From positions 32,001 to 96,000 of IMG/VR virus record IMGVR_UViG_3300028048_000077: a DNA stretch of 64,000 bases, one strand, 5' to 3'. The position numbers were made by a program, and so were the translations under genes. This stretch comes from a virus (lineage: Duplodnaviria; Caudoviricetes). Under the pieces are notes generated by a model. It saw only the letters and a list, made by a program, of their open reading frames with translations. It did no database searches and had not been told where the DNA came from. Numbering within the stretch: the first letter of the stretch is position 1; each line of letters opens with the position of its first letter. Below are positions 1 through 64,000 of the stretch, one piece after another.

Positions 1-447
1 ATCAATTCTATAAGAATAGATAGCATAGATATATTCTGGCTCTACCACTCCTACTGGCTTATCTTCTTCAGGATATAACTTAGATAAAAAATCTGAAGCC
101 ACATTTATTATTCCATCTAAAGAAACAGATATTGGTAAAGTGAAATTAATTCCGTCTTTACCATCATATGACTGTTTAGTTATTTCCTTACTAATTGGGA
201 AATTTGGCTTATTGAGTACTATCAAATCATAATCAAGATGGAATGATCTTCCATCTTTTATTTCATATTCTCCATCAGAATCGAAATAAGCTTTGCAATT
301 ATAATACAATGTGACCTCATTAATATCTTTTGCATCACATATCTGATAATCATGATGTTTTTCTAGCAAATTTATATACATTTGATAATTCACATCATTA
401 GTATCCAAAATGAATTGATCTCCATCTTTCATTGCAATCTTTTTCAT
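1..447 (-). CDS. hypothetical protein, 3'-truncated by window edge
   Basis: Manually translated open frame MKKIAMKDGDQF... from ATG at 447 to the window start, GAGGA SD upstream. Confidence 0.7.
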   Translation of the reverse strand, partial: MKKIAMKDGDQFILDTNDVNYQMYINLLEKHHDYQICDAKDINEVTLYYNCKAYFDSDGEYEIKDGRSFHLDYDLIVLNKPNFPISKEITKQSYDGKDGINFTLPISVSLDGIINVASDFLSKLYPEEDKPVGVVEPEYIYAIYSYRID

Positions 448-465
448 ATTACTTATCCTCCTAAT

Positions 466-1101
466 TTAAACCATTTCGTTTAAAATTAGTTGAGCTTCAT
501 CTAATGTTAAATCTTCAGAAGCCCACCATGATTTATTTTTAGTATTTATATGTAATACTATAGGATTATTACCACAGGCGGTTAAATGAAAATCGCCATA
601 GTAATCCTTCTTTTTAATACTATTATTATCAGTAGTATCTCTTATAAAAGTAAGAATATGCTTGAAATACTCCTTAGCTTTTTCTTGAGTTTCAACCGAT
701 GGAATACTAAATCCATTTTCGAACCACTCTTTTTCAGAGATAACCGATTTATTAAATTCTTCTATAGATTTGAACCTTCTAGCTCCAGTGAATTCATGAT
801 CCCAGAATAATTTCTTTATCGGATCTTTTGGTGGTTTGGCTTCACCAAGAAATTTGAACCGATCTTTATGATCAATACGAAACACACATTTCTTCCCAAT
901 GTAGTTTCCTTTGAATTCAAACTTCAATTCAGGAGCATCAACTATATCATCTTTATATATCTTGATAGATTTCTCATCTGCAGTATACATATATACAGTT
1001 TTAGCAATTCTACTAAAGTATAATTCTCCTTGGAAATCGACTGTTTTATCTATATTTACAGCATATATATACATATTATCCTCCTTATACTTTACAATCA
1101 T
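466..1101 (-). CDS. hypothetical protein, paralog of 1085..1612
   Basis: 211 aa; shares KPPKxPxKKLFW, FTGARR and WWASEDLTL motifs with its neighbour. Confidence 0.8.
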   Translation of the reverse strand: MIVKYKEDNMYIYAVNIDKTVDFQGELYFSRIAKTVYMYTADEKSIKIYKDDIVDAPELKFEFKGNYIGKKCVFRIDHKDRFKFLGEAKPPKDPIKKLFWDHEFTGARRFKSIEEFNKSVISEKEWFENGFSIPSVETQEKAKEYFKHILTFIRDTTDNNSIKKKDYYGDFHLTACGNNPIVLHINTKNKSWWASEDLTLDEAQLILNEMV

Positions 1102-1612
1102 TAAATTTACTTAGAATTGATTTAGCTTCTTCTAAAGTCAAATCTTCAGAAGCCCACCAAGTTTTTGTGTCTGGTTCTAATGACAATACTATTTTAGTAG
1201 TATCTACATCAGATAAATCGGAAAAATGTCTTATATCATTATTATCATCTCTTATATAAAAAGAAGATCTTAATGAGTTATTTATATCTGAGTATGAATC
1301 TACTCTTCTAGCTCCAGTAAATCCTTTCTCCCAAAAGAGTTTCTTTAATGGATTCTTTGGAGGTTTAACTATACCTTCAATGGTAATTAATCCTTTTTCG
1401 TGATCAATCTTAAACATTACTCGTTTACCACAAAATTTACCATTAAAAGTGGTAACCTGCTTAGTGATTTCATTTATAATTTTAAGCTTAGCAGGATAAG
1501 CTTCATACGTATAACAAGTTGTACATATAAATGGTCTTATATCTGGATCAAGTGTCTTCAAATCCTCAAAAGCTATAATATCCTGTTTAACCAGGTCATA
1601 TTTTCTTTCCAT
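1085..1612 (-). CDS. hypothetical protein, paralog of 466..1101
   Basis: 175 aa ORF with GGAGG SD; shared motifs as above. Confidence 0.8.
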   Translation of the reverse strand: MERKYDLVKQDIIAFEDLKTLDPDIRPFICTTCYTYEAYPAKLKIINEITKQVTTFNGKFCGKRVMFKIDHEKGLITIEGIVKPPKNPLKKLFWEKGFTGARRVDSYSDINNSLRSSFYIRDDNNDIRHFSDLSDVDTTKIVLSLEPDTKTWWASEDLTLEEAKSILSKFNDCKV

Positions 1613-1614
1613 GA

Positions 1615-2130
1615 TTATTTCCTCCTATTATTGTTTGTAAAATGTAATCCCTTGAAACCATTAAGAATTACTTCATCAGAAAGTAAAATTTCAAGAGGTT
1701 TAAATTCGGCTGGTTTTCCAGATGTAATCTGGAGCATCGCATTTACTGCGGATGCTCCAGCATCTGAAGTCAAATAACTTCTGAACTTTGGATTCATGCA
1801 AAGGACTTTCGTTCCATCCTTTCCAATTTTATTCCAAAGATAATAATATTGATCAGCTTGTCTAACTTCCTGACCAATAGCAATGATCAATTGATGATCA
1901 TTAATATCGCTGAATCTTTCATTGATTATTTTGGCATTTGTTTCAATACATCCTGTATGAATATTGAAACGTATACCAATTTCAATATATTTAGGAGCTG
2001 GGTCTTTCTTATTTTCTACAATTGAAACCATAATACTTGGTTTCATTATTTTGCAGATTTTTGGGACAATCCGAATGATATCATTATTAGTTATCATATT
2101 ATTGCACCACCTTTTCAAAAACACTGTCAT
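1615..2130 (-). CDS. hypothetical protein with degenerate zincin-like motif (IGQEVRQADQ)
   Basis: ORF within operon; motif resembles HELSHIDQ of 48378..49130 with both His replaced by Gln. Confidence 0.6.
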   Translation of the reverse strand: MTVFLKRWCNNMITNNDIIRIVPKICKIMKPSIMVSIVENKKDPAPKYIEIGIRFNIHTGCIETNAKIINERFSDINDHQLIIAIGQEVRQADQYYYLWNKIGKDGTKVLCMNPKFRSYLTSDAGASAVNAMLQITSGKPAEFKPLEILLSDEVILNGFKGLHFTNNNRRK

Positions 2131-2374
2131 TTAATCTTTCTCTCATTACACGGATGACAGTATCTACTGATGCTCTGCCTCTTGTATAAAGCTTATGAGT
2201 TTTCTTATTATACAAGAATAAAATAAGAGATTCTGGAATTTCAAGTTCAAATACTTCATATTCATCTAAATCTCTTCTCTTTATAAACTCTTCATATGAT
2301 AACTGCCCAGCCCAGACAGCTTTATACTCATAATACATTAGCTTTAAAAATGGCCTAATAACATCTATATCCAT
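2099..2374 (-). CDS. hypothetical protein
   Basis: 91 aa, tightly packed operon, GGGAGG SD. Confidence 0.7.
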   Translation of the reverse strand: MDIDVIRPFLKLMYYEYKAVWAGQLSYEEFIKRRDLDEYEVFELEIPESLILFLYNKKTHKLYTRGRASVDTVIRVMRERLNDSVFEKVVQ

Positions 2375-2376
2375 TA

Positions 2377-2628
2377 TTATTCCCTCCCAAAAGCCTGATC
2401 AGCAAGTGCAGTATTTAGAGTAGCTGGAATTTTTACATTTCCGCCAGCAATCTTTTGAATAGTTTGCAACCTATTCTTTAGAATTTGGTTTTCTTCGAGA
2501 ACTCTTTGATAATCCTCGAATTTTTCATCCTCTTTCTTATTTCGTTCATCAATAATTTTCTCAATGAACTCAATGATTTGCTTTTTGGTCATACTCTCTA
2601 AAAATTCTTTTGTTACTTTTTGAAACAT
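2377..2628 (-). CDS. hypothetical coiled-coil protein, first gene of an early operon
   Basis: 83 aa, AAGGAGGAG SD. Confidence 0.75.
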   Translation of the reverse strand: MFQKVTKEFLESMTKKQIIEFIEKIIDERNKKEDEKFEDYQRVLEENQILKNRLQTIQKIAGGNVKIPATLNTALADQAFGRE

Positions 2629-2673
2629 AAAAGTCAGTCTCCTCCTTACAAAAATGTGTAAATTTTAAATAGT

Positions 2674-2868
2674 TAGGCAGAATAGAAATATTCTACTCTG
2701 CCTGTACATAAAAGAAAGGAATAGCAATGAATAAGAGAGATATATTAATAATCTAAGTGTAGCTGACAGTGAAACTGAATTTGTAACAACCCAGTACATA
2801 TGAAGGAAGTCACAAAAACAAGACTTAAAATATATTATCACATCTCTCTTATTCATATATATAGTATA
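2674..2868 (-). promoter_or_regulatory. early-type promoter followed by a long structured 5' leader
   Basis: TATACTATATATATGA at 2868-2853; inverted repeat ~2728-2750 / ~2833-2855; second hairpin AGGCAGAGTAGAA..TTCTATTCTGCCT at 2674-2703. Confidence 0.6.
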
Positions 2869-2900
2869 CATTTAATTTATTTTTTACCAATCAAAATTTA

Positions 2901-2925
2901 TCCCTCTACCAATTTGGTAGAGGGA
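2901..2925. repeat. conserved palindrome family TCCCTCTACC(C)-loop-(G)GGTAGAGGGA, likely bidirectional terminator; about 12 copies in the window
   Basis: Related copies at ~6171, 21618, 23728, 24815, 37431, 42115, 43600, 45157, 47224, 52867, 55235, mostly at gene 3' ends. Confidence 0.8.
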
Positions 2926-2930
2926 TTAGA

Positions 2931-3251
2931 TTATTTAACCATACGTTTCTTAAAGAAGAAAAAGAGAATCCTAGTAAATATATTAGACTTTATATCTCTA
3001 ATTTCAGTAACTAGTTCTCCTACATATTTATATACAATAAGACCAATAGTTTTATTATAGTTAGAACCAGGATGTTCTTTTCTGTATTTAATTATCTTTT
3101 TCAATACTAATTCTGAAATGAATTTGGTTTCAGATGTAATTTCTTTACCATAATTAGATATATGCTTTTTATTAATATAATCTAATATTTCTTTTTTAGA
3201 TGATCCCTTTTCTTTGATCTCATTATCAATAAGCTCATATAATTTACTCAT
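2931..3251 (-). CDS. hypothetical protein
   Basis: ORF 2931..3296; likely start MSKLY at 3251 after AGGAGG. Confidence 0.6.
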   Translation of the reverse strand: MSKLYELIDNEIKEKGSSKKEILDYINKKHISNYGKEITSETKFISELVLKKIIKYRKEHPGSNYNKTIGLIVYKYVGELVTEIRDIKSNIFTRILFFFFKKRMVK

Positions 3252-3252
3252 T

Positions 3253-3992
3253 TTATACCTCCTTTTTATAACCATACACTTCATTATCTTTCTCATCTAA
3301 TATATATGGTGGTCTTGGAACATCTGTACTCATTTGATCAGTAAGAGTAATATATTCTATAGAAGAATAAAGATTTCTAGCATTTACAGAATTACCACCA
3401 TAACAATGACCAATAACAAATGATTTATAATTATCTCCACTTCTAGTACCTAAGTGATTACCATTCATATAGAAATCAAATGTATTATCTACTATATGTA
3501 CACTAAAGTTATTATATTCTCCAGAAGCAGTTCTACCTATATTAATACCATTACTATTAGATTCACATAATGCATTAGAACTATTTACTGATAAAGTATT
3601 AGGATTAGATCCTAAACTAGCAAACACAGGTGCGGGTGTTCTACCATTGCTATAAGGCATAGCTGTAGAATCAGTATATATGTATTCATCTGTAATAGCA
3701 TTAGTTCCTGTAGAATTTATATGTGGCATAAAATAACCAATTTTTTCTCCATCACCACGACCATTATATCTAATTATCTGTATAAAACTATATCTAAAAT
3801 TTACCCATATATCATTACCATTAAACAAAGTATATTTAAATGCTAAAGCATGTATATATAAACCACCATATTGATACATATTAGCTGTATCTACTACCCA
3901 AGGAGAATATTCCAAATATGTTTTAGCAGAGCGGTTAGTTGTCCCCCCCCCCAATCAATTATATCATAATATTCGATTCCTCGTACATTCAT
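3253..3992 (-). CDS. LamG/ConA-lectin-like virion protein, phase-variable, OFF state (G10 tract at 3943-3952)
   Basis: ATG at 3992 (MNVRGIEYYDIIDWGGG) reaches an early TAG with G10; G11 or G8 joins it to the 233-aa downstream frame; C-terminus DEKDNEVYGYKK. Confidence 0.75.
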
Positions 3993-3993
3993 T

Positions 3994-4725
3994 CTATCCC
4001 TTCTTTACACCATACATATTATCATTATTTTCTTTTATCGTCCAACGAATATCATCCATAGGAGTTTGACCTTCAAAATCTTTAGTCCATCTAAGACCTT
4101 TAGAAACTCTATAGTTAAGTATACATACAGATGGCACTGTACCATTCCAATTTGCTTGAATATAAATAGCAAATATTGAATCGCTTCCAATACTACGTGT
4201 ATACTCCAATATCTTTTTACCATCTAGATATACTTTAAACAATGAATTATTTTCAATTGTACAAGCATAATGGTGATAATTTCCATCTTTTAGATTTGTA
4301 TAATATTTTACAAATACTCGATCTCCATTTGCTTGACTCAAATCTATAAAATTATGATAAATATTTAAATTTGAAGTTATATAAGGATCTCTAACATTAT
4401 AATCTTGAGAAGTATCATATGGTGTTTTACCAAATCCAAGTATAAAATTATATGTGGCATTATTACTTCCAAAAGACGGATCTGATCTAAATATACAATC
4501 TATAGTAGAATTTATATTATTATAAATCGTTGATCCTAATGAGAAATTATTCGAATCTAAAACACATGCAGCGTATCTTTGAATATCACTTAAGTAATAA
4601 TAATTAAATCCAATAGAACGTCTCCATGACCCACCCCCACCAACATAATCTGTGTTATTACCATCAAATGGTCAATAAGCCACTGTATTTTCATCTACCA
4701 TCTGAGATATAGTAGGTATCTTCAT
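3994..4725 (-). pseudogene. LamG-like protein with in-frame TGA at the conserved Trp (TVAY*PFDGN)
   Basis: 244-codon frame from ATG 4725 (AGGAG SD) open except TGA at 4674-4672; YHHYACT and VYLDGK LamG motifs; C-terminus ENNDNMYGVKK. Confidence 0.75.
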
Positions 4726-4749
4726 TTATATCAACTCCTGTATTTTAGC

Positions 4750-4784
4750 CTATTAATCTTAAGTCTTCTCGACCTCTGAATAAG
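4750..4784. promoter_or_regulatory. back-to-back late-type promoters (GACT-TAAGAT-TAA on -, GACC-TCTGAA-TAA on +)
   Basis: Matches the RACH-N6-TA motif seen upstream of many structural genes. Confidence 0.55.
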
Positions 4785-4805
4785 AAGAATGCAGGAGGGT
4801 ATATT

Positions 4806-6164
4806 ATGAATATAAAACAAAAGAAAGCTACAATTCATGATTTTCCATTCTTAAATGTAAAAGTAAAAACAGATCCATTTAAAGTAGTTAGAGAACATCG
4901 TTCTCAGATGAAGTCTTCTCTTGTTACTCCATCTAGAAATCATTCATATTCTCTCTGTATAGAATATGTAAAGGAATGGTTTGCATCTGCATTTGTAGAT
5001 GGATTCTTTAAATCTGCATATATAAATGGATCACATGTAATTGATCAATTTAGAAGACTCACTAGAGAACAGCTTCTAAAAAGAAATACTCCTTGCTATA
5101 CTATTACTCCTACCATAGATTATGACTATAATTCTGAAATGGTAGACTTGTATCCATATGGGGGTAATATATTTAATAATAGATATGAATTAGAGTCTTC
5201 CTTCTATAGAAACTTTGAGACTAATGATTTTATAGCATTAGACTTCAAACAGCTATTGATGAAGTTTAATATAAGAATCAAAATGCCTACTCTTGCATCT
5301 GCACAAGATTTATATGACTTCATGCAAATAAAATTTAGAGCAGGTGCTACTATGGGAAGAGAAGTAGATTTAGACTTTCATCTTCCTATGAAATTAATGG
5401 CTCAAGTTGCTAAGGATAATGGATTTGAATTGGATTCTAATTATAATATTAAAGACTCAACAGAATTTCTTAGTCATATGAATAAGAATTCTATACTTCC
5501 TATTATGTATAAGAGAAGAAATGGAACTGGAAATAAAGAGTACTTTGTAAAGCTTCCTAAGATGTATGTACATTTCCGTATCTCAGATATACAAATAGAT
5601 GAAGGAGAAAGACAAGGTCATCTTATGAATAACTTCAATCTACAGTTTGATGTAGATGTACATTTCCCTTGTCCTAAGTTCTTTGTATACTTCTACTTTG
5701 AGACCAAAGAATTTCTTAAGACTTCTCCTGAAGAGAGCGATATTATTAGACTGGAAGACTTCCCTGTACTTAGTATTCCAAAAACTAATGATAAGGGTTG
5801 GAACCAGTTTATTACTACCGAATATATAGATGATGAAGAAAACTTTAATGAAAAAGTTCCATTAACTATTTCATTCATAGAACTCCTAGGGGATCTTAGA
5901 AAAGCGATTGATTATACTAAGAGTATATACTTATCTCCTGGATTATTTATAGATATGAAGCTTTTTAATAATGGTAAAGAGATTCCATTAGAAATAGATT
6001 GGGAGAATTATGAAATAAAGACTAATACAGTTATGACTAATATAAAATCTCATCTAGTTCTATATGTGGATAATAAATATCTGAATGAAACTATAATGAA
6101 ATTACGGGAAGATAAAGAACACCGTATTACTCCATATATGCAAAGTAAAGTTGTAAGAAACTAA
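4806..6164 (+). CDS. putative virion structural protein (jumbo-phage conserved type)
   Basis: 452 aa, GGAGG SD, late-type promoter; no catalytic motif recognised. Confidence 0.55.
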   Translation: MNIKQKKATIHDFPFLNVKVKTDPFKVVREHRSQMKSSLVTPSRNHSYSLCIEYVKEWFASAFVDGFFKSAYINGSHVIDQFRRLTREQLLKRNTPCYTITPTIDYDYNSEMVDLYPYGGNIFNNRYELESSFYRNFETNDFIALDFKQLLMKFNIRIKMPTLASAQDLYDFMQIKFRAGATMGREVDLDFHLPMKLMAQVAKDNGFELDSNYNIKDSTEFLSHMNKNSILPIMYKRRNGTGNKEYFVKLPKMYVHFRISDIQIDEGERQGHLMNNFNLQFDVDVHFPCPKFFVYFYFETKEFLKTSPEESDIIRLEDFPVLSIPKTNDKGWNQFITTEYIDDEENFNEKVPLTISFIELLGDLRKAIDYTKSIYLSPGLFIDMKLFNNGKEIPLEIDWENYEIKTNTVMTNIKSHLVLYVDNKYLNETIMKLREDKEHRITPYMQSKVVRN

Positions 6165-6299
6165 AACTATTCCCTCTGCCCTAATTGGGCAGAGGGAGTT
6201 ATTGTGTTAAACTAAATAATTTTAGAGATACTATAAATATGAATAGGGTATAGGTACCAACTATACCCTATTCAATCTCCTAGAAAGGAGGTGTCAAGA

Positions 6300-6419
6300 A
6301 TGGCTAATTTAATAAAGTCATTCATACGTATTAAATCAATTTGGGATTTAATATCCATAGGCGATATGATAATTCAGATAATTGATTTAATACAATATTT
6401 AATAACCCATTCTTTATAG
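6300..6419 (+). CDS. small hydrophobic peptide A (39 aa), type I toxin-like
   Basis: Early motif 6227-6242, 5' hairpin 6241-6273, AGAAAGGAGG SD; MANLIKSFIRIKSIWDLISIGDMIIQIIDLIQYLITHSL. Confidence 0.65.
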   Translation: MANLIKSFIRIKSIWDLISIGDMIIQIIDLIQYLITHSL

Positions 6420-6560
6420 AAAGGTTATTAAGAATATACTTTATAATTAGTCACTAAAAATTTGATTCTAAAAACCAGAAGTATAACTTCATTATTACAT
6501 AGATGATAATCAAACTGGTAAAAAATAAGTGAAATAACTTTCACTTATTTTTTTTTATAA

Positions 6561-6863
6561 TTATAATACATTTTTAAGATAATCAACTATTCTTAATTCT
6601 TCTTCTTCATTATCAGGAGCTATTATATAACCATTAGCATGCCCACAATTAATAAATGGAATAGTCATATATGGTTCTTTTTCATTTATAGGAACAAAAG
6701 TAACATTGAATGTATACTTTTTACTTGTTCTACTATAAATAAGATCAGTAGTATAATGCAAATACTTACTATCTAATAAATTCTCAAGAACCTTATGTTT
6801 CTTTACCAATTCTATAAATTCATTTTCATATCTTAATTTAATAGCATCAAGATTATAAATCAT
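6561..6863 (-). CDS. hypothetical protein
   Basis: 100 aa, AAGGAG SD. Confidence 0.7.
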   Translation of the reverse strand: MIYNLDAIKLRYENEFIELVKKHKVLENLLDSKYLHYTTDLIYSRTSKKYTFNVTFVPINEKEPYMTIPFINCGHANGYIIAPDNEEEELRIVDYLKNVL

Positions 6864-6941
6864 CTTTTAAACTCCTTAATTACTTCCAGATTGAATTATA
6901 TCCATAATTCTTTTTACAAATTCAACTATATTATTTATCTC

Positions 6942-7166
6942 CTAATAATTTGAATATCCTTTCATACAATAGAACTTTATTCCATCCTCTTCTTTATCAT
7001 TTAAAGAAGGTGAATCCAAATTTGTAAAGAAAGCAAATATAATATTTGGATCTTCTTCATCTGGTTTTATAAGAACACATTGTAGCTTCTCAAATTCGCT
7101 CATAGGATTCTCAGCAGATATTATCTGATCTCCTACTGATGGTAATTCATCTAAAGCGTGAATCAT
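6942..7166 (-). CDS. hypothetical protein
   Basis: 74 aa, GAGG SD. Confidence 0.6.
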   Translation of the reverse strand: MIHALDELPSVGDQIISAENPMSEFEKLQCVLIKPDEEDPNIIFAFFTNLDSPSLNDKEEDGIKFYCMKGYSNY

Positions 7167-7199
7167 AGTTTTACCTCTTTCTCAGACTGTTGTTTCAGG

Positions 7200-7583
7200 C
7201 TAAATATGAGTAGGCATTTCCTGCCAATTCTTCTCTGCCCATTTTCCAACAGTATCTAAAATTCTCTTTTTAGCACTTTCAGTTAATACTACAGTTTCTT
7301 CAGATCCTCGTTTTTCTATAAAATATATATTTTCACAAGAATCCATTACAACTTCTTCATACATCAATATAGGACGAATTACTCCTCTTAAAGATCCATG
7401 AGTAATTTTATATCTTGGTGTATCTATTGGTTTATTACCATGGATAACCGAGGATAATGGATACTCAACTATTTGTGGTTTATACTTTTCAATATTTAGC
7501 ATTATAACTGTATAGCTTAATCCTAATTGAAAATAAACTCTCAAATACTTAACTTTGTTAAAATCCATTATCCTCGCCTCCAA
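7200..7583 (-). CDS. hypothetical protein
   Basis: 127 aa ORF; likely start MDFNK after GAGG. Confidence 0.65.
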   Translation of the reverse strand: MEARIMDFNKVKYLRVYFQLGLSYTVIMLNIEKYKPQIVEYPLSSVIHGNKPIDTPRYKITHGSLRGVIRPILMYEEVVMDSCENIYFIEKRGSEETVVLTESAKKRILDTVGKWAEKNWQEMPTHI

Positions 7584-7586
7584 TTA

Positions 7587-7817
7587 TTAAGCTTGAGATA
7601 AGATAGCCTCTATCTCAGCTTTGTCCTCATCGGTATAAGCATCTCTGCTTAATCCCAATAAATCATTACTAGTAATCAGAATATCCTTATACAGGTTTAC
7701 CTGACTATTTAAAAGTCCGTCATTAGCAGAAATAATCATGCTATTATGAGGATTAAATGTTTCCATTGCCCTTTCAGCAAATTCCTGGTTAGTGATATAC
7801 ATTACATTTAAGCAATC
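7587..7817 (-). CDS. RNA polymerase beta' N-terminal subunit, exon 3 (DCLNVMYITNQ...)
   Basis: GAT after the intron terminal G supplies the last Asp of NADFDG^D. Confidence 0.9.
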   Translation of the reverse strand, partial: DCLNVMYITNQEFAERAMETFNPHNSMIISANDGLLNSQVNLYKDILITSNDLLGLSRDAYTDEDKAEIEAILSQA

Positions 7818-8202
7818 CTGAAATCTTCACATATGATACCTTATACATATGCAGTTCTCTTATGAACTTCTCTAGGAGTTCCCTAGAAGCAGAGACTATA
7901 TCTTCATCTCAGAGAGATGCTCCTCCACAGAACTATCGGTTGATAGCTGCTTAGTCGTTGAACGTTCCTTCCATTACCCCATTATCTTTATGAGAAATAT
8001 CTAAGGAAGGCTTCGCTGCTGATTCCCCATTGTAATAGACCTTAGCACCTATATAATATATAGGCTTTTATTTCAGCATAGTCCATCTCTTCACTTGTTT
8101 CTATCTTTCGATTCCTATTTCTAGGCAGAAGAGCTTTAGTAAGTCCCAGCAATTCAAAGGAGTGCATCCACTATGTCACCATAGTAGAGGGCATGATTAC
8201 AT
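7818..8202 (-). mobile_element. group I intron 2 (385 nt, ORF-less) within the NADFDG^D motif
   Basis: Exon ends GGU; P1 GGU|AUG pairs with CAUGCC giving a U-G at the splice site; P10 GUAAUC/GAUUGC; core elements AAUUGCUGGGA, AAUCAGCAGC, GUUCAACGACUA, AAGAUAUAGUC; terminal G. Confidence 0.92.
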
Positions 8203-8316
8203 ACCATCAAAATCTGCGTTCAAACCTGGTAAGACTTGTAGTGGCATAGACATTGTAAATGTGTCATTTATTCCTATACATCTCATACAAAGTATAGAAC
8301 CATACTGTATACTTGG
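8203..8316 (-). CDS. RNA polymerase beta' N-terminal subunit, exon 2 (38 codons, PSIQYGS...GLNADFDG)
   Basis: Manual translation gives the catalytic NADFDG motif in frame between the two introns. Confidence 0.92.
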
Positions 8317-9376
8317 CTTATTTCTTCACATAGTTTAGTTTATCACTATGCAGTTCTCTTATGAACTTCTCTGAGTATTACTCAGAAGGTGAGAGTACAT
8401 CATTATCCTAGAAGATGAGGATATCCAGTGCTGTCCTTCACTTGAAGGCGCATACTCGTTGAATTATTAAAACTTATCCCAAATAACATCTATTTAAATA
8501 ATAAATAGAAATGGGGTATTCAATTATGGCTCTTAGTAAAGTTAAATGTGAACATCCAACTCAAGAACATATGCAAACTGCTAATTATAGATATAGGAAA
8601 AATCTTATCAATAATTTTGGAATGTATCATATTGATGAACAATGGCTTCCTATTATATTAGCTGATATTCAACCTTGGTATTACGTAAGTAATTATGGAA
8701 GAATATATTCTAAATTATATGATTGTATTATTAGAGATAGATTAGTAGGTCATGGTTATAAAATTGTGACCTTACGTACTATATATAATACACCAATAGA
8801 TTGTTTAATTCATCGTATTGAAATGATAACTTTTAATCCTATTCCTAATTATAAGGATATGCAAGTTAATCATATAGATGGAAATAAACTAAATAATCGT
8901 TTATATAATTTAGAATGGTGTACATGTCTTGAAAACATACATCATGCTATCATTAATAATATTTATAATAATATTGGTGAGAATAATGTATGTGCAGTAT
9001 TTACAAATGAACAAGTTCATATAATTTGTAAATGCTTAGAAATGAATTATTCATTTAAAGCCATATGTGATACTTTAAATATTGAATACAATGATAAAAC
9101 TATTTCCAGAATTAATCAAATAAAACGTCATAAAAACTGGAAACAAATTTCATCTCAATATAAGTTTTAACAACTGCTGATTTTCGATTGTTTATAGACC
9201 TTAGCACCTATATATCTCTATATAGGCTTTTATTTCAGCATAGTCCATCTCTTCACTTGTTTCTGACTTTCGTCTCCATTAAGGCAGAAGAGCTTTACGA
9301 GGTCCCAGCAATTCTCTGGATAGTTTTAAGCACAGCATTATTTTATATCTTCTTCTGCTATACCGAACCCAAGTTA
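8317..9376 (-). mobile_element. group I intron 1 (1060 nt) at NRN^PSI, carrying an antisense HNH endonuclease
   Basis: Exon ends AAU; guide ACUUGG-GUUC pairs with GAAU and CCAAGU; core nearly identical to intron 2; P7 GAGUA/UACUC; terminal G at 8317. Confidence 0.9.
8511..9170 (+). CDS. NUMOD4-HNH homing endonuclease (I-HmuI-like), antisense inside intron 1
   Basis: YYVSNYGRI, GYKIVTL, IHR and VNHIDGNKLNNRLYNLEWCT motifs; likely start 8526; AACA-N6-TA at 8485-8496. Confidence 0.9.
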   Translation: MGYSIMALSKVKCEHPTQEHMQTANYRYRKNLINNFGMYHIDEQWLPIILADIQPWYYVSNYGRIYSKLYDCIIRDRLVGHGYKIVTLRTIYNTPIDCLIHRIEMITFNPIPNYKDMQVNHIDGNKLNNRLYNLEWCTCLENIHHAIINNIYNNIGENNVCAVFTNEQVHIICKCLEMNYSFKAICDTLNIEYNDKTISRINQIKRHKNWKQISSQYKF

Positions 9377-10585
9377 ATTCCTGTTTACTAACATTTTTAT
9401 ACCACCAGTATAATCTATCAAATTTTGTATGATTTGTCTTACCATATCATTTGGGAACAATTGAGCTTTATACCATATACTATATGCCTTAGAATACGTA
9501 CAGTTATATGTATGCTTAAGTATATTTACAATAGTCTGTTGTAATAACTCTACTAAAGCATGATATGGTAATTTAATCTCATCAATTCTCAGATTTAAAT
9601 CTGGAACGATAATACTTCTATTGGTAAATGAGCATTTACCTCCGATAAGAAGTCTAATGTTTCCTTTCTTTTGTGCAAGAGTCTTTTCTATCTCTGTATA
9701 AAGAGCATTATATCTATCTTGTAAATCCCACAGCAATGTAGAACGATACTTGAATATATTATACATTGAAAGCTCGTCCTGATTTATTTTTCCTGCTAAC
9801 TTTGCCATGATATTAAAGATAGCATTTGTTCCTTCAAATGTGAATACTCCATTCTCTACTTTGAATGGTCTCATTCCTGTAGAGAATACTGGAATAGCAC
9901 CAGTAAAGATATTCTCTTTATTTTCAATAATCATTTCATATTGATCAATCTTCTTAGTACCATTCTTCTTATGGAAGTACTCTAATATTTCATCGAAATT
10001 CTCTTTAAACTGCAGCATTCCAATTCCAGCATATGTCTTATCTGAATTAGAATGTTTAGTGAACTTCTTTTTATTAGCCATTTTCTTCTTAAATGCTTTT
10101 TTCTCCCAAGAAGTCATCTTAGTACCATTAGTATTCAATTCTACATCTGGTTCTATGATTGCTTGGAGATTATCATTCCCGAAGTATGACTGTATAACTT
10201 TAAATAGATTTGGATGAATAATCTTATATGGCTCTTTTAATTTAATCCATCCAAATATCTCAAAATTATCTCCAATAAACTTGACCTCAGTATGGCAATA
10301 TGGACATATCAATCCTTTCTTATTAATACCTTGCCAAGTTTTACATTCACAAGAAAACTTATCTGCAAATGCATTATCATCTTGCAATGTTTTCATAAAT
10401 CTTTCGGAATAGATAGAGTCTGGAGACTTAAGAGATTTCTTTAATGCTTGTGGCTCTTTAATCAGGAATCCCATTCCTGTAATCAAGTCATTTTGCATCT
10501 CTTTCTCAAGATTCATTCTTACAAGACGAGTTCTGTATTCATATTCATCAGAATACGGATATTGTACTCGTGTATTTACTTGCAT
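9377..10585 (-). CDS. RNA polymerase beta' N-terminal subunit (probably non-virion RNAP), exon 1
   Basis: Zn finger CEC...CPYC, GWIKL, KKGNIRLLIGGKCSFTNRSIIVP (cf. GKRVDYSGRSVI), ends LVNRN; start MQVNT after AAGGAGG; early motif at 10642-10659; spliced product ~517 aa. Confidence 0.9.
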
Positions 10586-10790
10586 AAAAAATATCCTCCT
10601 TTTATTTAATTTTGACTCATTCGAGTGGCCTCCTAATCCACTCATATATATATAGTATATATTTAATTGATATTTTGATCCCGTACCTATATGGTACGGG
10701 ACCATTATCTTATCAAATAATTGTTAAGAAAAAAATATTATTTAAAAAAAGACCCACCATCATATGATGGTGGGGTATGCAGGGGTATAA

Positions 10791-11036
10791 TTAAGATAGA
10801 TCTACAATATAGGCAGTAATATTGTAGGGTTTATCATTTAGTTGAGAAAATATATTTACGGCTCGTACATTTTTAAAATGAGACCACATAGTTCTAGGAA
10901 TCTCTTTTCCATCTATCAAAATAGCTTCTATACGAACTCCTTTATGATTATATTCATCTGGAAGCACATATATAGTTTTCTGTCTCTGTTGAGTTTTTAT
11001 CATTTTTACTTCAATTTCATTTGTCATATAAATCAC
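10791..11036 (-). CDS. hypothetical protein
   Basis: 81 aa, coupled to the upstream gene. Confidence 0.65.
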   Translation of the reverse strand: MIYMTNEIEVKMIKTQQRQKTIYVLPDEYNHKGVRIEAILIDGKEIPRTMWSHFKNVRAVNIFSQLNDKPYNITAYIVDLS

Positions 11037-11038
11037 CT

Positions 11039-12808
11039 TTATTCATCTATAAAGTTTACAGTCAAAACAGAGTCTGGAATACGATCTGCGTAATTATAAC
11101 TACCAGTTAGAACACTTTTAAACGTATTATAATCAGTAAATACTGATCTTCTTACATTATTAAATACTAATGAAGATTCCTCACCTAATACAACATCTCC
11201 AAATAAAGTTCTAATTGAAGAATCCTGATATATACTAAATAAATCAAAATTTAATTTTACTTTAGTTAATGATCTACAACCAGAAAACATTACATACATT
11301 CTATTTACATTTCTTGTATTCCAATTAGAAAGATCTATTTCAGTTAAAGATGTGCATTTATAAAACATATAATCCATAGTTCTTACTTTACTAGTATCCC
11401 AGTTAGATACATCCACAGTAGTTAATGATGAACAGGAGGCAAATACACCATACATAGTTTTTACTTTACTAGTATCCCAATTAGATACATCTACAGTAGT
11501 TAATGATGAACAGTAATTAAATATCTGTTTCATATTTGTGACATTACTTACATCCCAGTTAGATACATCTATATCAGTTAATGATAAACAGTGATCAAAT
11601 GCGAATTCAAAACTAGTAATTGGAGAAGTATCCCAGTTAGAACTATCTATAGAAATTAGATTGCTACAATATGAAAGCATCATATCTGCATTAATAAAAG
11701 TAGTTGTATTATTTAATATTCTTTGAATATCATCATTATATGATTGATCTAATTCAGTTATATTCTTATAATTCGGAATATTTTCATATGCATAATCCTT
11801 TAGATTATTTGAAATTCTATCTTCTAATGGCCTAATATATCCATTTATATATACTTTAATCAGATCAACTATATTCATATTACCATTTATATCTTTATTT
11901 GTTTTTACCGCTTTATCAAGTGTACCATTTAAATCTAAAATTAATTTTGATTTAGTACTTATACTTCCAGTAATATCAGATATACATTTTGCAAAATGCA
12001 CAAAATTTTCCCCATTAATATCTTTTGTTATTTTACGTCCTATATTAACAGTTCCATTTAAATAACTATCAGGAGCTTTTAATACTACTAATAATTTATT
12101 ATTACATATAATATCAATATTATGCTTAGTTGGATAAAATAATCTTAAAGATACTATACAGTTATGTTTAGTAAGGAACCCATCTGGATATAAAGTATTT
12201 ATACATTCTTCTTTAGAAGTTTTTATACATGCAGAATCTATAATCATTCCATTAATATCATTTCCAATAGCATTTTTAATCTTGATAATTTCCTCAGGAA
12301 GATAGTTAAGATAGTTTAATGGAGCATCAGATGGATGTAATCCATGATCACTATTTAGCAATGTAGATAAATTATTAAAATTATATGGTCTACCATTTAA
12401 ATCTGAATAATATACAGCATTTCTATCAGTGTAATTTGAATACAAATCTGTTTTGCTTGAAGTATATACTCTAACAGCGGATCCTATAAGTTTAAATCCT
12501 TTATAATTATTATAGCTATCATTATGAATCATATAATAAAATACTTTGTCCATAGCGTCAAAGTATGAATATTCATTAGTACCAGGATTATAATTTTTCA
12601 CATGTGAATATACACAAAGTATATATTTTAATGGTTTATTTAAAGAGTATGGGTATACATTATTATCTACTTTTTCAAGTGTATATTGAACAAATATTTT
12701 TGGATTGAAAGAACTATTAGAATTTAGTGGTACGCTTAAAGGCGTACCACTCCCTTCATTTATAGTTCCAGAGCCCTGAAGAATAATTTCTCTACCATTA
12801 ATTTGCAT
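11039..12808 (-). CDS. virion-associated protein with BspA/DUF285-type 26-residue leucine-rich repeats
   Basis: C-terminal repeats MFxxCSSLTTVDVSNWDTSKV; N-terminal domain paralogous to 14909..15892. Confidence 0.8.
   Translation of the reverse strand: MQINGREIILQGSGTINEGSGTPLSVPLNSNSSFNPKIFVQYTLEKVDNNVYPYSLNKPLKYILCVYSHVKNYNPGTNEYSYFDAMDKVFYYMIHNDSYNNYKGFKLIGSAVRVYTSSKTDLYSNYTDRNAVYYSDLNGRPYNFNNLSTLLNSDHGLHPSDAPLNYLNYLPEEIIKIKNAIGNDINGMIIDSACIKTSKEECINTLYPDGFLTKHNCIVSLRLFYPTKHNIDIICNNKLLVVLKAPDSYLNGTVNIGRKITKDINGENFVHFAKCISDITGSISTKSKLILDLNGTLDKAVKTNKDINGNMNIVDLIKVYINGYIRPLEDRISNNLKDYAYENIPNYKNITELDQSYNDDIQRILNNTTTFINADMMLSYCSNLISIDSSNWDTSPITSFEFAFDHCLSLTDIDVSNWDVSNVTNMKQIFNYCSSLTTVDVSNWDTSKVKTMYGVFASCSSLTTVDVSNWDTSKVRTMDYMFYKCTSLTEIDLSNWNTRNVNRMYVMFSGCRSLTKVKLNFDLFSIYQDSSIRTLFGDVVLGEESSLVFNNVRRSVFTDYNTFKSVLTGSYNYADRIPDSVLTVNFIDE
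11270..11690 (-). repeat. 78-bp tandem coding repeats (about 5 units)
   Basis: Recurrent tcccagttagatacatc...cagtagttaatgatgaaca at 78-nt spacing. Confidence 0.8.
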
Positions 12809-12831
12809 ATTACTGGACTCCTTCCTTTATT

Positions 12832-14061
12832 TTAAGCTTTAATTCCAAATGCCATTCCCACATCTATATCAGATAGATTTACCTGAGCATCATGGAATGC
12901 TTTCATTGATATATTTTTAAGCTTAGATGCTACCTGAGGAGTAGATACTCCTACATTGGTAATACCAATTCTATTGAATAGATTACCAGCACAAGCATGA
13001 CAAATACCATGTTTAGATTCACATAATGAAGAGAATCTAAACTTAACTTTCTTACCAATATACTTATCCACATTCTGTGAAGTAAGTTCTACAAGTTTAC
13101 CATTTTCCACAATATAAGAATACATAAGCAAACTTGCAAGTTTCTCAGTAAGATCTATTTCAATGGTTTTCTTAGTTCCACAATCTTTATTATTAGGATC
13201 AAGAGTAAGATGTTGGAATGCTTTTAAGAATAACTTCTCCCAATAACCACCGATACCTGTCTTAATACCACGAGAATATGGACCAGCAGCCAATGCTCTT
13301 GCAGTATTAGCATAGTCTTTCTTACTAATACCAGTCATATAAGAAGAAGTTACAATATTAAATCCCTTAGTAGGGTCAGGATCCTTAACTGCACCCTTCA
13401 TAACAAAGATATTCTTGAAGTTATTATCAAAAGATCCTTTAGCTCCAGAATAATACATATCCATAGCTTTATCATCTTTAAGAAGATCCTGAGCATATTT
13501 AAGAACCTCATTCTCAAAATCAATTGATGCTTTAGGATCATTTTTCTCTATTCCATCTTTATATTTACTATATAGCTCTTTCTTCTTCTTTTCAATAAAA
13601 GTAGCAGACATGAGCATTTCTTTAGAGAAAGATGGGCAATATATATTACAATATGGCATAAATTTTTGGGCCATCATATGAAATTTCTTAATAGCTTCTA
13701 AAGGAATTCTATCCTCTAAAACAGCATAAGATAATCTCTTATTAATTTCTTCTGCTACTTTCTTAGACACTGGTCTATTTACATATCCAATTACATCCAT
13801 TAAATCTTCTTCAATGAATGTTCGATTGAATATGAATAATCCAATTGTAGTAACAAAAGGTTTCTTATTCTTATGGCCTTCTTTACCAAATACTCCAGCA
13901 GGAATCTCTATGAGATCATATGTATTAAACTTTTTCTTATTACCAAATTCTCCAAAATTCTCCATAATGAAAGATGTTTTCTGCATATCATATGGAGTAA
14001 GACTAGTAAAATAGTTTACTATTTCTGGGTCTTTGATAACTTTACTTGTTCTTTTTGCCAT
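12832..14061 (-). CDS. RNA polymerase beta' C-terminal subunit (likely virion RNAP)
   Basis: SGAKG, GGYWEK..DCGT, LCESKHGICHACAG Zn site, SMKAFH (cf. TMRTFH). Confidence 0.88.
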   Translation of the reverse strand: MAKRTSKVIKDPEIVNYFTSLTPYDMQKTSFIMENFGEFGNKKKFNTYDLIEIPAGVFGKEGHKNKKPFVTTIGLFIFNRTFIEEDLMDVIGYVNRPVSKKVAEEINKRLSYAVLEDRIPLEAIKKFHMMAQKFMPYCNIYCPSFSKEMLMSATFIEKKKKELYSKYKDGIEKNDPKASIDFENEVLKYAQDLLKDDKAMDMYYSGAKGSFDNNFKNIFVMKGAVKDPDPTKGFNIVTSSYMTGISKKDYANTARALAAGPYSRGIKTGIGGYWEKLFLKAFQHLTLDPNNKDCGTKKTIEIDLTEKLASLLMYSYIVENGKLVELTSQNVDKYIGKKVKFRFSSLCESKHGICHACAGNLFNRIGITNVGVSTPQVASKLKNISMKAFHDAQVNLSDIDVGMAFGIKA

Positions 14062-14074
14062 ACAATCTCACCTC

Positions 14075-14893
14075 TTAGAAGTAGATTTGATATGTAATAT
14101 CAATACCCTTTCTTAAGTCAATTAATGGCTCATTAGGGAAGTTTAATCTTGTTATTGGACGGATGTCTTGATAATAAGTAAATCCATCAATAACTTTAGG
14201 CCAAGCAGTACAAATAGAAAGACAGTTAATTCTAGCATCATTGATACCAGTAGTAGCAATAAAGAAATCTCTACAATCATCTTTTGTAATAGAGAATTCT
14301 AAAGTTACAAATGTTTCAATTGTAGTTGGATTAGCCTTTGCCATTGTATATACAGTAGCATCAATTGGATTACCATTTGACCACTGTCTACTCAATACTG
14401 GAGGAGCATTAAAGGTTTTGAAATAATAAGCATAATATCTACTATCTATTTCTTTTCTACCAAAATAAAGTGCTCTATCAGTTGCACTCAAATCTTTATC
14501 AAGTAAAAGATACTGGAATGGAACAATAGAATCTTCATCAATCCATCTACGATAATCTACATCAAATACCTGAGAATTCTCAGTACCACATCCATCAGTT
14601 CCTACACAGAATAAAAATACCTTATTAATATCAGTAGGAACAGAATATACAGTATGCTCAAGATTTAATGCTGTATTATATGATGGAGTTATTAATGGAT
14701 CTGATAAATCAAATAAGGAAAGAGCAATAAATTCTGCACCAGGAAGAATTACTTTGTTATGGCCTTTCCAAATAACTTCTCCAGTTTCATGATTGCGAAA
14801 TGTTACTACACCTCTCATACCATCATGCTTAATAGTACTTTTATCATAAACTTGATCTTGTATATTATCAATTAATTTAAGATGTTTGTTCAT
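14075..14893 (-). CDS. putative baseplate/tail structural protein
   Basis: 272 aa beta-rich protein in a late operon; HNKVI..G and terminal IDITYQIYF resemble baseplate-type proteins. Confidence 0.5.
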   Translation of the reverse strand: MNKHLKLIDNIQDQVYDKSTIKHDGMRGVVTFRNHETGEVIWKGHNKVILPGAEFIALSLFDLSDPLITPSYNTALNLEHTVYSVPTDINKVFLFCVGTDGCGTENSQVFDVDYRRWIDEDSIVPFQYLLLDKDLSATDRALYFGRKEIDSRYYAYYFKTFNAPPVLSRQWSNGNPIDATVYTMAKANPTTIETFVTLEFSITKDDCRDFFIATTGINDARINCLSICTAWPKVIDGFTYYQDIRPITRLNFPNEPLIDLRKGIDITYQIYF

Positions 14894-14908
14894 TTCTTAA
14901 TTCTCCCC

Positions 14909-15892
14909 TCAATTATTTGATTTTTCATTTAAATCTATTTCAAATTCTCCATCTAGGTCAACTTCAACCTCTACGTCAACTGTTCCCTCAATATCATTTG
15001 AAACTGATCCGAAAATATTAGCTGTTCCAGTTATTTCATCACTAACTAAGTTAATATCAAATGTTCCAGCTATAGTATACATTATCTTTCTATGAATAGT
15101 AGTTGTACCATCTATATCAACTGGTGTAGTTTCTACAGCAACATGATTTACACCATTTATATCATTATCTGGAGTCTTTACAGAAACATCAAATAATCCA
15201 CTAAAGTCAAATGGTAAAGCTACATCAGCAACATTGATTGTACCTTCCATTTCTGTATAAGTTTCTGTAGGATCAGGAATATCTGTACTTGTAGTATAAG
15301 TCAATTTACAAGTAATCTGATTAATATCATCGTATAAATAGCATGTATTTGATAATGGAGTATCATCACCAATAGTAGATTGAATTAGAGCAGTATCAAT
15401 ACATATAGAATTACATCTTTCTATTCCAAGTATATCTTTTATTTCTTGATATTTCTTTTCAGGAATTCCATTAAACTTTTCATATATAGATATATTGAGT
15501 TTAGAAATATCATTAAAAGTATGATTTCCTGGATATCTTGTACTATTATTTGCAGTAGTTTGATATATAATATCATTTGTATATATATTCTTAAGAGTTA
15601 CTGTAGTTTTAATATTTTCAGGATCTAAATAATATCTATATTTAGGATTATGTATCATATAAAAATATATTTTATCCATTGGATATGATGAATTAGTCTG
15701 GTAATCTCTTATATGAGAATATACAGAAAGAATGTAATCAACTGGATGGTTTTCATCAAATGGATATACATTTTCATCTACTTTTTCTAAATACCAAAAT
15801 ACATCAATTTTATTATATTCACCATTTATCGTGGCAGAAATGACATAATGATCATTTAGAACTATTTCTCTGCCTTTTACAATCATTGACAT
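14909..15892 (-). CDS. putative structural protein, N-domain paralog of 11039..12808, with C-terminal D-I-x-G repeats
   Basis: Shared GREIxL, LEKVDxNVYP and YILxVYSH...MDKxxxYMIHN. Confidence 0.6.
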   Translation of the reverse strand: MSMIVKGREIVLNDHYVISATINGEYNKIDVFWYLEKVDENVYPFDENHPVDYILSVYSHIRDYQTNSSYPMDKIYFYMIHNPKYRYYLDPENIKTTVTLKNIYTNDIIYQTTANNSTRYPGNHTFNDISKLNISIYEKFNGIPEKKYQEIKDILGIERCNSICIDTALIQSTIGDDTPLSNTCYLYDDINQITCKLTYTTSTDIPDPTETYTEMEGTINVADVALPFDFSGLFDVSVKTPDNDINGVNHVAVETTPVDIDGTTTIHRKIMYTIAGTFDINLVSDEITGTANIFGSVSNDIEGTVDVEVEVDLDGEFEIDLNEKSNN

Positions 15893-15985
15893 GATTTGTT
15901 TCCCTCCTATAACTAGATAGATGGAGCAGCAAGAGCTGCTCCATATTCTAGTATTTAGCGATTATATCCATAAATGATTTTTAGA

Positions 15986-18900
15986 TTACACTATATCTAT
16001 ATTACCATTTATATTAGGTACATAACAAGTATCTGGAATATCGATATACCCGTTTATATTCATACTTACTGGAGCAAGTACGGTTATAGAACCATCTATA
16101 TCGTTACCCATATCATTTGAGCCAATACCATTAATGAAATATGTATTGGTATCTATTATTACTAGATCATTTCCATATATAGTATCAACTGATACAATGA
16201 CATCACCAGTCATATCTGCATTTACTTTAGTAGGTATTGAGATATTACCAGTTATATCAGCATTAACATCCATTAGTATATTAAATGCACCATTTATATC
16301 TATAGATGGAGCCTCTTCCTTAATTGAAATAACACCAGTCATATCATACATAACTGGTCTATCTTCCTTAATACCAATAGTACCAATGATTTCATTAGCC
16401 ATGTTCTTAGAAATAGGATTGTTATTCCAATAATAGATATTTGCTTCTGCTATTTCTACTCTACCATTAATATCAGTAGTAAATTTACCATTATATACAA
16501 CTGTATGACCAGTAATAGTATCGTAAATTGGACCTGGTTCATATACATATTTCAAAGTAAATATATCTCTAGGAGCTATAGAATCTGTATAACTAGTTGT
16601 AACTTGCATAGTTTGAACTTCTCTAGGAGATACATAATCAAGTTTATCTAAACTGATAAGCATAGTATGTACATCATTAGGACGAATATAAAGCTCTGGA
16701 TCATTTGGATTATTAAATTTCATGTTTATAGTCATTTGATATAGATATACTTTATATGATTTAAAGAAGTTAATCATAGTAAATAAGTACTCTAATAAGT
16801 ATCTTTGACTTGCACCAGGAAATTGATCATAAATATATGCAAATTCATCAGAGTCTATCCATTCGTCTAAGATATAAATAATATCCTGAATATTTTGAAT
16901 TATTGTATCTCTTTTAGAATTATCATCTTCTATAGAAGCTATACTTACAATTAAATCATGAAGAATAGGATCTTTTTCATCTAAGAACTCAGTAAATGTA
17001 GTAGCTTGAGTTCCATCTGATAATTTGAAATATTCTAAATTGAATTCCCAAATCATAAGAGAATCATGAAGCTTCTTCCAGATACACCAAATATCATATG
17101 TATTTGCATTGATTAAACCATCACAAATAGTATTATAGATATTTTTATTAGTATTGAAAGTTTCTACAAACTGATCTATATCTACAAATTCAGGATCAGG
17201 ATTCATAAATCCAAATACATCATAATCTTCTGGTCTACGTCTCTGATCAAGAATCCACTGTTTTAAAGCTCCTAAATCTGCATGGAAATTAAATCCTCTA
17301 GCATATAGAATCTCACTTGGTTTTACAAATATCTTATCTTCCATATTCTGGAATACATACATAAGTGATGTCATATAACAGAATAAATGGCCTATATTAA
17401 ACTCATGATAGTTTGATAAGGTAGATACTCTTACATTCAGTTTATTCTCTTTGAATACATCATCCCAAAGCATACTATAAAAATATGCTAATTGGAAGGA
17501 TGCTTCTGATACATCCATAAGATAATCTACAGTAAGATATTTAGTTCTAGCATAGTTAAACTTCTTTTTTAGAATAGCTCTTTTTACATCATAATATCTA
17601 CTATTGCTGGTTTTATTTGAACCATCAGGACCAAGCCAGAATTTATCACCAATGGCGAATGTATCATAGCTCTTAACATGTTCTTGTTTCTTTACTATAG
17701 TAGAAAGATTTGTAAATGTAGAAAATGGTATTCTTAAGAAGTATAAATTAAAATCATTTTCAAGATCTTCATTACCTTCTGTACCACCAGTTGCATCTAT
17801 AAATATCCATGGAGCACAATTTTTATATAAGAATGTAAATGTAAATGATTGTAATTCTTGAGCTGTATTATCATCAATAAAAGCAATAGAATCATTTACC
17901 AAATCATATGATTCTTCATTCATCCATACTTTATTATTATCAATAAACCAAGGCCAATCATTAATAATAAAATTATTGAATGGCTGTGGCACTTCAAGAA
18001 TATTATTTTGAACATCATCTATTGTTTTAGTAACTTCTTTTACAGTAATTAAATTTTCCTTTTCAAACCAATATCTTTTATTACAGAAATACAAGAAAGT
18101 TATATTTTCTCCAATAGCAGCAATATTATCAGATATTTCCATATATGGAGAATAATCTGTAATACTTCTATATATTTCTGGTACGTATAAAGTATGAGTA
18201 AATGCTAATACATCATGCCCAGTTTCTTGATATGGATAGAATGGAACATCCATCCATACTCTAATTGGATTATCATGTTTTACTATTTCAGTAGATTGGA
18301 ATATCTTAATACTATTTTCAACTTCTTCAATATAGATATATTCTACACAAAGTTTTTGTTTCAGATATGGCCTATAATCTGGATCTAAAATAGTAACCTT
18401 GTTTCCATTAAGTGTATAATCTACACCAAGTTCAAGTGGGATACCTGCAGAATCTACAATAATTTTATTTCCCTTTTCAAAATAATATGTATCAGGAAAA
18501 TCTATTATAAATTCTGATTGGAATTTAGTAGTAGCATTGTAGTATTTGTATATAGTATTAACATTGTTTTCTGTATCAGTATAATAGTAGTGGAAAGTTA
18601 TTGTATCTCCAATTTCTAATCCCATATTAAGATTAGTTAATACAAGTTTATTTCCATATACTTGATAATATGAATCATCTAAGTACCAATCCAATAATTC
18701 TACATATACTTTGAATCCTCTAGCATCATAATTACTAATAGGAGGATGTATAGTAAATTCAACTTGGTATTGAGTTGTAGCTGTAATAGTTTCACTTGTA
18801 TGATGCAAATCAATTTCTTCATATATTGAATTTTTACTATATACAAAATGGAATATAATACTTCTACCTTCTACTATCATACTAGGATTCTTAAATGTAA

Positions 18901-20689
18901 TAGTTGCATTTACATAATCTATTATATATCTTTTAGGATCTATAAATACCTCGCCCATTGTAATAAAGAAACTATTTCCATGAATAGTATAATATTTAAA
19001 TGGCTCTGGTATTTTAAATGTAGCTTGTCCATCACTAGATGCAACCACATAATCTTGATAGAATTTAGTTTGTTGATTATCACTATATACATATATTATA
19101 TTAACTTTTCTATCAGTCAAATCTATATTAGAGCTTATAGTAAGTTTATTAGTAGTACTATCCACACTATACATAGATGGATGTAAAATTAGTGTATTTA
19201 CAGATACTATAATATCATTTCCATCATTAAGATAATCTTCATATGGAAGATCTAAATCATATTCATATACAACTGGAGAAGAGTCTTCAAAGTATTGATT
19301 ATGAATTTTAATTGGATCACTAGTATCTGGATTATATTCATTATCTACGGTATTTTTATCATAATAGAATTCAAATCTAATAGTATGAGTAGATTTAGTA
19401 TTGTCTAAATCAACTTGTGCAAATTCTAATTTATCGTAATCATATATAAAATAGTTTTCTGGTAACTGTTTAATATCATCTATCCATATATACATTTTAT
19501 TTCCTTTATTAAGGAAATATAAAAATGGCCATGGTATTTCTATATTATCAAAATCAGTTATATCAGTTAAAGTTCTAGTTGTTCTCTTTAAGATAGTATT
19601 CTCTATTGAATCGATTAAATCTGTTGTTGTATATATTGGATTTCCAAAAGCATCATATTTTCTATTTCTCATTAAAAGATATTTATTAATCTCTACATCA
19701 GTAGCTTGGAAATACATAATAAGATTAAGCATATCTCTAGGAGAAGATTTATACTGAACTAAAGCATTTATATTCTTTACAAGTATAATCTGATACTTTA
19801 GTGGAATTGAATCATAGTATGGTACTCCATACATATCAAATATAAATTTACAGCATCTATTATCAAGTATATCTTTCTTAACTATTCTATCCTGTAATTC
19901 TACTACACAATCATTAATAGTAAGGAAAAGAATATACATACAAAGAAAAGCATTGTAGTGCTCAGAATTAAATTCCATAGCATCTGAATCTACAGCTCTA
20001 TCTACAAACATACGAGAAACTTCAAACTTATCATGAAATAAATCATCTATTTCTACTACTCCACAAGATTTAGAATAAAGAATCTGTTTATCTACTGCTC
20101 GTCTTGCTTTATATATATCTATACCAGCAGTAATGAAGTTTAAGTATTTTGCTTCTGGGTAATCTTGTCTGATTGCATCAAGAGCACCATACTTTTCAAA
20201 CATTCTTGCTCCATCACAACCAAGTTCATGAACATATACTGCATCCACAGTTTCATTTTCAGGAATTAAATACATATATGGAGCAACTGGTATTCCGATA
20301 TCTCCATAAGGAGGAAGACCAGTAATCATTCGATAATAGTTATTCTTTTCTTCATAATTATCTATGATATTTTTTCTTGCAACTTCTACAAGAGCTTCTT
20401 GATACTCTTCTGGTACATCTCTTATATTTGCTAGATAAATATCTATATATGCACTTGGTACACCCGCTTCTACCATCATTTCTTCGGTGTAATCATACAT
20501 AGTAAATGTACCACTACCATCCTTCGAATAAATAAACTTTTCAGCAGCAGCAGATGACTCATCGGTTTCATTAGCCAAAGCAACTGATTCGTCTTTTAGT
20601 ATACAACTATAGGCTATCTGTTGTACATAGTATATCAAGTTATCCAGAAATGGATTGTCAGTATACTTTTTCGTAATATCAAGAGCCAT
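15986..20689 (-). CDS. large baseplate-wedge-like virion protein with internal beta-domain repeats
   Basis: 1567 aa; YEEKNNYYRMITGLP N-terminus; repeated P(F)xxYxxxGN domains; D-I-N/T-G repeats at the C-terminus; late-type promoter. Confidence 0.55.
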   Translation of the reverse strand: MALDITKKYTDNPFLDNLIYYVQQIAYSCILKDESVALANETDESSAAAEKFIYSKDGSGTFTMYDYTEEMMVEAGVPSAYIDIYLANIRDVPEEYQEALVEVARKNIIDNYEEKNNYYRMITGLPPYGDIGIPVAPYMYLIPENETVDAVYVHELGCDGARMFEKYGALDAIRQDYPEAKYLNFITAGIDIYKARRAVDKQILYSKSCGVVEIDDLFHDKFEVSRMFVDRAVDSDAMEFNSEHYNAFLCMYILFLTINDCVVELQDRIVKKDILDNRCCKFIFDMYGVPYYDSIPLKYQIILVKNINALVQYKSSPRDMLNLIMYFQATDVEINKYLLMRNRKYDAFGNPIYTTTDLIDSIENTILKRTTRTLTDITDFDNIEIPWPFLYFLNKGNKMYIWIDDIKQLPENYFIYDYDKLEFAQVDLDNTKSTHTIRFEFYYDKNTVDNEYNPDTSDPIKIHNQYFEDSSPVVYEYDLDLPYEDYLNDGNDIIVSVNTLILHPSMYSVDSTTNKLTISSNIDLTDRKVNIIYVYSDNQQTKFYQDYVVASSDGQATFKIPEPFKYYTIHGNSFFITMGEVFIDPKRYIIDYVNATITFKNPSMIVEGRSIIFHFVYSKNSIYEEIDLHHTSETITATTQYQVEFTIHPPISNYDARGFKVYVELLDWYLDDSYYQVYGNKLVLTNLNMGLEIGDTITFHYYYTDTENNVNTIYKYYNATTKFQSEFIIDFPDTYYFEKGNKIIVDSAGIPLELGVDYTLNGNKVTILDPDYRPYLKQKLCVEYIYIEEVENSIKIFQSTEIVKHDNPIRVWMDVPFYPYQETGHDVLAFTHTLYVPEIYRSITDYSPYMEISDNIAAIGENITFLYFCNKRYWFEKENLITVKEVTKTIDDVQNNILEVPQPFNNFIINDWPWFIDNNKVWMNEESYDLVNDSIAFIDDNTAQELQSFTFTFLYKNCAPWIFIDATGGTEGNEDLENDFNLYFLRIPFSTFTNLSTIVKKQEHVKSYDTFAIGDKFWLGPDGSNKTSNSRYYDVKRAILKKKFNYARTKYLTVDYLMDVSEASFQLAYFYSMLWDDVFKENKLNVRVSTLSNYHEFNIGHLFCYMTSLMYVFQNMEDKIFVKPSEILYARGFNFHADLGALKQWILDQRRRPEDYDVFGFMNPDPEFVDIDQFVETFNTNKNIYNTICDGLINANTYDIWCIWKKLHDSLMIWEFNLEYFKLSDGTQATTFTEFLDEKDPILHDLIVSIASIEDDNSKRDTIIQNIQDIIYILDEWIDSDEFAYIYDQFPGASQRYLLEYLFTMINFFKSYKVYLYQMTINMKFNNPNDPELYIRPNDVHTMLISLDKLDYVSPREVQTMQVTTSYTDSIAPRDIFTLKYVYEPGPIYDTITGHTVVYNGKFTTDINGRVEIAEANIYYWNNNPISKNMANEIIGTIGIKEDRPVMYDMTGVISIKEEAPSIDINGAFNILMDVNADITGNISIPTKVNADMTGDVIVSVDTIYGNDLVIIDTNTYFINGIGSNDMGNDIDGSITVLAPVSMNINGYIDIPDTCYVPNINGNIDIV

Positions 20690-20709
20690 TTACTTCTCCT
20701 CCTTATTTG

Positions 20710-20740
20710 CATTACTTTAATTGTCGACCCATCTAATAAT
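20710..20740. promoter_or_regulatory. divergent late-type promoters sharing a GTCGAC palindrome
   Basis: GACA-N7-TAA on - and GACC-N7-TAA on +. Confidence 0.45.
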
Positions 20741-20770
20741 GACAAACTTTTATATAAAGGGGTGATTAAC

Positions 20771-21475
20771 GTGGATACAAATGTTAATGTACCAGATATA
20801 TATCAATACGATGATTATAATCCTACATTACATTCTCCTTCTTCTGAATTTGATATTCCTTTTGCTCAAACAAAGGAAAGTTTTATTGATGTAGAAGTAT
20901 ATAGAAAATTCTTAGAAAATGCTATTTCTAGATTTAGACACTCTAGAACATATAAAAATTATAAGTCTCATTTAATGAGTCTTGGATTGGATACTTGCCA
21001 AATACATGGAAATATTCATAGTAATGAAGATGATGAAATGGCTACTATAGAAATGCATCATAATATACTTACTATATTTGATGTGGCTCTTATATTATCT
21101 GAACATATTTTGAATACTGAAGGAAGAATTACTACATTTACTTTAGTAGATGCTCTTAAAAGAGAGCATATCAATCATAGAGTAGCTACTGTTATGCTTA
21201 CAAAAACTGTACATCAATTAGTACATGCTGACAGAGATTTTATTATTCCTCCTAGTATGTGCTTTGGAGATTGGATAAGTTTCTTACAATTATATAGAGA
21301 TGGTATTACTAGAGATATTGCATACAAACTTATGTACTATCTTCAGAATTGTATAAAAAATAATAATAAGTTGAATTCTCATACTTGTGATGCAGTAGGA
21401 CTCAGAGATTGGATACATGAATGGTCTGAGTATAATGCAAATGATGTAGTTGTATTAAGTAAAGTTACAGATTAA
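20771..21475 (+). CDS. conserved jumbo-phage protein with HNH-like His cluster
   Basis: CQIHG...IEMHH...LTKTVHQLVH; likely GTG start at 20771 after AAGGGGTG. Confidence 0.55.
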   Translation: MDTNVNVPDIYQYDDYNPTLHSPSSEFDIPFAQTKESFIDVEVYRKFLENAISRFRHSRTYKNYKSHLMSLGLDTCQIHGNIHSNEDDEMATIEMHHNILTIFDVALILSEHILNTEGRITTFTLVDALKREHINHRVATVMLTKTVHQLVHADRDFIIPPSMCFGDWISFLQLYRDGITRDIAYKLMYYLQNCIKNNNKLNSHTCDAVGLRDWIHEWSEYNANDVVVLSKVTD

Positions 21476-21653
21476 AAAAGAAATCACTTTTCTCTTTATA
21501 TATTACATATTCTAATAGTACTAAATCTCAAATATGTAAAAAGTTAAATTTCAAGTAACTTACGTAGTAAGAATATGAATGAAGAGGGGTCTGGGGGAAA
21601 GACTCCACAAAAAATAATCCCATACCCTAATTGGGTATGGGATATATAGTGTT

Positions 21654-21977
21654 TTATTTTGTTAATGGAATTCGTAATATAGGGGATTTTATTCCATCAG
21701 AAATAATTTTAGTTCCTTTATATCCATATTCATCTTTTAGAATATTTATAATAAATTCTACATCAATTCCTCCCCAGTCATAATTTTTTATTACGATATC
21801 TACATAATCAATTGTAGGATTAGCATCAATAGCATCCCTGATATTATCCTGTATTATATTATTTAATATATACAGTAATTCTTTACTGTTACGAATTTCT
21901 TTAAGTTTCATCTTTTTATACTTCAATGCTTCTTCTAGAGTTATTAGGATTGAGTCTTTTATCATACTATTATTCAT
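21654..21977 (-). CDS. hypothetical protein
   Basis: 107 aa; distant resemblance to the adjacent ORF (DEYGY motif). Confidence 0.65.
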   Translation of the reverse strand: MNNSMIKDSILITLEEALKYKKMKLKEIRNSKELLYILNNIIQDNIRDAIDANPTIDYVDIVIKNYDWGGIDVEFIINILKDEYGYKGTKIISDGIKSPILRIPLTK

Positions 21978-22248
21978 CCTTCTTTTCTAAATATATTTTA
22001 AGAATATTTTTATCACATTCTGCTGGATATCCATATTCATCTAGCATATCTAATATTACTGATGGTAGGATATCATTTGGTAAATTAAATGTAAACATAT
22101 CTTTACCAGGATTCTTATCTATTGAATTAATCATTCTTTGTTCAATAGATTCTAATAAGCTTATATACTTATTATCCTTATACAAATTTTTAATTTTTTC
22201 ATCCCTATAGGCTCTCATTTCTTTTACAGTCATCATAATTAATATCAT
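21970..22248 (-). CDS. hypothetical protein
   Basis: 92 aa; LDEYGY motif shared with 21654..21977. Confidence 0.65.
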   Translation of the reverse strand: MILIMMTVKEMRAYRDEKIKNLYKDNKYISLLESIEQRMINSIDKNPGKDMFTFNLPNDILPSVILDMLDEYGYPAECDKNILKIYLEKKDE

Positions 22249-22256
22249 CCTTTCTT

Positions 22257-22892
22257 TTATTCTTTAAATCTGTCTTCAATATGAATCATTTCTTCATAAT
22301 CCCATCTACTATAAAAGATTCCTCCTTCATGTTCTTCTTTATCATACTCAAGAAAATCTTTATATGTATAAATTTTTCCATCAGAAGCAAATTCATAGGT
22401 TTTAATAAATTCTATACATTTATCTAAGCCACGATTTAATAAATCTTTTGGAGATTCATTCTCTTCAGGAATTATAAATAACGCAGGATCATGACTATAT
22501 ACATTGCGATTTCTAATAAATTCATCCAATAAATCTTTTGATATTTTATCTGGATGATGTATATAAAATCTTATTTGAATTTCATTATTCTTGTACCAAG
22601 TTATATATTCAATTCTCATTTCAATAATAGTATGTACTAACGCCTGATCTTCATAATATTTACAATAAGAATAATAGTTTAATTGTTCTGCCTCATAAAA
22701 ATCACCTAGTTCATTATATTGATTTCTAACTTCACAAAACTTTTTTGCCTCTTCTTCTGTATTCATGAATGCTACAAAGAAACATGATTTAGTCACGTCA
22801 TCAATGTTAATATTATACTTAATATTATCATTTTCATCAAAGAAATCTTTATTATCCCTATCTAAATAATCTACTTCAAAAACAACAAACAT
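22257..22892 (-). CDS. hypothetical early protein
   Basis: 211 aa; early motif 22963-22978 and GGGAGG SD. Confidence 0.75.
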   Translation of the reverse strand: MFVVFEVDYLDRDNKDFFDENDNIKYNINIDDVTKSCFFVAFMNTEEEAKKFCEVRNQYNELGDFYEAEQLNYYSYCKYYEDQALVHTIIEMRIEYITWYKNNEIQIRFYIHHPDKISKDLLDEFIRNRNVYSHDPALFIIPEENESPKDLLNRGLDKCIEFIKTYEFASDGKIYTYKDFLEYDKEEHEGGIFYSRWDYEEMIHIEDRFKE

Positions 22893-23037
22893 AACTATTC
22901 CTCCCTAAAAATAACTAAGTAATTTTTATAGGGAATAGCATTAAGCTACTCCCTATTCCTATTCATATATATAGTATATAATTGATTTGAGTTTTAGTAA
23001 TATACAAAATTGACTTCTTAGTATAGGAGGAGATAAT

Positions 23038-23658
23038 ATGAAATACTTAATTAATTTTTATAATAACGTGATTAAAGGAACTAAAGCAGATGAATTATTT
23101 CATCTTCCTGGATTTTGGATTACTCTTTTATTTACCATATTAGCAATTGTTCTATATACAGATAAGTGGTTCTTCTTAGCTGCTTATGTAGCTGTATATT
23201 TATTGTATAAACTTAATGTACAACTTGATGAAAAGAATAGATTAGATAAGGTAAAAATCTATGATCCTGAAGTTATAAATGTATTAGATAATATAATCAA
23301 TGATGCATTCAATGAATATTTCATGTTTAATGAAGGATTTAGAGAAGATAAACATGCTATATCTGCTGTACAAGAAAAAGAGATTATGGATAGAATGGTA
23401 GATCTTGTATCTGCTAGACTATCTGAATCCACTATAACTAAATTAGAAGCATATTATAATAAAGATGCTATTCCAGATATTATTTCTAGTAAGATATTTA
23501 TGGCAATAACTTCATATGTAGTTGCTAATGCTACATCTGATGAACCAAATAAACCTACTAAAGAACAGAAGATTTTGATGAATGAACTTTCTACTATTGG
23601 AGAGGGATTACATCCTGTTGATAATAGTGCTCCTGAGACAGAAATAAAATACCTATAA
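23038..23658 (+). CDS. membrane protein (2 TM helices), possible holin
   Basis: Two N-terminal hydrophobic segments; late-type GACT-N6-TA at 23012; holin role is inference only. Confidence 0.5.
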   Translation: MKYLINFYNNVIKGTKADELFHLPGFWITLLFTILAIVLYTDKWFFLAAYVAVYLLYKLNVQLDEKNRLDKVKIYDPEVINVLDNIINDAFNEYFMFNEGFREDKHAISAVQEKEIMDRMVDLVSARLSESTITKLEAYYNKDAIPDIISSKIFMAITSYVVANATSDEPNKPTKEQKILMNELSTIGEGLHPVDNSAPETEIKYL

Positions 23659-23824
23659 CATATAGGTAGTGTAGAATACCCATACACCCAAACATACAAG
23701 TCAAGATAGTTGTAGCTATCACTATTTGTCCCTCTGTGTCCCCAAACACAGAGGGATAGATAGTGTAAAATCTTACAAAATAAAACTATTATATAATGTA
23801 ATAAAAAATATTTTGTAAGAGGAG

Positions 23825-24271
23825 TTGTTTGTTATGTCAAAAATCGAGGAGCATGTAAAGAAGTATTATGAACTTCATGTGGAAAGTAAGGTTAAATCCT
23901 TAGAGAAAAAATTAGATGAATATATTAAATCTAATTTTCCAGATGAATATGAGAAATCTATAAGTGATTTTGAATTATTTGAAGATTCATATGATATCGT
24001 AAAATATTTCGATTTATATTCTCACCTTACTTTTATTCCTAAGCCTTTGAAATGTTCTTTCATGGGTTTTATACCTACTAAAGAAACTAGTAAGAAAGCT
24101 CATGATTATTTATTAAGTATAGTAAAAATGGCTAATTATAAATTTCCTGATTATGATTTTAAGTATCAGATTTCTGATTGTAGGTATAGACCTGTAAATT
24201 GTTCTGAATTCCATGTTGCTATGTTTATTGTAGTAGTACCAAAGGATTATAGAGATCCTAATAGATACTAA
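23825..24271 (+). CDS. hypothetical protein
   Basis: 148 aa, AGGAG SD. Confidence 0.7.
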   Translation: MFVMSKIEEHVKKYYELHVESKVKSLEKKLDEYIKSNFPDEYEKSISDFELFEDSYDIVKYFDLYSHLTFIPKPLKCSFMGFIPTKETSKKAHDYLLSIVKMANYKFPDYDFKYQISDCRYRPVNCSEFHVAMFIVVVPKDYRDPNRY

Positions 24272-24350
24272 AAAAATAAGGGTAGAGATATCTCTACCCT
24301 TAACTTTAAATTAGATACAATTTCATTTTATTTTCCCCTCAAACTAATCC

Positions 24351-24455
24351 CTAAAGGTGTAGAAAGAATTCTACAATAATTTTAATTATAGTTTCTAATA
24401 AGATATCGGCCAATACTTTTATATACTTATTAGAACCTTTAGGTATTGAGGTCAT
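24351..24455 (-). CDS. small hydrophobic peptide B (34 aa), type I toxin-like
   Basis: Early motif 24514-24529, 5' hairpin, AGAAAGGAGA SD; MTSIPKGSNKYIKVLADILLETIIKIIVEFFLHL. Confidence 0.65.
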   Translation of the reverse strand: MTSIPKGSNKYIKVLADILLETIIKIIVEFFLHL

Positions 24456-24606
24456 TTAGATCATCTCCTTTCTGAGGGGATTGGGTAGGATATAGTTCCC
24501 AGCTATATTCTACTCATATTTATAGTATATAACTAAAAATAAATAAATTAACAAAAAAGAAAGGGATGCATTGTATTGCATTCCCAGAGGAATTTGGCAG
24601 CACCCA

Positions 24607-24696
24607 TTAGATCATTTGAATTAAAATTTTTATCAATTCTATTATTAAACTTTGCAGCAAGCCTAATATGAATTGTATGAAAAATTTCATGATCAT
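24607..24696 (-). CDS. small hydrophobic peptide C (29 aa), type I toxin-like
   Basis: Early motif 24768-24783, 5' hairpin, AGAAAGGAGG SD; MIMKFFIQFILGLLQSLIIELIKILIQMI; terminator at 24553-24586. Confidence 0.7.
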   Translation of the reverse strand: MIMKFFIQFILGLLQSLIIELIKILIQMI

Positions 24697-24845
24697 AAGA
24701 GTATACCTCCTTTCTATATGGGTGCATGAGTAGGATATAGACGCACCTAATAATATCTATATCCTACTCATATTTATAGTATATAACTAAAAATAATTAA
24801 TATTACAAAACATATCCCTCTACCCAATTGGGTAGAGGGAATAGT

Positions 24846-25625
24846 TTATCTCTTATCAATAAGCATTACAAGTATTCGATGTAATTCCATTAGGATATTA
24901 TTATTAAATGATATATCTAAATCTTTTAGTTGATGATAATAAGCAATTCCTGGTATGTAAGAATTCAGTCCATCATACTTATACTTTGTACAATATAAAG
25001 ATCTATTATCAAACTCCCTATAATATCCTGGAGGTAATTTCAAATTAAGATAATCATTTCTGAAGTTATTCAAATCAGATATAGCTGATACATAATCTCT
25101 TTTCTCAATAAGAGAAAACATATACATCAGAAAATCTTTCATATAATTCTCATGATAACGCAATATGTTATCAGAGATACCTTTTACATCCAATATCTCG
25201 TATTTTGAATTATAGTACAACTCCAGCCCACCTATATAGTAGAATGAGGTGTACAAATTCTTACATAAAAACTCTACATTTTTAAATTTAGTATACTGTG
25301 GAACCTTATCTATTATATATAATGCATCCTTTTTAATAGCTAGAATTTCATTCTCAGCTATATTATTCTGAGTGCAGAATAAGGTTCTCATTTCTTTAAA
25401 TCCATTAGATATTGCAGATGCAATCTTAAAATCTTTCTGCATTATACCTACTCTAACTTGTCTCTCCATTTTAGGAAGATTATATAAGAAATTATAGGTT
25501 TCTTGATCAATAATACCAAAATATAAGAGAATATTGATATTACCTTTCGATATATCATATTCTCTTATATTTCTTCCTACTAGAAATGTGATTGGTGCTC
25601 TGTATGTATCGTTCTCCCATATCAT
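24846..25625 (-). CDS. putative divergent family-B DNA polymerase-like palm protein
   Basis: EYDISKGN and ILAIKKDAL loosely resemble PolB motifs A and C; weak assignment. Confidence 0.4.
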   Translation of the reverse strand: MIWENDTYRAPITFLVGRNIREYDISKGNINILLYFGIIDQETYNFLYNLPKMERQVRVGIMQKDFKIASAISNGFKEMRTLFCTQNNIAENEILAIKKDALYIIDKVPQYTKFKNVEFLCKNLYTSFYYIGGLELYYNSKYEILDVKGISDNILRYHENYMKDFLMYMFSLIEKRDYVSAISDLNNFRNDYLNLKLPPGYYREFDNRSLYCTKYKYDGLNSYIPGIAYYHQLKDLDISFNNNILMELHRILVMLIDKR

Positions 25626-26116
25626 ACAGGCATCATTCCTTTCAGTCTCAAATAACGCATTCTATCCATATCGAACATATGATTTCCATAATCATCCATC
25701 ATGGAATCCTCTAACCAATTGAGATCACTAACTTCATTCACTATTGAACACAGTTTATGGTATCTCTCTCGTATTATTCCAATGAGAATCTCAATATATT
25801 CACATACTATTGGATTTGAATCATCGTAATGGACAAATACATCTACATCATAGTATTCTCCCATAAGGATTTCCATGAATGATATGAATGCAATATCATT
25901 TTCAAATATAAATCTTGCATATTCTTGACTGAATATTTCTCTAGAGATCATTCCCCTATGATAAGCCCATACAGACTCACGGGTTGGAGATGCATTAGAG
26001 ATGTTAAGCCCAATATCCATAATATTATAGAAATTGAGCTTATACCATAATGGAGATTCAAGCATAGCATCTTGATAAACAAACTCGTTAAAGTTGTTTC
26101 CTCCAAATATAATCAT
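25622..26116 (-). CDS. hypothetical protein
   Basis: 164 aa, ATGA overlaps with both neighbours. Confidence 0.75.
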   Translation of the reverse strand: MIIFGGNNFNEFVYQDAMLESPLWYKLNFYNIMDIGLNISNASPTRESVWAYHRGMISREIFSQEYARFIFENDIAFISFMEILMGEYYDVDVFVHYDDSNPIVCEYIEILIGIIRERYHKLCSIVNEVSDLNWLEDSMMDDYGNHMFDMDRMRYLRLKGMMPV

Positions 26117-26814
26117 TGTTGCTTCACCTCAGTCATATCTTGTTTCTGAAGCTTAATCAATGGATTGAATAAGCCATTATGTTTTGCATTTTCCTTGATC
26201 TGATTCGCAAGTCCATTAGTAAATTCTACTATCTGACTCTGATCAGGAATGTTATACATAATCATTACATCACGATATAACTTCTGGCATGCATATATTC
26301 CAGATGGATAACATAACAGATACTGATTTATATCTATTACATCATAATTGTACATCTGGTTTAATCTTATAGCTTCAAAGTTTGGATTCATATCAACTAA
26401 TGGAGTTTCAGGGAATCCATTTTGTAAACATAATCCGTCAGCTATAGTAATACCAAATATGTTTCGTATATAGTTCATAAGAACATATGCAAATCTAAAT
26501 GACTGTGATTCATTAGGAGGTATAAAGAAACATATATCTTTACCAGAATGCATCGCAGCCATAATAATTGCAAACAATCTCTGTGGAGTAGGAGTATTTA
26601 GATATGATGTATATAATATTTCTGCATCTTGATATCTACCTTCTACTTCAGCAGATAATGCCTCATAGTTAGGAAGCAAAGCTCCTACTGTAAGGAACCC
26701 TGTGTACTTGAATTGTTCTCTGTCATCAGTTAATACGAGAACTGCACTTGATTCATTATTACAAATCAAAGGAATATCAGATTCCTGATTCGTAATATAT
26801 GCACTTCCATACAT
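26113..26814 (-). CDS. hypothetical protein
   Basis: Likely start MYGSAY at 26814 after AAGGAGG. Confidence 0.75.
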   Translation of the reverse strand: MYGSAYITNQESDIPLICNNESSAVLVLTDDREQFKYTGFLTVGALLPNYEALSAEVEGRYQDAEILYTSYLNTPTPQRLFAIIMAAMHSGKDICFFIPPNESQSFRFAYVLMNYIRNIFGITIADGLCLQNGFPETPLVDMNPNFEAIRLNQMYNYDVIDINQYLLCYPSGIYACQKLYRDVMIMYNIPDQSQIVEFTNGLANQIKENAKHNGLFNPLIKLQKQDMTEVKQQ

Positions 26815-26877
26815 ATTCTTTCCTCCTTTTAGATTAAAAAAGAGAGTGACCAAATTGGGTCACTCTCCATTTATTAC

Positions 26878-28434
26878 TTAGAAATTGTCGATATTCTTAG
26901 GCTCAGAAGAAGTATCATTGATTATTCTGTAACGGATATACTCTTTGATATCTTTCTTATTGATACCCTTGCAGCTACGAACAATATGTGCACAGCAAAC
27001 ACGTACACATTTATTCACGTCTTTATTAGTAAGCATATCAGGATCGTTTACTTGCTTTAATGCTTCATCAATGATTTCTTCATAAGCTCTATCAACCTGC
27101 TGTTTCTGATCTTCACTGATATTGAGTTCATAATCTTCATCATCATCATTTTCTTCTTCGTATTCTTCCTCAATATCTTCTTCTTTATCTTGACAATGCC
27201 AAGAGTGTTCTTCCTCAATACCTTCTTCATCTTGACCAGAGCATTCTGCAGTGTCATTTGTTACATAAGTAGTTAGAGGAGTCTGAGCTTCTACATCACT
27301 AATCTCTTCAGTAATGATATCAGTCTGCTCTTCTTCCACTTCTATTTCTCCATTAAGATCAATATCATCAACACTCATATTAGTTGATTCTTCTGGAGTA
27401 ATAGTAGACTCTACCTTTTCTTCTTCAACCTGCTGTTTTGCTTCTTCAAAAGCATCAGCAATAGGAGTATTTGGTCTTACTACTTTAGACACAAATTTTC
27501 CAGACTCCATTGGTCTTGGTGGAGTTGGATAAGTTTTTCTACCATTGCTGGTTTTAAAACCCTTGTTGTTTGTGAATGGATTTCCATACTCTTTGTACTC
27601 TCCAGTCTCCTTATTAAGTATTTTTACTTTTACATTGAAAGGCATTCTAATCTCTCCTTTTCTATTATTTTGACTCTTAATTTCTTGTGTTTGATGCCTA
27701 CTAGAATAGTACTTTCGGAGTTCTCTTGCAGTATATCTAGTGCCACATTTCACACATATAATATTGTTCAGTCCGTCATCATAATCTATAAGCCCATCAC
27801 ACTGTACTCCTAGCTTATCTTTCTGAATACAATGTAACTTTCTTATATCAGCTTCATAAGCATATGGGAAATCTAAGACTACAGGACCAAATCCTTCTCT
27901 TATTCCCCAATTCATAAAGAAGTTAGTTCCAATATCTTCTAATACTATACCAGCAAATTGTATGATAATAATATTAAACACTATCGGAGCTATATCTTCA
28001 AACTGATATCTATTCTTGATTGGATTAACTCTTTCTACCATTGCCACTGTACCACAAGGAGTCACTTCAAACACCTTAGTACAGAATGGCTTAAGTAATT
28101 CTTGTGTATGATATTCACCTACATTGGCCTCTCTACCAACTATATCTATGCCTACTTTTAGGCATATGGTATCATCATACTCTGATTTATATACCAATCG
28201 ATTAGTACCAGCATGGAGACGAGTAAACCCTCTACGTCGAAGTATCTCGTCTACCATACTGTACTTTTTCATTGGCAATGCATTTAGCTTAGCCGATCTA
28301 GATATATTATATATCTCTAGCACATCTTGTTGAGATATATAATATGACATCTGAGGATGCCATAACTTATCGAACTGAAATCCTGCTATCCTTGGTTTAT
28401 CATATAGCATTTGAATTACGTCCCTTCTATCCAT
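26878..28434 (-). CDS. protein-kinase-like domain + Zn ribbon + acidic disordered tail
   Basis: HAGTNRLVY (Gly-loop-like), CLKVG, EDIGxxxxxNWG, VVLDF; CVKCG; D/E-rich C-terminal half. Confidence 0.6.
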   Translation of the reverse strand: MDRRDVIQMLYDKPRIAGFQFDKLWHPQMSYYISQQDVLEIYNISRSAKLNALPMKKYSMVDEILRRRGFTRLHAGTNRLVYKSEYDDTICLKVGIDIVGREANVGEYHTQELLKPFCTKVFEVTPCGTVAMVERVNPIKNRYQFEDIAPIVFNIIIIQFAGIVLEDIGTNFFMNWGIREGFGPVVLDFPYAYEADIRKLHCIQKDKLGVQCDGLIDYDDGLNNIICVKCGTRYTARELRKYYSSRHQTQEIKSQNNRKGEIRMPFNVKVKILNKETGEYKEYGNPFTNNKGFKTSNGRKTYPTPPRPMESGKFVSKVVRPNTPIADAFEEAKQQVEEEKVESTITPEESTNMSVDDIDLNGEIEVEEEQTDIITEEISDVEAQTPLTTYVTNDTAECSGQDEEGIEEEHSWHCQDKEEDIEEEYEEENDDDEDYELNISEDQKQQVDRAYEEIIDEALKQVNDPDMLTNKDVNKCVRVCCAHIVRSCKGINKKDIKEYIRYRIINDTSSEPKNIDNF

Positions 28435-28443
28435 AGCATCACC

Positions 28444-31377
28444 TTATTCATAGAAATATCGTTTTGCTGTTGGACGCATCTCTTCTTTACTGAAGATTTT
28501 ATTAATGAATCTCTGACGTCTATCATTATACTTATCAGAGTTCATCAATGTACTATACTGCTGTGGAGTAGCATTAAATGATGGAGTTGCATAAACTCCA
28601 TTCATCATATTATACTGTAATAATGGTACATTGAATAGACGTCTTACATTATTCTGCTGAGCTTTAAAGCGATCCTGTAAGTTATCATAACATACCGTAC
28701 TAAATCCTTTTCCATATACAAAGTCATACAAATTATCTCCCTTGATAGACCGAGACTGAACTAATTGGCCTATCTTTTGTTTGAAAGCATTTGATTCTGC
28801 CTCTTGAATATTTGGAGAATATGCTAAAGACATCTTAAGATTATTGGATCTTCTTTGTGATTCCATACTTCTTAATTCTTTTCTAGACTTTGCCTTTGTA
28901 TACATATATGGATTATAAACTCCACCATTAGTTATATTAGATGGAGCATTCCACCATTTATCAAACCAAGACTCATATTCCTGATCTGACATATCTTTGG
29001 TTTCATCAGAGGATCTCATTAACCTCTTCCATAATAAGTACACATTCTTTCTATTATTCTGATAAGGACTAAGCTGATAAGTTCTGGATTCCCATTCTTT
29101 TACCATATTATATTCCTCTTCAGAATGTACAACTCGAAGATTATTTAAAGATTGTAACTGATAAATCAATTGCTTATTCTTATCCAAATCTTCAACTTTC
29201 ATTTCACCATTTTGTGGAATATTCATCTGCCCTACAATATTATTCTGAATCTGCATTCCTTGATATTCCTGAGCTTTTATCTTTCCACTCATCAATTCTG
29301 ATGGATCAACTGGTCTATACTTCATAACAGTCTGAATTTCTGCTGCAGACATACCAGTTTCCTTTATTGCTTCCTGAATTGAAGAATACTTATTATCTCT
29401 AATTGCCTGAATATTGACTACACGCTGCATAGCGTCCTGTACATTTTTCTGGGTCTTATCAATAATGAGCTTCTTATTCTCTACACGAACACCAGGAGCC
29501 TTTACAGATGCCAATGGATCTTGCTTCTGATATCCTTCAAGAAGTTGCAGAGAATAATCTAACATATCAGCAAACTCTGCTGGTGAAACAGATTGATCAT
29601 CCTTCATAAATGATAGCTGATCTGCAGCAAATGCATTATACTTCTTTAAAGTATTTATCAGAAGGAATATCTCTGTTTCTTTATCCATACCTTGAATCTT
29701 AGTTGCAGCATCCTTATAATCTAATGCTGCTTCTTTTTTCTTTATCGCTTCGGCTTCCATCTTTTCTTGCTTACGTATGTTTTCTATAACTTCTGGATCT
29801 CCATAAGTTTCAGAACCTATACTAACACATACTCTAAAAGGTTTATTCTTTCTATTAGAAATCTTTTTCCTCTTAGGTAATTTCAGAGTTGGATCTTTGA
29901 ATGATTCACCATTTTTAATTACGTATGTATAGAAGCATTCTCCAGATTCAATCTCTTCTCTGGTGGGGATAAGATATTGATCTCCAGGTTTTGCTCCTTG
30001 TGGCTCATCTTCATATCTATAACTTCCATCAGGATTTCTATTTGCAGTAGTAGGTGTATTATACATATTCTGTAACGTAGAATTCTGATAGAATAATGGA
30101 TTAAAACCCATCATAGGCATTTGTGGTTGCTGCTGAGATGCTTGTTGCTGTTGCCTATCTATATCTTCAATGATTTTATCCCCATTCTTAAGAGTGGATG
30201 CCATCAATTTAGATGCTTCAACAAGATCATCAGATAACTTTTCTCTTGGCTGTGTTGGTTGAGCACCAAACATCTTAGCCAAATCTAATGTCTCAGTACC
30301 ATCATCATCCTTCTTATATCCAGGATTATTATCCAACAACTTATTTACTGCTTCCTCTTTGCTACTTACATTAGCAAACTTAGGTTGCTGTTGTTGTGCC
30401 TGTGGAGGCGGTGTAGTTGGATAAAATGGATTAGGAGTTGATACTACTCCAAATCCTGGTGCTGGAGGTGGTGGTTGCTGTGGAACATATACTCTACTCT
30501 GATATGGATTCATGAACTGACTATATGCTCTGGCATTCTGCTCAGCATATAATCTCTGTTGATTCTGCCAATCACTCATAGTATTTGTATAGTTATATGC
30601 ACCATACTGATTTGGATGAGAGTCAATACATCTAACCCACCCATCCATCTCTGGATTTATTTGAGGAGTAGATTGATTCTCAAACAAATTATCGAAATTC
30701 ATTTCTGCAGATTCTGGTTTTTCATTTGGAACCTGCTGAAAATACCTATCATTATTGAATAATAATGTAGGATTTACCATATCTGGTTCTGTAAATGCTG
30801 CTACTGTATGATTCACAGGAACTTCAGCTATGATATTATTATTATTCTTCATATACATATTACGGAATCCAATCTTACTAAATTTTGCTTCTACTTCTTG
30901 AACTCTATAATTAGTAGTAGCCCAAGCTCTAGCAGCCTGATAAGTTATAACTCCATAATTCTGAAGCTCATCATTGATTATATTAGCTCTAGCTTCATTC
31001 CAGAGTTGTTCTTCTGGCATATTTGGATATATGGACTTAAACTGCTCTACTACTTTTCTCCACTTATCTTCATGGAGTGCCCAATAGTAATATGCAATAT
31101 CCGAGAGAATGAGAGTATCTTCTGGATCATTATTCTCATGGAATATTATATCTCTTTCATCTCTAGCATAGTAAGTACCAAATAGATTGTCTTGCCATAA
31201 TCGTACATACGGAATAGTACGAGATGCTGCAAACCAATCTAATCTACCGTCATATGTGCATGCACGAGCTGTTGCTCTGCATTTCTCAAGCCAACGCTTA
31301 AGATCTTGTTTGTCTTTCGGAAAGACACCAACGATATTACCACAAACTACTTTGTGGCAGTACTTTGCATTTTGCAT
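28444..31377 (-). CDS. large Q/P/N-rich low-complexity early protein
   Basis: 977 aa with PQQPPPPAP and QQQQ tracts; early motif 31419-31434. Confidence 0.75.
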   Translation of the reverse strand: MQNAKYCHKVVCGNIVGVFPKDKQDLKRWLEKCRATARACTYDGRLDWFAASRTIPYVRLWQDNLFGTYYARDERDIIFHENNDPEDTLILSDIAYYYWALHEDKWRKVVEQFKSIYPNMPEEQLWNEARANIINDELQNYGVITYQAARAWATTNYRVQEVEAKFSKIGFRNMYMKNNNNIIAEVPVNHTVAAFTEPDMVNPTLLFNNDRYFQQVPNEKPESAEMNFDNLFENQSTPQINPEMDGWVRCIDSHPNQYGAYNYTNTMSDWQNQQRLYAEQNARAYSQFMNPYQSRVYVPQQPPPPAPGFGVVSTPNPFYPTTPPPQAQQQQPKFANVSSKEEAVNKLLDNNPGYKKDDDGTETLDLAKMFGAQPTQPREKLSDDLVEASKLMASTLKNGDKIIEDIDRQQQQASQQQPQMPMMGFNPLFYQNSTLQNMYNTPTTANRNPDGSYRYEDEPQGAKPGDQYLIPTREEIESGECFYTYVIKNGESFKDPTLKLPKRKKISNRKNKPFRVCVSIGSETYGDPEVIENIRKQEKMEAEAIKKKEAALDYKDAATKIQGMDKETEIFLLINTLKKYNAFAADQLSFMKDDQSVSPAEFADMLDYSLQLLEGYQKQDPLASVKAPGVRVENKKLIIDKTQKNVQDAMQRVVNIQAIRDNKYSSIQEAIKETGMSAAEIQTVMKYRPVDPSELMSGKIKAQEYQGMQIQNNIVGQMNIPQNGEMKVEDLDKNKQLIYQLQSLNNLRVVHSEEEYNMVKEWESRTYQLSPYQNNRKNVYLLWKRLMRSSDETKDMSDQEYESWFDKWWNAPSNITNGGVYNPYMYTKAKSRKELRSMESQRRSNNLKMSLAYSPNIQEAESNAFKQKIGQLVQSRSIKGDNLYDFVYGKGFSTVCYDNLQDRFKAQQNNVRRLFNVPLLQYNMMNGVYATPSFNATPQQYSTLMNSDKYNDRRQRFINKIFSKEEMRPTAKRYFYE

Positions 31378-31442
31378 TGTATTTCCTCCTTCTTAAAATA
31401 TTTTAGCTCTATTGCTACTCATATATATAGTATATAAGTAGT

Positions 31443-31847
31443 TTATACTTTGATTAACGCTTCCATACCTTTGAATATAGTATCAACTAAATCATATCTT
31501 TTATTATGATGATAATTGCTTATAAGATCCTGAATTACTCCTCTTAGAATTACAAGCGCTCTATCTTTAGATTCATTCTCAGTAAAGTAATAGAGCTTTG
31601 CATATCTAATACATGCATTCTCAAGATCTATACAGATCGTTCTAAGATAATCAAATCCATGACTATTAGCTGTATTTAGAACTAAACTGCGTGTAGCATC
31701 ACGCAACAGTTCAAAATAATAATCACCTAATAAAGAATAGTTTGGTTTTTGCTTCAAGAACTCTTCATATGCAGTTCCTGAAGTCATATTTCCAGTACTC
31801 ATCGATGTGGAAATTCCATTTCTAACTACTACAGTATTAAACCCCAT
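31443..31847 (-). CDS. hypothetical protein
   Basis: 134 aa, GGAGG SD. Confidence 0.7.
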   Translation of the reverse strand: MGFNTVVVRNGISTSMSTGNMTSGTAYEEFLKQKPNYSLLGDYYFELLRDATRSLVLNTANSHGFDYLRTICIDLENACIRYAKLYYFTENESKDRALVILRGVIQDLISNYHHNKRYDLVDTIFKGMEALIKV

Positions 31848-31849
31848 TA

Positions 31850-32551
31850 TTATAACCTCCCATTTATATCCATTAATAATGGAATATAACCATCAATCAT
31901 TTTATCCGTCAATTTATAATTGATTGGAATGAATATATTACCATATTCAGATAGTTTACCATGATTCTTCTTAATAGCATGAGCCAACATATTTCTAGTG
32001 TTCTCATCTACCATATTATTGAATCCACTAATCTGAACTGCGATATCATCAGATATCTTAACTCCATTACAATTCAAGAAATATGCTATACTCTTAGTCA
32101 TATCTTGAACCTTTACTGGATTAATGTGTCCTAACTGGCAGAATAATTGCATATGAATCTGAGAATAGTAAATCATATGAATGATATACTTAATAATCTG
32201 CTGATTCGCAACTTCTTTTCCATTTGTACCATAGAGTACTCCATTCTCATCTTGATTCTTACACCAATTTATGCACCAAGATCTGAGTCCTTCTATGGAT
32301 ATCCTTGAATCTGAAAATAAATTTAAGAATTTATCCATGTACGAATAAGATAGAAGGGCCTTTATTCCCATTAAGATTGCATATAATTCCCCTTCATTAT
32401 TTGTACTATTGTATAAAATTCGTTCTCCCCTATCTATGACTTCTCCATGATAGGTGAGTACATAGCCTGCACAACTACTCACGACCCCATCTGATCCTTT
32501 CGTTGTACTAGCATCTGTGAAACAATTTAGAGCATTGTAATACTCTATCAT
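31850..32551 (-). CDS. ribonuclease HI-like protein
   Basis: FTDAS, TNNEGELYAI, FSDS, GH..N..VD catalytic pattern. Confidence 0.88.
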   Translation of the reverse strand: MIEYYNALNCFTDASTTKGSDGVVSSCAGYVLTYHGEVIDRGERILYNSTNNEGELYAILMGIKALLSYSYMDKFLNLFSDSRISIEGLRSWCINWCKNQDENGVLYGTNGKEVANQQIIKYIIHMIYYSQIHMQLFCQLGHINPVKVQDMTKSIAYFLNCNGVKISDDIAVQISGFNNMVDENTRNMLAHAIKKNHGKLSEYGNIFIPINYKLTDKMIDGYIPLLMDINGRL

Positions 32552-32875
32552 ATTTTTACCTCCTTTCTAGTCTCATATATATAGTATATTTTTCTTTTTA
32601 TTTTTAAATATATCCAATTCAATATAGGACTTTTATCCTATAAAATTTTCAATTTTCCTGAGAGTATCTGAAACAATGGAATTAAAATTTTACTCCCCCT
32701 AAGACCCCTAGAGTAATTAATTAATTACTTCATTAGTAATAAGAACAAAGAAGATAGAAGAAGGAAGATAGAAGAATAGAAGATACTCTCTAACCTAAAA
32801 AGGTTAGAGAGATATATTGTGTTTACAATACAATAATATGCTTATATATTAATATATCATAAGGAGGATTTAAAA

Positions 32876-33511
32876 ATGAAATTACCAATCATGATAGATT
32901 TTGAAGGATTAGATTGTTCTTTTAAAGAAACCAATTCTAAGAGATTAGCATCTTTTTTAAACACTAAGAGATATGAATTTCCATATTATGCTTCAGAGAA
33001 CTCATATTTCATTAGGCAATACTTATCTGGTAAGTATAAAGATATAGATATTAATACTCCTATTATGATAGCATATCTAATGGAGATGTTTGATGAATGG
33101 AATACTAAAATTATTCCAGATATTAAAAATGGATTAGATGTTATAATTTTTGATAGATTTTGGTATTCTAATTACTACTATCAATGTAAAACTACTAGAG
33201 ATAGAATAGCTCTTCAGATTTTGGTAAATGAGCTTGGACTTCCAAAATGTGATATTATATTCAAGATGATGACTAATTTTGATATCACTATTAAAAAGAT
33301 TAGAGAGAAAAACGATAAAGATATTCTTGAATCTGATGAAGAAAAAATGAAAGAGGTTCATAGTAGATTTGAAACTTGTAAGTTTAATGGAGTTAATAAT
33401 GTAGAAGAAATATATACTTATAATGGTAATGAATTCAGATCTGAAGATGAAATTTTTGAAGATATAACTACAAGATATTTTGAAGTACATAAGACTTTAT
33501 TGGATAAATAA
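32876..33511 (+). CDS. tmk: thymidylate (dTMP) kinase
   Basis: FEGLDCSFKET P-loop variant, EFP, IFDRFWYS. Confidence 0.85.
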   Translation: MKLPIMIDFEGLDCSFKETNSKRLASFLNTKRYEFPYYASENSYFIRQYLSGKYKDIDINTPIMIAYLMEMFDEWNTKIIPDIKNGLDVIIFDRFWYSNYYYQCKTTRDRIALQILVNELGLPKCDIIFKMMTNFDITIKKIREKNDKDILESDEEKMKEVHSRFETCKFNGVNNVEEIYTYNGNEFRSEDEIFEDITTRYFEVHKTLLDK

Positions 33512-33534
33512 TATAATTTATATTAAAAGGAGGA

Positions 33535-34146
33535 GTGATCATGGCTAATAAAATCTTTACGTTTCTAAAGAAGTATTGGTCACATATATTATGTGTAATA
33601 CTTCTGATCATAGTCGGGTTGTTTGTATATAAGTGGTATAATGATACATATGTAAAGAAACCTGTTACATTTGAATCTCAAAAAGAAGCATCTACTCCAG
33701 AAGGAGTAGATAGAGCTGCTCAAAATGCACAAGTTTATATTAGTCCAACTCAATCTAAAGAGATAGCACATAAGATAGAATACATATATACTAATAATGT
33801 ACAACCAGAGTATATAGTTCCTACTACTGCTAAAGATGTGGAAAAGACTGCTAAAGAAGAAGAGAAAAAGAATAAAGCTGATTTTAGTATTGTGACTAAC
33901 CCAGATAAACCAGATGAACAGTTTGATTTTTCTAAGTATAAAGAGAATACTCCTATTAATTTGAATCAGTATAATATACATGCATATAAGAAAGTGATAC
34001 GTTCAGTTTCCTATGCTCCTACGGAGAAAATAGTGGGTGTTAGTATTCAGCAAAAAATAAATGATCATGGTACTTATATGGGTGTAGGAGTAGATTACGA
34101 TATAGATGATAAGAAAGTATATGGAAAAATAATTGTTAGTTGGTAA
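33535..34146 (+). CDS. membrane-anchored protein
   Basis: N-terminal TM helix; beta-strand-rich C-terminus ending in W. Confidence 0.65.
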   Translation: MIMANKIFTFLKKYWSHILCVILLIIVGLFVYKWYNDTYVKKPVTFESQKEASTPEGVDRAAQNAQVYISPTQSKEIAHKIEYIYTNNVQPEYIVPTTAKDVEKTAKEEEKKNKADFSIVTNPDKPDEQFDFSKYKENTPINLNQYNIHAYKKVIRSVSYAPTEKIVGVSIQQKINDHGTYMGVGVDYDIDDKKVYGKIIVSW

Positions 34147-34184
34147 AAAGAAAAGGGAGCCTTAAGATAGGCTCCCTTTTTCTT

Positions 34185-34481
34185 TTATCCAATTCTGAAT
34201 GATTTCACATCATCCAGATCTTTTAACAATTCATCTAATGGCTTTTTATTCAATCTGTTAGTACATATATATGCATTATAAGGATCTACATATATTGCAC
34301 CTCTATCATTTGTTCTAACAAACTGAACAATAAAATTCCCATAAAAATCATCATATTGGTTAGCTGGGTCATCCACATAATATTCCGGATGACGATACAT
34401 ATCATCATCCCGATCATATGTATAAACATTAATATTATTATATTTTGTTAAAAACTTTTCCATATTAATCGCCTCCTTCAA
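34185..34481 (-). CDS. hypothetical early protein
   Basis: Early-like motif 34513-34528; AAGGAGG before MEKFL. Confidence 0.65.
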   Translation of the reverse strand: MKEAINMEKFLTKYNNINVYTYDRDDDMYRHPEYYVDDPANQYDDFYGNFIVQFVRTNDRGAIYVDPYNAYICTNRLNKKPLDELLKDLDDVKSFRIG

Positions 34482-34585
34482 GCTGGGCTATGGAATACCC
34501 TTTCTTTTATTATCATATGTATAGTATATGTTTATTTTTTTTTATTTTTACAAAAACTTAAATGTAGTTATATGGAGGTGGAGAA

Positions 34586-35206
34586 ATGAAGAGTGTTCAT
34601 TCAATACCAGATCAATCATGTTTTTCGATTAAGATGCCAGATATTCCAGATGATATAAAATCTGGAATAGGTTTTATTGTGGATAAATCCTATAATTTTA
34701 ATTCTAATATAAAAGTATTACAAGATGTAGTTCTATCTGTAATATTCAATAATAGAAATGCTAGATATGCTGTTTATTCAGAATATGAAAGATGTACATT
34801 CTGGATAAGGAAATACTTATATGAAGATTTTAAGATTCCTAAAGAGAATATTAAATTTATTCCAAAGTATGAAGTTTCTAGTGATGATGAAATTTGTCCA
34901 TATTTTCATGGAAGTGTATCATTAAGAGAATACAAAGAAGTTATTGCTGCTTTTAAATTAAACTCTTTATATGTATTTACTGATAATCCTAAATCTGATA
35001 CTATAAGAGAATTAGTAAAATCTGCTCATATGTATCACTTTAAAATCTTTACAATAGACTGTGAAGGTAGTTTCATAGATTATGATAATCCAAATAACTC
35101 TACTAATGAATACTACTTCACTCAAGGAGGATATATTAATGAACCTGTTAAAACGCCTAAAGAACTTATTTTTAGATCAAAGCCTTCCAACGGAGGAAAT
35201 TATTAA
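34586..35206 (+). CDS. hypothetical protein
   Basis: 206 aa, GGAGG SD; overlaps the thyX start. Confidence 0.7.
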   Translation: MKSVHSIPDQSCFSIKMPDIPDDIKSGIGFIVDKSYNFNSNIKVLQDVVLSVIFNNRNARYAVYSEYERCTFWIRKYLYEDFKIPKENIKFIPKYEVSSDDEICPYFHGSVSLREYKEVIAAFKLNSLYVFTDNPKSDTIRELVKSAHMYHFKIFTIDCEGSFIDYDNPNNSTNEYYFTQGGYINEPVKTPKELIFRSKPSNGGNY

Positions 35207-36473
35207 TGGTGATGACCCTAAAGCTAGGTTCTTATCTCATAAAAAGTTTGAAGGTATTTCTTGTGAAATTATTGACCATTCAGACTCTACATATCTTGTA
35301 TCTACTGCATCTAGAATATGTGTAGGAATGGGACCAGTAGAAGAATATGATAAAAGAATTGCTCATTTATCTAAAATTATTAAGATGGGTCATGAATCTG
35401 TATTAGAACATACAAATATTATTATGATGCTTCATATTTCTCAGAGTGCTATGAATACAAAATGGCTCGCTGAATTATTAGCATCTTGTAAATATCTTGA
35501 TGTAAAAACCAATGAGTATAATGATACTACTCATATTCTTATTGGTGGTTCTATTAGAGGATATAAGCATCTTATTAAGTTTACTAAGGATGCTTTAAGA
35601 AATCATTATATCTTAAAAATTATAGATTCACTTTATTCTTCTGCTGAAGCTGTATTCTTTGAAGATATGATTGAAGCTGAAGTTATGGATAGAGATAAAT
35701 TTGCAGTATTGGATAATCCAAGAGCTACAAATATGAGATTTGATCCATATGCAGATGAAGATGAAGAATCTGCGATTAAGCTTGATCCTATAAGTAGAAC
35801 TAAGATTGAAACTCCTACAGCAACTATACTCGGTTCGGTTCAACCAAAGTATTCTGATATTATGAAATATGTATCTCAATATGGATTTACTGTAGATGAT
35901 GTATTAGATATAGTCAAAGTATCTGTTATTATACATGATATTTCTAGACCAATATCTATGCAAGTTATTCGTCATAGAAATGCTATTACTCAAGAATCTC
36001 AGAGATATGTAGATTATTCTAAAAAGGCATTTATTAATCCTCTTAAGTTTCATGATACTGATGAAATGCTAAATAAGAAGTTTAAGTTATCCTTATTTGG
36101 TACTAACTTTGAGCTCTCTGGACAAGAACTTGGAAACAGACTCTGTAAAATTTATCATCAATTAATTGAACAAGGTATGAAGAAACAGGATGCTAGATCA
36201 TTCTTACCTTCTAATGTATGTACTCGTCTAATTATGACGTTTACATATAAAAATCTTTTTCATTTCTTTAACATGAGATTGGATAAAGCTGCACAAGCTG
36301 AGATTCGTAATCTTGCAAATGATTTATTAAAAGCTTTTAATGAATATGATAAGGAAATTCTTAATACATATGATAGGAAAAATGTAGAAATTCCTTATTA
36401 TATCATAGAAGATAAAATGAGGGTATTATCTGATGCTGAAGTTGATGAAATACTCTCAGAAGAAGAAATCTAA
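35139..36473 (+). CDS. thyX: FAD-dependent thymidylate synthase, tandem-domain ThyX
   Basis: GHESVLEH, RHRNAITQESQRY, DARSFLP, AQAEIR; start after AAGGAGG. Confidence 0.9.
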   Translation: MNLLKRLKNLFLDQSLPTEEIINGDDPKARFLSHKKFEGISCEIIDHSDSTYLVSTASRICVGMGPVEEYDKRIAHLSKIIKMGHESVLEHTNIIMMLHISQSAMNTKWLAELLASCKYLDVKTNEYNDTTHILIGGSIRGYKHLIKFTKDALRNHYILKIIDSLYSSAEAVFFEDMIEAEVMDRDKFAVLDNPRATNMRFDPYADEDEESAIKLDPISRTKIETPTATILGSVQPKYSDIMKYVSQYGFTVDDVLDIVKVSVIIHDISRPISMQVIRHRNAITQESQRYVDYSKKAFINPLKFHDTDEMLNKKFKLSLFGTNFELSGQELGNRLCKIYHQLIEQGMKKQDARSFLPSNVCTRLIMTFTYKNLFHFFNMRLDKAAQAEIRNLANDLLKAFNEYDKEILNTYDRKNVEIPYYIIEDKMRVLSDAEVDEILSEEEI

Positions 36474-36498
36474 TTTATTATCAAAGGAGACTTTTATC

Positions 36499-36978
36499 AT
36501 GAACAACTGCATTATTTATTCCAAGAAGTTTGACACTCTGACTGATGGCTTTAATGAGCTGGTTAAGTATGTACCATCTGTTAAGGATTATATCGATATC
36601 TCTACTCTTGAGAATGTTACAGAGGAAGCAATTATCGATGTTCTGATTGCTAAGCTTAAGGAGAATATCTCTGTAACTACAAATCCTAATTTCCCTTTCA
36701 CTTATTCTTTCAAGTGTGATATGTATGGTGTTACATTTGATACAGATAAGCGTTTCTCTTTTGGCTGGAAGCCACGTCGTGATGAGAATGGTAATGTATT
36801 CTACATTATGCGTGCTCTGTTCCCTCTTCGCAAGGTGCAGTCTACTTCCGAGCATAATCTTATGAATGATGGTTGGAAAGATCGTATCCATAAGAAGGAA
36901 TTTGCTGGAAAACCAAATGGAAAGTTCAATAAGGAAAATACTGCTGTTGAAGAAAATGGAGTAGCAGAAGAGGCTTAA
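36499..36978 (+). CDS. hypothetical protein
   Basis: Start MNNCII after AAAGGAG. Confidence 0.75.
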   Translation: MNNCIIYSKKFDTLTDGFNELVKYVPSVKDYIDISTLENVTEEAIIDVLIAKLKENISVTTNPNFPFTYSFKCDMYGVTFDTDKRFSFGWKPRRDENGNVFYIMRALFPLRKVQSTSEHNLMNDGWKDRIHKKEFAGKPNGKFNKENTAVEENGVAEEA

Positions 36979-37003
36979 GAATCCTTAAAGGAGGAAGCAA
37001 TTA

Positions 37004-37423
37004 ATGGCTGAAGAAAAAGAAGTTCTTTGTAAAGAACTGCCATCTAAAGTGAATGAATTAGTATTGGCATTCCCAGGGGTATTTGGTGCATTGATGAATT
37101 ATCAGAATATGTCTCCAGAGTTCTTTGAATTTTTTAAGGAAACTATTGATAAACTTTCTGATTTAGGAATCATTATAATTGAGGATGATGAAAAAGATCC
37201 TAAGCGTAAATCTCTCCAGGTCAAAGTGTGTGAGGTTATTAATCAGGCTGAGGAACTCGACGTAATCATCAAAGATATTGATGAGCATATTAAGGCTGAA
37301 ATGGAAGAAGCTCGTAAGAGATTTGAACTCCAGACTGGCATTAAACAGGAAAAGAAAACCGAAAGTGGTATTGTTCTTCCTGGTTCTATGCCTTCTGGTC
37401 CAGCTCCTAAGATTATCGTTTAA
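37004..37423 (+). CDS. hypothetical protein ending in a KTESGIVLPG motif (GroES mobile-loop-like)
   Basis: 139 aa, AAAGGAGG SD. Confidence 0.65.
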   Translation: MAEEKEVLCKELPSKVNELVLAFPGVFGALMNYQNMSPEFFEFFKETIDKLSDLGIIIIEDDEKDPKRKSLQVKVCEVINQAEELDVIIKDIDEHIKAEMEEARKRFELQTGIKQEKKTESGIVLPGSMPSGPAPKIIV

Positions 37424-37506
37424 TAATTTCTCCCTCTACCGAAAGGTAGAGGGAGTTATTGTATACCAGTTCGACATTTCGATAATCATATAAAGGAGGA
37501 AGAGAT

Positions 37507-40500
37507 ATGGCTGTATTCTTAGATAATCTTAAATATATGAGATTATATAGAACTCAAATATATTTACCAGTAAAAATGGAATCTAGAAAAACTGGTAGTT
37601 TGATTTTCTTGCTTTCTAATAATCCAAATACTGCTTCATTATTGATGAATCATCCTAAAACTATTAACATCAATAGCTTTATAAGTTATTATGTAGAGAA
37701 GAATGTAAATCTCTATCTTAATGAAAGTACTAAGTATTGGGGATTAGAAGAGTCTATTTCTGCCAAAGAAAGAAGAGAAATTCCAGCGGATCAATTTGGT
37801 CTTCCAGAGGAAAGAAAGTATCCTTTGGATACTCCAGAACATGTTCGTTCTGCTATTAAACTCTTCGGTCATTGTGAAGAAGATAAGAAACATCAGCTTG
37901 CAGTTCGTATTATGAAAGCTGCTAAGAAATTTAATATAGAAATTAAAGAGGATACTGAGGTTTATAAGTATGCTCATATGAAATCTATTAAAGAAGAGAT
38001 GTTAGAGGAAGAAGTAAATTATGAATATAATTCTCCTTCTTTGATAACTCCAAATACAGGTAGTATTACTGAACAGTATATGACCTACAATGTAGATAAT
38101 CATACTTATAGAACTTTCTTTGATGAAGATATTGATTCTTTATTAGAAACTACAGATATGAAACTTAGAAAGATTTTATATGCTGGTAGAATCAAGAATA
38201 ATAAAGAACAGCTTCTTATCTATGATAAGATTAAAGGTATGCATCCTAATATCAAATATACTTATCTTACTTTGGATAAGTATAAAGCTAAGAATCTGTT
38301 TGTAGATACTTCTCATTATTTGAGTGATTTTGCTAATAAGAATACATATAAACTTGATATAGGATTAAATCTGTATGCTAAACTCTTATCTAAATTATTC
38401 AATGATAATAGATATATGCAGAATGGATATACTAAATTTACAATATTCGTTGATGTAGATGAAGTATATAAAGATGATGCTACATCTTATGATTTTAGAA
38501 AAGATATCAATATCTTATCTTTGATTAATAGATACTTAATTCTTAGAAAAGATTTGAAGTCTGTATTGCCACATGATATTGTATTCTTCTCTAAGAATGC
38601 ATATTTTAAAGTAAACGTAGCTGATCTTGATAAGACTAACCTTATTAAGTTCAAAATGTTTATAAAGAAGCTAAAAACTAATGATATCGATGACTCAGAG
38701 TACACAAATAAGGACTCTCAGGAAGTGCTTGTGACGAAATTTGCCGATAAGCTCGAAAAGAGGGGTATTTCCCTTGATAATCTCTCTAAAACGGAAAAAT
38801 TCGCAAATTGGTCAATTAAAAATATAGTTAACCCAGGAATGCATATTGATACTGATTCTAAGAAAAAAGAATTAGTAGAAAAAATTCATACTGCTGCTGA
38901 GAAGTCTTCTACTGAAGAAGAACTTGAAAAGAATATCGAAGATCAGAATACTGAAGATGAAGTAATGGATATCATTCAGGATCTTGAATCAGAAGATAGT
39001 GGAGTCAATGTATCAAAAGCAAGAGCTACTCGTATGAGTACTTTGAATCAGAAATTCAGAGGAAAGAAGTTCAATGGTAAAACCATTGCTGAATATCTGA
39101 ATACTGAGCAGAAAGATATTCCTAAGGATAATATTCCAATTGATAGTATCAATGAAGATTGGAAGGAAGTTCATTTTAGTAAGTTCAATGAAACTTATGA
39201 TTTGGATAATGATATTATCTCTATCTTCAATTCTATGACAGATAAGTCTGCTCCAATTGCAATATTGGATATAGATAAAGAAGATAAAGTAACATCTGAG
39301 GATTATCTTGAAACTTGGACTGTTAAGTTTGAAGATGTAGATGGTAAACGTCATACTATTAAACTTGATGTTCCTAAGTTCATTGATAATAGATTTATGA
39401 TGCTTAGAGGTAACTATAAGACTATTCAGGGTCAGCTTATGCTTCTTCCAGTAATTAAAACTGGTCCAGATACTTCTCAGATTGTATCTAACTATAATAA
39501 GATATTTATTCGTAGATATAACCCATCTAATGGTAGTAAAACTACTAGAAAGATGAGTATTCTTACTAAGATACTTGATAAGTATGATGGTAAAACTTTT
39601 AAAGTATCTATTGGTGATAATGATCTTATTTGTCAGAAGTATGAATTACCTATCGAATATCAAGATTTAGCTACATCATATTCAAGAATTGAGTTTAATG
39701 ATGGAAGCTTTATTTCATTTAATCTTGATGAGATGTATGAATTAAGAGATAAGACCAAATCGAGCTTTTCTATAGTAAGTAGTATTCCATTATATTATAA
39801 TGCTAAACTTAAGAAAGTTAGATCTGTTGATATGCATATAGCTCCAAATATCTTAAATATCTTAGAAGATCATGCAAGATCAAATGTTGATAAAGAATTA
39901 TTAGAGCTTATTGCAAATACTAAACCTTCTCAAAAGCTTTCTTATACTACAGCTAGTATTTTGAATACTGAGATTCCAGTAATTGTAGTTATGGCATTCT
40001 CTGAAGGATTGCAGAAATCTATGGAGAAAGCTCATATCACATATAAATTCAGTGAAACTAGACCACCAAAAGAAGATAAACGTCCATATATTAAATTCAA
40101 AGATGGATATCTCCAGTATGATGATACAGTAGATGCTTCTATTCTTATGAATGGATTACAATATGTAGATACTGGATTCTATTCTATTAAAGATATAAAT
40201 GAGAAAGATATGTGGATAGATGCATTGGATAACTTCGGTGGTAGAATTAAAGCAGATGGTTTGGATAACTTCTATGATCTTATGATTGATCCTATTACTA
40301 AAGAAATTTGTGAGTTATATAAACTTCCTACAGACTATGTATCTATACTTGCATATGCATCTGCATTATTAGTAGATACTAAGTATAATAAACATACTGA
40401 TATTACTGGTAATAGATATAGAACTAAGGAACTCATTGCAGGATATGTTTATAAAACTCTTGCTACTTCTTATGGTATTTATCAATCTACTAGAAAGAAG

Positions 40501-42108
40501 AATAAGAAATCATCTGAGTTTTCTATCAAACAATCTGCTGTAGTAGATGCTATACTAAAGGATCCAACTGCTAGTGATCTTAGTATTCTGAATCCATTAC
40601 TTGAGATTGAGGCTACAAATGCAGTTTCATTTAAGGGATTATCTGGTATGAACTCTGAACGAAGCTACTCACTTGATAAGCGTATTTATGATGAGAGTAT
40701 GCTTGGAGTTATTGGAACTTCTACAGGTTTTTCTGGTAATGTAGGTATTACTAGACAGGCTACTGTAGATTCTAGTATTGCTAATACTAGAGGATTCATT
40801 AAACAGAATAAGGGGGATAAACTTAATACTCTTAATATGCTTACTGCTACTGAGGCTATGACTCCATTCATGACTACTCATGATGATGCAATGCGTATAG
40901 CAATGGGTTATATTCAGACTTCTAAACATCAGATGAGAACTAAGAGATCTTCTCCTAACTTGGTTACTACTGGTATGGATGAAGCTATTCCATATATGAC
41001 TTCTAATTTCTTCTCATATAAATTTAGAGGAAAGAAAGGAAAAGTAATCTCTGTATCAGATAAGTTCATAGTATATGAAGATACTGAGACTAAAGAAAGA
41101 GGATTCGTAGATCTGGAAGAAAAGACTATGAAGAACTCTGATGGTGGTTTCTATGTAACTCTTAGACTTAAGCCAAATGTTAAGAAAGGTCAGATTCTTA
41201 ATAATAATGATATCTTAGCATATGATCCAACTTGTTATTCTAAACAGGTTGGAAATGAAGAAGGTAATGGAGTTTCTTATAATGTAGGAACTATGGCTAA
41301 GATTGCTATTATGACTACAGATGAAGCATTCAATGATTCTACTGTAATTACTAATACATTATCTGAATCCATGAGCTCTGATTATTGTGTAGAGAAAGCT
41401 AGATATCTTCCTAAGGATACAAATATCTATCATCTTGTACAAAAGGGAATGGAAATTCAAGAGGGTGAACCTCTTATGATATTCCAGAATGCATTTGAAG
41501 AGAAAGATGCTAATACATTATTAAATTCTATTACAGATGCAGATGTAGAAGCTGTAAGTGATCTTGGACGTATTCATGTTCGTAGTAAGCTTACTGGTGT
41601 AGTACAAGATATTAAAATATTCCGTACTTGTGAATTAGATGAACTTTCTCCTTCTTTAAGAAAACTCGTAACTACATATGAGAATAGAATTAAGAAAGAG
41701 AAGGCTGAACTTAAGAAAATGGGAGTACAGAATGTAGAAGGATTACTTGATCCAGACTACAAATTAGAGGCTCAGGGTAAACTTAAGGATTGTTTAGATG
41801 GAGTAAAGATATTTGTTTATATTAAGTGCCATGATAGTATGGGCGTAGGAGATAAACTTGTATTCTCAACAGCACTTAAAGGTGTAATCAAAACTGTTAT
41901 TCCAGAAGGACAAGAACCATATACAGACTTTAGACCTAATGAAAAAGTAGAAGCATTACTTACTACAGCAGGTGTAAATGCTCGAATGGTTGGTAGTATA
42001 ATTCTTAATGGTTTGATTAATAAGATTCTTATAGAAACTGATAGAAAGTGTAAAGAGAATCTTGGAATCAAATGGAAGAATCTATATGAAATAGAAGAGA
42101 ATCAATAA
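37507..42108 (+). CDS. RNA polymerase beta subunit (likely virion RNAP) with ~600 aa N-terminal extension
   Basis: LDVPKFIDNRFMMLRG..QGQL, NPLLEIE..SFKGLSG, HDDAMRIAMG, AFNDS, GDKL...KGVI, GVNARM; late-type promoter at 37473. Confidence 0.9.
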   Translation: MAVFLDNLKYMRLYRTQIYLPVKMESRKTGSLIFLLSNNPNTASLLMNHPKTININSFISYYVEKNVNLYLNESTKYWGLEESISAKERREIPADQFGLPEERKYPLDTPEHVRSAIKLFGHCEEDKKHQLAVRIMKAAKKFNIEIKEDTEVYKYAHMKSIKEEMLEEEVNYEYNSPSLITPNTGSITEQYMTYNVDNHTYRTFFDEDIDSLLETTDMKLRKILYAGRIKNNKEQLLIYDKIKGMHPNIKYTYLTLDKYKAKNLFVDTSHYLSDFANKNTYKLDIGLNLYAKLLSKLFNDNRYMQNGYTKFTIFVDVDEVYKDDATSYDFRKDINILSLINRYLILRKDLKSVLPHDIVFFSKNAYFKVNVADLDKTNLIKFKMFIKKLKTNDIDDSEYTNKDSQEVLVTKFADKLEKRGISLDNLSKTEKFANWSIKNIVNPGMHIDTDSKKKELVEKIHTAAEKSSTEEELEKNIEDQNTEDEVMDIIQDLESEDSGVNVSKARATRMSTLNQKFRGKKFNGKTIAEYLNTEQKDIPKDNIPIDSINEDWKEVHFSKFNETYDLDNDIISIFNSMTDKSAPIAILDIDKEDKVTSEDYLETWTVKFEDVDGKRHTIKLDVPKFIDNRFMMLRGNYKTIQGQLMLLPVIKTGPDTSQIVSNYNKIFIRRYNPSNGSKTTRKMSILTKILDKYDGKTFKVSIGDNDLICQKYELPIEYQDLATSYSRIEFNDGSFISFNLDEMYELRDKTKSSFSIVSSIPLYYNAKLKKVRSVDMHIAPNILNILEDHARSNVDKELLELIANTKPSQKLSYTTASILNTEIPVIVVMAFSEGLQKSMEKAHITYKFSETRPPKEDKRPYIKFKDGYLQYDDTVDASILMNGLQYVDTGFYSIKDINEKDMWIDALDNFGGRIKADGLDNFYDLMIDPITKEICELYKLPTDYVSILAYASALLVDTKYNKHTDITGNRYRTKELIAGYVYKTLATSYGIYQSTRKKNKKSSEFSIKQSAVVDAILKDPTASDLSILNPLLEIEATNAVSFKGLSGMNSERSYSLDKRIYDESMLGVIGTSTGFSGNVGITRQATVDSSIANTRGFIKQNKGDKLNTLNMLTATEAMTPFMTTHDDAMRIAMGYIQTSKHQMRTKRSSPNLVTTGMDEAIPYMTSNFFSYKFRGKKGKVISVSDKFIVYEDTETKERGFVDLEEKTMKNSDGGFYVTLRLKPNVKKGQILNNNDILAYDPTCYSKQVGNEEGNGVSYNVGTMAKIAIMTTDEAFNDSTVITNTLSESMSSDYCVEKARYLPKDTNIYHLVQKGMEIQEGEPLMIFQNAFEEKDANTLLNSITDADVEAVSDLGRIHVRSKLTGVVQDIKIFRTCELDELSPSLRKLVTTYENRIKKEKAELKKMGVQNVEGLLDPDYKLEAQGKLKDCLDGVKIFVYIKCHDSMGVGDKLVFSTALKGVIKTVIPEGQEPYTDFRPNEKVEALLTTAGVNARMVGSIILNGLINKILIETDRKCKENLGIKWKNLYEIEENQ

Positions 42109-42145
42109 AACTTTCCCCTACCCTTAATTGGGTAGGGGATATTTC

Positions 42146-42815
42146 TTATTTTATTCCATATAATTCATTATCACTTTCTAAAGTAATTCCTGGTCCTAAT
42201 TCATTCATAAATAATTTAGTATTATCTACTGTAAAATTTCCATCTATTAAACATTCATCTGCAAAGAATATATCTCCAACTGTATAATTGAAATTAAAAT
42301 CTCCAGCATTTCCATATAACCATCCATGAATCATCATTATATTATAAATATTATTTGAATTATTATATGAATATAAAAAATTTCCATCCAAATACCATTT
42401 ATATATATTATTATTACAAGTTACAGTTATATTATATATAATATTTGTTTTTATAGAAATATTAGTATTATAATGCAAATCACCAATATTTCCACTCCAA
42501 CCCCATATATACATAATACCATTATATATTCTTATTGCAAGTGTTCCATAATCAGAAAATTGTATCCAAAGTGTATCAACATATTGACCTACTCTATCTA
42601 CTAAAAATTTATAATTTAGTGTAAAATTAGTTACATTTCTGATATTAATATATTTATACGTTCCATCATTAAAATTATCTTTAGCTTTATAATATAAACC
42701 GTCTATATTTGAATTAAGAGGTTTAATATCATCATAGGGTTCGCTAAATTTTATGTAATCTCCCCCCCCCGATTACTACTTTTCCATTATTAACGAATAC
42801 TCTATCAAAAGTCAT
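42146..42815 (-). CDS. LamG/ConA-lectin-like virion protein, phase-variable, OFF state (G9 tract at 42762-42770)
   Basis: ATG at 42815 after AGGAGG (MTFDRVFVNNGKVVIGGG) stops 6 codons after G9; G8 or G11 gives a continuous ~222 aa frame; WYLDG; C-terminus LESDNELYGIK. Confidence 0.8.
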
Positions 42816-42885
42816 AATATATTCCTCCTATTATACTAATTACTTATTTGTAGCAAAAAAAAACAAAAGAGTAAGTAGAATAGGG

Positions 42886-43587
42886 GTGAATAATATGATA
42901 AATAGAAGTATTATAGAATTATGTTTAAGACGTAATTCGGGGGGGGGGTACTATAATGTAGTGAATAATACAAGTTATTCATTCGTTAATGGTTCAAGCT
43001 TACCATACCCTTCTGACTATAAAATTCGTCCAGAATGTACAATAGATTTAAGAAGTGGAGAAACTGGAATAAATTTAAATAGTTATAAAATAAATAATAA
43101 AACTATATGTTTTTGGATAAAGGATACAAGTACGTATAGTGGAAATGGTGGAGTAATATTTAGCAATTTTAATTTAATGATTAAAAATAATACATTATAT
43201 ATTTTAAATGCTCCAGCATCTGGAACAGTTACATTATGCAGTCATGATTTTACTAAATGGACTTTTGTTGAAATATATGCAATAAATAATGGTAGTAGTT
43301 CTGTAAAAAATATTACATTATTTATAAATGGAACAAAAATAGGAACTTTTACTATTTATTATAATAATACATGGGATTATTATGGTGAAAGTATAAAATA
43401 TATTGGGTATTTTAGTTTAGGGAGCAATAAATTTAATTTTAATGGAATATTATCAGATGTATGTATAATTAATGGAAGATATCATACTGATGGTTATAAA
43501 ATTCCAAGTTATTATTTAAATCATTCATTATATGATAATATAAAATTTTATTTATTATATGAATCAAATGATAATATATATGGGTAA
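42886..43587 (+). CDS. LamG/ConA-lectin-like virion protein, phase-variable, ON state (G10 tract at 42939-42948)
   Basis: TICFWIK, WTFVEI, LFING, FNGILSDVCI LamG motifs; C-terminus YESNDNIYG; AACA-N6-TA at 42863. Confidence 0.8.
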   Translation: MNNMINRSIIELCLRRNSGGGYYNVVNNTSYSFVNGSSLPYPSDYKIRPECTIDLRSGETGINLNSYKINNKTICFWIKDTSTYSGNGGVIFSNFNLMIKNNTLYILNAPASGTVTLCSHDFTKWTFVEIYAINNGSSSVKNITLFINGTKIGTFTIYYNNTWDYYGESIKYIGYFSLGSNKFNFNGILSDVCIINGRYHTDGYKIPSYYLNHSLYDNIKFYLLYESNDNIYG

Positions 43588-43636
43588 TAAAAAAGAAAAT
43601 CCCTACCCAATAAGGGTAGGGATATTTTTATTATTA

Positions 43637-43840
43637 TTAATCACAGTAAGTTCTAGAGCATTTAGGACATCCAGTAATTAAAGTTTCTGCTGCTTCCTCT
43701 TTTGTATACTGATCACTTCCAGTACCAAAAATAGTATGTCCACAGCTCCAGCACACACCATCTTTAGGAGCAAAATATGGAGCCTTAAGCTTTACACATA
43801 ACTTTTTCTGCTCTTCAATACATTCTTCGATATAACTCAT
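43637..43840 (-). CDS. small Zn-ribbon protein
   Basis: CWSC...CPKC, AAGGAGG SD. Confidence 0.75.
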   Translation of the reverse strand: MSYIEECIEEQKKLCVKLKAPYFAPKDGVCWSCGHTIFGTGSDQYTKEEAAETLITGCPKCSRTYCD

Positions 43841-43853
43841 AAACTATTCCTCC

Positions 43854-45041
43854 TTATACTCCATATTTAATATAAAACTCTATTAATTTAGCTTTATACT
43901 CTTCATATCCAATTCCAGCATATCCAATTATTATATGATATAATTCTGATCTATGCCCTTCTGTATTATTCAATATTTTTTCTATTAAATCAAAAACTTC
44001 CTTTAAACAGAACATATATTGATTTATCATATTATTATACATAGAATTAAGATATGATTCTTTTGATTCTTCTTCCTCAGCTAATTTTCTTTTCTTTTCT
44101 TCAAATATTTTTCTTATATAATTATCTGTTTCAATTCTGTTACGTTTTTCCCTCTCTTCTATAATTCTTTTTAGTTTTTCCTCCTCTTCTTTAATCCTTT
44201 TTAGTTTTTCTGCTCTCTTTTTAATTAATTTTTCCTGGCATTCTTTAAATGCCTTTCTAAAAATATTTTTCTCTTCTTCAGATAAATATTTAAAAGGTCT
44301 TAAAAATCTTTCTAATTCTCTATTATTATTTTCATCAAGTTGTTTTCTTAATAATATTCTTCTTTTCGCATCAATTTCCTTTCTTTTATCTAATAATTCT
44401 TTATAATACTCATTTGTATGATTTAAATTAATTTTTAAAGAATAGTCTTCTAAAACTCTTTTATCATTATTAATTTTAGATGGATCATCATCAACCAAAT
44501 CCATAAAATCTAATAACCATTTACCTCTAGTAGGATGCCTAAGTTTTCTTAATGCTTTAGCTTCAATTTGCCGTATTCTTTCTTTTGATACTCCAAAATG
44601 TTTTCCAGTATTTTCCAAAGTTTCCATATTATCTAAAAATCTATACTTTAAAACATTCTTTTCTCTATCATATAAAGTATCAAGTATTATATGTATTCTT
44701 GCATTATATTCTTCTTTACAAATATCATTTATCATAACATCTTCAGTATAATAAACATCATCTATTAATTCAGATATGTACTCATTTTCTTTTAATAAAT
44801 TTCTTTTATACTTTGATACATTTCTATTTATTAAAAGATTAATAAACTGAGCTGGATAGTTATTCTTTAAACCACCTTTCTCTATAAGCTCTTCAACAAT
44901 ATTTTCAAATATATCTTCAGATACATCTGAATACTCTGGAAAATGAGAATCAATATATCCTATAACTTTATCTTTAAAGATATTATAAGAATCGATATCT
45001 CCTTCCATCATTCCATTAACAATTTTAGCATACGATTTCAT
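43854..45041 (-). CDS. sigma70-like protein (RpoD-type region 4, degenerate region 2) with C-terminal coiled coil
   Basis: [30 protein letters not shown]; early motif 45114-45129. Confidence 0.8.
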
Positions 45042-45225
45042 AGCTACTCCTCTCCTCTTTAAAACAAAAACTTAGTAAATTTTATAGGGAGTAGCATTTA
45101 AGCTACTCCCTATTCATATATATAGTATATAATTAAAAAATATTTTACACCATCTATCCCTGTACCCAACTAAGGGTACAGGGATAAATAGTTTTGAAAA
45201 AAGAAAAGCATGAAAATTACAGTAC

Positions 45226-45582
45226 TTATATGTTATTTAATGATAATAATCTATCTACGTCTTTATCTGTATAACCATCCCAGTGCTTAGCCTTAGGAAT
45301 CTCTTTACAGTCAAATAAGTTCCAATACTTATTCTCATAATGATATCCATATGCTCCTTTTGGAGTTTCAATGGTTACTAAGAACCAACCACCACCAAAG
45401 CAATCTTCACCGTCTTCATGCTTCTTAGTCTTCCAGGCTAACTCTTTATGAGAATTTACAATAGTAGCAAATAAAATACATCTCTGAAGATATAAATCAT
45501 TGAATGAATGAAATCCATCATCTACATCTCCAATATCATCTACACCTGCAATATCACAAATCTTCTTATATTTATCTTCCAT
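45226..45582 (-). CDS. conserved phage protein (DGFHSFNDLY / WDGY motifs)
   Basis: Motifs common in small phage hypothetical proteins. Confidence 0.7.
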   Translation of the reverse strand: MEDKYKKICDIAGVDDIGDVDDGFHSFNDLYLQRCILFATIVNSHKELAWKTKKHEDGEDCFGGGWFLVTIETPKGAYGYHYENKYWNLFDCKEIPKAKHWDGYTDKDVDRLLSLNNI

Positions 45583-45603
45583 AAATTATTACTCCTTTTA
45601 TCT

Positions 45604-45882
45604 TCAAGTACTTCTTTTTATTGCTTCATTTAAAGCGTCTTTATTTAATTTATAAATTTGTTTATGTAATGGTGTTACTTCATTTCTATTTATATTATTC
45701 TCTTCAATTTCTTGATTAAGATACTCTAATATTCCTTGTCTACAATCTATTTGATTAGTACCAGGTTTATATTCTTCTTGACAAATATTAATAATATTTT
45801 TTGTACAGTAGTTACATGTATTTTCTAATCTCCATTTTAAAAGCTCTTCTGGGGAAGATGCTATTTTCTGCCATCTCTTCAT
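45604..45882 (-). CDS. hypothetical Cys-containing protein
   Basis: 92 aa, CNYC, AGGAGG SD. Confidence 0.7.
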   Translation of the reverse strand: MKRWQKIASSPEELLKWRLENTCNYCTKNIINICQEEYKPGTNQIDCRQGILEYLNQEIEENNINRNEVTPLHKQIYKLNKDALNEAIKRST

Positions 45883-45938
45883 TTATACCCCTCCTAAAAA
45901 AGAAAGTCTCTCTACTCATAAGAGTAGAGAGAAAATTC

Positions 45939-46031
45939 TTAGTTATCTTTCTTCTTCAAACCAAGCATAACCAGGTTAAATACTACGATGCCAACAATAG
46001 CACCAGTTAAAAGGATTACAAGATCACCCAT
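45939..46031 (-). CDS. 30 aa single-TM peptide
   Basis: MGDLVILLTGAIVGIVVFNLVMLGLKKKDN, GAGG SD, followed by terminator at ~45905-45932. Confidence 0.6.
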   Translation of the reverse strand: MGDLVILLTGAIVGIVVFNLVMLGLKKKDN

Positions 46032-46051
46032 ATTATCTTACCTCTTTTCTA

Positions 46052-46582
46052 TTATTTATTCTCAATCCATGCTGGGCAAGGAGCAGTAACTTTAAGAGAC
46101 TCATAGGCTCCAACTTTGCTCATGCCACGGCCATAGATCTTCTTACCATTACTATCAATACCTACAACCTTAGGGAATGGACGAGAAGATGCTTCAATCT
46201 CTTTAAGCTCAATTGCTACATTGCTCTTCTCACGGCCACCCATAGCAATTTTACGACCAGTGTGTACATAAGAGTTTACAAACTCCTTACTGATGTTTAC
46301 CATGTTCTCAGCTTCAGAAGTTCCAAACTCATAGTTTACTGCAAGTGCATCAGCTTCAGTGTTACTAATGCCAGCAGAGTGCTGAAGAACAGAGGAAACA
46401 ATCTGCTTAGCAGATTCAGCAGGACAATACTCACCAGTCTTACCAGACTTGTCATAGACAGCTACTTTGTAAGAAGTGTCATTGAGCATAGCCTTCATTA
46501 CACGAACTTCGTCCTTCTTAGAGGAACTCTTCTGAGTAAGATTAGTCTTAATCTCGTTAATCAACTTTTCAACTTTTTCCAT
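46052..46582 (-). CDS. hypothetical protein, possibly DNA-binding
   Basis: 176 aa, AGGAGG SD, late-type promoter at ~46620-46633. Confidence 0.65.
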   Translation of the reverse strand: MEKVEKLINEIKTNLTQKSSSKKDEVRVMKAMLNDTSYKVAVYDKSGKTGEYCPAESAKQIVSSVLQHSAGISNTEADALAVNYEFGTSEAENMVNISKEFVNSYVHTGRKIAMGGREKSNVAIELKEIEASSRPFPKVVGIDSNGKKIYGRGMSKVGAYESLKVTAPCPAWIENK

Positions 46583-47028
46583 TTTAGAAACCTCCTATAT
46601 ATGCATATATAATGGAACCATTATAACTAAGTCTATTGCTTAGTAACTTTTAACTCATCTAATCCTATTGGTTTCAATGCTTTCACGTCAATTGGAGTGG
46701 ATTTTAAATCTATTTCACCCTCTTTTAACATTTCATTCTCTTTTAATTTCCTTGGTTTTATATTTTTCTCGTTCATCTTCAGTCAAATGGAAGAATACCT
46801 TAGGTAATTTTCCATGTTTTCCTTTCTCTAGAAGAAGTTTATCGAAATCTTCTCTAGAATATTTACATATCTCTTTAAAGAATTCTGTAGGCTTTGGCAT
46901 AGCTTCACCACCTTCATTATATTATTGGCAAGGGTTTAGAAAAGTATTTTAAGATAACAAAAAAGAAAGGGAAGCATTGTATTGCTTTCCCTTGAGGAAT
47001 TACAAGCCAGTATGTTGGTGATATGATG

Positions 47029-47109
47029 CTAGAAAATTAAGAATTTTATCAATTCTATTATCAGACTTTCGATTAAGCCCAATATGAATTGTATTAAAAT
47101 CTTCATCAT
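47029..47109 (-). CDS. small hydrophobic peptide D (26 aa), paralog of C, type I toxin-like
   Basis: MMKILIQFILGLIESLIIELIKFLIF; early motif 47177-47192, 5' hairpin, AGAAAGGAGG SD; terminator nearly identical to that of C. Confidence 0.7.
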   Translation of the reverse strand: MMKILIQFILGLIESLIIELIKFLIF

Positions 47110-47255
47110 ATCATTAACCTCCTTTCTGCTGGCGTGAATAGGGTATAGAGTAGTTGGTGAAGAAGCTATACCCTATTCATATCTATAGTATATAACTAAA
47201 AATAGTTAGTTTATCAGTATAAATCCCTCTACCCAAATGGGTAGAGGGAAATGTT

Positions 47256-47528
47256 TTAGTTAATAATCATATTAATAAAATCTTTAATATCAATTCGTTT
47301 ATTTTTATGTAATTCTTTAATAGTTTCTATTTTTTCTGGAATATTTTTTATAGTTTCATCTATAAGATGTTCTTTAATATCTAATATATCTATCCAAAAA
47401 TTATTATCAAACTCAATTTCAATATATTTTGTATTAATTTCTTTACCTAATAATTTTCTTACATTAGTTAATTTAGCTTTTGATATATCGATATGACTAT
47501 TATAATCAAGATTAATAATACAACTCAT
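47256..47528 (-). CDS. hypothetical protein
   Basis: 90 aa ORF. Confidence 0.55.
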   Translation of the reverse strand: MSCIINLDYNSHIDISKAKLTNVRKLLGKEINTKYIEIEFDNNFWIDILDIKEHLIDETIKNIPEKIETIKELHKNKRIDIKDFINMIIN

Positions 47529-47545
47529 AATTATTTTACCACCTT

Positions 47546-48316
47546 TTAATTAATACAATACATAATAGGCTGATTCTTGTTTGCTGGAGATACATAGGTT
47601 TCTTTAAGTTTATCCACAATATCTTGTCTTCTCTCTGCCTTATTCTGAAGATCACTTATCTTCATATCTGTACCAGCAAATACAGTTTCTATTCCATCAT
47701 AATATTTAAGATTTTCATATAGATAACTTGCTACATCTGCAATTGCAAGTTCTTCAAATGTTTCCATCTTAGTAGGAGCAATAGTCATAAGATTTGTACT
47801 ATGCTTAACAAATAAACTAATAGGAATCTTAGTAAGGAAATTGAGCATACTATGATCTATAATACCACTAAGTTTAATCATATTAGGCTCAATATATTCT
47901 ACATAAATACCATTTGAGAATACAGATACATGGTCAGCTATCATCTGAGTCATCATAATATCTTCAGCATCATAAGAAGAAGATAATAAATCAAATGTAC
48001 CCCATCCACCACCTAACTGATATGCTGGAGCTTTAGAAGAGAAATCATGCCAGTCTATATCACCAGCACCAAGTATCTTTACACTATTACATATATCTTC
48101 ATCTATGATATAAGTATTACGAAACTTTTTATTTTCTGGACCCAGAATATATCTTATCTTATGTGGAAAGAAACGAGAGAAGGTATCTAATGTATCTCCA
48201 TCTATTACTTCTACCCAAGTATCTTTTGCTAGATTATCTGGTAGATGTAGCATTTTTGTACCAATTCGACGCTCAATCTTATTCAAAAGATCAGTCATTC
48301 TATTATTCATTGGCAT
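47546..48316 (-). CDS. putative neck/head-completion virion protein
   Basis: 256 aa; LLNKIERRIG N-terminus reminiscent of T4 gp13-like neck proteins; weak. Confidence 0.45.
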   Translation of the reverse strand: MPMNNRMTDLLNKIERRIGTKMLHLPDNLAKDTWVEVIDGDTLDTFSRFFPHKIRYILGPENKKFRNTYIIDEDICNSVKILGAGDIDWHDFSSKAPAYQLGGGWGTFDLLSSSYDAEDIMMTQMIADHVSVFSNGIYVEYIEPNMIKLSGIIDHSMLNFLTKIPISLFVKHSTNLMTIAPTKMETFEELAIADVASYLYENLKYYDGIETVFAGTDMKISDLQNKAERRQDIVDKLKETYVSPANKNQPIMYCIN

Positions 48317-48377
48317 GGTAGTAAACCTCCAATCAATTATATACTATATATATGAGTAAGTAAGAAGGGAGAATCAT

Positions 48378-49130
48378 ATGTATAAACGAATTAAATTGTG
48401 GATCGATAAATCGTATGAAGCACTGAATGGTAAAATAAATAGAATACCAGCAGTTGGTTATACGATTAACTATGATCCTAATGTAACTAAATTGGGTGGG
48501 GAGAACAATGCATATCTAACATTTTATTCTCAAACCATTCAAAAATTTCTTTGTAATAAACTTAGTACAGAGAAAGAATACAGAGCTATGACTGTAATTA
48601 TTGTAGCACATGAGTTATCTCATATAGACCAAGCTATTGATTATGATAGATATTCTAATGATATTCAATATGCTAGAGCTATAGAAGAAGATAATAATAA
48701 GCGTACTTTTATATGGCTATTAAATAATCTAGAATATGTAAATAGTATTATGTATGGTATTGATATACAGTTCATAATCAATTATGCTAGGAATTATAAT
48801 GTAAATTTACAAAACAACGTAAATCTCTCTATTTATGATACTATACGTACACAAATAGAGCCTCTTATGAGTCAAGTAGCATGCAGATTTGACGATATGA
48901 TCAATATCACACTAAGAATACTAAAAAACAACATACCAATCGATTATATAGTAAAAATCAATGGTAAACTTGGAAATACTGAATCTATTATGAATGCTTT
49001 AAGAGAAATATATAGATATAATAAGTATATGTTAAAAAATATATTACTTAATAATTCTATTCTCATTGAAGTATCTCTTGATGAAGAAGATTCATACATT
49101 ACCAAACATATGCATTATTCAATAACTTAA
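48378..49130 (+). CDS. putative zinc metallopeptidase (HExxH)
   Basis: IVAHELSHIDQ...E; early motif 48340-48355. Confidence 0.6.
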   Translation: MYKRIKLWIDKSYEALNGKINRIPAVGYTINYDPNVTKLGGENNAYLTFYSQTIQKFLCNKLSTEKEYRAMTVIIVAHELSHIDQAIDYDRYSNDIQYARAIEEDNNKRTFIWLLNNLEYVNSIMYGIDIQFIINYARNYNVNLQNNVNLSIYDTIRTQIEPLMSQVACRFDDMINITLRILKNNIPIDYIVKINGKLGNTESIMNALREIYRYNKYMLKNILLNNSILIEVSLDEEDSYITKHMHYSIT

Positions 49131-49164
49131 AGAAAAAGAGTCCCAAGATGGGACTCTTTCTTTT

Positions 49165-50022
49165 TTATTTTAAGCAATAGTTCATAATCTCATTCTGTAC
49201 ATACTTCTCAAGTGGAACAAAGATTGTATCATAATTTTTATCTACTAATGTAACCATCTTACCATCTTCAGATAGTGCAATACTCTGATAGAAACAATCA
49301 AAGTTCTCAATAATAGTTTGAATATTAGTAGACTCCTGTTTGATATAATCAATTACGTTCTTATTGGAGAAAGGAGCAATAATCTGGAATCCTTCCTCTA
49401 CACCCTGGGTATTACCATATTCTTTAATCAGATCTTGATTAACCTTAAGCTTATATGGTTTATTCTGTAACTCTGTACCCTCGGTTACAATCTTCTCCAT
49501 ATATGCAGTAGGATGAGAAGGATAGTATACTCTATCCCAAGTAATAACTCTAAGGTTATTTACATATGCCTTACCATTACGATTCTCAATAGAACCAAGA
49601 GCTCTAAGAGAGAATGAAGGCTTTTCACCATAACGAAGATCTTTATCAAACTCATCACCAAATTGGTTATTAGTACCACGGAACTGAGCTTTTACTTTAT
49701 TTCCATCCATCCACAGTTTAGTATACTGAACCTGTACAAGTTTAGGCTCAATCTTAGCCTGACGAGCTAAATCTTTAGCATCTGGATGACCAGCCTCACC
49801 TTTAAGATTACCAGTCTCAAGAAGCTCTTTAGTACGAGGAGTTACATAAATCTCTCTATATAAATCCTTATGAGCATATACACGCTTATTACGGTTTAAC
49901 TGCTCAGCCTCCTGAATGATACCCTCACCAATTACTCTATAACCATCATCATTCTTTATCTGGAACTCAATCTCTTTTGCAGAAGATTCATTGATAATAT
50001 ATCCAATATTTGATACTGCCAT
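49165..50022 (-). CDS. prohead (capsid maturation) protease, T4 gp21-like
   Basis: NRNKRVY, GEAGHP, FSLRALGS, ITWDRVYYPSH. Confidence 0.85.
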   Translation of the reverse strand: MAVSNIGYIINESSAKEIEFQIKNDDGYRVIGEGIIQEAEQLNRNKRVYAHKDLYREIYVTPRTKELLETGNLKGEAGHPDAKDLARQAKIEPKLVQVQYTKLWMDGNKVKAQFRGTNNQFGDEFDKDLRYGEKPSFSLRALGSIENRNGKAYVNNLRVITWDRVYYPSHPTAYMEKIVTEGTELQNKPYKLKVNQDLIKEYGNTQGVEEGFQIIAPFSNKNVIDYIKQESTNIQTIIENFDCFYQSIALSEDGKMVTLVDKNYDTIFVPLEKYVQNEIMNYCLK

Positions 50023-50187
50023 TTTCTACGTTCCTCCCTTAATTTGATTATTAGTAAGTCAAATTGAGGAAAATGTAAAAGTAGAAAAAACGGGTTATAT
50101 ACTATAAATATGAATAGATGTCCGTATCTATTCATAATAAAAAAATGTTGGGGTTGCTCATCCCCATTGCTTAAGGAGGCGATTAAA

Positions 50188-50481
50188 ATGAGATGGTTAA
50201 ATAAAATAGTAAATAAGCAGGTTATCCGTGCCTTTAGTTTTATCCCAGCATTAGGCTGGAGAGAGGTTCCAGTCGAAGAGGTTAAACACTTCTTCAGACA
50301 TAACCTTGATAAGATGAAAGTAGATGACCGTGCCTCTTACCGTCGCACCTGTGACGGCAAGTTAGTTTGTTTTATCATTGCCTTTTATGGTAATGAAAAC
50401 AAGAAAGATGTCAATTATGTAAAGGGAATCCTTAAAGACGCCCTTTACAAGCATGAGAAAGCTATGAAGGGTGCTGCTTAA
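50188..50481 (+). CDS. hypothetical early protein
   Basis: Early motif 50098-50113; AAGGAGG before MRWLNK; terminator follows. Confidence 0.7.
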   Translation: MRWLNKIVNKQVIRAFSFIPALGWREVPVEEVKHFFRHNLDKMKVDDRASYRRTCDGKLVCFIIAFYGNENKKDVNYVKGILKDALYKHEKAMKGAA

Positions 50482-50499
50482 GCACCCTTCATTTTTTTT

Positions 50500-52824
50500 T
50501 TAGTCAATATATCCCATAAATCTCTTATATGCTATTATATCTTCCATCAAAGTATGTTTCTCTTCTTCTGTCATTGGCCTACTGTTAGGACCCTTTTCGG
50601 TACTATTAGCAACTTTACTAAATGTGAGTAAGCATGTACATAAGAATCTATCATCTTCTCTTACATATACATCTACTCTTCTATCTAATAAGAATAACCC
50701 ATCTTGATCAGAATGAGCATCATAATTTCTTATAATATATTTTTTGTTTATATTGAAGAGAGATACATCCATATCTTGTTTAAAGAGAGATATAACATTC
50801 TTATTATTCTCTATCTCAGATTTAATATTCTTAAGCATATTAGCATTATCATTCTTAATAGGAACTATCTTAGTACCAGTGCCTTCATATCCCTCTTCAT
50901 CTTTACCAAGATCTAACTCCATATCAAAAGAAGAAATACCAAGCTTACCAAGAGAATTAATATCTTTAACAGAATTAATATTCATAGTAAGATCATCTAA
51001 TTTATCATATGATAATCCAGATGCTGCTAAACTATTCATTTTGCTTTGAGCTGTTTCTGTAAACTTCTTAAGCATAGAAGTAGCAGTATCTCCTAATGTA
51101 GATATATTTATAAGAGAATTAGACATAATTCCTTTTAAATCCACACTGGAAGCAGCCTTACCAAGATTAGAAATAATTGGTGTTACAGAATTAGCAACAG
51201 TAGTAAATGTAGTTGGATACTTAGAAAATTGATCTATATAAGTTTCTGTATTTAGTTTAATATTAGAATATCCAGATAAACACTCAGTAAGTTTTTGTAT
51301 ATTTTTTGTTGTTTGCTCATTATATCCAGTATTTGTACTACTTATAATAGATATAGAACTTTGTAAACTAGCCATTATATCATCAGTAGTTCCTACATAT
51401 GGAATCAAAGTATCTTTACGATATTGCTCTAAATTCTGAGAATCAGTTTTTACTTGACTAAAACATCCACTCATTGTAGGAATATTAGATTTTATATTAA
51501 TAGGTGTAACTCCATCTACATATCCAGTAGAATTTGTAATATTTCCCATAATAGAACAAACACTAGATTTTCCTGTTTTATAATCACTAACTATATTTGA
51601 ATAATTTGAAGTACTAGTACTAAACAATTGTTTTGCATTTGCTAATTGATCTAATTTTTCTTGTTTTTGTGCTTTAGTCATTGCACCTACTAGCCCTTCT
51701 CCATCTTCTATTTCTTCTATAGTAGGAGTTGAACTAATTCTATCATACTCAGTATCTATAATTTGTAATGCAATAGACTGCAATGATAAATTATTCAAAT
51801 TTAACTTTGTGATCTTATTATCTGTAACATTAATCTCAGAGAGTATATCTTTATTATTTTCAGTAAATGATTTTATCTTTCCTGAAAATTTATCAGAGGT
51901 TTGAGTTATTTTTTCTACATTATCTTTTACACTTCCTAATTCTGTTACAGAATTATCTTTAGCAGGATTAAGAATAGATGTAATAGTATTGAATTGTTTT
52001 CCAGTATCATGATCTATCTTATAATCTGTATCTAAAGCATTAATATTAACTACATATAATTCATTTTCTTTATCTTCAGTTATACCAAATACATTTGCCG
52101 CTGCATCTTCAGCATCACATACTATAAATAATACGGTATCATATATATCATCTTTTCTAGCAATAGGGTTACCAGAAGAACTCATAATATATAAAGCATC
52201 TGGCTCAAAGAATACTCTACAATTAGTATCGTAAAATACGCTGAGTTCTAAATTAAGAAATTGTAAAGTTTTAAATAAACTATCCTGAGGAGGTATAATT
52301 AACTGATCATATGTAGGATTATAAGTAAATGGTTCTATTAAGGTAGGGATATTTTGAATATATTTTCCAACTATATTCATCATATCAGAATCAATCACAG
52401 TAGTATTATTAGTTTGCTTATTATATTCAATACAGTTCTTAAACATCAAACCAATGTATACTTCTTTAAATATATCTTTTCTATTTTCTGCACCCTTATA
52501 ATCTATCTCTTTATTATAATTGATATCATTATCTATAAAGTATAGACATTCATAATCCCACATAGGTTCTGCTGTTCCTTTAGGAGTACCTTCATCATTT
52601 ACAACTACTTTATCTATTCTAAGAGTCATAGTAGCAGTAGATGCATTTAAAATGATATCATCAAAAAGATTCTTATCTATATTTAATGTGCAATACATTG
52701 TAGGAGTTATTTTCTCTTTAAAATTATGATCTATAAAAAGCTTACGAATGTTTATAGAGTTTATAATAGTATGAGCATCTCCATTATTGTATGTAAGTTT
52801 AATATCATACTTATATCGTGCCAT
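50500..52824 (-). CDS. putative baseplate hub/tail protein with helical insertion
   Basis: 774 aa; beta-rich ends flank a ~330 aa S/T/N-rich helical segment; AACA-N6-TA promoter at ~52850. Confidence 0.45.
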   Translation of the reverse strand: MARYKYDIKLTYNNGDAHTIINSINIRKLFIDHNFKEKITPTMYCTLNIDKNLFDDIILNASTATMTLRIDKVVVNDEGTPKGTAEPMWDYECLYFIDNDINYNKEIDYKGAENRKDIFKEVYIGLMFKNCIEYNKQTNNTTVIDSDMMNIVGKYIQNIPTLIEPFTYNPTYDQLIIPPQDSLFKTLQFLNLELSVFYDTNCRVFFEPDALYIMSSSGNPIARKDDIYDTVLFIVCDAEDAAANVFGITEDKENELYVVNINALDTDYKIDHDTGKQFNTITSILNPAKDNSVTELGSVKDNVEKITQTSDKFSGKIKSFTENNKDILSEINVTDNKITKLNLNNLSLQSIALQIIDTEYDRISSTPTIEEIEDGEGLVGAMTKAQKQEKLDQLANAKQLFSTSTSNYSNIVSDYKTGKSSVCSIMGNITNSTGYVDGVTPINIKSNIPTMSGCFSQVKTDSQNLEQYRKDTLIPYVGTTDDIMASLQSSISIISSTNTGYNEQTTKNIQKLTECLSGYSNIKLNTETYIDQFSKYPTTFTTVANSVTPIISNLGKAASSVDLKGIMSNSLINISTLGDTATSMLKKFTETAQSKMNSLAASGLSYDKLDDLTMNINSVKDINSLGKLGISSFDMELDLGKDEEGYEGTGTKIVPIKNDNANMLKNIKSEIENNKNVISLFKQDMDVSLFNINKKYIIRNYDAHSDQDGLFLLDRRVDVYVREDDRFLCTCLLTFSKVANSTEKGPNSRPMTEEEKHTLMEDIIAYKRFMGYID

Positions 52825-52897
52825 GTATATTCCCCCTATTCTTCTTACTAATCTGTTTAAAATTTATCCCTCTACCAAAATGGTAGAGGGACTTATT

Positions 52898-53290
52898 TTA
52901 CCACATGTAAGTATTAGGGCTTTCACCATTATCACGTACATCTACATGGCAACCCCAGTCATAAAGACCGATTCCATCGAAACCAATCTGCTCACAGTAC
53001 CATTTGAGCTGTTCTGGAGTATGGCAATATTCATAGTCTGGAGTCTGTACATCTGCTGCTGTTCCATCAACATGCTGAGAATTAGGTACACCACCTACTT
53101 CAGCATTATGAGCTGGGCAACGATATGCACAAGAAATCTCAAGTGGACCACCAATCATTTCACGAAGAGCTTCAAGCTTTTCGAGAAGAAGAGGACTTAC
53201 CTTATCTGCAGTTTCTGGACCACAATCACAATGACCCTGAGATGCACCATGGCACATCAATTCTTCGGCGGAAAAATGTTCACTAGGCAT
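52898..53290 (-). CDS. Peptidase M15 (D-Ala-D-Ala peptidase-fold) endolysin
   Basis: SCAYRCPAHNAEVGGVPNSQHVDGTAAD...HVDVR. Confidence 0.88.
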   Translation of the reverse strand: MPSEHFSAEELMCHGASQGHCDCGPETADKVSPLLLEKLEALREMIGGPLEISCAYRCPAHNAEVGGVPNSQHVDGTAADVQTPDYEYCHTPEQLKWYCEQIGFDGIGLYDWGCHVDVRDNGESPNTYMW

Positions 53291-53310
53291 TTTTAAAATC
53301 TCCTTTCAAT

Positions 53311-53685
53311 TTAAGCAAATGCTGGATGATGCTGAGCTTTCATCTTACTAATATGACTATTTATATTCGCCATATGGCGATGAGCATCATTATATTTTTC
53401 TCCTTCTGGTGTTTCAGAAGCTTTTAATCCCGTTCTTTTTCTACCATCATTTGTTCTTTGCAAAGCTTTTCTAGTTTTATCAAGTCTATCTTGAGCTCTT
53501 TGTTTCAATTTATCTACTACTTCTTTAGTAAATTGTTTGTAATTATGCTCTTCTTCGAGAGACTCAATATAATTTTCAAGAGCGGCAATATAACCAGCAG
53601 CATATGCATCCATCACATATTCCTGCTGAGCTTCATTGAGGCTATTCATAATAGCTGTCTCTTTTAATACTTCATCTAAAATCAT
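53311..53685 (-). CDS. putative internal head protein
   Basis: Acidic N-terminus with AALE/SLEE candidate protease sites, basic C-terminus. Confidence 0.45.
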   Translation of the reverse strand: MILDEVLKETAIMNSLNEAQQEYVMDAYAAGYIAALENYIESLEEEHNYKQFTKEVVDKLKQRAQDRLDKTRKALQRTNDGRKRTGLKASETPEGEKYNDAHRHMANINSHISKMKAQHHPAFA

Positions 53686-53696
53686 AATACTCCTCC

Positions 53697-54872
53697 TTAC
53701 TTATTTGCTGTATGTATGATTAGAGCAAAGTAAAACTTAATACTCTTTTTATAAGCATTTTTAGTAGCTAATCTCTTCTTACGAGCAGCATACCTAGTAG
53801 AATAAGTATCTAACCAACCTTCTACTATTTCATCTATCTTTAATAAATGTTTGTTGGCAGTATTAGGTTTTGGAGTAATAGTATATGTAAGGAACTGAAT
53901 ATCCGCTACTTCCTTAGTAGACTTAGGCTCAGCACAATATGTATAAATCATATTACGAACCACAATCTTAATATCTCCAATAGTATGTTTATCATTTATG
54001 ATAGACTCTAAGATTTGTTTTACTTCTTCTGCTCTTACTAATGAAGAAGACGCCATCTTACAATACTTATATTCTATGGTATTAGATTGAATCTTAGCCA
54101 TAGCTTTATCTATAAACTTTTCACACCGTAAAGAATCCGAATCTGCTAAATGGAAATCTTCAGGCATCTGATTTTCAGAATTGTATACTATATAATCTTT
54201 ATTCTCATATGCTTTATAGTATTCTTTAGCAATATTCTTGATAATAGATTTGATTCTATTATGAAGCTGTTGTACTAAGTATGCTATATCTTCATCTGAG
54301 AAAGATTTAAACATTCTTTCATAACTTTCAAGCCATTTATCAGAGATAGTCTTAACAGTAGCTATAACTGTTTTAGACTTCTTAAATTCAAATGACTGAG
54401 AAAGATTATTCATTACATATTCCATAATCTCTCTATATTTAGAAGGTTCTGCAACTGGGAACATTGCATAGTGAATAGATGGATAAAATTTACCACTGAA
54501 TGCTAAATACAAAGCTGCTAACTGAGCATCTTTAGTATTCTTTTTCATTATATAATACCTAATCAAACTCATGATTAGAATTGTAGGCTCATCCTTAGCA
54601 TATCTAGGATTAAAAGCTGCTATATTCCAATAATAAGTTTCAGATATAGCTTTCTTAACTTGTACTCTATCTATATCAACTGCAGAATGTAATTCATCTG
54701 CATCTATACTACCATATGCCATTCTATCATATGGGCCAGTATCGAATAATTGTTGGTTTCTTCTATCTACAAATTTAGAGATGCATTGTTTAAACTTAGC
54801 AGCTCTAGAGCTCATTTTCTTTTCTACTATTGGATATAGAATCTTAAGAATAGCAGTGGTATTATTTTTCAT
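53697..54872 (-). CDS. conserved hypothetical (likely virion) protein
   Basis: 391 aa; GACA-N6-TAA promoter at ~54886-54899. Confidence 0.65.
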   Translation of the reverse strand: MKNNTTAILKILYPIVEKKMSSRAAKFKQCISKFVDRRNQQLFDTGPYDRMAYGSIDADELHSAVDIDRVQVKKAISETYYWNIAAFNPRYAKDEPTILIMSLIRYYIMKKNTKDAQLAALYLAFSGKFYPSIHYAMFPVAEPSKYREIMEYVMNNLSQSFEFKKSKTVIATVKTISDKWLESYERMFKSFSDEDIAYLVQQLHNRIKSIIKNIAKEYYKAYENKDYIVYNSENQMPEDFHLADSDSLRCEKFIDKAMAKIQSNTIEYKYCKMASSSLVRAEEVKQILESIINDKHTIGDIKIVVRNMIYTYCAEPKSTKEVADIQFLTYTITPKPNTANKHLLKIDEIVEGWLDTYSTRYAARKKRLATKNAYKKSIKFYFALIIHTANK

Positions 54873-54946
54873 CTCTTATTCACCTCTTATAGCATTGTCC
54901 AAAAAAGCACATTTTAATCATATACTCTTAAAGAAAAAATTAAGCA

Positions 54947-55082
54947 TATACTATATATATGAAAAGGTACCCATTCCTTTTTGTGTTTTCCATTATTAAT
55001 TATGAAATTTAATTTCATAATTAAACTCCTTTCATTATAAAATATCCCATTGGGGAGGGGGTATATTATCCCCTTATTTTTT
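54947..55082 (+). ncRNA. candidate early sRNA 1 (anti-SD motif)
   Basis: Early motif 54947-54962; CTCCTTTCA at 55026; GGGG/CCCC terminator with U-tract; no SD-led sense ORF. Confidence 0.55.
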
Positions 55083-55114
55083 ATATAAATTGTAATATTC
55101 GGAAAATTTAAACA

Positions 55115-55226
55115 TATACTATATATGTGAATAAAAGGATTCACCTCCTTTCTGTTTGTTCTTCTCATCTCCTTTCAATTCACCCATATGGGGAGGGGGC
55201 CTCATCAGCCCCCTTATTTTTTTTTT
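55115..55226 (+). ncRNA. candidate early sRNA 2 mimicking the 16S rRNA 3' tail
   Basis: Early motif 55115-55130; GGATTCACCTCCTTTCT; second anti-SD TCATCTCCTTTC; same terminator family as sRNA 1. Confidence 0.6.
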
Positions 55227-55272
55227 CATAATAAATCCCTCTACCCAATTAGGGTAGAGGGATAATCTTATT

Positions 55273-55854
55273 TTATTTATCGTAGTTTTCAAGAGTAAGC
55301 TTAACCAGAGTACCATCAGCCTTGATTTCCTCTACAGGAACCTTATGCCAACAAAGCTTCTTGATATCTTCAAGATCAAGAACAATAGCTTTCTTTTCAC
55401 CAATAAATGGATAAGTAACATAAGAAACATTTATACCATTAGCATAAACATTTACTCTTTTCTTACCTGGCTGAACAGGTGGATATTTAGTTTCATCTTT
55501 ACCAGTTACTTCAGGAGTAGCGGAAACTTTTTTAGGCTCTTCCTTTTTAACTTCTGGTTTAGGTTCTTCTTTCTTAACTTCCTCTACAGGAGCTTTTGCT
55601 TCCTCTTTAGTAGCCTCAGCTTTTACTTCCTCTTTTTTAGGAGCTTCTGCCTTAACTTCCTCTTTAGGAGCCTCAGCTTTTACTTCTTCTTTAGGCACTT
55701 CTGCCTTAACTTCTTCTTTAACTTCATTTTTTTCCTTAGACATCAATTTTTCCTCCTTATCATAAATATCAATCAATCCTTCGAAGGCTGATATGATATC
55801 TATACAATCATTATTTTTTATATTATTATTTAGAATGAGTTTAAATTCATTCAT
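55273..55854 (-). CDS. protein with EVKAEAPKE tandem repeats and a small C-terminal domain
   Basis: About 6 repeats at ~55560-55730; likely start 55743 (AAGGAGG). Confidence 0.75.
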   Translation of the reverse strand: MNEFKLILNNNIKNNDCIDIISAFEGLIDIYDKEEKLMSKEKNEVKEEVKAEVPKEEVKAEAPKEEVKAEAPKKEEVKAEATKEEAKAPVEEVKKEEPKPEVKKEEPKKVSATPEVTGKDETKYPPVQPGKKRVNVYANGINVSYVTYPFIGEKKAIVLDLEDIKKLCWHKVPVEEIKADGTLVKLTLENYDK

Positions 55855-55859
55855 ATAAT

Positions 55860-56090
55860 TTAAATAATATCGTCATCATCATCTACTTCATCATAATATA
55901 CATCATCATCAGCAGATACAGTTTCTTCATCATCGTCATATAAAAGTATATCATCCATATCATCACATTCACCGAATGCGATATCTTCTTCAGCTTCTTT
56001 TTCTAGATCAATCTCTTGCTCGATAATAAATTCATCAGTTTCATCGAATACATCGTATTCAGTATCATCAGAAAGCAATGCTTCTAACAT
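55860..56090 (-). CDS. small highly acidic protein
   Basis: Start MLEALL after AAAGGAG; very D/E-rich. Confidence 0.65.
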   Translation of the reverse strand: MLEALLSDDTEYDVFDETDEFIIEQEIDLEKEAEEDIAFGECDDMDDILLYDDDEETVSADDDVYYDEVDDDDDII

Positions 56091-56103
56091 CGTATTCACT
56101 CCT

Positions 56104-56256
56104 TTATACTTCTGGGAATAATATATCGATTGCTTCATGAGGGTCATTTTCAATTACACCTTCAAGAAGTTCATCATCTTGAGTTTCCTCAATAATATCT
56201 AAAGACATATCATGATCTAAAGACTCCATAAGAGCTATATCTAAACTATTAAGCAT
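56104..56256 (-). CDS. small acidic protein
   Basis: Start MLNSLD after AGGAGG; AACA-N6-TA at ~56280-56291. Confidence 0.6.
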   Translation of the reverse strand: MLNSLDIALMESLDHDMSLDIIEETQDDELLEGVIENDPHEAIDILFPEV

Positions 56257-56305
56257 TTTATCCCCTCCTATTTGTAAATTAATTATATGTTTCGGAGGTA
56301 TGCTC

Positions 56306-57517
56306 TTATTCAAATTGTTTAAGAGGTTCTTTCTTTTCCATAGTATCTAATATGTACTGTTTAAGTATATAAATAATAATAGGAAGCTCATGAAATAACT
56401 CTGTACTATTTTTATATTCAATTTCCTCTAAAGCATCAATCATACTATCATTTAGCGGTTTTAAGCCGTTAAAGTAGTTTATAATGATATTATAGTACTT
56501 TTTGTCTTTAAACTCTTTTTCGGCACTTATGGCCTTCGTCAGATCATTAGAATAGGTAGGTATAGGTTCTGCAAGTACCCCCATTGTGCACTGATGTACA
56601 ATATAATATGGTTCTAATCTTTGAGATAATAGAGACATCGGATCTCTATTCTCAATACCATAATATCTATGATGAATAACTTTCTTATTTCGAGTTTCTA
56701 CATTTCTATAGATACTCTTATCATATTCAATACAGAATGTTTCTGGTAAAGCAGTAGCTTGCTCAAGATAGATAAAATTACTTCCATAATCAAGTACTTT
56801 ATTTCTAATAAGGAATTCTATAACTTCAGGATCATAGAATTGTGCTTCTGCATATTTGAATACATAAGTCTGTAATTGATCTCTCCAGAATATAGAATGA
56901 TAGTATTTAGAAAGAGTTTCACAAACAGACTCTAGTCTTTCTACAAACTTATATTCTTCATCTTGAATAATAGATTTGTAGTTACTTCCTACATTATCGG
57001 AAATCATTTTGAAATTCTTTTCTACTATAGGGCTGAAATCATCTCCAACTCTGTCCATTACATAGGAAAGTTTCCAGAAGTTATTTCCATTTTCTAATGT
57101 ATCTATAGTAACTTTAGTTATTCTAAACCAACATTTATTCTTAGTAACATGATCTATTGTAAAATAAGAATCAGGATATGGTTTAAAAGTATTAGGAGGA
57201 AGTATACATTCTCCCTCTATTTCATTACCTTCTAAACCAAAATCATTCATCTCTAACTCAGTAGATATTCTCTCAATTCCAAAGAGTAATACCTTTTCGA
57301 TCTTATTATACCTAAGAGGAGTATCAGGAGTTAAGATATCATTTATATCTTTAGTACCATCATCTAAAGTAGTTTGAGTATCGTTCACATTATAGAATGT
57401 AACAGTGACTGGATGTTTATCCGTAAACATATAAAACGGATTATCTAATCTGTGTATCATTCCATGTTCTAATGATTCTACTGTATTAGTATACGTAGTA
57501 TTTAAGAACCTTCCCAT
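56306..57517 (-). CDS. putative virion neck/tail-associated protein
   Basis: 403 aa; ILPPNTFKPYPDSYF is reminiscent of T4 gp14-like proteins; weak. Confidence 0.45.
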   Translation of the reverse strand: MGRFLNTTYTNTVESLEHGMIHRLDNPFYMFTDKHPVTVTFYNVNDTQTTLDDGTKDINDILTPDTPLRYNKIEKVLLFGIERISTELEMNDFGLEGNEIEGECILPPNTFKPYPDSYFTIDHVTKNKCWFRITKVTIDTLENGNNFWKLSYVMDRVGDDFSPIVEKNFKMISDNVGSNYKSIIQDEEYKFVERLESVCETLSKYYHSIFWRDQLQTYVFKYAEAQFYDPEVIEFLIRNKVLDYGSNFIYLEQATALPETFCIEYDKSIYRNVETRNKKVIHHRYYGIENRDPMSLLSQRLEPYYIVHQCTMGVLAEPIPTYSNDLTKAISAEKEFKDKKYYNIIINYFNGLKPLNDSMIDALEEIEYKNSTELFHELPIIIYILKQYILDTMEKKEPLKQFE

Positions 57518-57562
57518 ATTCTCACTCCTCTAAAAAAAAAATGGGAATATATGTATTCCCAT

Positions 57563-58594
57563 TTATATTACTCTTTGTACAGAATCAATTATATGATTCT
57601 TATCTACTCCATAATCCTTTTCTCCTTGAAATGTATTTCTATGAATATAAAGCTCCATTCCAAGATTTTGTATTAGATTAGATATTCTATATAAAATACT
57701 ATCTTCCACATCATTATCAAGATATACATGAAATCTAGCATTCATTATATTATAATCTAATAAATACATTCGGATTACATTTTCATATCCCTTACCACAT
57801 GCAGCAGTATATATCTTATTCATTTTAACACCACCACATGTATTATAGCATATGGATAAAATATCAAACGGTCCTTCTGCTACATGAATGTCCACGGTAT
57901 CAGGATTGGTCAAATCGACCAGTGTAGGAATAGTATAAAATGATACTCCTTCTTCATGTATTGTATACAGATTATACTTATTATCAATCGAAGGATCTAT
58001 TAATCCTTGTTTATAATACATATTTTTTAATACAACATGACTATTATCCATTGATAGAAATCCAACAGATGCACATGATAGTTCATATACTATATCAGAT
58101 GCTCTAGTATACTTATCTATTCCATTAAAGTTAAGCATATATAACAGATTAGGAACTATCTTATCCATTATTGGATTTGGAATAACTATCCCTAAACGAT
58201 CATTTATATAATCTACTTTTCCTTGTTCTTGTTCCATATACCAAGGATTCATAATATTATATTTACGTGTACGTTGATTGATAGTATTCTTCATTTTCTT
58301 ATACACTTTACCCATATAATTATTTAACTCACTGAATACAGCAAGGTCATTATCATCATAGGTAGGTATAAACTGCTTAAGTATATCAGGAGTTAGTACT
58401 CCTTTACTTCCACACTTAAAACAATTATAGAATGGAGTATCACCACTTGTTTTAATATATAGATGCCTAGCATTCTTATCCTTTTGAGAATCTCCACAAA
58501 ATCTACATCTCATAGATATCTCTTTTCCTCCAGAACAAGATCTAGCATCTTCAAATTTATCTAAAAGATATTTGTGCAATGCTTTTAAATCCAT
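57563..58594 (-). CDS. DNA primase (T4 gp61/DnaG-like)
   Basis: CRFCGDS...YNCFKCG Zn finger; TOPRIM EGPFD and YLDND. Confidence 0.9.
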   Translation of the reverse strand: MDLKALHKYLLDKFEDARSCSGGKEISMRCRFCGDSQKDKNARHLYIKTSGDTPFYNCFKCGSKGVLTPDILKQFIPTYDDNDLAVFSELNNYMGKVYKKMKNTINQRTRKYNIMNPWYMEQEQGKVDYINDRLGIVIPNPIMDKIVPNLLYMLNFNGIDKYTRASDIVYELSCASVGFLSMDNSHVVLKNMYYKQGLIDPSIDNKYNLYTIHEEGVSFYTIPTLVDLTNPDTVDIHVAEGPFDILSICYNTCGGVKMNKIYTAACGKGYENVIRMYLLDYNIMNARFHVYLDNDVEDSILYRISNLIQNLGMELYIHRNTFQGEKDYGVDKNHIIDSVQRVI

Positions 58595-58651
58595 ATTACA
58601 CCTCTATATAAAAGATACCCTAGGGGATTTCTCCCCTAGGGTGATCTTATT

Positions 58652-60259
58652 TTACTTATTTATCATTAATACAAACTTCATGAACTCTTCACATATGATA
58701 TCCTTATCGACTACAATGTCTTTGCCATTAATGCTTGGGTCATAGTAGTTTATATGTGTGAATTCACTAGCTATAGCTTCTGCTATAAATTTAAATAGAA
58801 TCTTTTCAACATTGTCTTGGTCTTTATAAATATTTAATATTGATAAATATTTTTCAGACATCTTAAGCCTAGTTACCATGGTCTTACTAATAGACTTTCT
58901 AGCAACACCACGTTTAGTTCTACCAGATACAATTTCAGCTAATGTAAAGATACCATTATTATTCATAATACGCTTTGCAGCAATCAGCAACTTTACATAT
59001 TGAACTTGATTAGTATAGTTTACAGATATTATATCACCAAACATCTTGGCAAATATAAATCTTATAATATTTTCTTGATAAGCAAATCTTATATCACGAC
59101 CATCTTTAGAAAGTTCATTAATATAAAATTGGATTTCATGCTCATCAAAAGGACCATACTTAATATCTATAGTTTTCATAACATCCTCTGAATTTACTTT
59201 ATATTGAGCAGCTTCAGATTCGTTCTTTTTAATCATATACGCCTCAAACTTATCAGTCTGAGAGTTATTATCTTCATCTCTTATAGAAGAAGACACTGGT
59301 CTTAATGTATATTCATATTGAATATTAGTAATCTTAAACTTAATATCATATGCAATACTATTATAGTTAAAGCAAATGATAGATTGATTATACACATACT
59401 TAGGTATAATCTGGCATAAAAGATTCTCAAGAATATTAATACCATGAGTAATAGGATTAATACCACGGATTTCTTGCATTTCCCAAAGCTGTCTATCATG
59501 GTTCATACTCTTACCGATATTTGCCATAACAGTTTCAAACAGTTTGGATAATAAATCTACTCCAGTATGAAGTTTAATATTATCATAGATTTTATTAAAT
59601 GCTCTAGTTAAGATTTCTTTAGTCTCTTCACTAGAATTAATACCCTTAATATACATAAAGTGACTAATCAATGGAATCATAAACATCTGATACAAAGCTC
59701 CCATAATAAGAAGCTTAGCATGATAATCATGATACTCTAAACAAGGATTTCTTGTATCTTTTTTAGATGTAGTCATCTTAATATAGTTATAGTCATTCAT
59801 CTCTTTAATGAGAAAATATAATATTGGGTTAGCGTCCCAAGATATTATATATTTATACAAATCGTCAATGAATGCATCGATTGTATAAATATTTCCATAA
59901 CAGTCAATTTGAAATTTAATTTTAGAATAGATAGAAAGCAACATATGATTTCTATCAAAGAATTTCTCAAAATAATTTATATACAAGCATAAATGCTCTC
60001 TAAAGCCTATCTTTCTTTCACCAGTATTCTTATCTATCTTCGAATCACTATTGTAACACTTCTTTGGTGTCATATAGAAGTAGTCAATATGATTTCCCTC
60101 TGGAAGATTATAAAACTGATGTAAAGGAGCAATTAAAGCACCCTTAACCTGTGTGAAAAGTTGGTCTTCTGGCATCATCACCCATTTATCCACCTCTGGG
60201 ATAGTAGGTATACCAACATGCCTAAATATCTTCGGAATATTTTGTTTAATCAATTGCAT
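58652..60259 (-). CDS. non-virion RNAP promoter-specificity subunit (AR9 gp226 / phiKZ gp68-like)
   Basis: Recalled similarity to AR9 gp226 along its length (LSKLF..D..LW, IIPKY..N.S.I, SEKY, EEF...V.MI); early motif 60316-60331; needs HMM confirmation. Confidence 0.65.
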   Translation of the reverse strand: MQLIKQNIPKIFRHVGIPTIPEVDKWVMMPEDQLFTQVKGALIAPLHQFYNLPEGNHIDYFYMTPKKCYNSDSKIDKNTGERKIGFREHLCLYINYFEKFFDRNHMLLSIYSKIKFQIDCYGNIYTIDAFIDDLYKYIISWDANPILYFLIKEMNDYNYIKMTTSKKDTRNPCLEYHDYHAKLLIMGALYQMFMIPLISHFMYIKGINSSEETKEILTRAFNKIYDNIKLHTGVDLLSKLFETVMANIGKSMNHDRQLWEMQEIRGINPITHGINILENLLCQIIPKYVYNQSIICFNYNSIAYDIKFKITNIQYEYTLRPVSSSIRDEDNNSQTDKFEAYMIKKNESEAAQYKVNSEDVMKTIDIKYGPFDEHEIQFYINELSKDGRDIRFAYQENIIRFIFAKMFGDIISVNYTNQVQYVKLLIAAKRIMNNNGIFTLAEIVSGRTKRGVARKSISKTMVTRLKMSEKYLSILNIYKDQDNVEKILFKFIAEAIASEFTHINYYDPSINGKDIVVDKDIICEEFMKFVLMINK

Positions 60260-60334
60260 TTACCTCTCTCTTAACTCTATATTTTTAAAAGCCCTATTAA
60301 TGCAATCCTCCTTTCTCATATATATAGTATATGT

Positions 60335-61102
60335 TTATTTTTTTCTTTTGATTATATTGGTTCTTTTTGTAGTAGCAGTTCTAGAGACTGTTCCCGTTCT
60401 TGAAACTGTAGGAGTAGTTGCTATTGTATTAAGTTTAGAAGATTTATAATTGGCTCTCATTTCACTAGCTTTAGTAGCTAGTGTCTTCTTTCTTAAATTA
60501 ACAGCATCCTTAGCTTCATTATACAGCTCTAATTTTCTATCAGTAGGAATCATCTTATTAGATAATTCTCCAATAGATAGACTACTTTTATTATCTCTCC
60601 AAACTGGTTTAGAGAACAAACCTCTAAGTTTAATATACAGATAAGCAAAATATAATGATTTTACATATCCTACTACACCTTGAGGATTTCTTACTTTAGA
60701 TTCTAGTTTAAATGCAGTCTTAGGAATGTTCTTCTTAAGCTTCTGTATAAGCATCTTATTCTTATCAAAAGCTTGAGCAAAGTTAAACATAAAAGCTGGA
60801 TCATTAGAGAAGAATTGTATATCATATCCTGCTAATGTAGGAGATTTCTCTAATTCTCCATCTCCAGTTTTAAATCCAATAACTGTATCCCAGAAGAAAT
60901 GCTCAACAGATTCAGATGGTATCTGAATATAGAGATAATATTCTTTCTCATTAGAAATAATACACTGAGTTTTCCATATACCAGCTTCTCTAGCAACAAG
61001 AAGATTAAACTTTTTAGTATATAACTCTTCATATACAAATCTCTGAGAATATACAGCATTTCCTTTTCCCATAGGATTTCTTATGTATTCTTCTAGAGTC
61101 AT
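60335..61102 (-). CDS. conserved jumbo-phage hypothetical protein
   Basis: IPSES, FFSNDPAF, RNP motifs; basic C-terminal tail. Confidence 0.7.
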   Translation of the reverse strand: MTLEEYIRNPMGKGNAVYSQRFVYEELYTKKFNLLVAREAGIWKTQCIISNEKEYYLYIQIPSESVEHFFWDTVIGFKTGDGELEKSPTLAGYDIQFFSNDPAFMFNFAQAFDKNKMLIQKLKKNIPKTAFKLESKVRNPQGVVGYVKSLYFAYLYIKLRGLFSKPVWRDNKSSLSIGELSNKMIPTDRKLELYNEAKDAVNLRKKTLATKASEMRANYKSSKLNTIATTPTVSRTGTVSRTATTKRTNIIKRKK

Positions 61103-61163
61103 AATATCACCCCTTATATTCCGTATGGAGAGTGCTAATGCACTCTCCACCGAAATTTATATA

Positions 61164-62897
61164 TTATTCTTCCTCTGTAATATCAGTATAACTATTATAC
61201 TGTACATCAGCTACAAGGAACTGATTGGTTAAGAATACAGTACCCATGATCTTATTAATTGCCTCTAAGATATTAGAATCAGACTTGATAGAAGAAAGTA
61301 CAGTATTATCATACTGCTTAGTACGAATATTCATAGGCATCTCATGATTAAACATATCTTCAATCAATCTGATTACTTCATCATCTGCTTTTTCTTTATT
61401 GAAATAGAGACGAGCATAAAGATTCTCATAAGCATCTACAATAATCTGATAAATATTATACTCTTCATTATCATCACTATCACAAAGAAGCTCATCAAAA
61501 GCTGCATACCCCTCAAAGTTGGCACCACGACCATAACCATTAATAGCAGCAGAACGGCAGTTTAATACAGCATCTTCTACCAAATCTCTAAGAGCATCTC
61601 TATCAGTAAGAGAAATACCACCTACAAAGATCTCAACGAGATTAGATTTGAATGCATTAATACGACGCTTCAAAGTAGCAATCTCTACAATGTTCTCTCT
61701 AGTCTCTTCAAGAGAAGCAAGCTTATCTTTCATATCCTCAAGACGAGAATTATAGAGATCAGATAGAGTACCATCTTCATTATGCATCAGAACAGGATTA
61801 ATGAATTTAGTATTATTAGAAGTAGAGATTACTGCTTCTGCATGACCACAGAAATTATGAATATTTTCAATAGTAGGAGCTAAACCTCTCTCCTGATCAG
61901 CCTTTAATAATGCTGGATCAATATACTTGCGAATAAGTTTAGCACCAGACAGATATGCTAAATCCATCAAATAATCAGTCTTACTAATATTAGTAATAAT
62001 ATTCAATGGGTACATTACTCTCTTTGCAGGAGGCATCTGAGCCATACCTTTAACAAAGTCATCAATAACACTAATTACATCTGTACCAATACGAGGGCAT
62101 ACAATTATAGTAGGAACTACTTTATCAAATTCTCTCTTAGAAGCAGGTTCAGTAATATTATCATATATTACTTTTTCCATATATGCAGAAATCTCAATAG
62201 TATCAATAGGATCCTCAAAGATATAAATCTCAGGATTTCTGATTTCACAAGTATGCTTCTCTGTATTATTGATAAGAGCTACATCACCATATCCAGAAGG
62301 AATAGTAAATCCATCATGCTCTCTTGTCATAGTTTCTGTTCCACCAGATACTCCAACATCAATGAATACATCCATACCATACTGCTTATAAATATCAGTA
62401 ATCAGATTAGCAATGTACTCATTATTATCTGTAGAAATCATAGCAATCTTATAGATATCTTCTACAGTAGTTTCAATTCTATTGGATTCAATAATCTCAA
62501 TAGCTTCATTAACTGCAGTATTAAAATCAGCAATAAGTTGCTTATCAGAAATATTAAATTTCTTACTTGCGTCACAGAGATTCTTAAAAATCTCATATGC
62601 AAGAATAACCGCAGACGTAGTACCATCACCAACTGTAGTAACAATTCTACGAGTAATATCTACAAGATTCTGTTTCATTGTAAACTCAATTGGACCAGTA
62701 AACATGATTTCCTGAAGAATAGTATGACCATCCTTAGTATATCTAGCAATATCTTTCTCTTTACGATATGCAGTGTTTACTCCATTAGGACCAAAAGATT
62801 TAGTAAGAGTATCTGCAAGTACTTTAAGTGTAGCAGTCTGTACTACTCTAAGAGAATCTTTATTTACAATATTAGAACGAACTTTGAATTTACCCAT
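61164..62897 (-). CDS. groEL: GroEL-like chaperonin
   Basis: SFGPNG, TKDGHTI, GDGTTSA, EDAVLNCRSA. Confidence 0.92.
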   Translation of the reverse strand: MGKFKVRSNIVNKDSLRVVQTATLKVLADTLTKSFGPNGVNTAYRKEKDIARYTKDGHTILQEIMFTGPIEFTMKQNLVDITRRIVTTVGDGTTSAVILAYEIFKNLCDASKKFNISDKQLIADFNTAVNEAIEIIESNRIETTVEDIYKIAMISTDNNEYIANLITDIYKQYGMDVFIDVGVSGGTETMTREHDGFTIPSGYGDVALINNTEKHTCEIRNPEIYIFEDPIDTIEISAYMEKVIYDNITEPASKREFDKVVPTIIVCPRIGTDVISVIDDFVKGMAQMPPAKRVMYPLNIITNISKTDYLMDLAYLSGAKLIRKYIDPALLKADQERGLAPTIENIHNFCGHAEAVISTSNNTKFINPVLMHNEDGTLSDLYNSRLEDMKDKLASLEETRENIVEIATLKRRINAFKSNLVEIFVGGISLTDRDALRDLVEDAVLNCRSAAINGYGRGANFEGYAAFDELLCDSDDNEEYNIYQIIVDAYENLYARLYFNKEKADDEVIRLIEDMFNHEMPMNIRTKQYDNTVLSSIKSDSNILEAINKIMGTVFLTNQFLVADVQYNSYTDITEEE

Positions 62898-63570
62898 TTG
62901 CTTTTTCTTCCTCCTCTTTTAACGGTGGTAAACAATAAGAGAATCCAGTATACATATCAATAGTTTTAGGTAAAGCTGGAAAGTATGCATAAGCTTCATC
63001 TTTAAGATTACCATTATCTTTGTAATTAAGTGCAATATTTAATAGATAAATACATAGATGTGGTTGTTTGAGATTTTTATAAAGCTCTAAATCATACACA
63101 TCTCTAACAATTACAATATCATAATCTGTAGTATCATATCCATCTACTACTACTGGATAATCATTCGGAACTATTCTTTTTAAATAATTATACTGAATGG
63201 TATCCTTACAATTAATACAACAAGATATATCACAATCTTTAGCTTTTTTCCATGTATATGTTAATCTAAGTACATCAGTAGGCCTAGAATGTTTAAGTAT
63301 AGCATCTTCAAATTTAGTACATAGATCTTTATATACAGAATCTACATTATCACCAAGCTTATCATTAACTAATAATAATTTTAATGGATTCTTATCTTTG
63401 CTTGCTATTACAGAATTTTTATAGTATGCATCAGATGCTCTTACCATATTAGCTTTAAAATATTCTATTTTAAACTTTTTGGATAATACCATGTATCTAA
63501 ATATACCATAAGTAAAATCTATAGCAGCATTAAAATCTAATAAAACTTTACTACCTCTTCTTTGTTTCAT
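62890..63570 (-). CDS. hypothetical protein (possible HAD-like fold)
   Basis: 226 aa; VLLDFNAAID N-terminus. Confidence 0.6.
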   Translation of the reverse strand: MKQRRGSKVLLDFNAAIDFTYGIFRYMVLSKKFKIEYFKANMVRASDAYYKNSVIASKDKNPLKLLLVNDKLGDNVDSVYKDLCTKFEDAILKHSRPTDVLRLTYTWKKAKDCDISCCINCKDTIQYNYLKRIVPNDYPVVVDGYDTTDYDIVIVRDVYDLELYKNLKQPHLCIYLLNIALNYKDNGNLKDEAYAYFPALPKTIDMYTGFSYCLPPLKEEEEKANG

Positions 63571-63623
63571 GATTATGCACCAAAAAATAAAAATGAGGAG
63601 AGAATAAATCTCTCCTCAAAGTA

Positions 63624-64000
63624 TTAAGCCATCTCTAATTCTTCAAGGGTTGTATTTCTAGTAGTAGCTGAAGAAGTATTATAAGAAGATTCTCCAGAAC
63701 CAGAATTACCACCATTATTGAAATAACTGGTGCGACTATAGTTATTTCTATGTGAAGATGCATTCAGATCTACGCCTAACTTCTCTGCAATCTTACGAGC
63801 ATCATCACGTACTTTATTGATACCGAAGTTTACAGCATCATAACATGCACCAGAAATACCACCAGACTGACCAAGAACATACTGCTCTAACTGGTAATGA
63901 AGAAGTTCAAATTCATTATAAGCATATGGTTCAGTTTCAGTAGTATATTTACCAGTCTTGTTATCATAGTTCAATACTGCAAAATCAGAACCAATCTTGA
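63624..64000 (-). CDS. 5'-truncated protein with G/S/N-rich tail and acidic end (SSB-like terminus)
   Basis: Frame open to the window end; ends TTLEELEMA. Confidence 0.5.
   Translation of the reverse strand, partial: KIGSDFAVLNYDNKTGKYTTETEPYAYNEFELLHYQLEQYVLGQSGGISGACYDAVNFGINKVRDDARKIAEKLGVDLNASSHRNNYSRTSYFNNGGNSGSGESSYNTSSATTRNTTLEELEMA

Follow-up and report, generated by a model that had tools for sequence, protein, structure and literature searches.

The genes analysed here have a parallel in the Fletchervirus phages of Campylobacter, for which Sorensen et al reportedly described in 2021 (Cell Rep 35:109214) hypermutable polyG tracts of about 9–11 near the 5′ ends of several genes, the receptor-binding ones included. 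Slippage at these tracts, in an AT-rich genome, is said to produce ON and OFF subpopulations within one phage stock. To our knowledge, poly-G contingency switching in phages has been proven experimentally only in Campylobacter phages, to which switching at short runs in T-even phages was added recently. In T2 and T4 coliphages, short homopolymers cause reversible frameshifts and bet-hedging (Gomez, Barrick, Waters, bioRxiv 10.1101/2025.10.21.683753); these runs are mostly of at least 6 bases, occur in all classes of genes and are under-represented in tail-fibre genes. In bacteria, surface genes of Campylobacter jejuni, Neisseria and Haemophilus contain poly-G in the 5′ coding region or in expression signals, where multiple independent loci generate combinatorial “phasotypes” and variants locked by interruption occur (PMC3025981, PMC5084427). 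In the jumbo phages of Chimalliviridae such as Goslar and PhiKZ, the DUF7941 proteins of the “fibre cloud” combine a shared docking module with carbohydrate-binding, hydrolase or LRR domains that serve to recognise the host (bioRxiv 10.64898/2026.04.21.720040).

The window analysed here is a 64-kb stretch of DNA that forms part of a 128.8-kb viral contig of 30% GC. The presence of split multisubunit RNA polymerase (RNAP) genes supports its assignment to an uncultivated jumbo phage of the AR9/PBS1/phiKZ-like kind; the phage is of lytic type and of gut or rumen type. Its G runs of 9–11 near the 5′ ends of genes and its AT-rich genome are similar to those of Fletchervirus as an analogy of mechanism only. 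Fletchervirus belongs to the T4-like Eucampyvirinae, whereas this phage is AR9/PBS1-like with its own RNAPs, and the polyG proteins of the two are unrelated, as tblastn with three members of the present family (E1, B and D) as queries found no match among 50,697 records of cultured phages, a set in which Campylobacter phages would be represented. The tracts here belong to a single paralogous family of predicted LamG proteins with a common tail, and two of the putative switches lie before the start codon; receptor-binding genes are among those with tracts there, whereas receptor binding is a putative role here. Unlike in T2 and T4, long G runs are confined to one family, and this distribution is strongly non-random. 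The locus resembles the bacterial ones in the placement of tracts, in having several independent loci and in the locked, interrupted tracts, and differs from them in being carried by a lytic-type jumbo phage that is replicated by phage machinery, and in that its targets are soluble stand-alone proteins of a predicted lectin fold and not glycosyltransferases or outer-membrane proteins.

Poly-G tracts and the gene family

The 128.8-kb contig was found to encode eight full genes and one partial gene of one family, the products of which are stand-alone proteins of about 220–250 aa. Each of these genes ends with E-x-[DN]-[DN]-x-h-Y-G, and seven of the nine members have a G9–G11 tract. The sequence-only reading of the window had proposed a family of four genes (A, B, C and D); all four are real, but they are part of this larger family with its seven tracts. 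The features of the four genes are as follows.

3253..3992, minus strand: gene A, A-like subfamily; ATG at 3992; OFF as assembled
3253..3992, minus strand: frames of gene A; the frame before the tract ends after 32 codons (stop at 3894–3896), and beyond the tract a frame of 233 codons is open up to the TAA at 3253–3255
3943..3952, minus strand: poly-G tract G10 of gene A, codons 14–17
3994..4725, minus strand: gene B, B-like subfamily, 243 codons; broken by a single in-frame TGA
4630..4641, minus strand: Gly tract of gene B in interrupted, “locked” form, GGTGGGGGTGGG
4672..4674, minus strand: in-frame TGA at codon 18 of gene B; W, Y or F at this place in relatives
42146..42815, minus strand: gene C; ATG at 42815, stop after 23 codons at the G9 tract, then a 208-codon open frame; OFF as assembled
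42762..42770, minus strand: poly-G tract G9 of gene C, codons 16–18
42895..43587, plus strand: gene D; in frame, ON, 230 aa
42939..42948, plus strand: poly-G tract G10 of gene D, codons 15–18 (S-G-G-G)

The three G runs and the interrupted tract of gene B were present in the window exactly where they had been read earlier, and the three are its only G/C homopolymers of 9–10 nt, as had been claimed; all other G/C runs in the 64 kb are shorter than 7. Overlapping G8 matches numbered 8 in the window against 0.08 expected from shuffles. When the rest of the contig was checked for runs of G8 or longer near start codons, seven tracts were obtained in the 128.8 kb; these are all of its G/C runs of at least 6 (n = 7, each 9–11 long), and all seven lie at the starts of genes of this one family. 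With the start region taken as −25 to +170 nt around each family start, the probability of all seven falling by chance in the nine regions was ~9e-14. Five tracts of G9–G11 are located within codons 14–53, that is, in the first ~50 codons, whereas the remaining two are 8–16 nt upstream of the ATG and outside the coding sequence. Thus, the N-terminal, Gly-encoding tract that had been described as a common feature lies inside five of the genes but is not intragenic at the other two. All these tracts have a slippage-prone length (~7 or more) and lie in the 5′ coding region or in expression signals, as is characteristic of contingency loci.

The tract sits in a loop-forming Gly stretch where 3 or 4 Gly are tolerated. 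GGG accounts for 4.6% of the Gly codons, and only one of the nine Gly-Gly-Gly tripeptides in called genes is encoded by G throughout. In some paralogs the tract is “locked” by interruption with synonymous GGT, GGC or GGA codons.

The relatives of this phage differ in these features. The relative G001 (RNAP 52% identical, genome 91% complete) contained no G8 run and no family member when scanned, and the syntenic site after its RNAP gene is without one, which indicates that the system is lineage specific and not clade-wide. In a second phage, G002, two A-like genes have a G10 run at the codons where gene A has its tract (L021:8988-8997 and 19519-19528). The expectation that relatives would have the G runs was therefore borne out in G002 but not in G001. 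A search of IMG/VR with D and A as protein queries gave no close relatives, and a hairpin-plus-G pattern and a degenerate pattern of the A-like N-terminus plus G8 gave nothing beyond G002. The only match of the metagenome scan, L020, was a high-GC actinobacterial contig and was discarded as spurious.

Reading frames and tract lengths in public assemblies

The effect of tract length on the product was followed in silico by a length series. Gene A is OFF at G10 and turns ON at G8 or G11 (245/246 aa), and gene C is OFF at G9 and turns ON at G8 or G11 (222/223 aa). Gene D is ON at G7, G10 or G13, with its 230 aa read from ATG 42895, and the paralog E1 is OFF at G9 and also at G11. In total, four of the five intragenic tracts are OFF in the 128.8-kb contig, and addition or removal of one G turns every OFF gene ON. 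It was therefore correct that one gene is in frame (D) and two are frameshifted at the G run (A and C), and that a 1-nt change restores the full ORF, at G11 for A and at G8 for C. Apart from the tract frameshift, the OFF genes have intact frames of at least 200 codons; at a stop frequency of 7.4% per codon in the DNA of this contig, the chance of a 208-codon open frame is ~1e-7. The length of the tract thus toggles these genes between a truncated and a full-length product while the rest of the gene is intact.

The OFF state of four of the five intragenic tracts, a nonsense codon in gene B and the absence of the family from the 91% complete G001, which makes the family dispensable, are the findings expected if the frameshifts were ordinary inactivating mutations at mutation-prone sites of dispensable duplicates, with no adaptive switch. 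We consider such decay very unlikely. The OFF genes keep their frames of at least 200 codons despite the frequency of stops, and the same genes have ON alleles elsewhere. Furthermore, the N-terminal peptides ahead of the tract show conservation among paralogs and among phages, and the codon position of the tract is unchanged in paralogs that are 25–42% identical.

Gene B, which had been read as intact, has an in-frame TGA as its codon 18. The Logan product P0119 is exactly gene B save for this codon (W vs *), and this W could be a code-4 gene call on its contig. That TGA is a sense codon in this phage was ruled out as a general code: TGA is a rare but genuine stop, used by 6 of 114 genes; TGG stands for Trp 273 times; and table 11 leaves ORFs of ~1,500 codons open. 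From the TGA of gene B, some copies of the family may be simply decaying.

The tract lengths of the ENA and Logan variants were inferred by reproducing their exact gene products in silico. Gene C has G9 in this contig, and with G11 (ON) it gives exactly the Logan product P0124 of 223 aa. The product P0122 of E1, which also has G9 here, was reproduced only at G11. The JGI and ENA assemblies agree in having gene A OFF, and gene D gives an identical 230-aa product in JGI, Logan and ENA. An orthologue of A in ENA (P0129) reads ...IIDWGGGTTNRSAK... in frame and is ON as predicted, and an orthologue of C with 55% identity (P0115) is ON. In a relative, the gene is whole at the place of B's tract in one sample (P0113) and is split at the tract, as P0112 plus P0007, in another, the two forms being 100% identical over 203 aa, which indicates that the tract of the relative still slips. 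An A-like gene of G002 is ON with 238 aa, and elsewhere the call of the same gene begins at the tract (P0127) or at an internal Met (P0134, 56.7-kb contig); P0136 differs likewise from P0127, P0134 and P0135 in the form found across assemblies. As a side observation, annotators routinely truncate or split these poly-G genes.

Taken together, at least four genes and three phage lineages show both ON and OFF forms, and tract length is polymorphic among otherwise identical genes at the level of assemblies. The G runs had been read as length-variable switches, and other public assemblies indeed hold different lengths and ON/OFF states. Because tract length differs between assemblies of the same phage, random switching is probable, and the genes of this family are, as judged from the sequences, probably switched on and off at random.

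All of this variation was obtained from assembled contigs and gene calls, and the JGI, ENA and Logan samples are not necessarily different; the length differences could therefore partly be homopolymer errors. Both differences seen in this phage are also G9 vs G11, possibly a habit of a pipeline. If so, each tract would have one true, in-frame length, and sequencing or assembly would have created the OFF states and the differences. We regard a full explanation by such error as unlikely. Gene A is OFF in two independent assemblies and gene D is ON in three, so that the calls are reproducible where assemblies agree. An error away from ON would also leave it unexplained that E1 is OFF whether its tract is G9 or G11. 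The recurrence of both forms in at least four genes and three lineages, and the retention of runs of 9–11 G despite the 4.6% preference for GGG, also argue against it. Runs of 9–11 G are slippage hot spots in bacterial contingency loci, and at such slippage-prone lengths some variation would be expected even with assembly error.

Homopolymer runs can also cause transcriptional slippage, and this phage has its own non-canonical multisubunit RNAPs. Slippage by an RNAP, or ribosomal frameshifting, could give some full-length protein from an OFF gene, with the DNA tract tuning its level. Such recoding is improbable as the explanation, as the length differences of C and E1, derived from their exact gene products, are at the DNA level; it is, however, compatible with switching at the DNA level.

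Predicted fold, common tail and gene neighbourhood

The family had been described as LamG-like, and Pfam, ESM Atlas and Foldseek all favour a LamG/ConA-like jelly roll. Against the Laminin_G_3 (PF13385) gathering threshold of 27.6 bits, E1 scored 33.9 bits (above) and D and B scored 24.1 and 18.7 bits (both below), and the Pfam scan of A and C gave no Laminin_G_3 match. Across 21 family members, Laminin_G_3 was found at E ≤ 0.01 in 8, with a best E of 6.7e-10, and a profile search of PDB sequences gave a weak match to neurexin LNS domains (E 0.002). The nearest clusters of D in the ESM Atlas are all viral Laminin_G_3 (score 0.98, TM 0.68). AF2 models were of low to moderate confidence (pLDDT 62, and 48 for D, whose model was set aside as too poor). 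The model of B (pTM 0.66) contains 14 core strands and a two-strand C-terminal hairpin, and its top Foldseek matches in PDB and BFVD are ConA-like jelly rolls (probability 1.0, TM 0.4–0.53). These predictions support a two-sheet, LamG/ConA-like jelly-roll β-sandwich as the body of the family proteins.

The same fold and a similar length (~215–260 aa) are common among stand-alone PF13385 phage proteins of Uroviricota, including RSL2, PhiEaH1, Psa21 and CBB, whereas sequence identity with these is only ~10–18%. We know of neither a YG tail nor a poly-G switch as a feature of such proteins.

The common C-terminal tail held up over the 21 members, all of which have its Y and 90% of which have its G; in pairwise comparison the tails are on average 0.36 identical and the bodies 0.20. 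The motif of ~12 residues lies within a C-terminal extension of ~30 residues and outside the LamG core. In the model of B it follows the last LamG strand as a low-confidence β-hairpin (residues 231–238).

3256..3300, minus strand: C-terminal tail of A (...LDEKDNEVYGYKKEV)
3997–4040 (B), 42149–42185 (C) and 43549–43584 (D): equivalent tails

Gene B is directly upstream of A with 1 nt between the stop of B and the ATG of A, and it is from this arrangement only that A would share the promoter of B. When 7-mers upstream of 136 ORFs were examined for enrichment, no promoter class stood out clearly for the family, and the late-type promoters read earlier are putative. Two further features belong to the C/D pair.

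42109..42145, no strand: terminator-like hairpin, rich in G+C (CCCCTACCC...GGGTAGGGG), that separates the end of gene C from the RNAP gene; read from the sequence
42816..42894, no strand: intergenic region of 79 nt between the divergent genes C and D, with both ribosome sites and an A9 run at 42855–42863

The intergenic region presumably carries the promoters of both genes. A like hairpin follows gene D at 43597–43630, and with hairpins at both ends the C/D pair appears as a self-contained cassette.

The genes flanking the family encode RNAP subunits, a sigma-like factor and unknowns, with no recognisable tail or baseplate genes among them. A location in accessory islands by RNAP and sigma-like genes, and not in tail modules, would suit proteins that are truly switched and yet act in the infected cell or after lysis, for instance by binding glycans in the lysate or by aiding counter-defence or host takeover, the tail then having some other common function; the published phage contingency loci likewise include the non-structural agt of T2 (bioRxiv 10.1101/2025.10.21.683753). 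We consider this possible, though not the more probable reading. By eye, the N-termini have no obvious hydrophobic signal-peptide stretch, so a lectin-like fold would be most useful on the released particle. The nearest viral folds include a “structural protein” of Pectobacterium phage CBB, a “virion structural protein” of S-PM2 and a “putative tail fiber” of a Pantoea phage, all matched at the level of fold only (TM about 0.45–0.5). In addition, Chimalliviridae use a shared module to fix families of carbohydrate-binding paralogs to the baseplate (bioRxiv 10.64898/2026.04.21.720040). These DUF7941 paralogs are a jumbo-phage precedent for docking, with virion location shown there and putative here. 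Pfam scans of the family members gave no DUF7941 match; the element shared here is a C-terminal motif of ~12 residues and not a domain, and phase variation is not reported for DUF7941.

Proposed switching and its meaning

We propose that the DNA polymerase slips at the G tracts during replication of the phage, by which each burst would be a mixture of virions with differing subsets of the lectin-like proteins, a form of bet-hedging. The C-terminal hairpin with E-x-D/N-D/N-x-h-Y-G, outside the LamG core, may serve to attach these exchangeable modules to one shared partner; this partner is possibly on the virion, and there the modules could bind varying host glycans. Association with the virion, docking by the tail and binding of receptors or glycans are putative. 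As a whole, a nine-member LamG/ConA family, seven members of which have contingency switches, with bet-hedging and tail docking, is the likely reading. Its fullest form is a “lectin wardrobe” of at least seven poly-G switches (five by frameshift and two at ribosome sites) controlling nine LamG modules for one virion docking site through the YG hairpin, with up to ~128 particle types per burst; that this is the first such host-recognition system in AR9/PBS1/phiKZ-like jumbo phages is put forward tentatively, and we hold this form as a whole to be doubtful.

These findings extend contingency switching, at the strength given above, to an uncultivated AR9/PBS1-lineage jumbo phage and to an entire family of paralogs with a predicted lectin fold, for which natural ON and OFF alleles are already present in public data and in which the YG tail offers a definite candidate for docking. 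If the proteins are borne on the virion, recognition of hosts or glycans would be a property of the phage population and not a fixed trait, and this would bear on host prediction from metagenomes, on gene calling and on any use of such phages.

Family members and placement of the poly-G tracts

The four window genes (A-D) that the sequence-only reading had grouped together were found to be real members of one family, but the family is larger. A family profile detected eight full members on the contig holding the window (G000:C1; an IMG/VR viral contig of 128,771 bp, 30% GC and CheckV completeness of 52%, the window being its bases 32001-96000) and none elsewhere on it, together with a ninth, partial member (Bp) interrupted by the contig end.

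Family members, with poly-G tracts (Gn, n G's), observed state and tract lengths giving the full frame (ON; OFF, frameshifted at the tract)
A: window 3253-3992; A-like; G10 at 3943-3952; OFF; ON at G8, G11
B: window 3994-4725; B-like; interrupted tract
C: window 42146-42815; own type (orthologue P0115); G9 at 42762-42770; OFF; ON at G8, G11
D: window 42895-43587; own type; G10 at 42939-42948; ON; ON at G7, G10, G13
Bp (partial): contig 1-266; B-like; G11 at 117-127; OFF; ON at G7, G10, G13
E1: contig 273-925; own type; G9 at 803-811; OFF; ON at G7, G10, G13
E2: contig 2086-2742; own type; G9 at 2070-2078, before the ATG
E3: contig 2754-3461; B-like; no pure G run
E4: contig 3505-4272; A-like; G11 at 3487-3497, before the ATG

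The three window tracts lie exactly where they had been claimed and are the sole G/C runs of at least 7 within the 64 kb, where 8 overlapping G8 matches were seen against 0.08 expected from shuffles. When the check was extended to the whole contig, seven G/C runs of at least 6 were found, all 9-11 long and every one at the start of a family gene, a placement with a chance probability of about 9e-14. Because GGG makes up only 4.6% of the Gly codons of this phage, such runs go strongly counter to its codon bias. Five of the seven fall within codons 14-53 (A, C, D, E1 and Bp), and the other two are located 8-16 nt 5' of the ATG (E2 and E4). The starts of E2 and E4, outside the window and 28-30 kb upstream, carry a duplicated and conserved element, CCCC(C)GAGTAATCGGGG(G)n-TAATTGA-ATG (contig 2055-2085 and 3470-3504), which forms a perfect hairpin with its 3' arm running into the G9 or G11 tract. 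The tract is also the sole Shine-Dalgarno-like sequence there, and judged from this layout it would tune expression and not frame.

Gene B contains the interrupted Gly tract that had been described (GGTGGGGGTGGG at 4630-4641), which hinders slippage, but its frame is broken by an in-frame premature TGA at codon 18 (window 4672-4674, minus strand), a codon that relatives use for W, Y or F. The Logan product P0119 (P-numbers denote gene products of other public assemblies of the same or related phages) equals B apart from this codon, which is read as W; this may be a true TGG allele, that is, a nonsense polymorphism, or a TGA under a code-4 gene call. In E3 the Gly stretch is coded GGT-GGC-GGA. 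The occurrence of such "locked" paralogs beside pure-G ones is the pattern expected of evolving contingency loci.

A follows B directly in the same direction, a single nt separating the B stop from the A ATG. C and D are divergent and make up a cassette with a hairpin of the CCCTACCC...GGGTAGGG type at either end (window 42109-42145 and 43597-43630). A similar hairpin lies at contig ~960-990; such hairpins, CCCTACCC-loop-GGGTAGGG or CCCTCTACC-loop-GGTAGAGGG, occur beside family cassettes and may be a reused terminator module. Midway through the 79 nt that separate C and D there is an A9 run (window 42855-42863), whose slippage could alter promoter spacing. A 7-mer enrichment upstream of 136 ORFs brought out no clear class of promoter for the family.

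Reading frames and tract lengths across assemblies

The ON and OFF states were obtained gene by gene from an in-silico series of tract lengths. As had been read from the sequence, D is in frame, A and C are frameshifted at the G run, and a single slip restores each; every OFF gene was found to be one slip away from ON. The downstream frame of the OFF genes is unbroken for at least 200 codons (chance P ~1e-7), in DNA whose random frames have a stop at 7.4% of codons. Furthermore, the peptides before the tract are kept across paralogs and phages, as MN-x-x-G-I-E-Y-Y-D-x-I-D-F/W in A-like and M-K/R-I/L-P-T-x-S-Q-M-V-D-E-N-T in B-like genes, so the upstream ATGs are the real starts.

At the assembly level, tract lengths were compared by matching the in-silico lengths to gene products that other assemblies contain for this phage or nearly identical ones. 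Logan product P0124 (223 aa, 13.6-kb contig) is an exact match to C with a G11 tract and with no other length (G9 in the window), and P0122 (118,410-bp ENA/Logan contig) was reproduced from E1 only at G11 (G9 on the window contig). The A orthologue P0129 (ENA) reads ...IIDWGGGTTNRSAK... in frame, as G11 predicts; A itself is OFF in JGI and in ENA, and one 230-aa product of D is common to JGI, ENA and Logan. The B-like gene of a relative is whole as P0113 (232 aa, ENA contig) and split at the Gly run in a JGI contig into P0112 (35 aa) and P0007 (205 aa), the latter 100% identical to P0113 over 203 aa. Similarly, an A-like gene of the related phage G002 (IMGVR_UViG_3300028048_000102) is ON at G10 (238 aa), and in other assemblies its gene call starts at the tract (P0127, VGGGENI...) or, in P0134 (56.7-kb contig) and P0135, at an internal Met. 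These results together make a DNA-level switch at the G tracts well supported.

Fold and shared tail

The LamG fold claimed for the family gained support from Pfam and from models, but A and C have no Pfam match. Laminin_G_3 (PF13385) matched 8 of 21 family members (best E 6.7e-10), with E1 above the gathering threshold and D and B just below it. The ESM Atlas model of D has a pTM of 0.78, and its ten nearest clusters, most of them viral proteins of 220-260 aa, are all LamG/ConA-like (score 0.98, TM 0.68). The AF2 model of B (from P0119; pLDDT 62, pTM 0.66) is a beta-sandwich with 14 core strands, for which Foldseek returned ConA-like jelly rolls, as fold resemblance only: the lectin-like N-subdomain of clostridial neurotoxin binding domains, AbnA domain 4, the calreticulin lectin domain and viral LamG proteins, some from jumbo phages. 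This model places the Gly tract within residues 21-40, a loop of low confidence that should accept three Gly as well as four.

The LamG core extends to about ...R-V-S-K-G-L-R-W-T-x-D-F, and the last ~30 residues are modelled as an appended low-confidence beta-hairpin with the shared motif. The common tail was borne out, with Y in 21/21 members, G in 90%, and pairwise identity of 0.36 in the tail versus 0.20 in the body. The last codons of A (Y-K-K-E-V, AAAAAGGAGGTA; window 3249-3270, minus strand) are also the ribosome-binding site of the next gene (ATG at 3251), and those of B (V-K-K-G) likewise double as that of A. Part of the constraint on K-K-E/G after YG may thus act on the RNA, which is not the whole explanation, since E4 keeps KKE without a downstream gene. 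Separately, in P0065 (JGI, 1,023-bp contig) the final ~75 residues of an A-like protein, YG tail included, are fused to the C-terminal half of a carboxylesterase ("para-nitrobenzyl esterase"). This fusion is a genuine domain swap onto the tail or else a product of chimeric assembly.

Phage placement, relatives and possible function

The contig has PHROG matches to RNA-polymerase beta and beta' subunits in split form, which place the phage among the phiKZ/AR9-like jumbo phages. By a 1,533-aa RNAP subunit, the nearest cultured phages are Firmicutes jumbo phages at only ~31% identity (Staphylococcus S6, PALS_2 and MarsHill; Listeria LPJP1; Bacillus PBS1). Between the RNAP subunit genes sits an adhesin-like DUF285/BspA-type leucine-rich-repeat protein of 589 aa (window 11039-12808, minus strand; Pfam E 6e-37), and the C/D cassette is adjoined by a 395-aa protein (window 43854-45041, minus strand) with a weak RNA polymerase sigma factor match (phrog_351, E 2.8e-10).

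G002 (95.6 kb, 29% GC) has genes in common with this phage's clade and contains two A-like genes, each with G10 at the same codon position as A (D-F-x-G-G-G), and an adjacent B-like gene that lacks a tract. A C9 run (L021:8906-8914, on the G002 DNA) lies 29 nt 5' of the ATG of an A-like gene also holding an in-frame G10, and could give that gene a second switch in its promoter or leader. Neither a G8 run nor a family member was found in the nearest large relative, G001 (IMGVR_UViG_3300045594_000116; 229.5 kb, 91% complete, RNAP 52% identical), where unrelated small genes occupy the locus after the RNAP gene, indicating that the family is accessory, lineage-specific cargo.

In the proposed mechanism, interchangeable lectin-like modules would dock on one partner through the shared tail. 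A tail more conserved than the body, the kind of fold that carbohydrate-binding modules typically have and N-termini that by eye show no obvious signal peptide fit such docking, for which the DUF7941 paralogs of Chimalliviridae are a precedent (bioRxiv 10.64898/2026.04.21.720040). An intracellular role of these proteins is a serious rival to docking, as no recognisable tail genes were found among the genes adjacent to the family and no homologue among cultured-phage records. Poly-G phase variation has been reported for Campylobacter Fletchervirus phages (Sorensen 2021). Short-run contingency loci are described in T2 and T4 (bioRxiv 10.1101/2025.10.21.683753), and full-text searches of the literature yielded no such report on jumbo phages or LamG families. 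At the DNA level, the poly-G switching of this lectin-like family is well documented.

Follow-up and report, generated by a model that had tools for sequence, protein, structure and literature searches.

Micropeptide cassettes with a common 5' module in a large rumen phage: candidate strain-variable accessory micro-genes

A large rumen phage carries five micropeptide cassettes, A to E, each with a promoter of phage type. On balance, we favour the reading that the phage, which has its own multisubunit RNA polymerase (RNAP), carries them as accessory micro-genes that are transcribed independently and vary between strains, and that their peptides act on the membrane. The cassette ORFs are probably translated, judging from sequence comparisons, into hydrophobic helical peptides of 26-39 residues.

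The window analysed here, a stretch of 64,000 nt, belongs to a linear record of 128,771 bp with a CheckV completeness of ~52%; given this length and completeness, the label of jumbo phage is plausible. RNAP beta-like subunits are encoded by the phage, and no integrase was found in the fragment (the 128,771-bp record, ~52% complete). The original prediction described four dispersed cassettes, and A, B, C and D are indeed in place with all the parts ascribed to them (Table 1), while the count of four proved incomplete, with a fifth cassette, E, lying beyond the window.

Table 1. Positions of the cassette parts and of an associated sRNA-like unit (window numbering unless stated)
Feature	Position	Strand	Remarks
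Terminator-type hairpin CCCTCTGCCC..GGGCAGAGGG 5' of A	6169..6199	+	First half of composite terminator/promoter module
A promoter motif	6227..6242	+	One mismatch vs consensus
A 5'-terminal leader hairpin	6240..6274	+	14-bp stem
A SD AGAAAGGAGGTG	6282..6293	+	Predicted pairing with UCUCCU immediately 5'
A ORF	6300..6419	+	39 codons + stop; predicted single alpha-helix
B terminator hairpin	24277..24302	-	Common to convergent gene 23825-24271
B ORF	24351..24455	-	34 codons + stop
B SD AGAAAGGAGATG	24462..24473	-	
B 5' hairpin	24482..24516	-	Two stem mismatches
B promoter motif	24514..24529	-	Immediately 3' of C terminator
C 3' UTR	24553..24606	-	Closing-helix 3' arm + intrinsic terminator with T-run
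C ORF	24607..24696	-	29 codons + stop; paralog of D; conserved in L021/L022
C SD AGAAAGGAGGT	24705..24715	-	
C 5'-terminal hairpin	24727..24770	-	16-bp stem
C promoter motif	24768..24783	-	Motif search
Conserved terminator hairpin 5' of C	24815-24840		32 nt from C promoter
D 3' UTR	46959..47028	-	Closing-helix arm CUGGC; intrinsic terminator at end
D ORF	47029..47109	-	26 codons + stop
D SD AGAAAGGAGGT	47117..47127	-	
D 5'-terminal hairpin	47135..47179	-	14-bp stem
D promoter motif	47177..47192	-	Motif search
Conserved terminator hairpin 5' of D	47224-47249		32 nt from D promoter
sRNA-like unit, two anti-SD boxes	55115..55226	+	Same promoter class as cassettes
Cassette E	Genome 112033-112340 (outside window)		ORF 32 codons

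The promoter motif TATACTATAnATATGA is found at cassettes A-D, with one mismatch in A (G for T at the first base). The genome-wide search that had been proposed for it returned 17 sites in the window where 1.9 would be expected, a number reached by 0 of 100 shuffles, and 25 sites in the whole 128.8-kb record when at most one mismatch was allowed. The conserved element is ~16 nt long and AT-rich, with no conserved -35, and the polymerase that recognises it is probably that of the phage itself rather than the host's with sigma-70. Genes for RNase H, an RNAP subunit and a protein with a sigma-70 region 4 are served by the same promoter class, as are sRNA-like units that contain no ORF; solely from the genes served, we infer early timing. 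The motif is thus the general promoter of the phage and not specific to cassettes, and relatives keep it 5' of orthologous genes. Promoter and 5' hairpin, originally taken as hallmarks of the cassettes, turned out to be generic to the phage lineage and conserved in relatives.

All five cassettes share a homologous 5' module of ~135 nt, composed of a terminator hairpin, the promoter, a 5' hairpin and a very strong Shine-Dalgarno (SD) sequence, with a mean column identity of 71% in the alignment of A-E. The conserved terminator hairpin occurs in 20 copies, seven of which are followed by a promoter at +18 to +33 nt, and these seven pairs include those 5' of A, C, D and E; the distance from hairpin to promoter is 30 nt in A. 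The 5' hairpins begin at the TGA of the motif, with stems of 13-16 bp (two mismatches in B). The hairpin of A has a free energy of -20.6 kcal/mol and pairs from nt 1 of the predicted RNA, and that of C differs from those of A and D by two compensatory pairs. Among the 25 motif sites, 15 give predicted transcripts that pair from nt 1-4, and the first 45 nt of the 25 transcripts have a median dG of -7.8 kcal/mol, compared with -4.0 kcal/mol for random 45-mers (p = 6e-6). Transcripts of ordinary genes and of sRNA-like units are among the majority with a hairpin at the predicted +1, and the 5'-terminal hairpin is a leader feature of the whole promoter class. The SD of the cassettes reads AGAAAGGAG(G/A), and the ATG lies 8-11 nt 3' of it in A-D. 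Three of the five genomic copies of the 11-mer AGAAAGGAGGT are at cassettes, and when 124 start regions are ranked by their pairing with a 16S-tail-like sequence, the top three are D, A and C.

The predicted mRNAs are strongly folded in silico, with z-scores of -8.8 (A), -5.2 (B), -7.6 (C), -6.2 (D) and -6.8 (E). In the predicted folds, the leaders of B, C, D and E pair with sequence beyond the stop codon to form a closing helix, and in that of A the SD and AUG are covered by local hairpins. The 3' arm of the closing helix of C pairs with the leader segment GCACCCAU, and one segment of the D 3' UTR is complementary to the start-codon region of D. A consensus fold of C, its ortholog in relatives and D contains 62 pairs, of which eight are compensatory, located in the 5' hairpin, closing helix, start-region helix, ORF hairpin and terminator; the closing and start-region helices are thus maintained through compensatory changes among the three sequences.

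Comparison with close relatives revealed gain and loss. The frame conservation on which the coding claim was to be judged was seen in one lineage: L021/L022 keep the frame of C. Elsewhere the ORF was deleted with its 5' module kept, or the cassette was absent or replaced. B in L021/L022 is reduced to a remnant that lost the ORF and retained the 5' module, and in L024 the promoter, hairpin and SD are joined directly to the terminator tail, with no ORF. An unrelated 45-codon ORF occupies the same slot in L019/L020, the slot is empty in L023 and the P0130 contig, and L025/L026 are without cassette A. Since cassettes are kept, truncated, deleted or replaced among close relatives, they behave like strain-variable accessory micro-genes resembling PeSL-type modules (see below).

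The original prediction of Ile/Leu-rich peptides of 26-39 residues held up well: the ORFs look translated and their products are very hydrophobic, with 50-73% ILFVM and a net charge of -1 to +1 across the five. An AF2 model of A, the one peptide modelled, gave a single helix over residues 2-38 (pLDDT 88), and an independent ENA contig has a gene call for a peptide identical to A. Being neutral and short with few charged helix residues, the peptides may resemble TisB. In B, C and D, polar residues are spaced at intervals of three to four positions, and A and E show no significant amphipathic pattern; amphipathicity is borderline at p = 0.04-0.11 across A-D and not significant in E. The proposal that C and D are paralogs was borne out by a mean column identity of 83% and by near-identical terminators one compensatory pair apart. 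In leave-one-out profile searches C and D retrieved each other (E = 0.005 and 0.02, rank 5), whereas A, B and E, at ranks 142, 63 and 8 with E-values of at least 0.57, were not retrieved by the other peptides. A single paralogous peptide family A-E was therefore not supported; C and D are the only demonstrable paralogs, with A, B and E alike in composition alone, so that the coding status of A, B and E rests on SD, ATG, open frame and composition.

Could the cassettes instead be structured non-coding RNAs, their ORFs by-products of AT-rich fold-back sequence? ORF-less units share the promoter, the 5' module outlives the ORF in L024 and in the B remnant of L021/L022, and A, B and E have no protein-level homology; moreover, every ORF is itself a long fold-back hairpin, and RNA-level constraint could explain part of the ORF conservation. 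We nevertheless consider this reading very unlikely, given the substitution pattern. The C and D ORFs differ at 16 sites, distributed 6/1/9 over the codon positions (P = 0.0095 under random placement), so second positions are spared, and the codon changes are four synonymous, six conservative and one radical, with no stop. Between C and D, the ORF hairpins have loops of differing sequence that still encode Leu-(Leu/Ile)-(Gln/Glu). Against its ortholog in L021/L022, the best conserved transcribed segment of C is the ORF, with 74 of 78 positions identical (95%; three synonymous changes and one Ile-to-Val), compared with 58-74% for the leader and 3' UTR. In addition, each of the five units combines a near-perfect SD at optimal spacing with an ATG and an open frame; frames this long after the ATG have p = 0.05-0.14 each in composition-matched sequence, for a joint chance of ~4e-5 if four units are taken as independent. 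That the ORFs are Ile/Leu-rich leader peptides whose translation controls read-through of the next terminator, as in attenuation, seems extremely improbable: short ORFs of this kind do precede terminators in C and D and take part in predicted alternative pairings, but no gene in the same orientation lies downstream of A or B, the sole unit after C is B, and the predicted folds of C and D contain no antiterminator alternative overlapping the terminator stem.

If the peptides are made, they might also act in the cytoplasm, as hydrophobic helices that bind and block a protein of the host or of a defence system (anti-defence, host takeover). We regard this as rather unlikely. Strain variability, multiple copies and a promoter class that also serves RNase H and RNAP genes fit an arms-race pattern, the peptides are neutral and not cationic, and the polar stripe of B, C and D could be a helix-helix interface; however, with a GRAVY of 1.9-2.0 (maximum 1.98) and 72-73% ILFVM, free C and D peptides would be insoluble. 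A true type I toxin-antitoxin system, with an undetected cis-antisense RNA or a trans-acting anti-SD sRNA as antitoxin, is in our view distinctly unlikely. The peptides are small (26-39 aa, where type I toxins have < ~60 aa), hydrophobic and helical, and the mRNAs are in silico end-paired with the ribosome-binding site and start occluded, like hok and tisB (PMC4147584). The sRNA-like unit at 55115-55226 contains an exact complement of the SDs of A (12/12), D (12/12) and C (11/11), its second box matches the variant SD of B (11/11), and this 11-mer occurs in the genome only in that box and in B; in pairing with the unit, D, A and C hold the first three places among 124 start regions, and B is 9th. 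A role of the unit as a trans regulator of the cassettes is speculative. Box 1 is a copy of the 16S 3' tail and would pair with strong SDs in general, such as the one of the RNase H gene, and the E start region ranks 111 of 124, in a window offset from the ATG. A search opposite the cassettes for phage-type and sigma-70-type antisense promoters found none of either: no opposite-strand site of the phage motif lies at any cassette, and sigma-70-like sites, graded as unenriched, numbered 3, 6 and 5 against shuffle expectations of 6.3, 3.8 and 4.4. Rfam gave no toxin or antitoxin RNA family match. The profile comparison with type I toxin families likewise came out negative, with no Pfam match at E up to 10, no PHROGs match and a single NCBIfam match, to a PSM-alpha model, below threshold (E = 0.17; 12 bits vs a cut-off of 33). 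The proposed likeness to Fst/Ldr-type membrane toxins thus survives for size, hydrophobicity and, in the model of A, helix, and fails at the level of family profiles; the type I reading would be one of resemblance rather than of shown membership. Finally, no integrase was found in the fragment, and hence nothing points to a resident replicon in need of an addiction function.

In the accessory micro-gene reading that we favour, each unit would lie behind a composite module of a conserved terminator hairpin, a ~30-nt spacer and a phage-specific AT-rich promoter. Transcription would most likely start at the G of the terminal TGA, and the RNA would therefore open with a stable 5'-terminal hairpin which, together with the longest SDs of the genome, may act as a 5' stabiliser of the Firmicute type (aprE-type stem-loop, STAB-SD). 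Translation would yield neutral, very hydrophobic alpha-helical peptides of 26-39 residues, and pairing around each frame, with partial occlusion of SD and AUG, may restrain or time it. The peptides would most likely enter the host membrane, either oligomerised or in association with a membrane protein, and could there alter membrane function during infection. The repeated terminator/promoter module may offer homology for recombination, which would explain the gain, loss, truncation and replacement of cassettes between close relatives.

Several known systems resemble parts of this arrangement. Phenol-soluble modulins and delta-toxin-type peptides are likewise short, neutral, amphipathic helices that lack a signal peptide, but the cassette peptides are much more hydrophobic and their sole match is the sub-threshold PSM-alpha one. 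Type I toxin mRNAs such as hok, tisB and fst (PMC4147584, PMC2887945) similarly encode a hydrophobic helical peptide of <40 codons in a compact RNA whose leader pairs with its 3' end, as predicted here, and whose SD or AUG is occluded; the cassettes differ in showing no detected cis-antisense gene and no sequence or RNA-family match, and their carrier fragment shows no lysogeny gene. Among the 5' mRNA stabilisers of Firmicutes, the aprE leader stem-loop and the cryIIIA STAB-SD (cited in PMC3997798) have a comparable stem-loop at the extreme 5' end and an SD with extended 16S rRNA complementarity, and in hbs, a small gene with high expression, mRNA stability is linked to translation through pairing of the 5' and 3' UTRs (PMC5737220). 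Here, by contrast, these features belong to a phage promoter class that serves many genes and sRNA-like units. The early promoters of AR9-type virion RNAPs, AAATATATATTAT-(6N)-G+1, and the phiKZ-like ones are also extended, AT-rich and highly conserved, with dozens of copies per genome and a fixed G start, predicted in our case, a few bases downstream (PMC5312081); the sequence here is different, TATACTATAnATAT-G. The PeSL (promoter-early stem-loop) cassettes of T4-type phages are regulatory modules (PMC2839356, PMC4122927) with a strong sigma-70-like promoter for host RNAP, in contrast to the long, AT-rich, phage-specific promoter without -35 found here, and the module described here extends further, to take in a near-perfect SD and a conserved hairpin at the 5' terminus of the RNA. 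As in PeSL, a compact unit combining a terminator stem-loop with an early promoter is repeated across the genome and flanks small non-essential ORFs of unknown function, and it is precisely at these sites that insertion, deletion and replacement occur between close relatives.

Reading of the three regions that hold cassettes A, B, C and D showed the same parts in the same order in each, namely the promoter motif TATACTATAnATATGA, a hairpin whose 5' arm begins within the TGA of that motif, a purine-rich Shine-Dalgarno (SD) sequence, AGAAAGGAG(G/A), an ATG 8-11 nt downstream of it and an open frame, and the four units have the coordinates and architecture that the original prediction had described. 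Cassettes C and D end in an intrinsic terminator with a T-run, the 3' end of B is a hairpin common to B and a convergent gene, and no obvious terminator was found for A in the region read. A fifth unit, cassette E, has the same promoter and 5' hairpin, the SD GAAAGAAGGTG and an Ile/Leu-rich ORF. The cassettes are very probably genuine micro-genes that encode hydrophobic helical peptides on mRNAs of a type I-toxin-like design, and are best read as a set of early accessory micropeptide genes resembling the promoter-early stem-loop (PeSL) cassettes of T4-type phages. The linear virus record (128,771 bp, 30% G+C; bases 32001-96000 are the window) encodes multisubunit RNA polymerase subunits, and no integrase was found in this fragment, which is about 52% complete according to CheckV. 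The phage DNA is present in bovine gut, pig gut and bioreactor metagenomes.

Coordinates of the cassettes and other features (window positions unless marked as genome or as a relative)
Feature	Position	Strand	ORF (codons)	Remark
Cassette A	6227-6419	+	39	
Cassette B	24351-24529	-	34	
Cassette C	24553-24783	-	29	
Cassette D	46960-47192	-	26	
Cassette E	genome 112033-112340		32	outside window
sRNA-like units	54947-55226	+	none	
sRNA-like unit with boxes 1 and 2	55115-55226		none	
sRNA-like unit	genome 100620-100730	+	none	window coordinate 68620, outside window
Conserved hairpin copy	2902-2924			
Conserved hairpin copy	6172-6196			
Conserved hairpin copy	24816-24839			
Conserved hairpin copy	42114-42139			
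Conserved hairpin copy	45158-45183			
Conserved hairpin copy	47225-47248			
Conserved hairpin copy	52868-52890			
Conserved hairpin copy	55237-55261			
Long leader	2640-2868	-		
Part of 589-aa gene	11072-11705			
Apparent variants in C	24654-24658			
Sigma-70 region 4 protein	43854-45041	-		395 aa
SD-led small ORF	45939-46031	-	30	
Two-segment ORF	L014:8880-9026	-	48	distant relative
ORF in C/B slot	L019:10120-10340; L020:1515-1735		45	relatives
Hairpin unit	L025:1500-1607	-		relative

In each of the five units a near-perfect SD stands at the optimal distance from the ATG, and D, A and C are the top three of 124 start regions in predicted pairing with a 16S-tail-like sequence. The sequence AGAAAGGAGGT occurs five times in the record: three copies belong to cassettes A, C and D, another lies at the RNase H gene, and the fifth is the complement, within an sRNA-like unit. 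ATG-led frames this long have p = 0.05-0.14 each in composition-matched sequence, and about 4e-5 jointly for four independent units. Between the ORFs of C and D, 16 of the 75 aligned bases are different, spread 6/1/9 over the codon positions; four of the codon changes are synonymous, six conservative and one radical, none creates a stop, and a pattern this good arose in 0.95% of random-placement trials. In two relatives from independent samples (L021/L022; neighbouring protein 93% identical), 74/78 positions of the C ORF are conserved, with three synonymous changes and one Ile-to-Val, and a stop three codons earlier makes the frame as long as that of D; the leader, 3' UTR and terminator of C are only 58-74% identical there. 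Frame conservation among relatives, which the original prediction had proposed as a check, holds in part, the C frame being kept in L021/L022 and the ORF lost or replaced elsewhere. Because the cassette ORFs are also long fold-back hairpins, their conservation may be partly at the RNA level. Judged from these patterns, C and D are in all likelihood translated, and the same may be said with somewhat less assurance of A, B and E.

In a leave-one-out test, A, B and E were missed by profiles built from the other peptides; demonstrable paralogy is limited to C and D, as had been claimed for this pair, and a single five-member protein family A-E was rejected on the same test. Apparent contig variants within C are not variants, as the paralogous D had been aligned onto C. 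Elsewhere in the window, metagenome contig depth over part of a 589-aa gene reaches several hundred times that of neighbouring bins, with many loose ends, and this part is therefore a repeat or domain that many other genomes in the samples have.

The cassette peptides are 50-73% Ile/Leu/Phe/Val/Met and carry a net charge between -1 and +1; in B, C and D the polar residues are spaced three to four positions apart, and the AlphaFold model of peptide A is one helix over residues 2-38 (pLDDT 88). Amphipathic moments reach borderline significance in A-D (p = 0.04-0.11) and fall short of it in E. We infer that the peptides probably act at the membrane. The proposed likeness to the Fst/Ldr family was not borne out, as no toxin family in Pfam, NCBIfam or PHROG matched, no other family there did so and a lone PSM-alpha alignment was below threshold. 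A five-peptide profile run against 1.84 billion proteins (representatives) matched A itself alone and found nothing in five related IMG/VR records, the ESM Atlas gave no usable match, and blastn of D against 50,697 phage records returned none. A separate SD-led ORF after a 176-aa gene (45939-46031) has a product with one transmembrane segment of the classical type and a Lys-rich tail, a small membrane protein of another kind.

The promoter and the 5' hairpin, originally taken as hallmarks of the cassettes, turned out to be generic to the phage. The motif occurs at 17 sites in the window, where 1.9 are expected, and at 25 sites in the whole record (at most one mismatch), where it precedes genes for RNase H, an RNA polymerase subunit, a sigma-70 region 4 protein and several proteins of unknown function, as well as three ORF-less sRNA-like units. 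The sigma-70 region 4 protein, itself behind the motif and a 5' hairpin, has this region as its sole match (E = 1e-16), and region 2 was not detected in it. The motif is kept before orthologous genes in metagenomic relatives (flanking proteins 62-97% identical) and is present in more distant IMG/VR phages of 95-290 kb; the exact promoter-plus-hairpin pattern had 0 matches in IMG/VR, and matches to a shorter pattern led only ordinary genes. No -35 element was found with the motif, which in form, long and AT-rich, is like the early promoters of the AR9 virion RNA polymerase, AAATATATATTAT-(6N)-G+1 (PMC5312081). On this basis, the predicted transcription start is placed at the G of the final TGA.

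Counted from that G, 15/25 predicted RNAs are paired from nucleotides 1-4, and the first 45 nt have a median of -7.8 kcal/mol vs -4.0 for random 45-mers (p = 6e-6), making the hairpin a leader feature of the whole class; relatives carry other hairpin sequences at the same place behind the promoter. The simplest reading is that it would serve as a 5' stabiliser. Firmicute mRNAs are guarded against 5'-end-dependent decay by a 5' stem-loop and a strong SD. Studies of such stabilisers (Hambraeus 2002, Agaisse and Lereclus 1996, Hue 1995) are cited in PMC3997798. One promoter copy (2640-2868) is separated from the next SD-led gene by a leader of about 224 nt, whose first bases pair with a AGAGAGAT/ATCTCTCT arm that is complementary to them and lies over 100 nt further downstream. 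In a distant relative (L014), the same promoter and a leader hairpin precede an ORF with two hydrophobic segments, and in the lineage this promoter may often serve genes for small membrane proteins.

A conserved G+C-rich hairpin, CCCTCTACC(C)-loop-(G)GGTAGAGGG, is present in 20 copies at gene ends in the record, mostly with no clear T-run, and probably serves the phage's own RNA polymerase as its terminator signal. The promoter follows 18-33 nt after 7/20 copies, including those before A, C, D and E, and E is flanked by copies on both sides. Aligned over all five units, the 135-nt 5' module from this upstream hairpin to the SD has 71% mean column identity.

All five predicted transcripts are much more stable than shuffles (z-scores: A -8.8, B -5.2, C -7.6, D -6.2, E -6.8). 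In the predictions for B, C, D and E, a helix links the leader just 5' of the SD with sequence just past the stop codon; the start-codon region of C and D is paired with sequence around or beyond the stop; in A, the SD forms pairs with the adjacent upstream UCUCCU, and a local hairpin contains the AUG. Of the 62 pairs in the consensus fold of C, its ortholog and D, 8 show compensatory double changes (5' hairpin 2, closing helix 3, start-region helix 1, ORF hairpin 1, terminator 1). These predicted folds share the architecture of type I toxin mRNAs, with the ribosome-binding site sequestered and the ends paired as in hok (PMC4147584); they are also like the 5'/3'-UTR pairing of hbs, an ordinary gene and a case of mRNA stabilisation in Firmicutes (PMC5737220).

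The type I toxin-like resemblance stands for the small hydrophobic peptide and the predicted mRNA design; a search for two features that define a type I system found neither a gene for a cognate RNA antitoxin nor homology to a known family. On the strands opposite the cassettes, the phage promoter motif was not found and sigma-70-like sites were no commoner than in shuffles, and Rfam gave no match at gathering thresholds and noise only below them. A circuit acting in trans would have an early sRNA of a lytic phage (55115-55226) gate translation of the micropeptide mRNAs through their long SDs and release membrane-active peptides at a set time. The three sRNA-like units each have the same promoter, 5' hairpin and a strong terminator; the one at 54947 carries CTCCTTTC, and the candidate sRNA holds CACCTCCTTTCT (box 1), a copy of the 16S rRNA 3' tail complementary to the SDs of A (12/12), D (12/12) and C (11/11), and CATCTCCTTTC (box 2), a one-base variant of that copy complementary 11/11 to the variant SD of B, an 11-mer with no further copy in the record. 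Any strong SD would be a partner for box 1, and the match of box 2 is only suggestive, expected by chance about 1 time in 33 given one deviation per sequence. We consider the circuit quite unlikely; if true, the cassettes would be phage-borne toxins and the antitoxin a ribosome mimic. A relative (L025) has a promoter copy followed by a long hairpin with TCTCCTTT in its loop, which may be another anti-SD sRNA. Other roles were rejected: an arbitrium-type signalling peptide, for want of a signal sequence and of a nearby receptor gene; holin, spanin or single-gene lysis, the peptides being too short, with no charged tail and the wrong promoter class; and an attenuator leader peptide, as nothing lies downstream of A and B.

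Genes of 26-39 codons escape phage annotation, and the five cassettes, read as PeSL-like micropeptide genes, would add hydrophobic early peptides to a poorly known rumen phage lineage with its own RNA polymerase. Should the peptides perturb membranes, superinfection exclusion, host shut-off and lysis timing would be candidate roles for them. The mRNA design (5'-terminal hairpin, the genome's strongest SDs, closed reading frame) could be reused as an expression module, and poses the question of why translation must be restrained.

Among relatives, the slots are in mixed states. L021/L022 keep C, and their B has a degenerate promoter, an intact hairpin and SD, and an ORF down to seven codons; in L024 (neighbouring protein 95% identical) the promoter, hairpin and SD are joined straight to the terminator tail, with no ORF and no B. 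In L019/L020 (88%), an unrelated, non-hydrophobic ORF stands behind the same conserved hairpin and promoter; this ORF is charged, with no 5' hairpin and with its own terminator. L023 (72%) has no cassette, contig P0130 (76%) no room for one, L025/L026 (90% for A's neighbour) lack A, and L002-L004 (83% for D's neighbour) have no space for D. These states indicate that the cassettes are accessory genes with rapid turnover, which always takes place where a terminator meets a promoter, a clear case outside the T4 group of a repeated terminator/promoter module that moves and exchanges tiny genes. PeSL cassettes in T4-type phages behave in the same way (PMC2839356, PMC4122927); unlike there, the promoter here is phage-specific and the module reaches into the RNA leader.

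Follow-up and report, generated by a model that had tools for sequence, protein, structure and literature searches.

Several self-splicing introns at the conserved motifs of one essential phage gene are known from AR9 gyrase A, which has two introns, and from Twort nrdE, whose two group I introns were reportedly described by Landthaler et al. in 2002. These genes are other than the RNA polymerase (RNAP) beta' N-terminal gene treated here, which shares this feature with them. I-HmuI, I-BasI, I-TwoI and I-PfoP3I are intron-encoded HNH nicking endonucleases, and the present locus likewise has a predicted HNH enzyme encoded in a phage group I intron. HNH endonucleases encoded in phage group I introns have been described (PMC3428280). 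In the jumbo phage PhiPA3, the endonuclease of an RNAP-subunit intron can act on a co-infecting intron-less phage (Birkholz et al., reviewed in PMC12908238). Like the locus described here, PhiPA3 has an endonuclease-bearing group I intron in a multisubunit RNAP gene of a jumbo phage; unlike it, the PhiPA3 gene belongs to a virion RNAP, the phage is a nucleus-forming Pseudomonas phage and the intron is single.

The nearest counterpart is g270/g271 of Bacillus phage AR9 (Lavysh et al. 2016, as annotated in KU878088), in which a group I intron encoding an HNH endonuclease interrupts the same gene at the same point, where the codon for Gly meets that for the last Asp in the active-site loop (DFDG/D; slashes mark insertion points). 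The AR9 endonuclease has the same architecture (HNH_3 plus NUMOD4), and the J6/7-P7 and J8/7-P7 core sequences of the AR9 intron are those found in the window, i.e. the whole 64,000-nucleotide stretch of viral DNA that was analysed. AR9 g270 has a single intron with its endonuclease gene on the sense strand, whereas the window has two introns and an antisense endonuclease gene. Unlike in AR9, the DFDG/D intron of the window is ORF-less and a second intron lies 38 codons upstream; the AR9 3' domain lacks a 25-nt element common to both of the window's introns. Endonuclease genes in a peripheral loop, antisense to the ribozyme, occur in Didymium Dir.S956-2 (PMC3679873) and in L2066 introns (PMC9548176). 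Those are nucleolar introns of nuclear rDNA with His-Cys box enzymes that need spliceosomal-intron and polyadenylation tricks, whereas the window combines a phage host gene, an HNH-type enzyme and a phage-promoter-like motif. The literature searched yielded no phage example of an antisense intron endonuclease gene and no case in which a micro-exon alone carries the catalytic motif of an RNAP. The kind of arrangement is already known from the same-site intron of AR9 gp270 and from described multi-intron phage genes. An earlier note on this DNA had mentioned introns in the RNAP genes of AR9 and PhiPA3 and had called the double insertion notable; the structure is real, yet less exceptional than supposed, given the AR9 DFDG/D intron and the twin and triple versions that recur in relatives.

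Exons and splice junctions of the beta' gene

The interrupted gene, on the negative strand, is very probably the N-terminal half of the beta' subunit of a non-virion multisubunit RNAP (nvRNAP) from an AR9/phiR1-37-like jumbo phage, with a pre-mRNA that carries two related group I ribozymes. Exon 1 (9377-10585) supplies 403 codons and ends in ...LVNRN. Exon 2 (8203-8316), placed by translation and by gap-free homologue alignment, is a 114-nt micro-exon of 38 codons (PSIQYGS...NADFDG). Exon 3 (7587-7817), placed by translation and alignment, has 76 codons plus the stop and begins DCLNVMYITNQEF. Joined, the three give 1554 nt in frame and a product of 517 aa (...LVNRN/PSIQYGS...NADFDG/DCLNV...). 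A Shine-Dalgarno sequence, AGGAGG, is present at 10600-10595, and 9 nt downstream of it is the ATG at 10585. Exon 1 matches phrog_2987, 'RNA polymerase beta subunit', at E 5e-45, and tblastn finds phiR1-37 g274 and AR9 g270 (annotated as non-virion RNAP beta' N-terminus), which with phiKZ gp55 are the best phage matches; homology to characterised nvRNAP beta'-N proteins is found. With Pfam PF00623, exon 1 alone reaches 20.4 bits, under the cut-off of 25.3, and a megablast search of 50,697 phage records with the locus gave no match.

The spliced product aligns without gaps at either junction to the intron-less homologue L010 (42% identity), to phiR1-37 g274 (34%) and to the spliced product of L037 (52%), and it keeps every conserved residue and the frame across the exons. 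The NADFDGD metal-binding loop exists only in this product. Both introns follow a U (AAU/UAAC for intron 1, GGU/AUGU for intron 2) and end in G (UAAG/CC and UCAG/GA, respectively); shifting either junction by one base loses NRNP or breaks the U/G rule. On these points the earlier note was accurate: its exon ranges are exact, being in frame and gap-free against uninterrupted homologues, its naming of the gene as RNAP beta' agrees with the matches above, and the U-G P1 splice sites and terminal Gs are present in both introns. The micro-exon carrying the catalytic motif likewise stands, on translation, homologue alignment and a metagenomic contig over 8148-8352, as does the joining of the third Mg-binding Asp to the motif by splicing.

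Intron-less alleles reveal both joints in DNA. The gut-metagenome contig L102, which shares 95% product identity with exon 1, has ...AACAGGAAT/CCAAGTATACAG... as uninterrupted DNA; its AAT/CCA is the predicted exon 1-exon 2 joint, and intron 1 is precisely absent there. Across the NRN/P site the L102-type allele reads AACAGGAAT/CCAAGTATAC. In a contig of DNA run X2, GACGGT runs straight into 7817 (GAT TGC), as predicted for the joint of exons 2 and 3. The same run, bovine-gut DNA from a separate sample and study, has 0-mismatch contigs over 8148-8352, 7743-7995 and 9282-9490, which jointly cover all four intron-exon boundaries. The exon structure and the precise insertion of both introns are thereby established. 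Among RNA contigs of 100% identity, which are short and reach a depth of ~2-3 over the exons, none holds an exon-exon junction.

Two related group I introns and an RNA circle

Intron 2 (7818-8202, negative strand) is a 385-nt group I intron with no ORF, situated between the G and last D codons of NADFDGD at the same site as the introns of AR9 g270 and L037, and it opens with AUG UAA in frame. When 2.2 kb was searched, Rfam RF00028 matched it over its full length (model positions 1-253), scoring 54.8 bits where the gathering score is 50, at E 1.2e-12; the match was recovered again in an own-genome search. Whole-window Rfam scans in both gathering and E-value modes detected neither intron. For intron 2 the miss is due to speed filters, and since only local searches reveal it, an empty whole-window scan is no evidence. 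Its P1 pairs GAUGGU/AUG with CAUGCCCUC (8/9), and its P10 (AAUC:GAUU) is weak, with only 4 bp and an offset of 2 nt. A further RF00028 candidate beyond the window, at genome positions 127761-127986, is weak (13.3 bits). Short BLAST matches to the 3' end of intron 2 also occur at window positions 58681-58707 and 54284-54306; the former sits in coding sequence beside a stop codon and was rejected as an intron, and the latter was checked and rejected as well.

Intron 2 is excised and circularised in nature. Two rumen metatranscriptomes from two studies, X19 and X20, each contain one 413-nt contig with 0 mismatches and a 30-nt end overlap, corresponding to a 383-nt circle (7818-8200, negative strand). 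At the joint, 8199/8200 to 7817/7818, the terminal G (7818) is attached to G 8200, the third intron base, and the first two intron bases are lost, as in the known group I reaction by which attack of the terminal G yields 5'-truncated circles (PMC13168695; PMC3679873). The depth of the circle in X19 is 19 vs ~2-3 on 100%-identical contigs at 7300-7417 (3' of the gene) and 10230-10400 (exon 1), i.e. ~8-fold, as read from assembled contigs rather than raw reads and from RNA libraries that may contain DNA. The joint was not found in DNA runs X2 and X9.

Intron 1 (8317-9376, negative strand) is a 1060-nt group I intron between the NRN and P codons and opens with an in-frame UAA. It gave no Rfam match at E<=10, either in 7400-9600 (2.2 kb) or in its 3' half alone (8300-8490), probably because of its 711-nt P6 insert and reduced P7.1/P7.2 region; the L100 intron inserted at that site, an intron lacking an endonuclease gene, gives RF00028 at 15.7 bits and E 0.27. 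Despite this miss, intron 1 is a relative of intron 2 with complete core helices. According to helix tables and MFE folds, both introns have a P3-P4-P6/P7-P3'-P8-P9 core with a G-C pair opening P7 (the G-binding site), and in intron 1 helices P1, P2, P3, P6, P7, P7.1, P8, P9, P9.1, P9.2 and P10 are fully paired. Its P1 (GAAU/U with GGUUC) is short, 5 bp including 2 G.U, and its P10 (ACUUGG:CCAAGU, 6/6) is contiguous with P1. The group I covariance match that the earlier note proposed as a check is supplied by intron 2, and the P10 guide that it had stated for both introns is convincing in intron 1 only.

The two introns share a 140-nt block (P3-P5) at 86% identity and a 95-nt block (P7-P9) at 75%, and the 5' block of intron 1 is also 84% identical to the L020 intron; description of the pair as close paralogues is only partly supported by these comparisons. 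Their differences in P3 and P7 are compensatory. In intron 1, P7 is GAGUA/UACUC vs GACUA/UAGUC in the family, and within the RNAalifold set of nine 3' domains this C-G to G-C swap is confined to intron 1 and the L100 site-1 intron. The RNAalifold consensus of the nine, intron 1 included, has 33 pairs, 17 with compensatory changes. No RNA contig at 100% identity lies over intron 1 or the endonuclease gene, at an exon depth of ~2-3 and with short contigs. Splicing of intron 1 and ligation of the exons are predictions from the group I mechanism.

An antisense endonuclease cassette and the proposed splicing pathway

The P6 loop of intron 1 accommodates a homing-endonuclease cassette (8464-9174, positive strand) antisense to the intron, above a P6 stem paired 11/11 (9170-9160 with 8477-8467). 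Its ORF (8511-9170; alternative ATG at 8526) is intact and encodes 219 aa. Of the Pfam domains, HNH_3 scores 36.4 bits, above the cut-off of 24.8, and NUMOD4 falls just short of its cut-off of 23.4 with 21.2 bits. The protein is 34% identical to AR9 gp271 over 119 aa; tblastn against the 50,697 phage records gave best identities of ~30-39%, and IMG/VR yielded no close relative. In an X2 variant of intron 1, a 17-nt hairpin replaces 8464-9174 and the endonuclease gene is gone. An AACA-N6-TA motif (8485-8496, positive strand), 15 nt upstream of the endonuclease ATG, could be an AR9-type late promoter, for which the consensus is AACA-(6N)-TA/G (PMC5312081). An AACA-N6-TG motif (10714-10725, negative strand), ~130 nt upstream of the beta'-N ATG and right after a terminator at 10774-10753, may likewise function as a promoter. 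The AACA-N6 late-promoter motif is depleted in the window, with 60 copies vs 105 +/- 9 in shuffles, and a sigma-70 promoter scan found sites no more numerous than in shuffles.

By the group I mechanism, the internal guide of each intron would pair with the end of the upstream exon, U.G being the pair at the splice site; free guanosine would cut, and the exons would ligate once the terminal G of the intron fills the G-binding site in P7. Only double splicing gives ...NRN-PSI... together with NADFDG-D, and therefore a subunit with all three Mg-binding aspartates. Without splicing, translation would halt immediately, at the UAA that opens intron 1 or the AUG UAA that opens intron 2. Once excised, intron 2 cyclises, its terminal G attacking behind the second intron base, and this circle is what appears in rumen RNA. 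Intron 1 would be the mobile one of the two, its P6-loop cassette bearing the promoter-like motif and a NUMOD4/HNH gene on the other strand. The endonuclease, if expressed, would presumably nick or cleave alleles that lack the intron, L102 for one, close to AAT/CCA, and repair during co-infection could then copy intron 1 into the cut allele.

It might be argued that intron 1 has decayed and no longer splices, intron 2 alone being active, and that the gene is dead or the genome defective. Such decay would suit the absent Rfam match and short P1, the lack of an intron 1 RNA contig in X19 and X20, and the fact that in L099 and L101 the NRN-site junction is not reconstructable with a canonical U/G pair. 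It is improbable, however, since the core helices are all intact and their changes compensatory rather than disruptive, P10 is a perfect 6-mer to the downstream exon, the exons retain frame and every conserved residue, and intron 2 in the same transcript is processed. Moreover, occupation of the NRN site in 35 of 120 homologue clusters would be hard to understand if the gene is essential and the insertion lethal.

Two further explanations are less probable still. The pieces could be translated separately, with no splicing, and assemble as a further-split beta' subunit; exon 1 does end at a stop codon, and the beta and beta' genes of jumbo phages are naturally split into N and C halves (PMC7598289). 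Against this, the 38 codons of exon 2 have neither start codon nor ribosome-binding site, the active-site loop would break within DFDG/D, the DNA between the pieces encodes a genuine group I ribozyme, which is excised, and intron-less alleles are colinear, so that separate translation is very hard to credit. Equally remote is a mis-joining of two related intron copies that left a false micro-exon. The near-identical blocks of 25 to 140 nt in both introns could mislead an assembler, but the independent 0-mismatch X2 contigs span every boundary, those across 8148-8352 and 7743-7995 in particular showing that the arrangement is no assembly artefact, and comparable twin-intron layouts exist in the independently assembled L100 and L101. 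Splicing of both introns from one pre-mRNA is thus the preferred reading, and under it the transcription machinery of the phage would need both ribozymes working. With two ribozymes required, the locus would be a clear example from nature of selfish RNA holding an essential enzyme to ransom at its most conserved residues.

Recurrent insertion around the active site in relatives

Among homologues from uncultured relatives, the ORF ends exactly after NRN in 35 of 120 clusters, and broken homologues number roughly 65. In L100 the NRN/P joint is the same, a U occupies position -1 and the intron ends in G; L099 and L101, for want of a canonical U/G junction, count just as 'ORF breaks at NRN'. Versions of the beta'-N gene with two or three introns recur in these relatives. 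Annotators are warned that the 'truncated' beta' ORFs of 400 aa often met in gut viromes are genes split by introns and not pseudogenes. For experiment, alleles with the intron, without it and without the endonuclease gene occur naturally at >=95% identity and are ready substrates for homing and splicing assays, and the excised intron 2 circle, already visible in rumen RNA, is of practical value.

Reverse splicing is a long-proposed route by which group I introns spread. It is conceivable, if rather doubtful, that the 45 codons surrounding the active site of beta' form a hot spot, where a single intron family shifts among neighbouring positions with no endonuclease involved. If so, the pattern would fit ectopic reverse splicing at short guide-complementary sites, and one of the introns would have been invaded later, and separately, by the antisense endonuclease cassette. 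Searches of IMG/VR matched neither a 31-nt micro-exon from run X9 nor the exact 30-mer of the P5 extension. In the gut jumbo phage population, introns occupy many positions within one and the same stretch of the active-site loop, only a few dozen bases long. At least four insertion points lie inside the NADFDGD coding sequence, and relatives use NAD/F, D-T/TT, DFD/G and DFDG/D. L102, which has no NRN/P intron, has a ribozyme resembling intron 2, placed 30 nt upstream of the site where intron 2 lies in the window; both sites end in GGU and share the guide GCCC. In a pig-gut contig, two intron-2-like introns flank a 31-nt exon.

The split beta'-N gene

The IMG/VR record holding the window is 128.8 kb long and about 52% complete (CheckV). 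The locus is present in bovine-gut metagenome DNA runs, with related sequence from pig-gut and bioreactor samples. Among isolates, the best relatives of this gene are phiR1-37 g274, AR9 g270 and its PBS1-group counterparts, those of Staphylococcus jumbo phages, and phiKZ gp55. The AR9 record annotates g270 as an N-terminal portion of beta' in the non-virion RNA polymerase, and exon 1 matches phrog_2987 ('RNA polymerase beta subunit') with an E of 5e-45. A second RNAP subunit gene (phrog_2962; 12832-14061, minus strand) lies 2.2 kb upstream, with a DUF285/BspA-type leucine-rich-repeat protein (11039-12808, minus strand) between the two. The window also encodes a 1533-aa ORF (37507-42108, plus strand; RpoB domain-6 match, 24 bits) and a Cpn60/TCP-1 chaperonin homologue (61164-62897, minus strand).

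The earlier note had read this locus as an RNAP beta' gene split by two introns; that reading is right, and RNA evidence now supports one of the introns. The three exon ranges it proposed are exact: joining 10585-9377, 8316-8203 and 7817-7587 (minus strand) gives 1554 nt in frame, encoding 517 aa that read ...NRN^PSIQYGS...NADFDG^DCLNV... (carets mark intron positions). The unspliced ORF starts at the ATG at 10585, with AGGAGG 9 nt upstream, and ends ...LVNRN, TAA being the first triplet past 9377. The 517-aa product aligns gap-free at both joints with all three homologues compared, namely L010, an uninterrupted IMG/VR homologue of 551 aa (42% identity), phiR1-37 g274 (34%) and the spliced product of the related contig L037 (52%). 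U is the last base of each upstream exon and G that of each intron, and shifting either joint by one base breaks NRNP or this U/G rule. The strongest evidence for the predicted boundaries is a natural intron-less sequence: the gut-metagenome contig L102, with a product sharing 95% identity with exon 1, carries ...AACAGGAAT CCAAGTATACAG... as unbroken DNA, and intron 1 is thus a precise 1060-bp insertion. A contig from the bovine-gut DNA run X2 runs GACGGT directly into GATTGC at 7817. Mis-assembly of the locus is excluded, since X2 contigs span all four intron-exon boundaries with 0 mismatches.

Ribozymes and circular RNA

For intron 2 (8202-7818, 385 nt) the group I assignment made earlier is borne out by a local covariance search, in which RF00028, the Rfam group I intron model, matches over its whole length (E 1e-12; 54.8 bits against a gathering score of 50); whole-window Rfam scans miss this intron. 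The fold and helix table give a P1 of 9 bp including the U.G pair, a P2 capped by GNRA, P3 (CUCCUUU/GGAGGAG) and P7 (GACUA/UAGUC), together with P4, a long P5 extension, P6, a single P7.1 hairpin, P8, P9, P9.1 and P9.2.

The bovine-gut metatranscriptomes X19 and X20, which come from separate studies, each contain one window-identical 413-nt contig whose ends overlap by 30 nt, which indicates a 383-nt circle. At the joint, the terminal G (7818) is connected to the third intron base (8200). Depth in X19 is 19 on the circle versus about 2-3 on the 100%-identical contigs covering part of exon 1 (10230-10400) and sequence downstream of the gene (7300-7417). The joint is absent from the DNA runs X2 and X9 (pig gut). 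Such 5'-truncated circles, formed by terminal-G attack near the intron 5' end, are a classic group I side reaction (PMC3679873, PMC13168695). Although known from assembled contigs, the circular RNA is read here as showing directly that intron 2 is cut out at its predicted 3' splice site and has catalytic activity in nature.

Intron 1 (9376-8317, 1060 nt) gives no Rfam match in the group I covariance search, its 3' half searched alone included, and an intron at the same site in the related contig L100, free of a homing-endonuclease gene, reaches only 15.7 bits on RF00028; the case for intron 1 is therefore comparative. Introns 1 and 2 share 86% identity over 140 nt in P3-P5 and 75% over 95 nt in P7-P9. 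Full pairing is possible in every core helix of intron 1 (helix table), including P3 (UAUCCAG/CUGGAUA), P7 (GAGUA/UACUC), P7.1, P8, P9, P9.1 and P9.2. Its guide is 5'-ACUUGG-GUUC-3', of which GUUC pairs with the exon-end GAAU in P1. Guide complementarity in P10, claimed for both introns, stands for intron 1, where ACUUGG is fully complementary to the six bases that open exon 2, and is weak in intron 2 (4 bp, 2-nt offset). RNAalifold on nine 3' domains, intron 1 among them, recovers P7, P7.1, P9, P9.1 and P9.2; of the 33 pairs, 17 show compensatory changes. Among these domains a P7 C-G to G-C swap is confined to intron 1 and the L100 same-site intron, and so marks a site-specific lineage.

An antisense endonuclease cassette

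The P6 stem of intron 1 (9170-9160 with 8477-8467, 11/11 paired) encloses a loop holding a 219-aa endonuclease ORF on the plus strand, antisense to the intron, with an HNH_3 domain (36.4 bits), a sub-threshold NUMOD4 motif and 34% identity to the intron-encoded HNH endonuclease gp271 of AR9. A variant of the same intron in X2 has a 17-nt hairpin in place of 8464-9174, which makes the cassette 711 bp. As judged from a 1019-nt X9 contig about 97% identical to 8233-9207, pig gut too has the antisense-endonuclease form of intron 1.

Located 15 bases 5' of the endonuclease ATG, AACATCTATTTA (8485-8496, plus strand) agrees with AACA-(6N)-TA/G, the AR9 late-promoter consensus (PMC5312081), and may drive transcription of the endonuclease; another copy of the motif lies at 10714-10725 (minus strand). 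AACA-N6-TR is strongly depleted in the window (60 copies versus 105 +/- 9 in shuffles), which would be consistent with stray promoters being selected against in a phage that is AR9-like and possibly has uracil-DNA. Antisense endonuclease genes have been described in nuclear rDNA introns (PMC9548176, PMC3679873); a limited literature search turned up none in phages, a weak argument that they are absent there. The PhiPA3 intron endonuclease has a role in phage-phage competition (PMC12908238). The cassette is worth following, as is the multi-site hot spot described below.

An intron family and an insertion hot spot

The 25-nt element GAGAAGTTCATAAGAGAACTGCATA, common to both introns, has 88 exact IMG/VR matches (loci L011-L098). 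These stretches share the same P3/P7/P8/P9 architecture in many genes, several being arrayed two or three within 2 kb, and the element marks a large phage group I intron family. By eye, downstream exons look like topoisomerase/gyrase (xxPIRGKxxN), family-B DNA polymerase (YKxLYPSI) and other motifs.

Within beta'-N, L037 carries the DFDG^D intron only and Goe21 is uninterrupted. Among further IMG/VR contigs, L044 (1000-3400, minus strand) has three introns, the last within the Phe codon of DFDGD, L100 (4700-5520) has introns at NRN^P and NAD^FDGD, and L101 (4700-6300) has, besides a break at NRN, an intron at DFD^GD whose HNH gene lies on the sense strand. In AR9, PBS1 and Internexus the tblastn match ends at the DFDG site. 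The insertion points NAD^F, D-T^TT, DFD^G and DFDG^D all fall inside the 21 nt coding NADFDGD. No break at NRN is found among the best 45 phage records of a 50,697-record search. Among 120 homologue clusters the ORF is continuous in 52, ends exactly after NRN in 35 and ends inside or just before the catalytic motif in about 20; the double insertion, while real, is thus a single arrangement within a crowded insertion hot spot.

According to the literature, jumbo-phage RNAP genes often carry introns, 'one or more' per gene, and AR9 gyrase A and Twort nrdE have two each. The kind of finding is already known, and this gene is a further case. At the hot spot, introns that are nearly identical sit at different positions in phages that are themselves near-identical. 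L102 (1400-1669; protein P0001), without intron 1, has an intron-2-like ribozyme that lies 30 nt upstream of where intron 2 sits in the window, after ...CAGGT (the PLQV Val codon); GGU ends each of the two sites, and the guide is GCCC in both. In an X9 contig matching 7824-8201, a 31-nt exon that codes for (V)LPGLAADFDG lies between two intron-2-like copies. The genome also has a weak RF00028 candidate outside the window, at C1:127761-127986 (plus strand; 13.3 bits, E 0.05).

Follow-up and report, generated by a model that had tools for sequence, protein, structure and literature searches.

Trans-encoded antitoxins of type I systems, such as IstR-1 against tisB and SprA1AS against sprA1, recognize the start region of a remote mRNA through ~20-30 nt of imperfect complementarity. 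The cia-dependent small RNAs (csRNAs) of streptococci are encoded by several similar genes of ~50-200 nt per genome; typically, they fold into two stem-loops, the second being the terminator, and carry an anti-Shine-Dalgarno (anti-SD) and an anti-AUG (CAU) sequence in an unpaired region, which has been proposed to block translation initiation regions (PMC3091779). LhrC1-5 of Listeria monocytogenes, also present in multiple copies and induced by LisRK, bind the ribosome-binding regions of their targets via redundant CU-rich sites of the short UCCC type and stop translation, the sRNA itself being rearranged (PMC4132741). The c4 RNA of the temperate Gram-negative phages P1 and P7, which is processed from the operon of its target and serves immunity, pairs around a phage ribosome-binding site and differs among related phages (PMC12197685). 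Concerning giant phages, the mapped early promoters of AR9 consist of a long AT-rich conserved element (~41 copies) with G+1 six bases downstream and are read by the injected virion polymerase (PMC5312081); for 201phi2-1, short intergenic RNAs running from promoter to terminator have been reported, with no anti-SD function described (PMC5312081, PMC11512511). sRNA control of translation by the phage has barely been explored in giant phages of Gram-positive hosts, and the targets of the short promoter-to-terminator RNAs seen in phiKZ-like phages are not known.

The locus described here offers a concrete case: two predicted sRNA genes whose ends are defined and whose seed is named, together with eight phage mRNAs with a matching GAAAGGAG. 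It is situated on a single virus sequence of 128,771 bp (30% GC, estimated to be 52% complete), of which bases 32001-96000 constitute the window, i.e., the whole stretch of 64,000 nt that was analyzed. The phage sequence occurs in bovine gut and bioreactor metagenomes; its proteins are ~27% identical to those of AR9-like giant phages of Bacillus, Staphylococcus, Listeria, and Yersinia, which denotes distant kinship. Genes for a GroEL-like chaperonin and a primase are also carried, and a match to the β′ subunit of RNA polymerase stayed below the Pfam cut-off. A Bacillota host is likely, judging from the strong SDs of the phage, which belong to the GGAGG type. The locus is the spacer (54873-55272) separating two minus-strand genes, one for a 391-aa protein (PHROG_2921), the other for a Lys/Glu-rich protein of 193 aa. 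The preferred reading, to which a probability of about 0.5 is assigned, is that two non-coding RNAs driven by phage promoters would block ribosome-binding sites by pairing.

The two units resemble each of the described systems in part. sRNA1 has the same layout of anti-SD, spacer, and CAU as the csRNAs (PMC3091779), and an unpaired anti-SD and an anti-AUG are again found between a 5′ stem-loop and the terminator, which amounts to functional likeness and not to membership. In sRNA1, the CAU precedes the anti-SD by 7 nt and is part of a hairpin arm and not, as in csRNAs, of an open linker (PMC3091779); in sRNA2, it directly adjoins the anti-SD on the 5′ side. Unlike csRNAs, the units are phage-borne and strain-specific, and follow a phage promoter (TATACTATA-N-ATRTGA) instead of depending on CiaR. 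The Rfam model for csRNAs (RF02379) gave a best match of 23.8 bits (54998-55079, plus strand, E 1.1) and a second of 18.8 bits against a gathering threshold of 57, and RsaE/RoxS (RF01820), Firmicute sRNAs with a C-rich seed, reached 15.2 bits against a threshold of 79; in the scan of both strands, no Rfam family attained its gathering score, and neither tRNA nor tmRNA was found within the window. With LhrC the units share multiplicity and redundant sites for ribosome-binding regions; in contrast to the short LhrC sites, their seeds of 9-17 nt comprise the full anti-SD, and the units are dissimilar and without detected homology (PMC4132741). Like c4, they would act from a phage around phage ribosome-binding sites and differ among related phages (PMC12197685), but they are stand-alone promoter-terminator genes, located 62 kb from the best target in a giant phage of lytic type. 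The likeness to csRNAs, LhrC, and c4 is functional only, as none of the family tests placed the units among them. Compared with type I systems, sRNA1 is likewise imperfectly complementary to the start region of a remotely encoded mRNA, and the genome does contain genes for hydrophobic micropeptides with strong SDs and 5′ hairpins; the extended match, however, concerns a soluble-looking protein of 138 aa and not a micropeptide.

Each unit begins with a core element (TATACTATA-N-ATRTGA or TATACTATANATRTGA) of which ~30 copies are present in the 128.8-kb genome, with an AT-rich conserved part upstream and, in most cases, (A/G)TAG downstream. Three ORF-less units aside, each clear copy is situated ahead of an SD-led gene of the same orientation, and many are followed at once by a 5′ hairpin. 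Related phages in IMG/VR share the motif (31 copies in a complete genome of 290 kb, 11 and 4 copies on two fragments); a control search with the reversed motif gave 0 matches in these phages. Judged by its sequence context, the "early motif" of the initial annotation is a genuine directional promoter element. The architecture (a long conserved AT-rich element followed, after a few bases, by a start at G) and the tens of copies fit the early promoters of AR9 and phiKZ-like phages (PMC5312081, PMC11512511), and the proteins encoded on either side are AR9-like at ~27%; the consensus differs, being AAATATATATTAT-N6-G in AR9 (PMC5312081) compared with TATACTATA(T/A)ATATGA in this phage. Because of this analogy (element-N6-G+1), and because the 5′ hairpins begin just after the element, transcription presumably starts at G54961 and G55129, and the label "early" is a reasonable one by the same analogy. 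A degenerate relic of the promoter is discernible at 54904-54926, which suggests recombination between promoter copies.

Both spacer promoters point along the plus strand, opposite to the flanking genes, and each is followed by an intrinsic terminator (Table 1). Five terminator-like sites were counted in the region, when 0.7 were expected from shuffled sequences; those of units 1 and 2 have the GC-rich stem and T run of Rho-independent terminators on the plus strand only. The predicted folds of the two RNAs are parallel: a 5′ hairpin at +1, as in the phage mRNAs, an unpaired CUCCUUUCA, a 3-bp CCC/GGG hairpin (CCCAU-N-GGG), and the terminator, which is directly preceded by CCCAT(T/AT)GGGGAGGGGG in both units. 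No SD-led sense ORF is present in either unit. The initial annotation had described two tandem units with these motifs but without such an ORF, and all of this was borne out by the sequence. As far as can be judged from the sequence, each unit thus has a promoter and a terminator of its own and no ORF, as is typical of trans-acting antisense sRNAs. An attenuator, in which pairing of the anti-SD with GGGGAGGGGG would replace the terminator, was considered and dropped, there being no plus-strand gene downstream.

Table 1. Position and properties of the features at the locus (coordinates of the window; structures, promoters, and transcripts are predictions).
Feature	Position	Strand	Remarks
391-aa PHROG_2921 protein gene	53697-54872	-	flanks the spacer
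34-aa ORF MKLNFIINN...	54914-55018	-	behind GAAAGGAG-7 nt-ATG; judged not to be a gene
Whole two-unit module	54917-55235	+	319-nt insertion/deletion polymorphism among strains
Promoter 1, core TATACTATATATATGA	54947-54962	+	inferred start G54961
sRNA1, ~122 nt	54961-55082	+	MFE -29.9, z -2.7
sRNA1, 5′ hairpin	54961-54982	+	fold prediction
sRNA1, 13-bp AU hairpin	54996-55024	+	fold prediction
sRNA1, anti-start-region segment	55007-55034	+	anti-SD CUCCUUUCA at 55026-55034, spacer, anti-AUG CAU at 55016-55018
sRNA1, unpaired stretch	55025-55045	+	fold prediction
sRNA1, small hairpin	55046-55054	+	fold prediction
Unit 1 intrinsic terminator	55055-55082	+	stem 55055-55075, T run 55077-55082; five or more T
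Promoter 2, core TATACTATATATGTGA	55115-55130	+	inferred start G55129
sRNA2, ~94-98 nt	55129-55226	+	MFE -26.1, z -2.7
sRNA2, 5′ hairpin	55129-55157	+	fold prediction
Anti-SD 1, 16S 3′-tail look-alike GGAUUCACCUCCUUUCU (GGATTCACCTCCTTTCT)	55137-55153	+	partly inside weak 5′ hairpin, opening cost 6.4 kcal/mol
sRNA2, unpaired stretch	55158-55182	+	fold prediction
Anti-SD 2 UCAUCUCCUUUCAAUUC	55165-55181	+	unpaired
sRNA2, small hairpin	55183-55192	+	fold prediction
Unit 2 intrinsic terminator	55193-55226	+	stem 55193-55215; 8-bp GC stem, T10
12-bp hairpin CCCTCTACCC/GGGTAGAGGG	55235-55263	both strands scored	conserved in relatives L001, L002, and L119

Because of the promoter direction, the plus-strand terminators, the mRNA-like 5′ hairpins, and the unpaired anti-SD segments, the two units most likely make non-coding plus-strand RNAs of ~120 and ~95 bases, and the initial assignment to this strand is supported by the same features. 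The contigs of two rumen metatranscriptome runs aligning to 54300-55900 matched with at least 99% identity over the flanking genes only; such contigs are blind to small RNAs and to strand. The depth seen over 54948-55055 stemmed from metatranscriptome contigs less than 95% alike (AT-rich sequences or promoter look-alikes) and has no bearing on expression. That the minus strand is instead the functional one is improbable. The motifs would then be either true SDs for a 34-aa peptide in unit 1, possibly forming a type I toxin-antitoxin pair in cis with the plus-strand RNA, or STAB-SD-like stabilizers in the leader of the 391-aa gene. Such a peptide would have the proper spacing (GAAAGGAG, 7 nt, ATG) and a partly hydrophobic C terminus; an unrelated AT-rich contig (L096) has the same G-rich hairpin, an SD, a hydrophobic ORF of 31 aa, and an antisense terminator, and a promoter-proximal SD without a start codon does exist elsewhere in the phage (60308-60316). 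However, no minus-strand promoter was found, the hairpin at 55235-55263 lies upstream, and the two SD strings of unit 2 have no start codon at a usable distance. The 34-aa ORF was rejected as a gene on the same lack of a promoter, because the conserved promoter and hairpin, read as the reverse complement, account for its second half, and because an A inserted after 54994 in a strain of 99% identity breaks its frame.

The plus-strand RNAs could also act on their neighbor. By pairing with minus-strand read-through across the 55235-55263 hairpin toward the 391-aa gene, they might, through cleavage of the double strand or through transcriptional interference, hold down a late-type gene early in infection. 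Consistent with such cis-antisense control, the spacer revealed no minus-strand promoter that would serve the 391-aa gene separately, and in relatives this gene directly follows the hairpin, so that read-through would be needed; any such read-through RNA would be perfectly complementary to the sRNAs, and AR9 does make antisense transcripts from promoters of their own (PMC5312081). Yet, the SD complements and the 28-nt copy of a distant gene start would be left unexplained, and strains without the module have the same gene layout, which makes this role distinctly unlikely, while it is not exclusive of one in trans. The hairpin at 55235-55263 itself ends the upstream minus-strand gene, backs up the plus-strand terminators, and is ancestral content of the spacer; hairpins of this type are also found upstream of many promoter copies.

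The preferred reading, pairing with ribosome-binding sites, draws on the anti-SD content of the module. CTCCTTTCA is present at 55026-55034 and again at 55169-55177, CACCTCCTTTCT at 55142-55153, and TCATCTCCTTTC at 55165-55176. The octamer GAAAGGAG occurs 13 times in the genome (257 kb, counting both strands), 8 times as a working SD and 3 times in antisense inside the 220-nt module. CTCCT on the transcribed strand within 130 nt of a promoter is confined to the three ORF-less units among the ~30 promoters. Counted in this way, the anti-SD content of the module is far beyond chance. The third ORF-less unit is located outside the window (genome positions 100595-100740); its promoter and 5′ block (100595-100653) are 95% identical to those of sRNA2, and the body that follows is different and has no canonical CCUCC.

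The content of the spacer varies among strains. In DNA contigs from two runs, 54916 is followed immediately by 55236, the 319 nt of the module being skipped, and in L119 and a P0006 contig, which are 65% and 84% identical in the proteins on either side, the spacer measures 74-92 nt and contains only a hairpin of the 55235-55263 type. A relative of 97% identity (L002) has, at the same site and in plus orientation, a promoter, a 5′ hairpin, and an SD followed by an ORF for a hydrophobic peptide of 42 aa; in another of 91% (L001), a plus-strand cassette starts at this site, and the contig stops inside the 5′ hairpin. Two close-relative contigs were compared by gene map only. The identical sRNA module was found on an independent contig of 29 kb (L118). 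By this distribution, which the initial annotation had not noted, the module is a recent, exchangeable, strain-specific accessory, and the site a hot spot for cassettes in which an early promoter drives an RNA gene or a micropeptide gene. sRNA and micropeptide genes thus behave as interchangeable at one site in close strains, which may be the route by which regulators of this kind originate and are disseminated.

The same variability suits a reading in which the units are inert by-products of cassette shuffling: the promoters would have landed by recombination between repeats, the terminators would stop antisense transcription into the neighbor, and the anti-SDs would be relics of captured gene starts devoid of a function in trans. 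The insertion is an accessory absent from relatives, a micropeptide cassette occupies the site in other strains, a promoter relic is found in the spacer, and the core of unit 1 resembles a copied gene start (SD, 7-nt spacer, ATG AAA). Selection was not detectable from the module's sole sequence variant, whose rate of divergence is similar to that of the flanking gene. This variant, in a strain of 99% identity, comprises A54965G (yielding a G-U pair), C54970T (in a loop), the A inserted after 54994, and a C inserted after 55069, which lengthens the 3′ arm of the terminator. The changes, read from single low-depth contigs, weakly suggest that the RNA helices are preserved, also across the two insertions, which speaks against mere debris. 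Equally at odds with it are three perfect complements to extended SDs, which are all on the transcribed strand, coincide with or adjoin unpaired segments, and are distributed over two units of different build, as well as the recurrence of CUCCUUUCA in an unrelated ORF-less unit of the 290-kb relative (G004). Inert by-products are therefore regarded as rather unlikely; should the units prove to be such, they still define the promoter, terminator, and 5′-hairpin grammar of an uncultured group of rumen phages. In the G004 unit, which likewise extends from promoter to terminator, CUCCUUUCA is predicted to be paired internally, and no second-site target was found for it in the G004 genome. Two patterns used to find homologues of the units had no match in IMG/VR. 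A looser pattern gave 62 matches among metagenome contigs, which were either GC-rich and due to chance or, in AT-rich DNA, consisted of G/C-tract elements, then an SD, upstream of CxxC genes of the metal-chaperone type; to read the latter as operators was rejected, as the pattern itself forces the resemblance.

The initial annotation had also noted a likeness of unit 2 to the 3′ end of 16S rRNA, with one inserted base. Indeed, 16 of the 17 positions of GGAUUCACCUCCUUUCU agree with the canonical Bacillota 16S 3′ end, from which the host's own 16S may differ; this Bacillota tail was the reference for the 16S comparisons. As the duplexes of sRNA2 with the strongest SDs also equal those of the real tail, it might be a global decoy, soaking up SD-led host mRNAs or baiting a factor or nuclease that recognizes the 16S tail. 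This is very improbable, considering that pairing within the 5′ hairpin takes up most of the 3′ half of the mimic (UCCUUU and the final U), that the extra GGAU with its inserted U belongs to a hairpin block common to unit 3, which lacks CCUCC, and that an RNA of ~100 nt cannot out-titrate all SDs or ribosomes of the cell. A general damping of host translation, as had been proposed, is likewise stoichiometrically unlikely. A composite version has slim prospects as well: sRNA2 would genuinely imitate the 16S tail as a decoy early in infection, either keeping the messages with the strongest SDs (those of four membrane micropeptides) off the ribosomes until its level falls, or baiting a host factor or nuclease recognizing the anti-SD tail; sRNA1 would have evolved separately as a "guide" derived from a captured target start, and both would be RNA cassettes swapped with micropeptide cassettes at the hot spot.

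Under the preferred reading, the 319-nt module would be two independent plus-strand transcription units, each with its own promoter and intrinsic terminator. By analogy with AR9, the AT-rich promoters would be read early by the injected virion RNA polymerase, giving the non-coding sRNA1 (~122 nt) and sRNA2 (~96 nt), in both of which the CUCCUUUCA seed would be kept unpaired between the 5′ hairpin at +1 and the terminator. The seeds would pair with the extended SD GAAAGGAG of a few phage mRNAs and thereby block binding of the 30S subunit. sRNA1 would be devoted, as an antisense RNA, to the start of the 138-aa early gene alone. The reach of sRNA2 would be broader, encompassing the eight SDs of the GAAAGGAG type: its unpaired seed would fit the 138-aa early gene and an M15 peptidase gene better than the 16S tail does, and its 16S-like seed and the ribosome would fit the four micropeptide cassettes about equally well. 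Several points count against this model. An early RNA would be repressing one of the phage's own early genes, part of anti-SD 1 is engaged in the 5′ hairpin, and unit 3 is without CCUCC; furthermore, being strain-specific and recent, the module has no conservation or covariation to show.

The micropeptide genes had been put forward as the targets of an antitoxin. It was confirmed that sRNA2 is exactly complementary over 12 nt to both cassette A (6282-6293) and cassette B (24461-24472), the match to B being provided by anti-SD 2; anti-SD 1 is complementary over 12 nt to cassettes A and D and over 11 nt to cassette C and the gene for a protein of 233 aa. The SDs of the four cassettes, however, all rank within the top five of the genome when scored against the canonical 16S tail, and their duplexes with that tail (-18.0 to -22.8 kcal/mol) are on par with those formed by sRNA2 (-20.5 to -23.7 kcal/mol). 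As the 12-nt stretches are just what is complementary to the 16S tail, and because the tail pairs equally well, the matches are generic; none of the four extends beyond the SD. The specificity expected of a type I antitoxin is thus lacking for the cassettes, and a role as antitoxin of the micropeptide family is not specifically supported.

A specific match was found elsewhere, one that the initial annotation had not contained. The sRNA1 segment 55007-55034 appears to be a specific antisense match to the start of the 138-aa early gene, as it is antisense to genome positions 24403-24430, i.e., to the SD, the spacer, the AUG, and the first three codons of that gene. BLAST against this genome aligned 26 of 28 nt (93%, E 4.5e-6), which is significant complementarity to an mRNA encoded 62 kb away, as would be expected of a trans-acting antisense RNA. 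When aligned at the start, 27 of 32 positions were identical, which ranked first among 22,155 pairs of start regions (the next ones having 24 and 23). The corresponding duplex amounts to -27.8 kcal/mol, compared with -11.9 for the 16S tail, and opening of the sRNA1 hairpin costs 8.6. The 138-aa gene is part of a promoter-driven operon, after a gene for 66 aa and before that of topoisomerase II; its product belongs to no Pfam family and has only a weak PHROG match.

Anti-SD 2 of sRNA2 is exactly complementary over 13 nt to the same 138-aa gene and over 14 nt to the SD (53298-53311) of the M15 peptidase gene (52898-53290), which encodes an endolysin-like protein; exact matches of at least 13 nt occur in 0.1% of random pairs of start regions. 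The duplexes of this seed with the M15 and the 138-aa gene (-18.8 and -19.9 kcal/mol) exceed those of the 16S tail (-12.8 and -11.9 kcal/mol) by 6-8 kcal/mol. Targets were ranked by short-segment duplexes and exact-match statistics. Ranking by whole-molecule duplexfold and cofold was set aside, as it produced unrealistic long-range loops and a noisy order; in whole-molecule cofolding, the 138-aa gene did not come first for sRNA1 because the anti-AUG part is locked in the 13-bp AU hairpin. In the module-bearing strain, the M15 gene is preceded by AAUUGAAAGGAGAU; in the relative of 91% identity, whose contig has a micropeptide cassette at the site, this spacer is 3 nt shorter and 4 of the 14 pairs are lost, which, as a single case, hints at co-variation between the module and its putative target.

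The spacer that holds the two-unit sRNA module, between the genes for the 391-aa and 193-aa proteins, is differently occupied in two related strains, whose versions of the 391-aa protein are 97% (L002) and 91% (L001) identical to that of the phage. Both carry a different cassette there, in the same orientation, composed of a promoter, a 5′ hairpin, and an SD; in the L002 strain these elements lead into an ORF for a hydrophobic peptide of 42 aa (MIHLISRYII...). Because the same spacer is thus filled differently in these strains, it appears to be one hot spot with exchangeable contents, in which sRNA genes and micropeptide genes would serve as alternative cassettes (see table).

A third unit without an ORF lies beyond the window. 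Its promoter and 5′ block match those of sRNA2 (95% over 59 nt); its body differs from that of sRNA2, and CCUCC is absent. The terminator of this unit is strong and 19 bp long (z −4.9). A minus-strand gene with a terminal CCCTCTACCC hairpin is convergent to the unit, the same arrangement as for units 1 and 2. In the complete related phage G004 (290 kb, IMG/VR), three or more units that run from a promoter to a terminator lack a credible ORF; in one of them CUCCUUUCA is present, and a 413-aa minus-strand gene is convergent to the end of that unit.

Hairpins of the form CCCTCTACC-N-GGTAGAGGG with weak T tails are found at the ends of many phage genes, often directly upstream of the next promoter, and look like the standard terminator or processing signal of the phage.

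On one strand of an unrelated contig (L096, 23% GC), a G-rich double hairpin occurs together with an SD and a hydrophobic ORF of 31 aa; the opposite strand has a terminator just beyond this SD, a layout like that of a cis-encoded type I toxin–antitoxin system. The loose search pattern retrieved CCCCTCCCC-N-TGGGG elements (L058, L066, L068, L103, and L108), each with an SD after it and, further downstream, a gene whose product has a CxxC metal-binding motif at its start. In appearance they are repressor operators of the metal-responsive type from unrelated bacteria, and their match to the pattern is a coincidence.

The 138-aa early gene is the best predicted target of sRNA1. Its SD sits within the final codons of an upstream 66-aa ORF, the stop codon of which falls in the spacer between this SD and the start of the early gene. 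Any RNA pairing at this SD would strike a translational-coupling junction.

The transcript from the minus-strand promoter at 60331 opens with GAGAAAGGAGG, a perfect SD at the 5′ end that has no start codon nearby and resembles a STAB-SD-type 5′ stabilizer; the 535-aa gene has its true start ∼55 nt further downstream. Between the promoter at 2868 and the next SD-led gene, a leader of ∼230 nt contains a long-range helix (GAATAAGAGAGAT ... ATCTCTCTTATTC) plus an internal hairpin, and may be regulatory.

Coordinates of cassettes, ORF-less units, hairpins, and leaders
Feature	Position	Strand	Remarks
Alternative cassette	L002:60-260	minus strand of locus	promoter, 5′ hairpin, SD, 42-aa peptide
Alternative cassette	L001:1-130		promoter; contig stops inside 5′ hairpin
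Unit 3, ORF-less	genome 100595-100740 (window about 68595-68740); L116:95-242		
G004 ORF-less unit	L117:2036-2215		others in L030 and L018
CCCTCTACC-N-GGTAGAGGG hairpins	window 55235-55263		many other spacers, e.g., before promoters at 2869, 24784, 47193
Toxin–antitoxin-like layout	L096:1440-1570		
SD of 138-aa early gene	L115:1010-1030; genome about 24410-24430		
5′-end SD	window 60308-60316	minus	
Leader	window 2630-2868	minus
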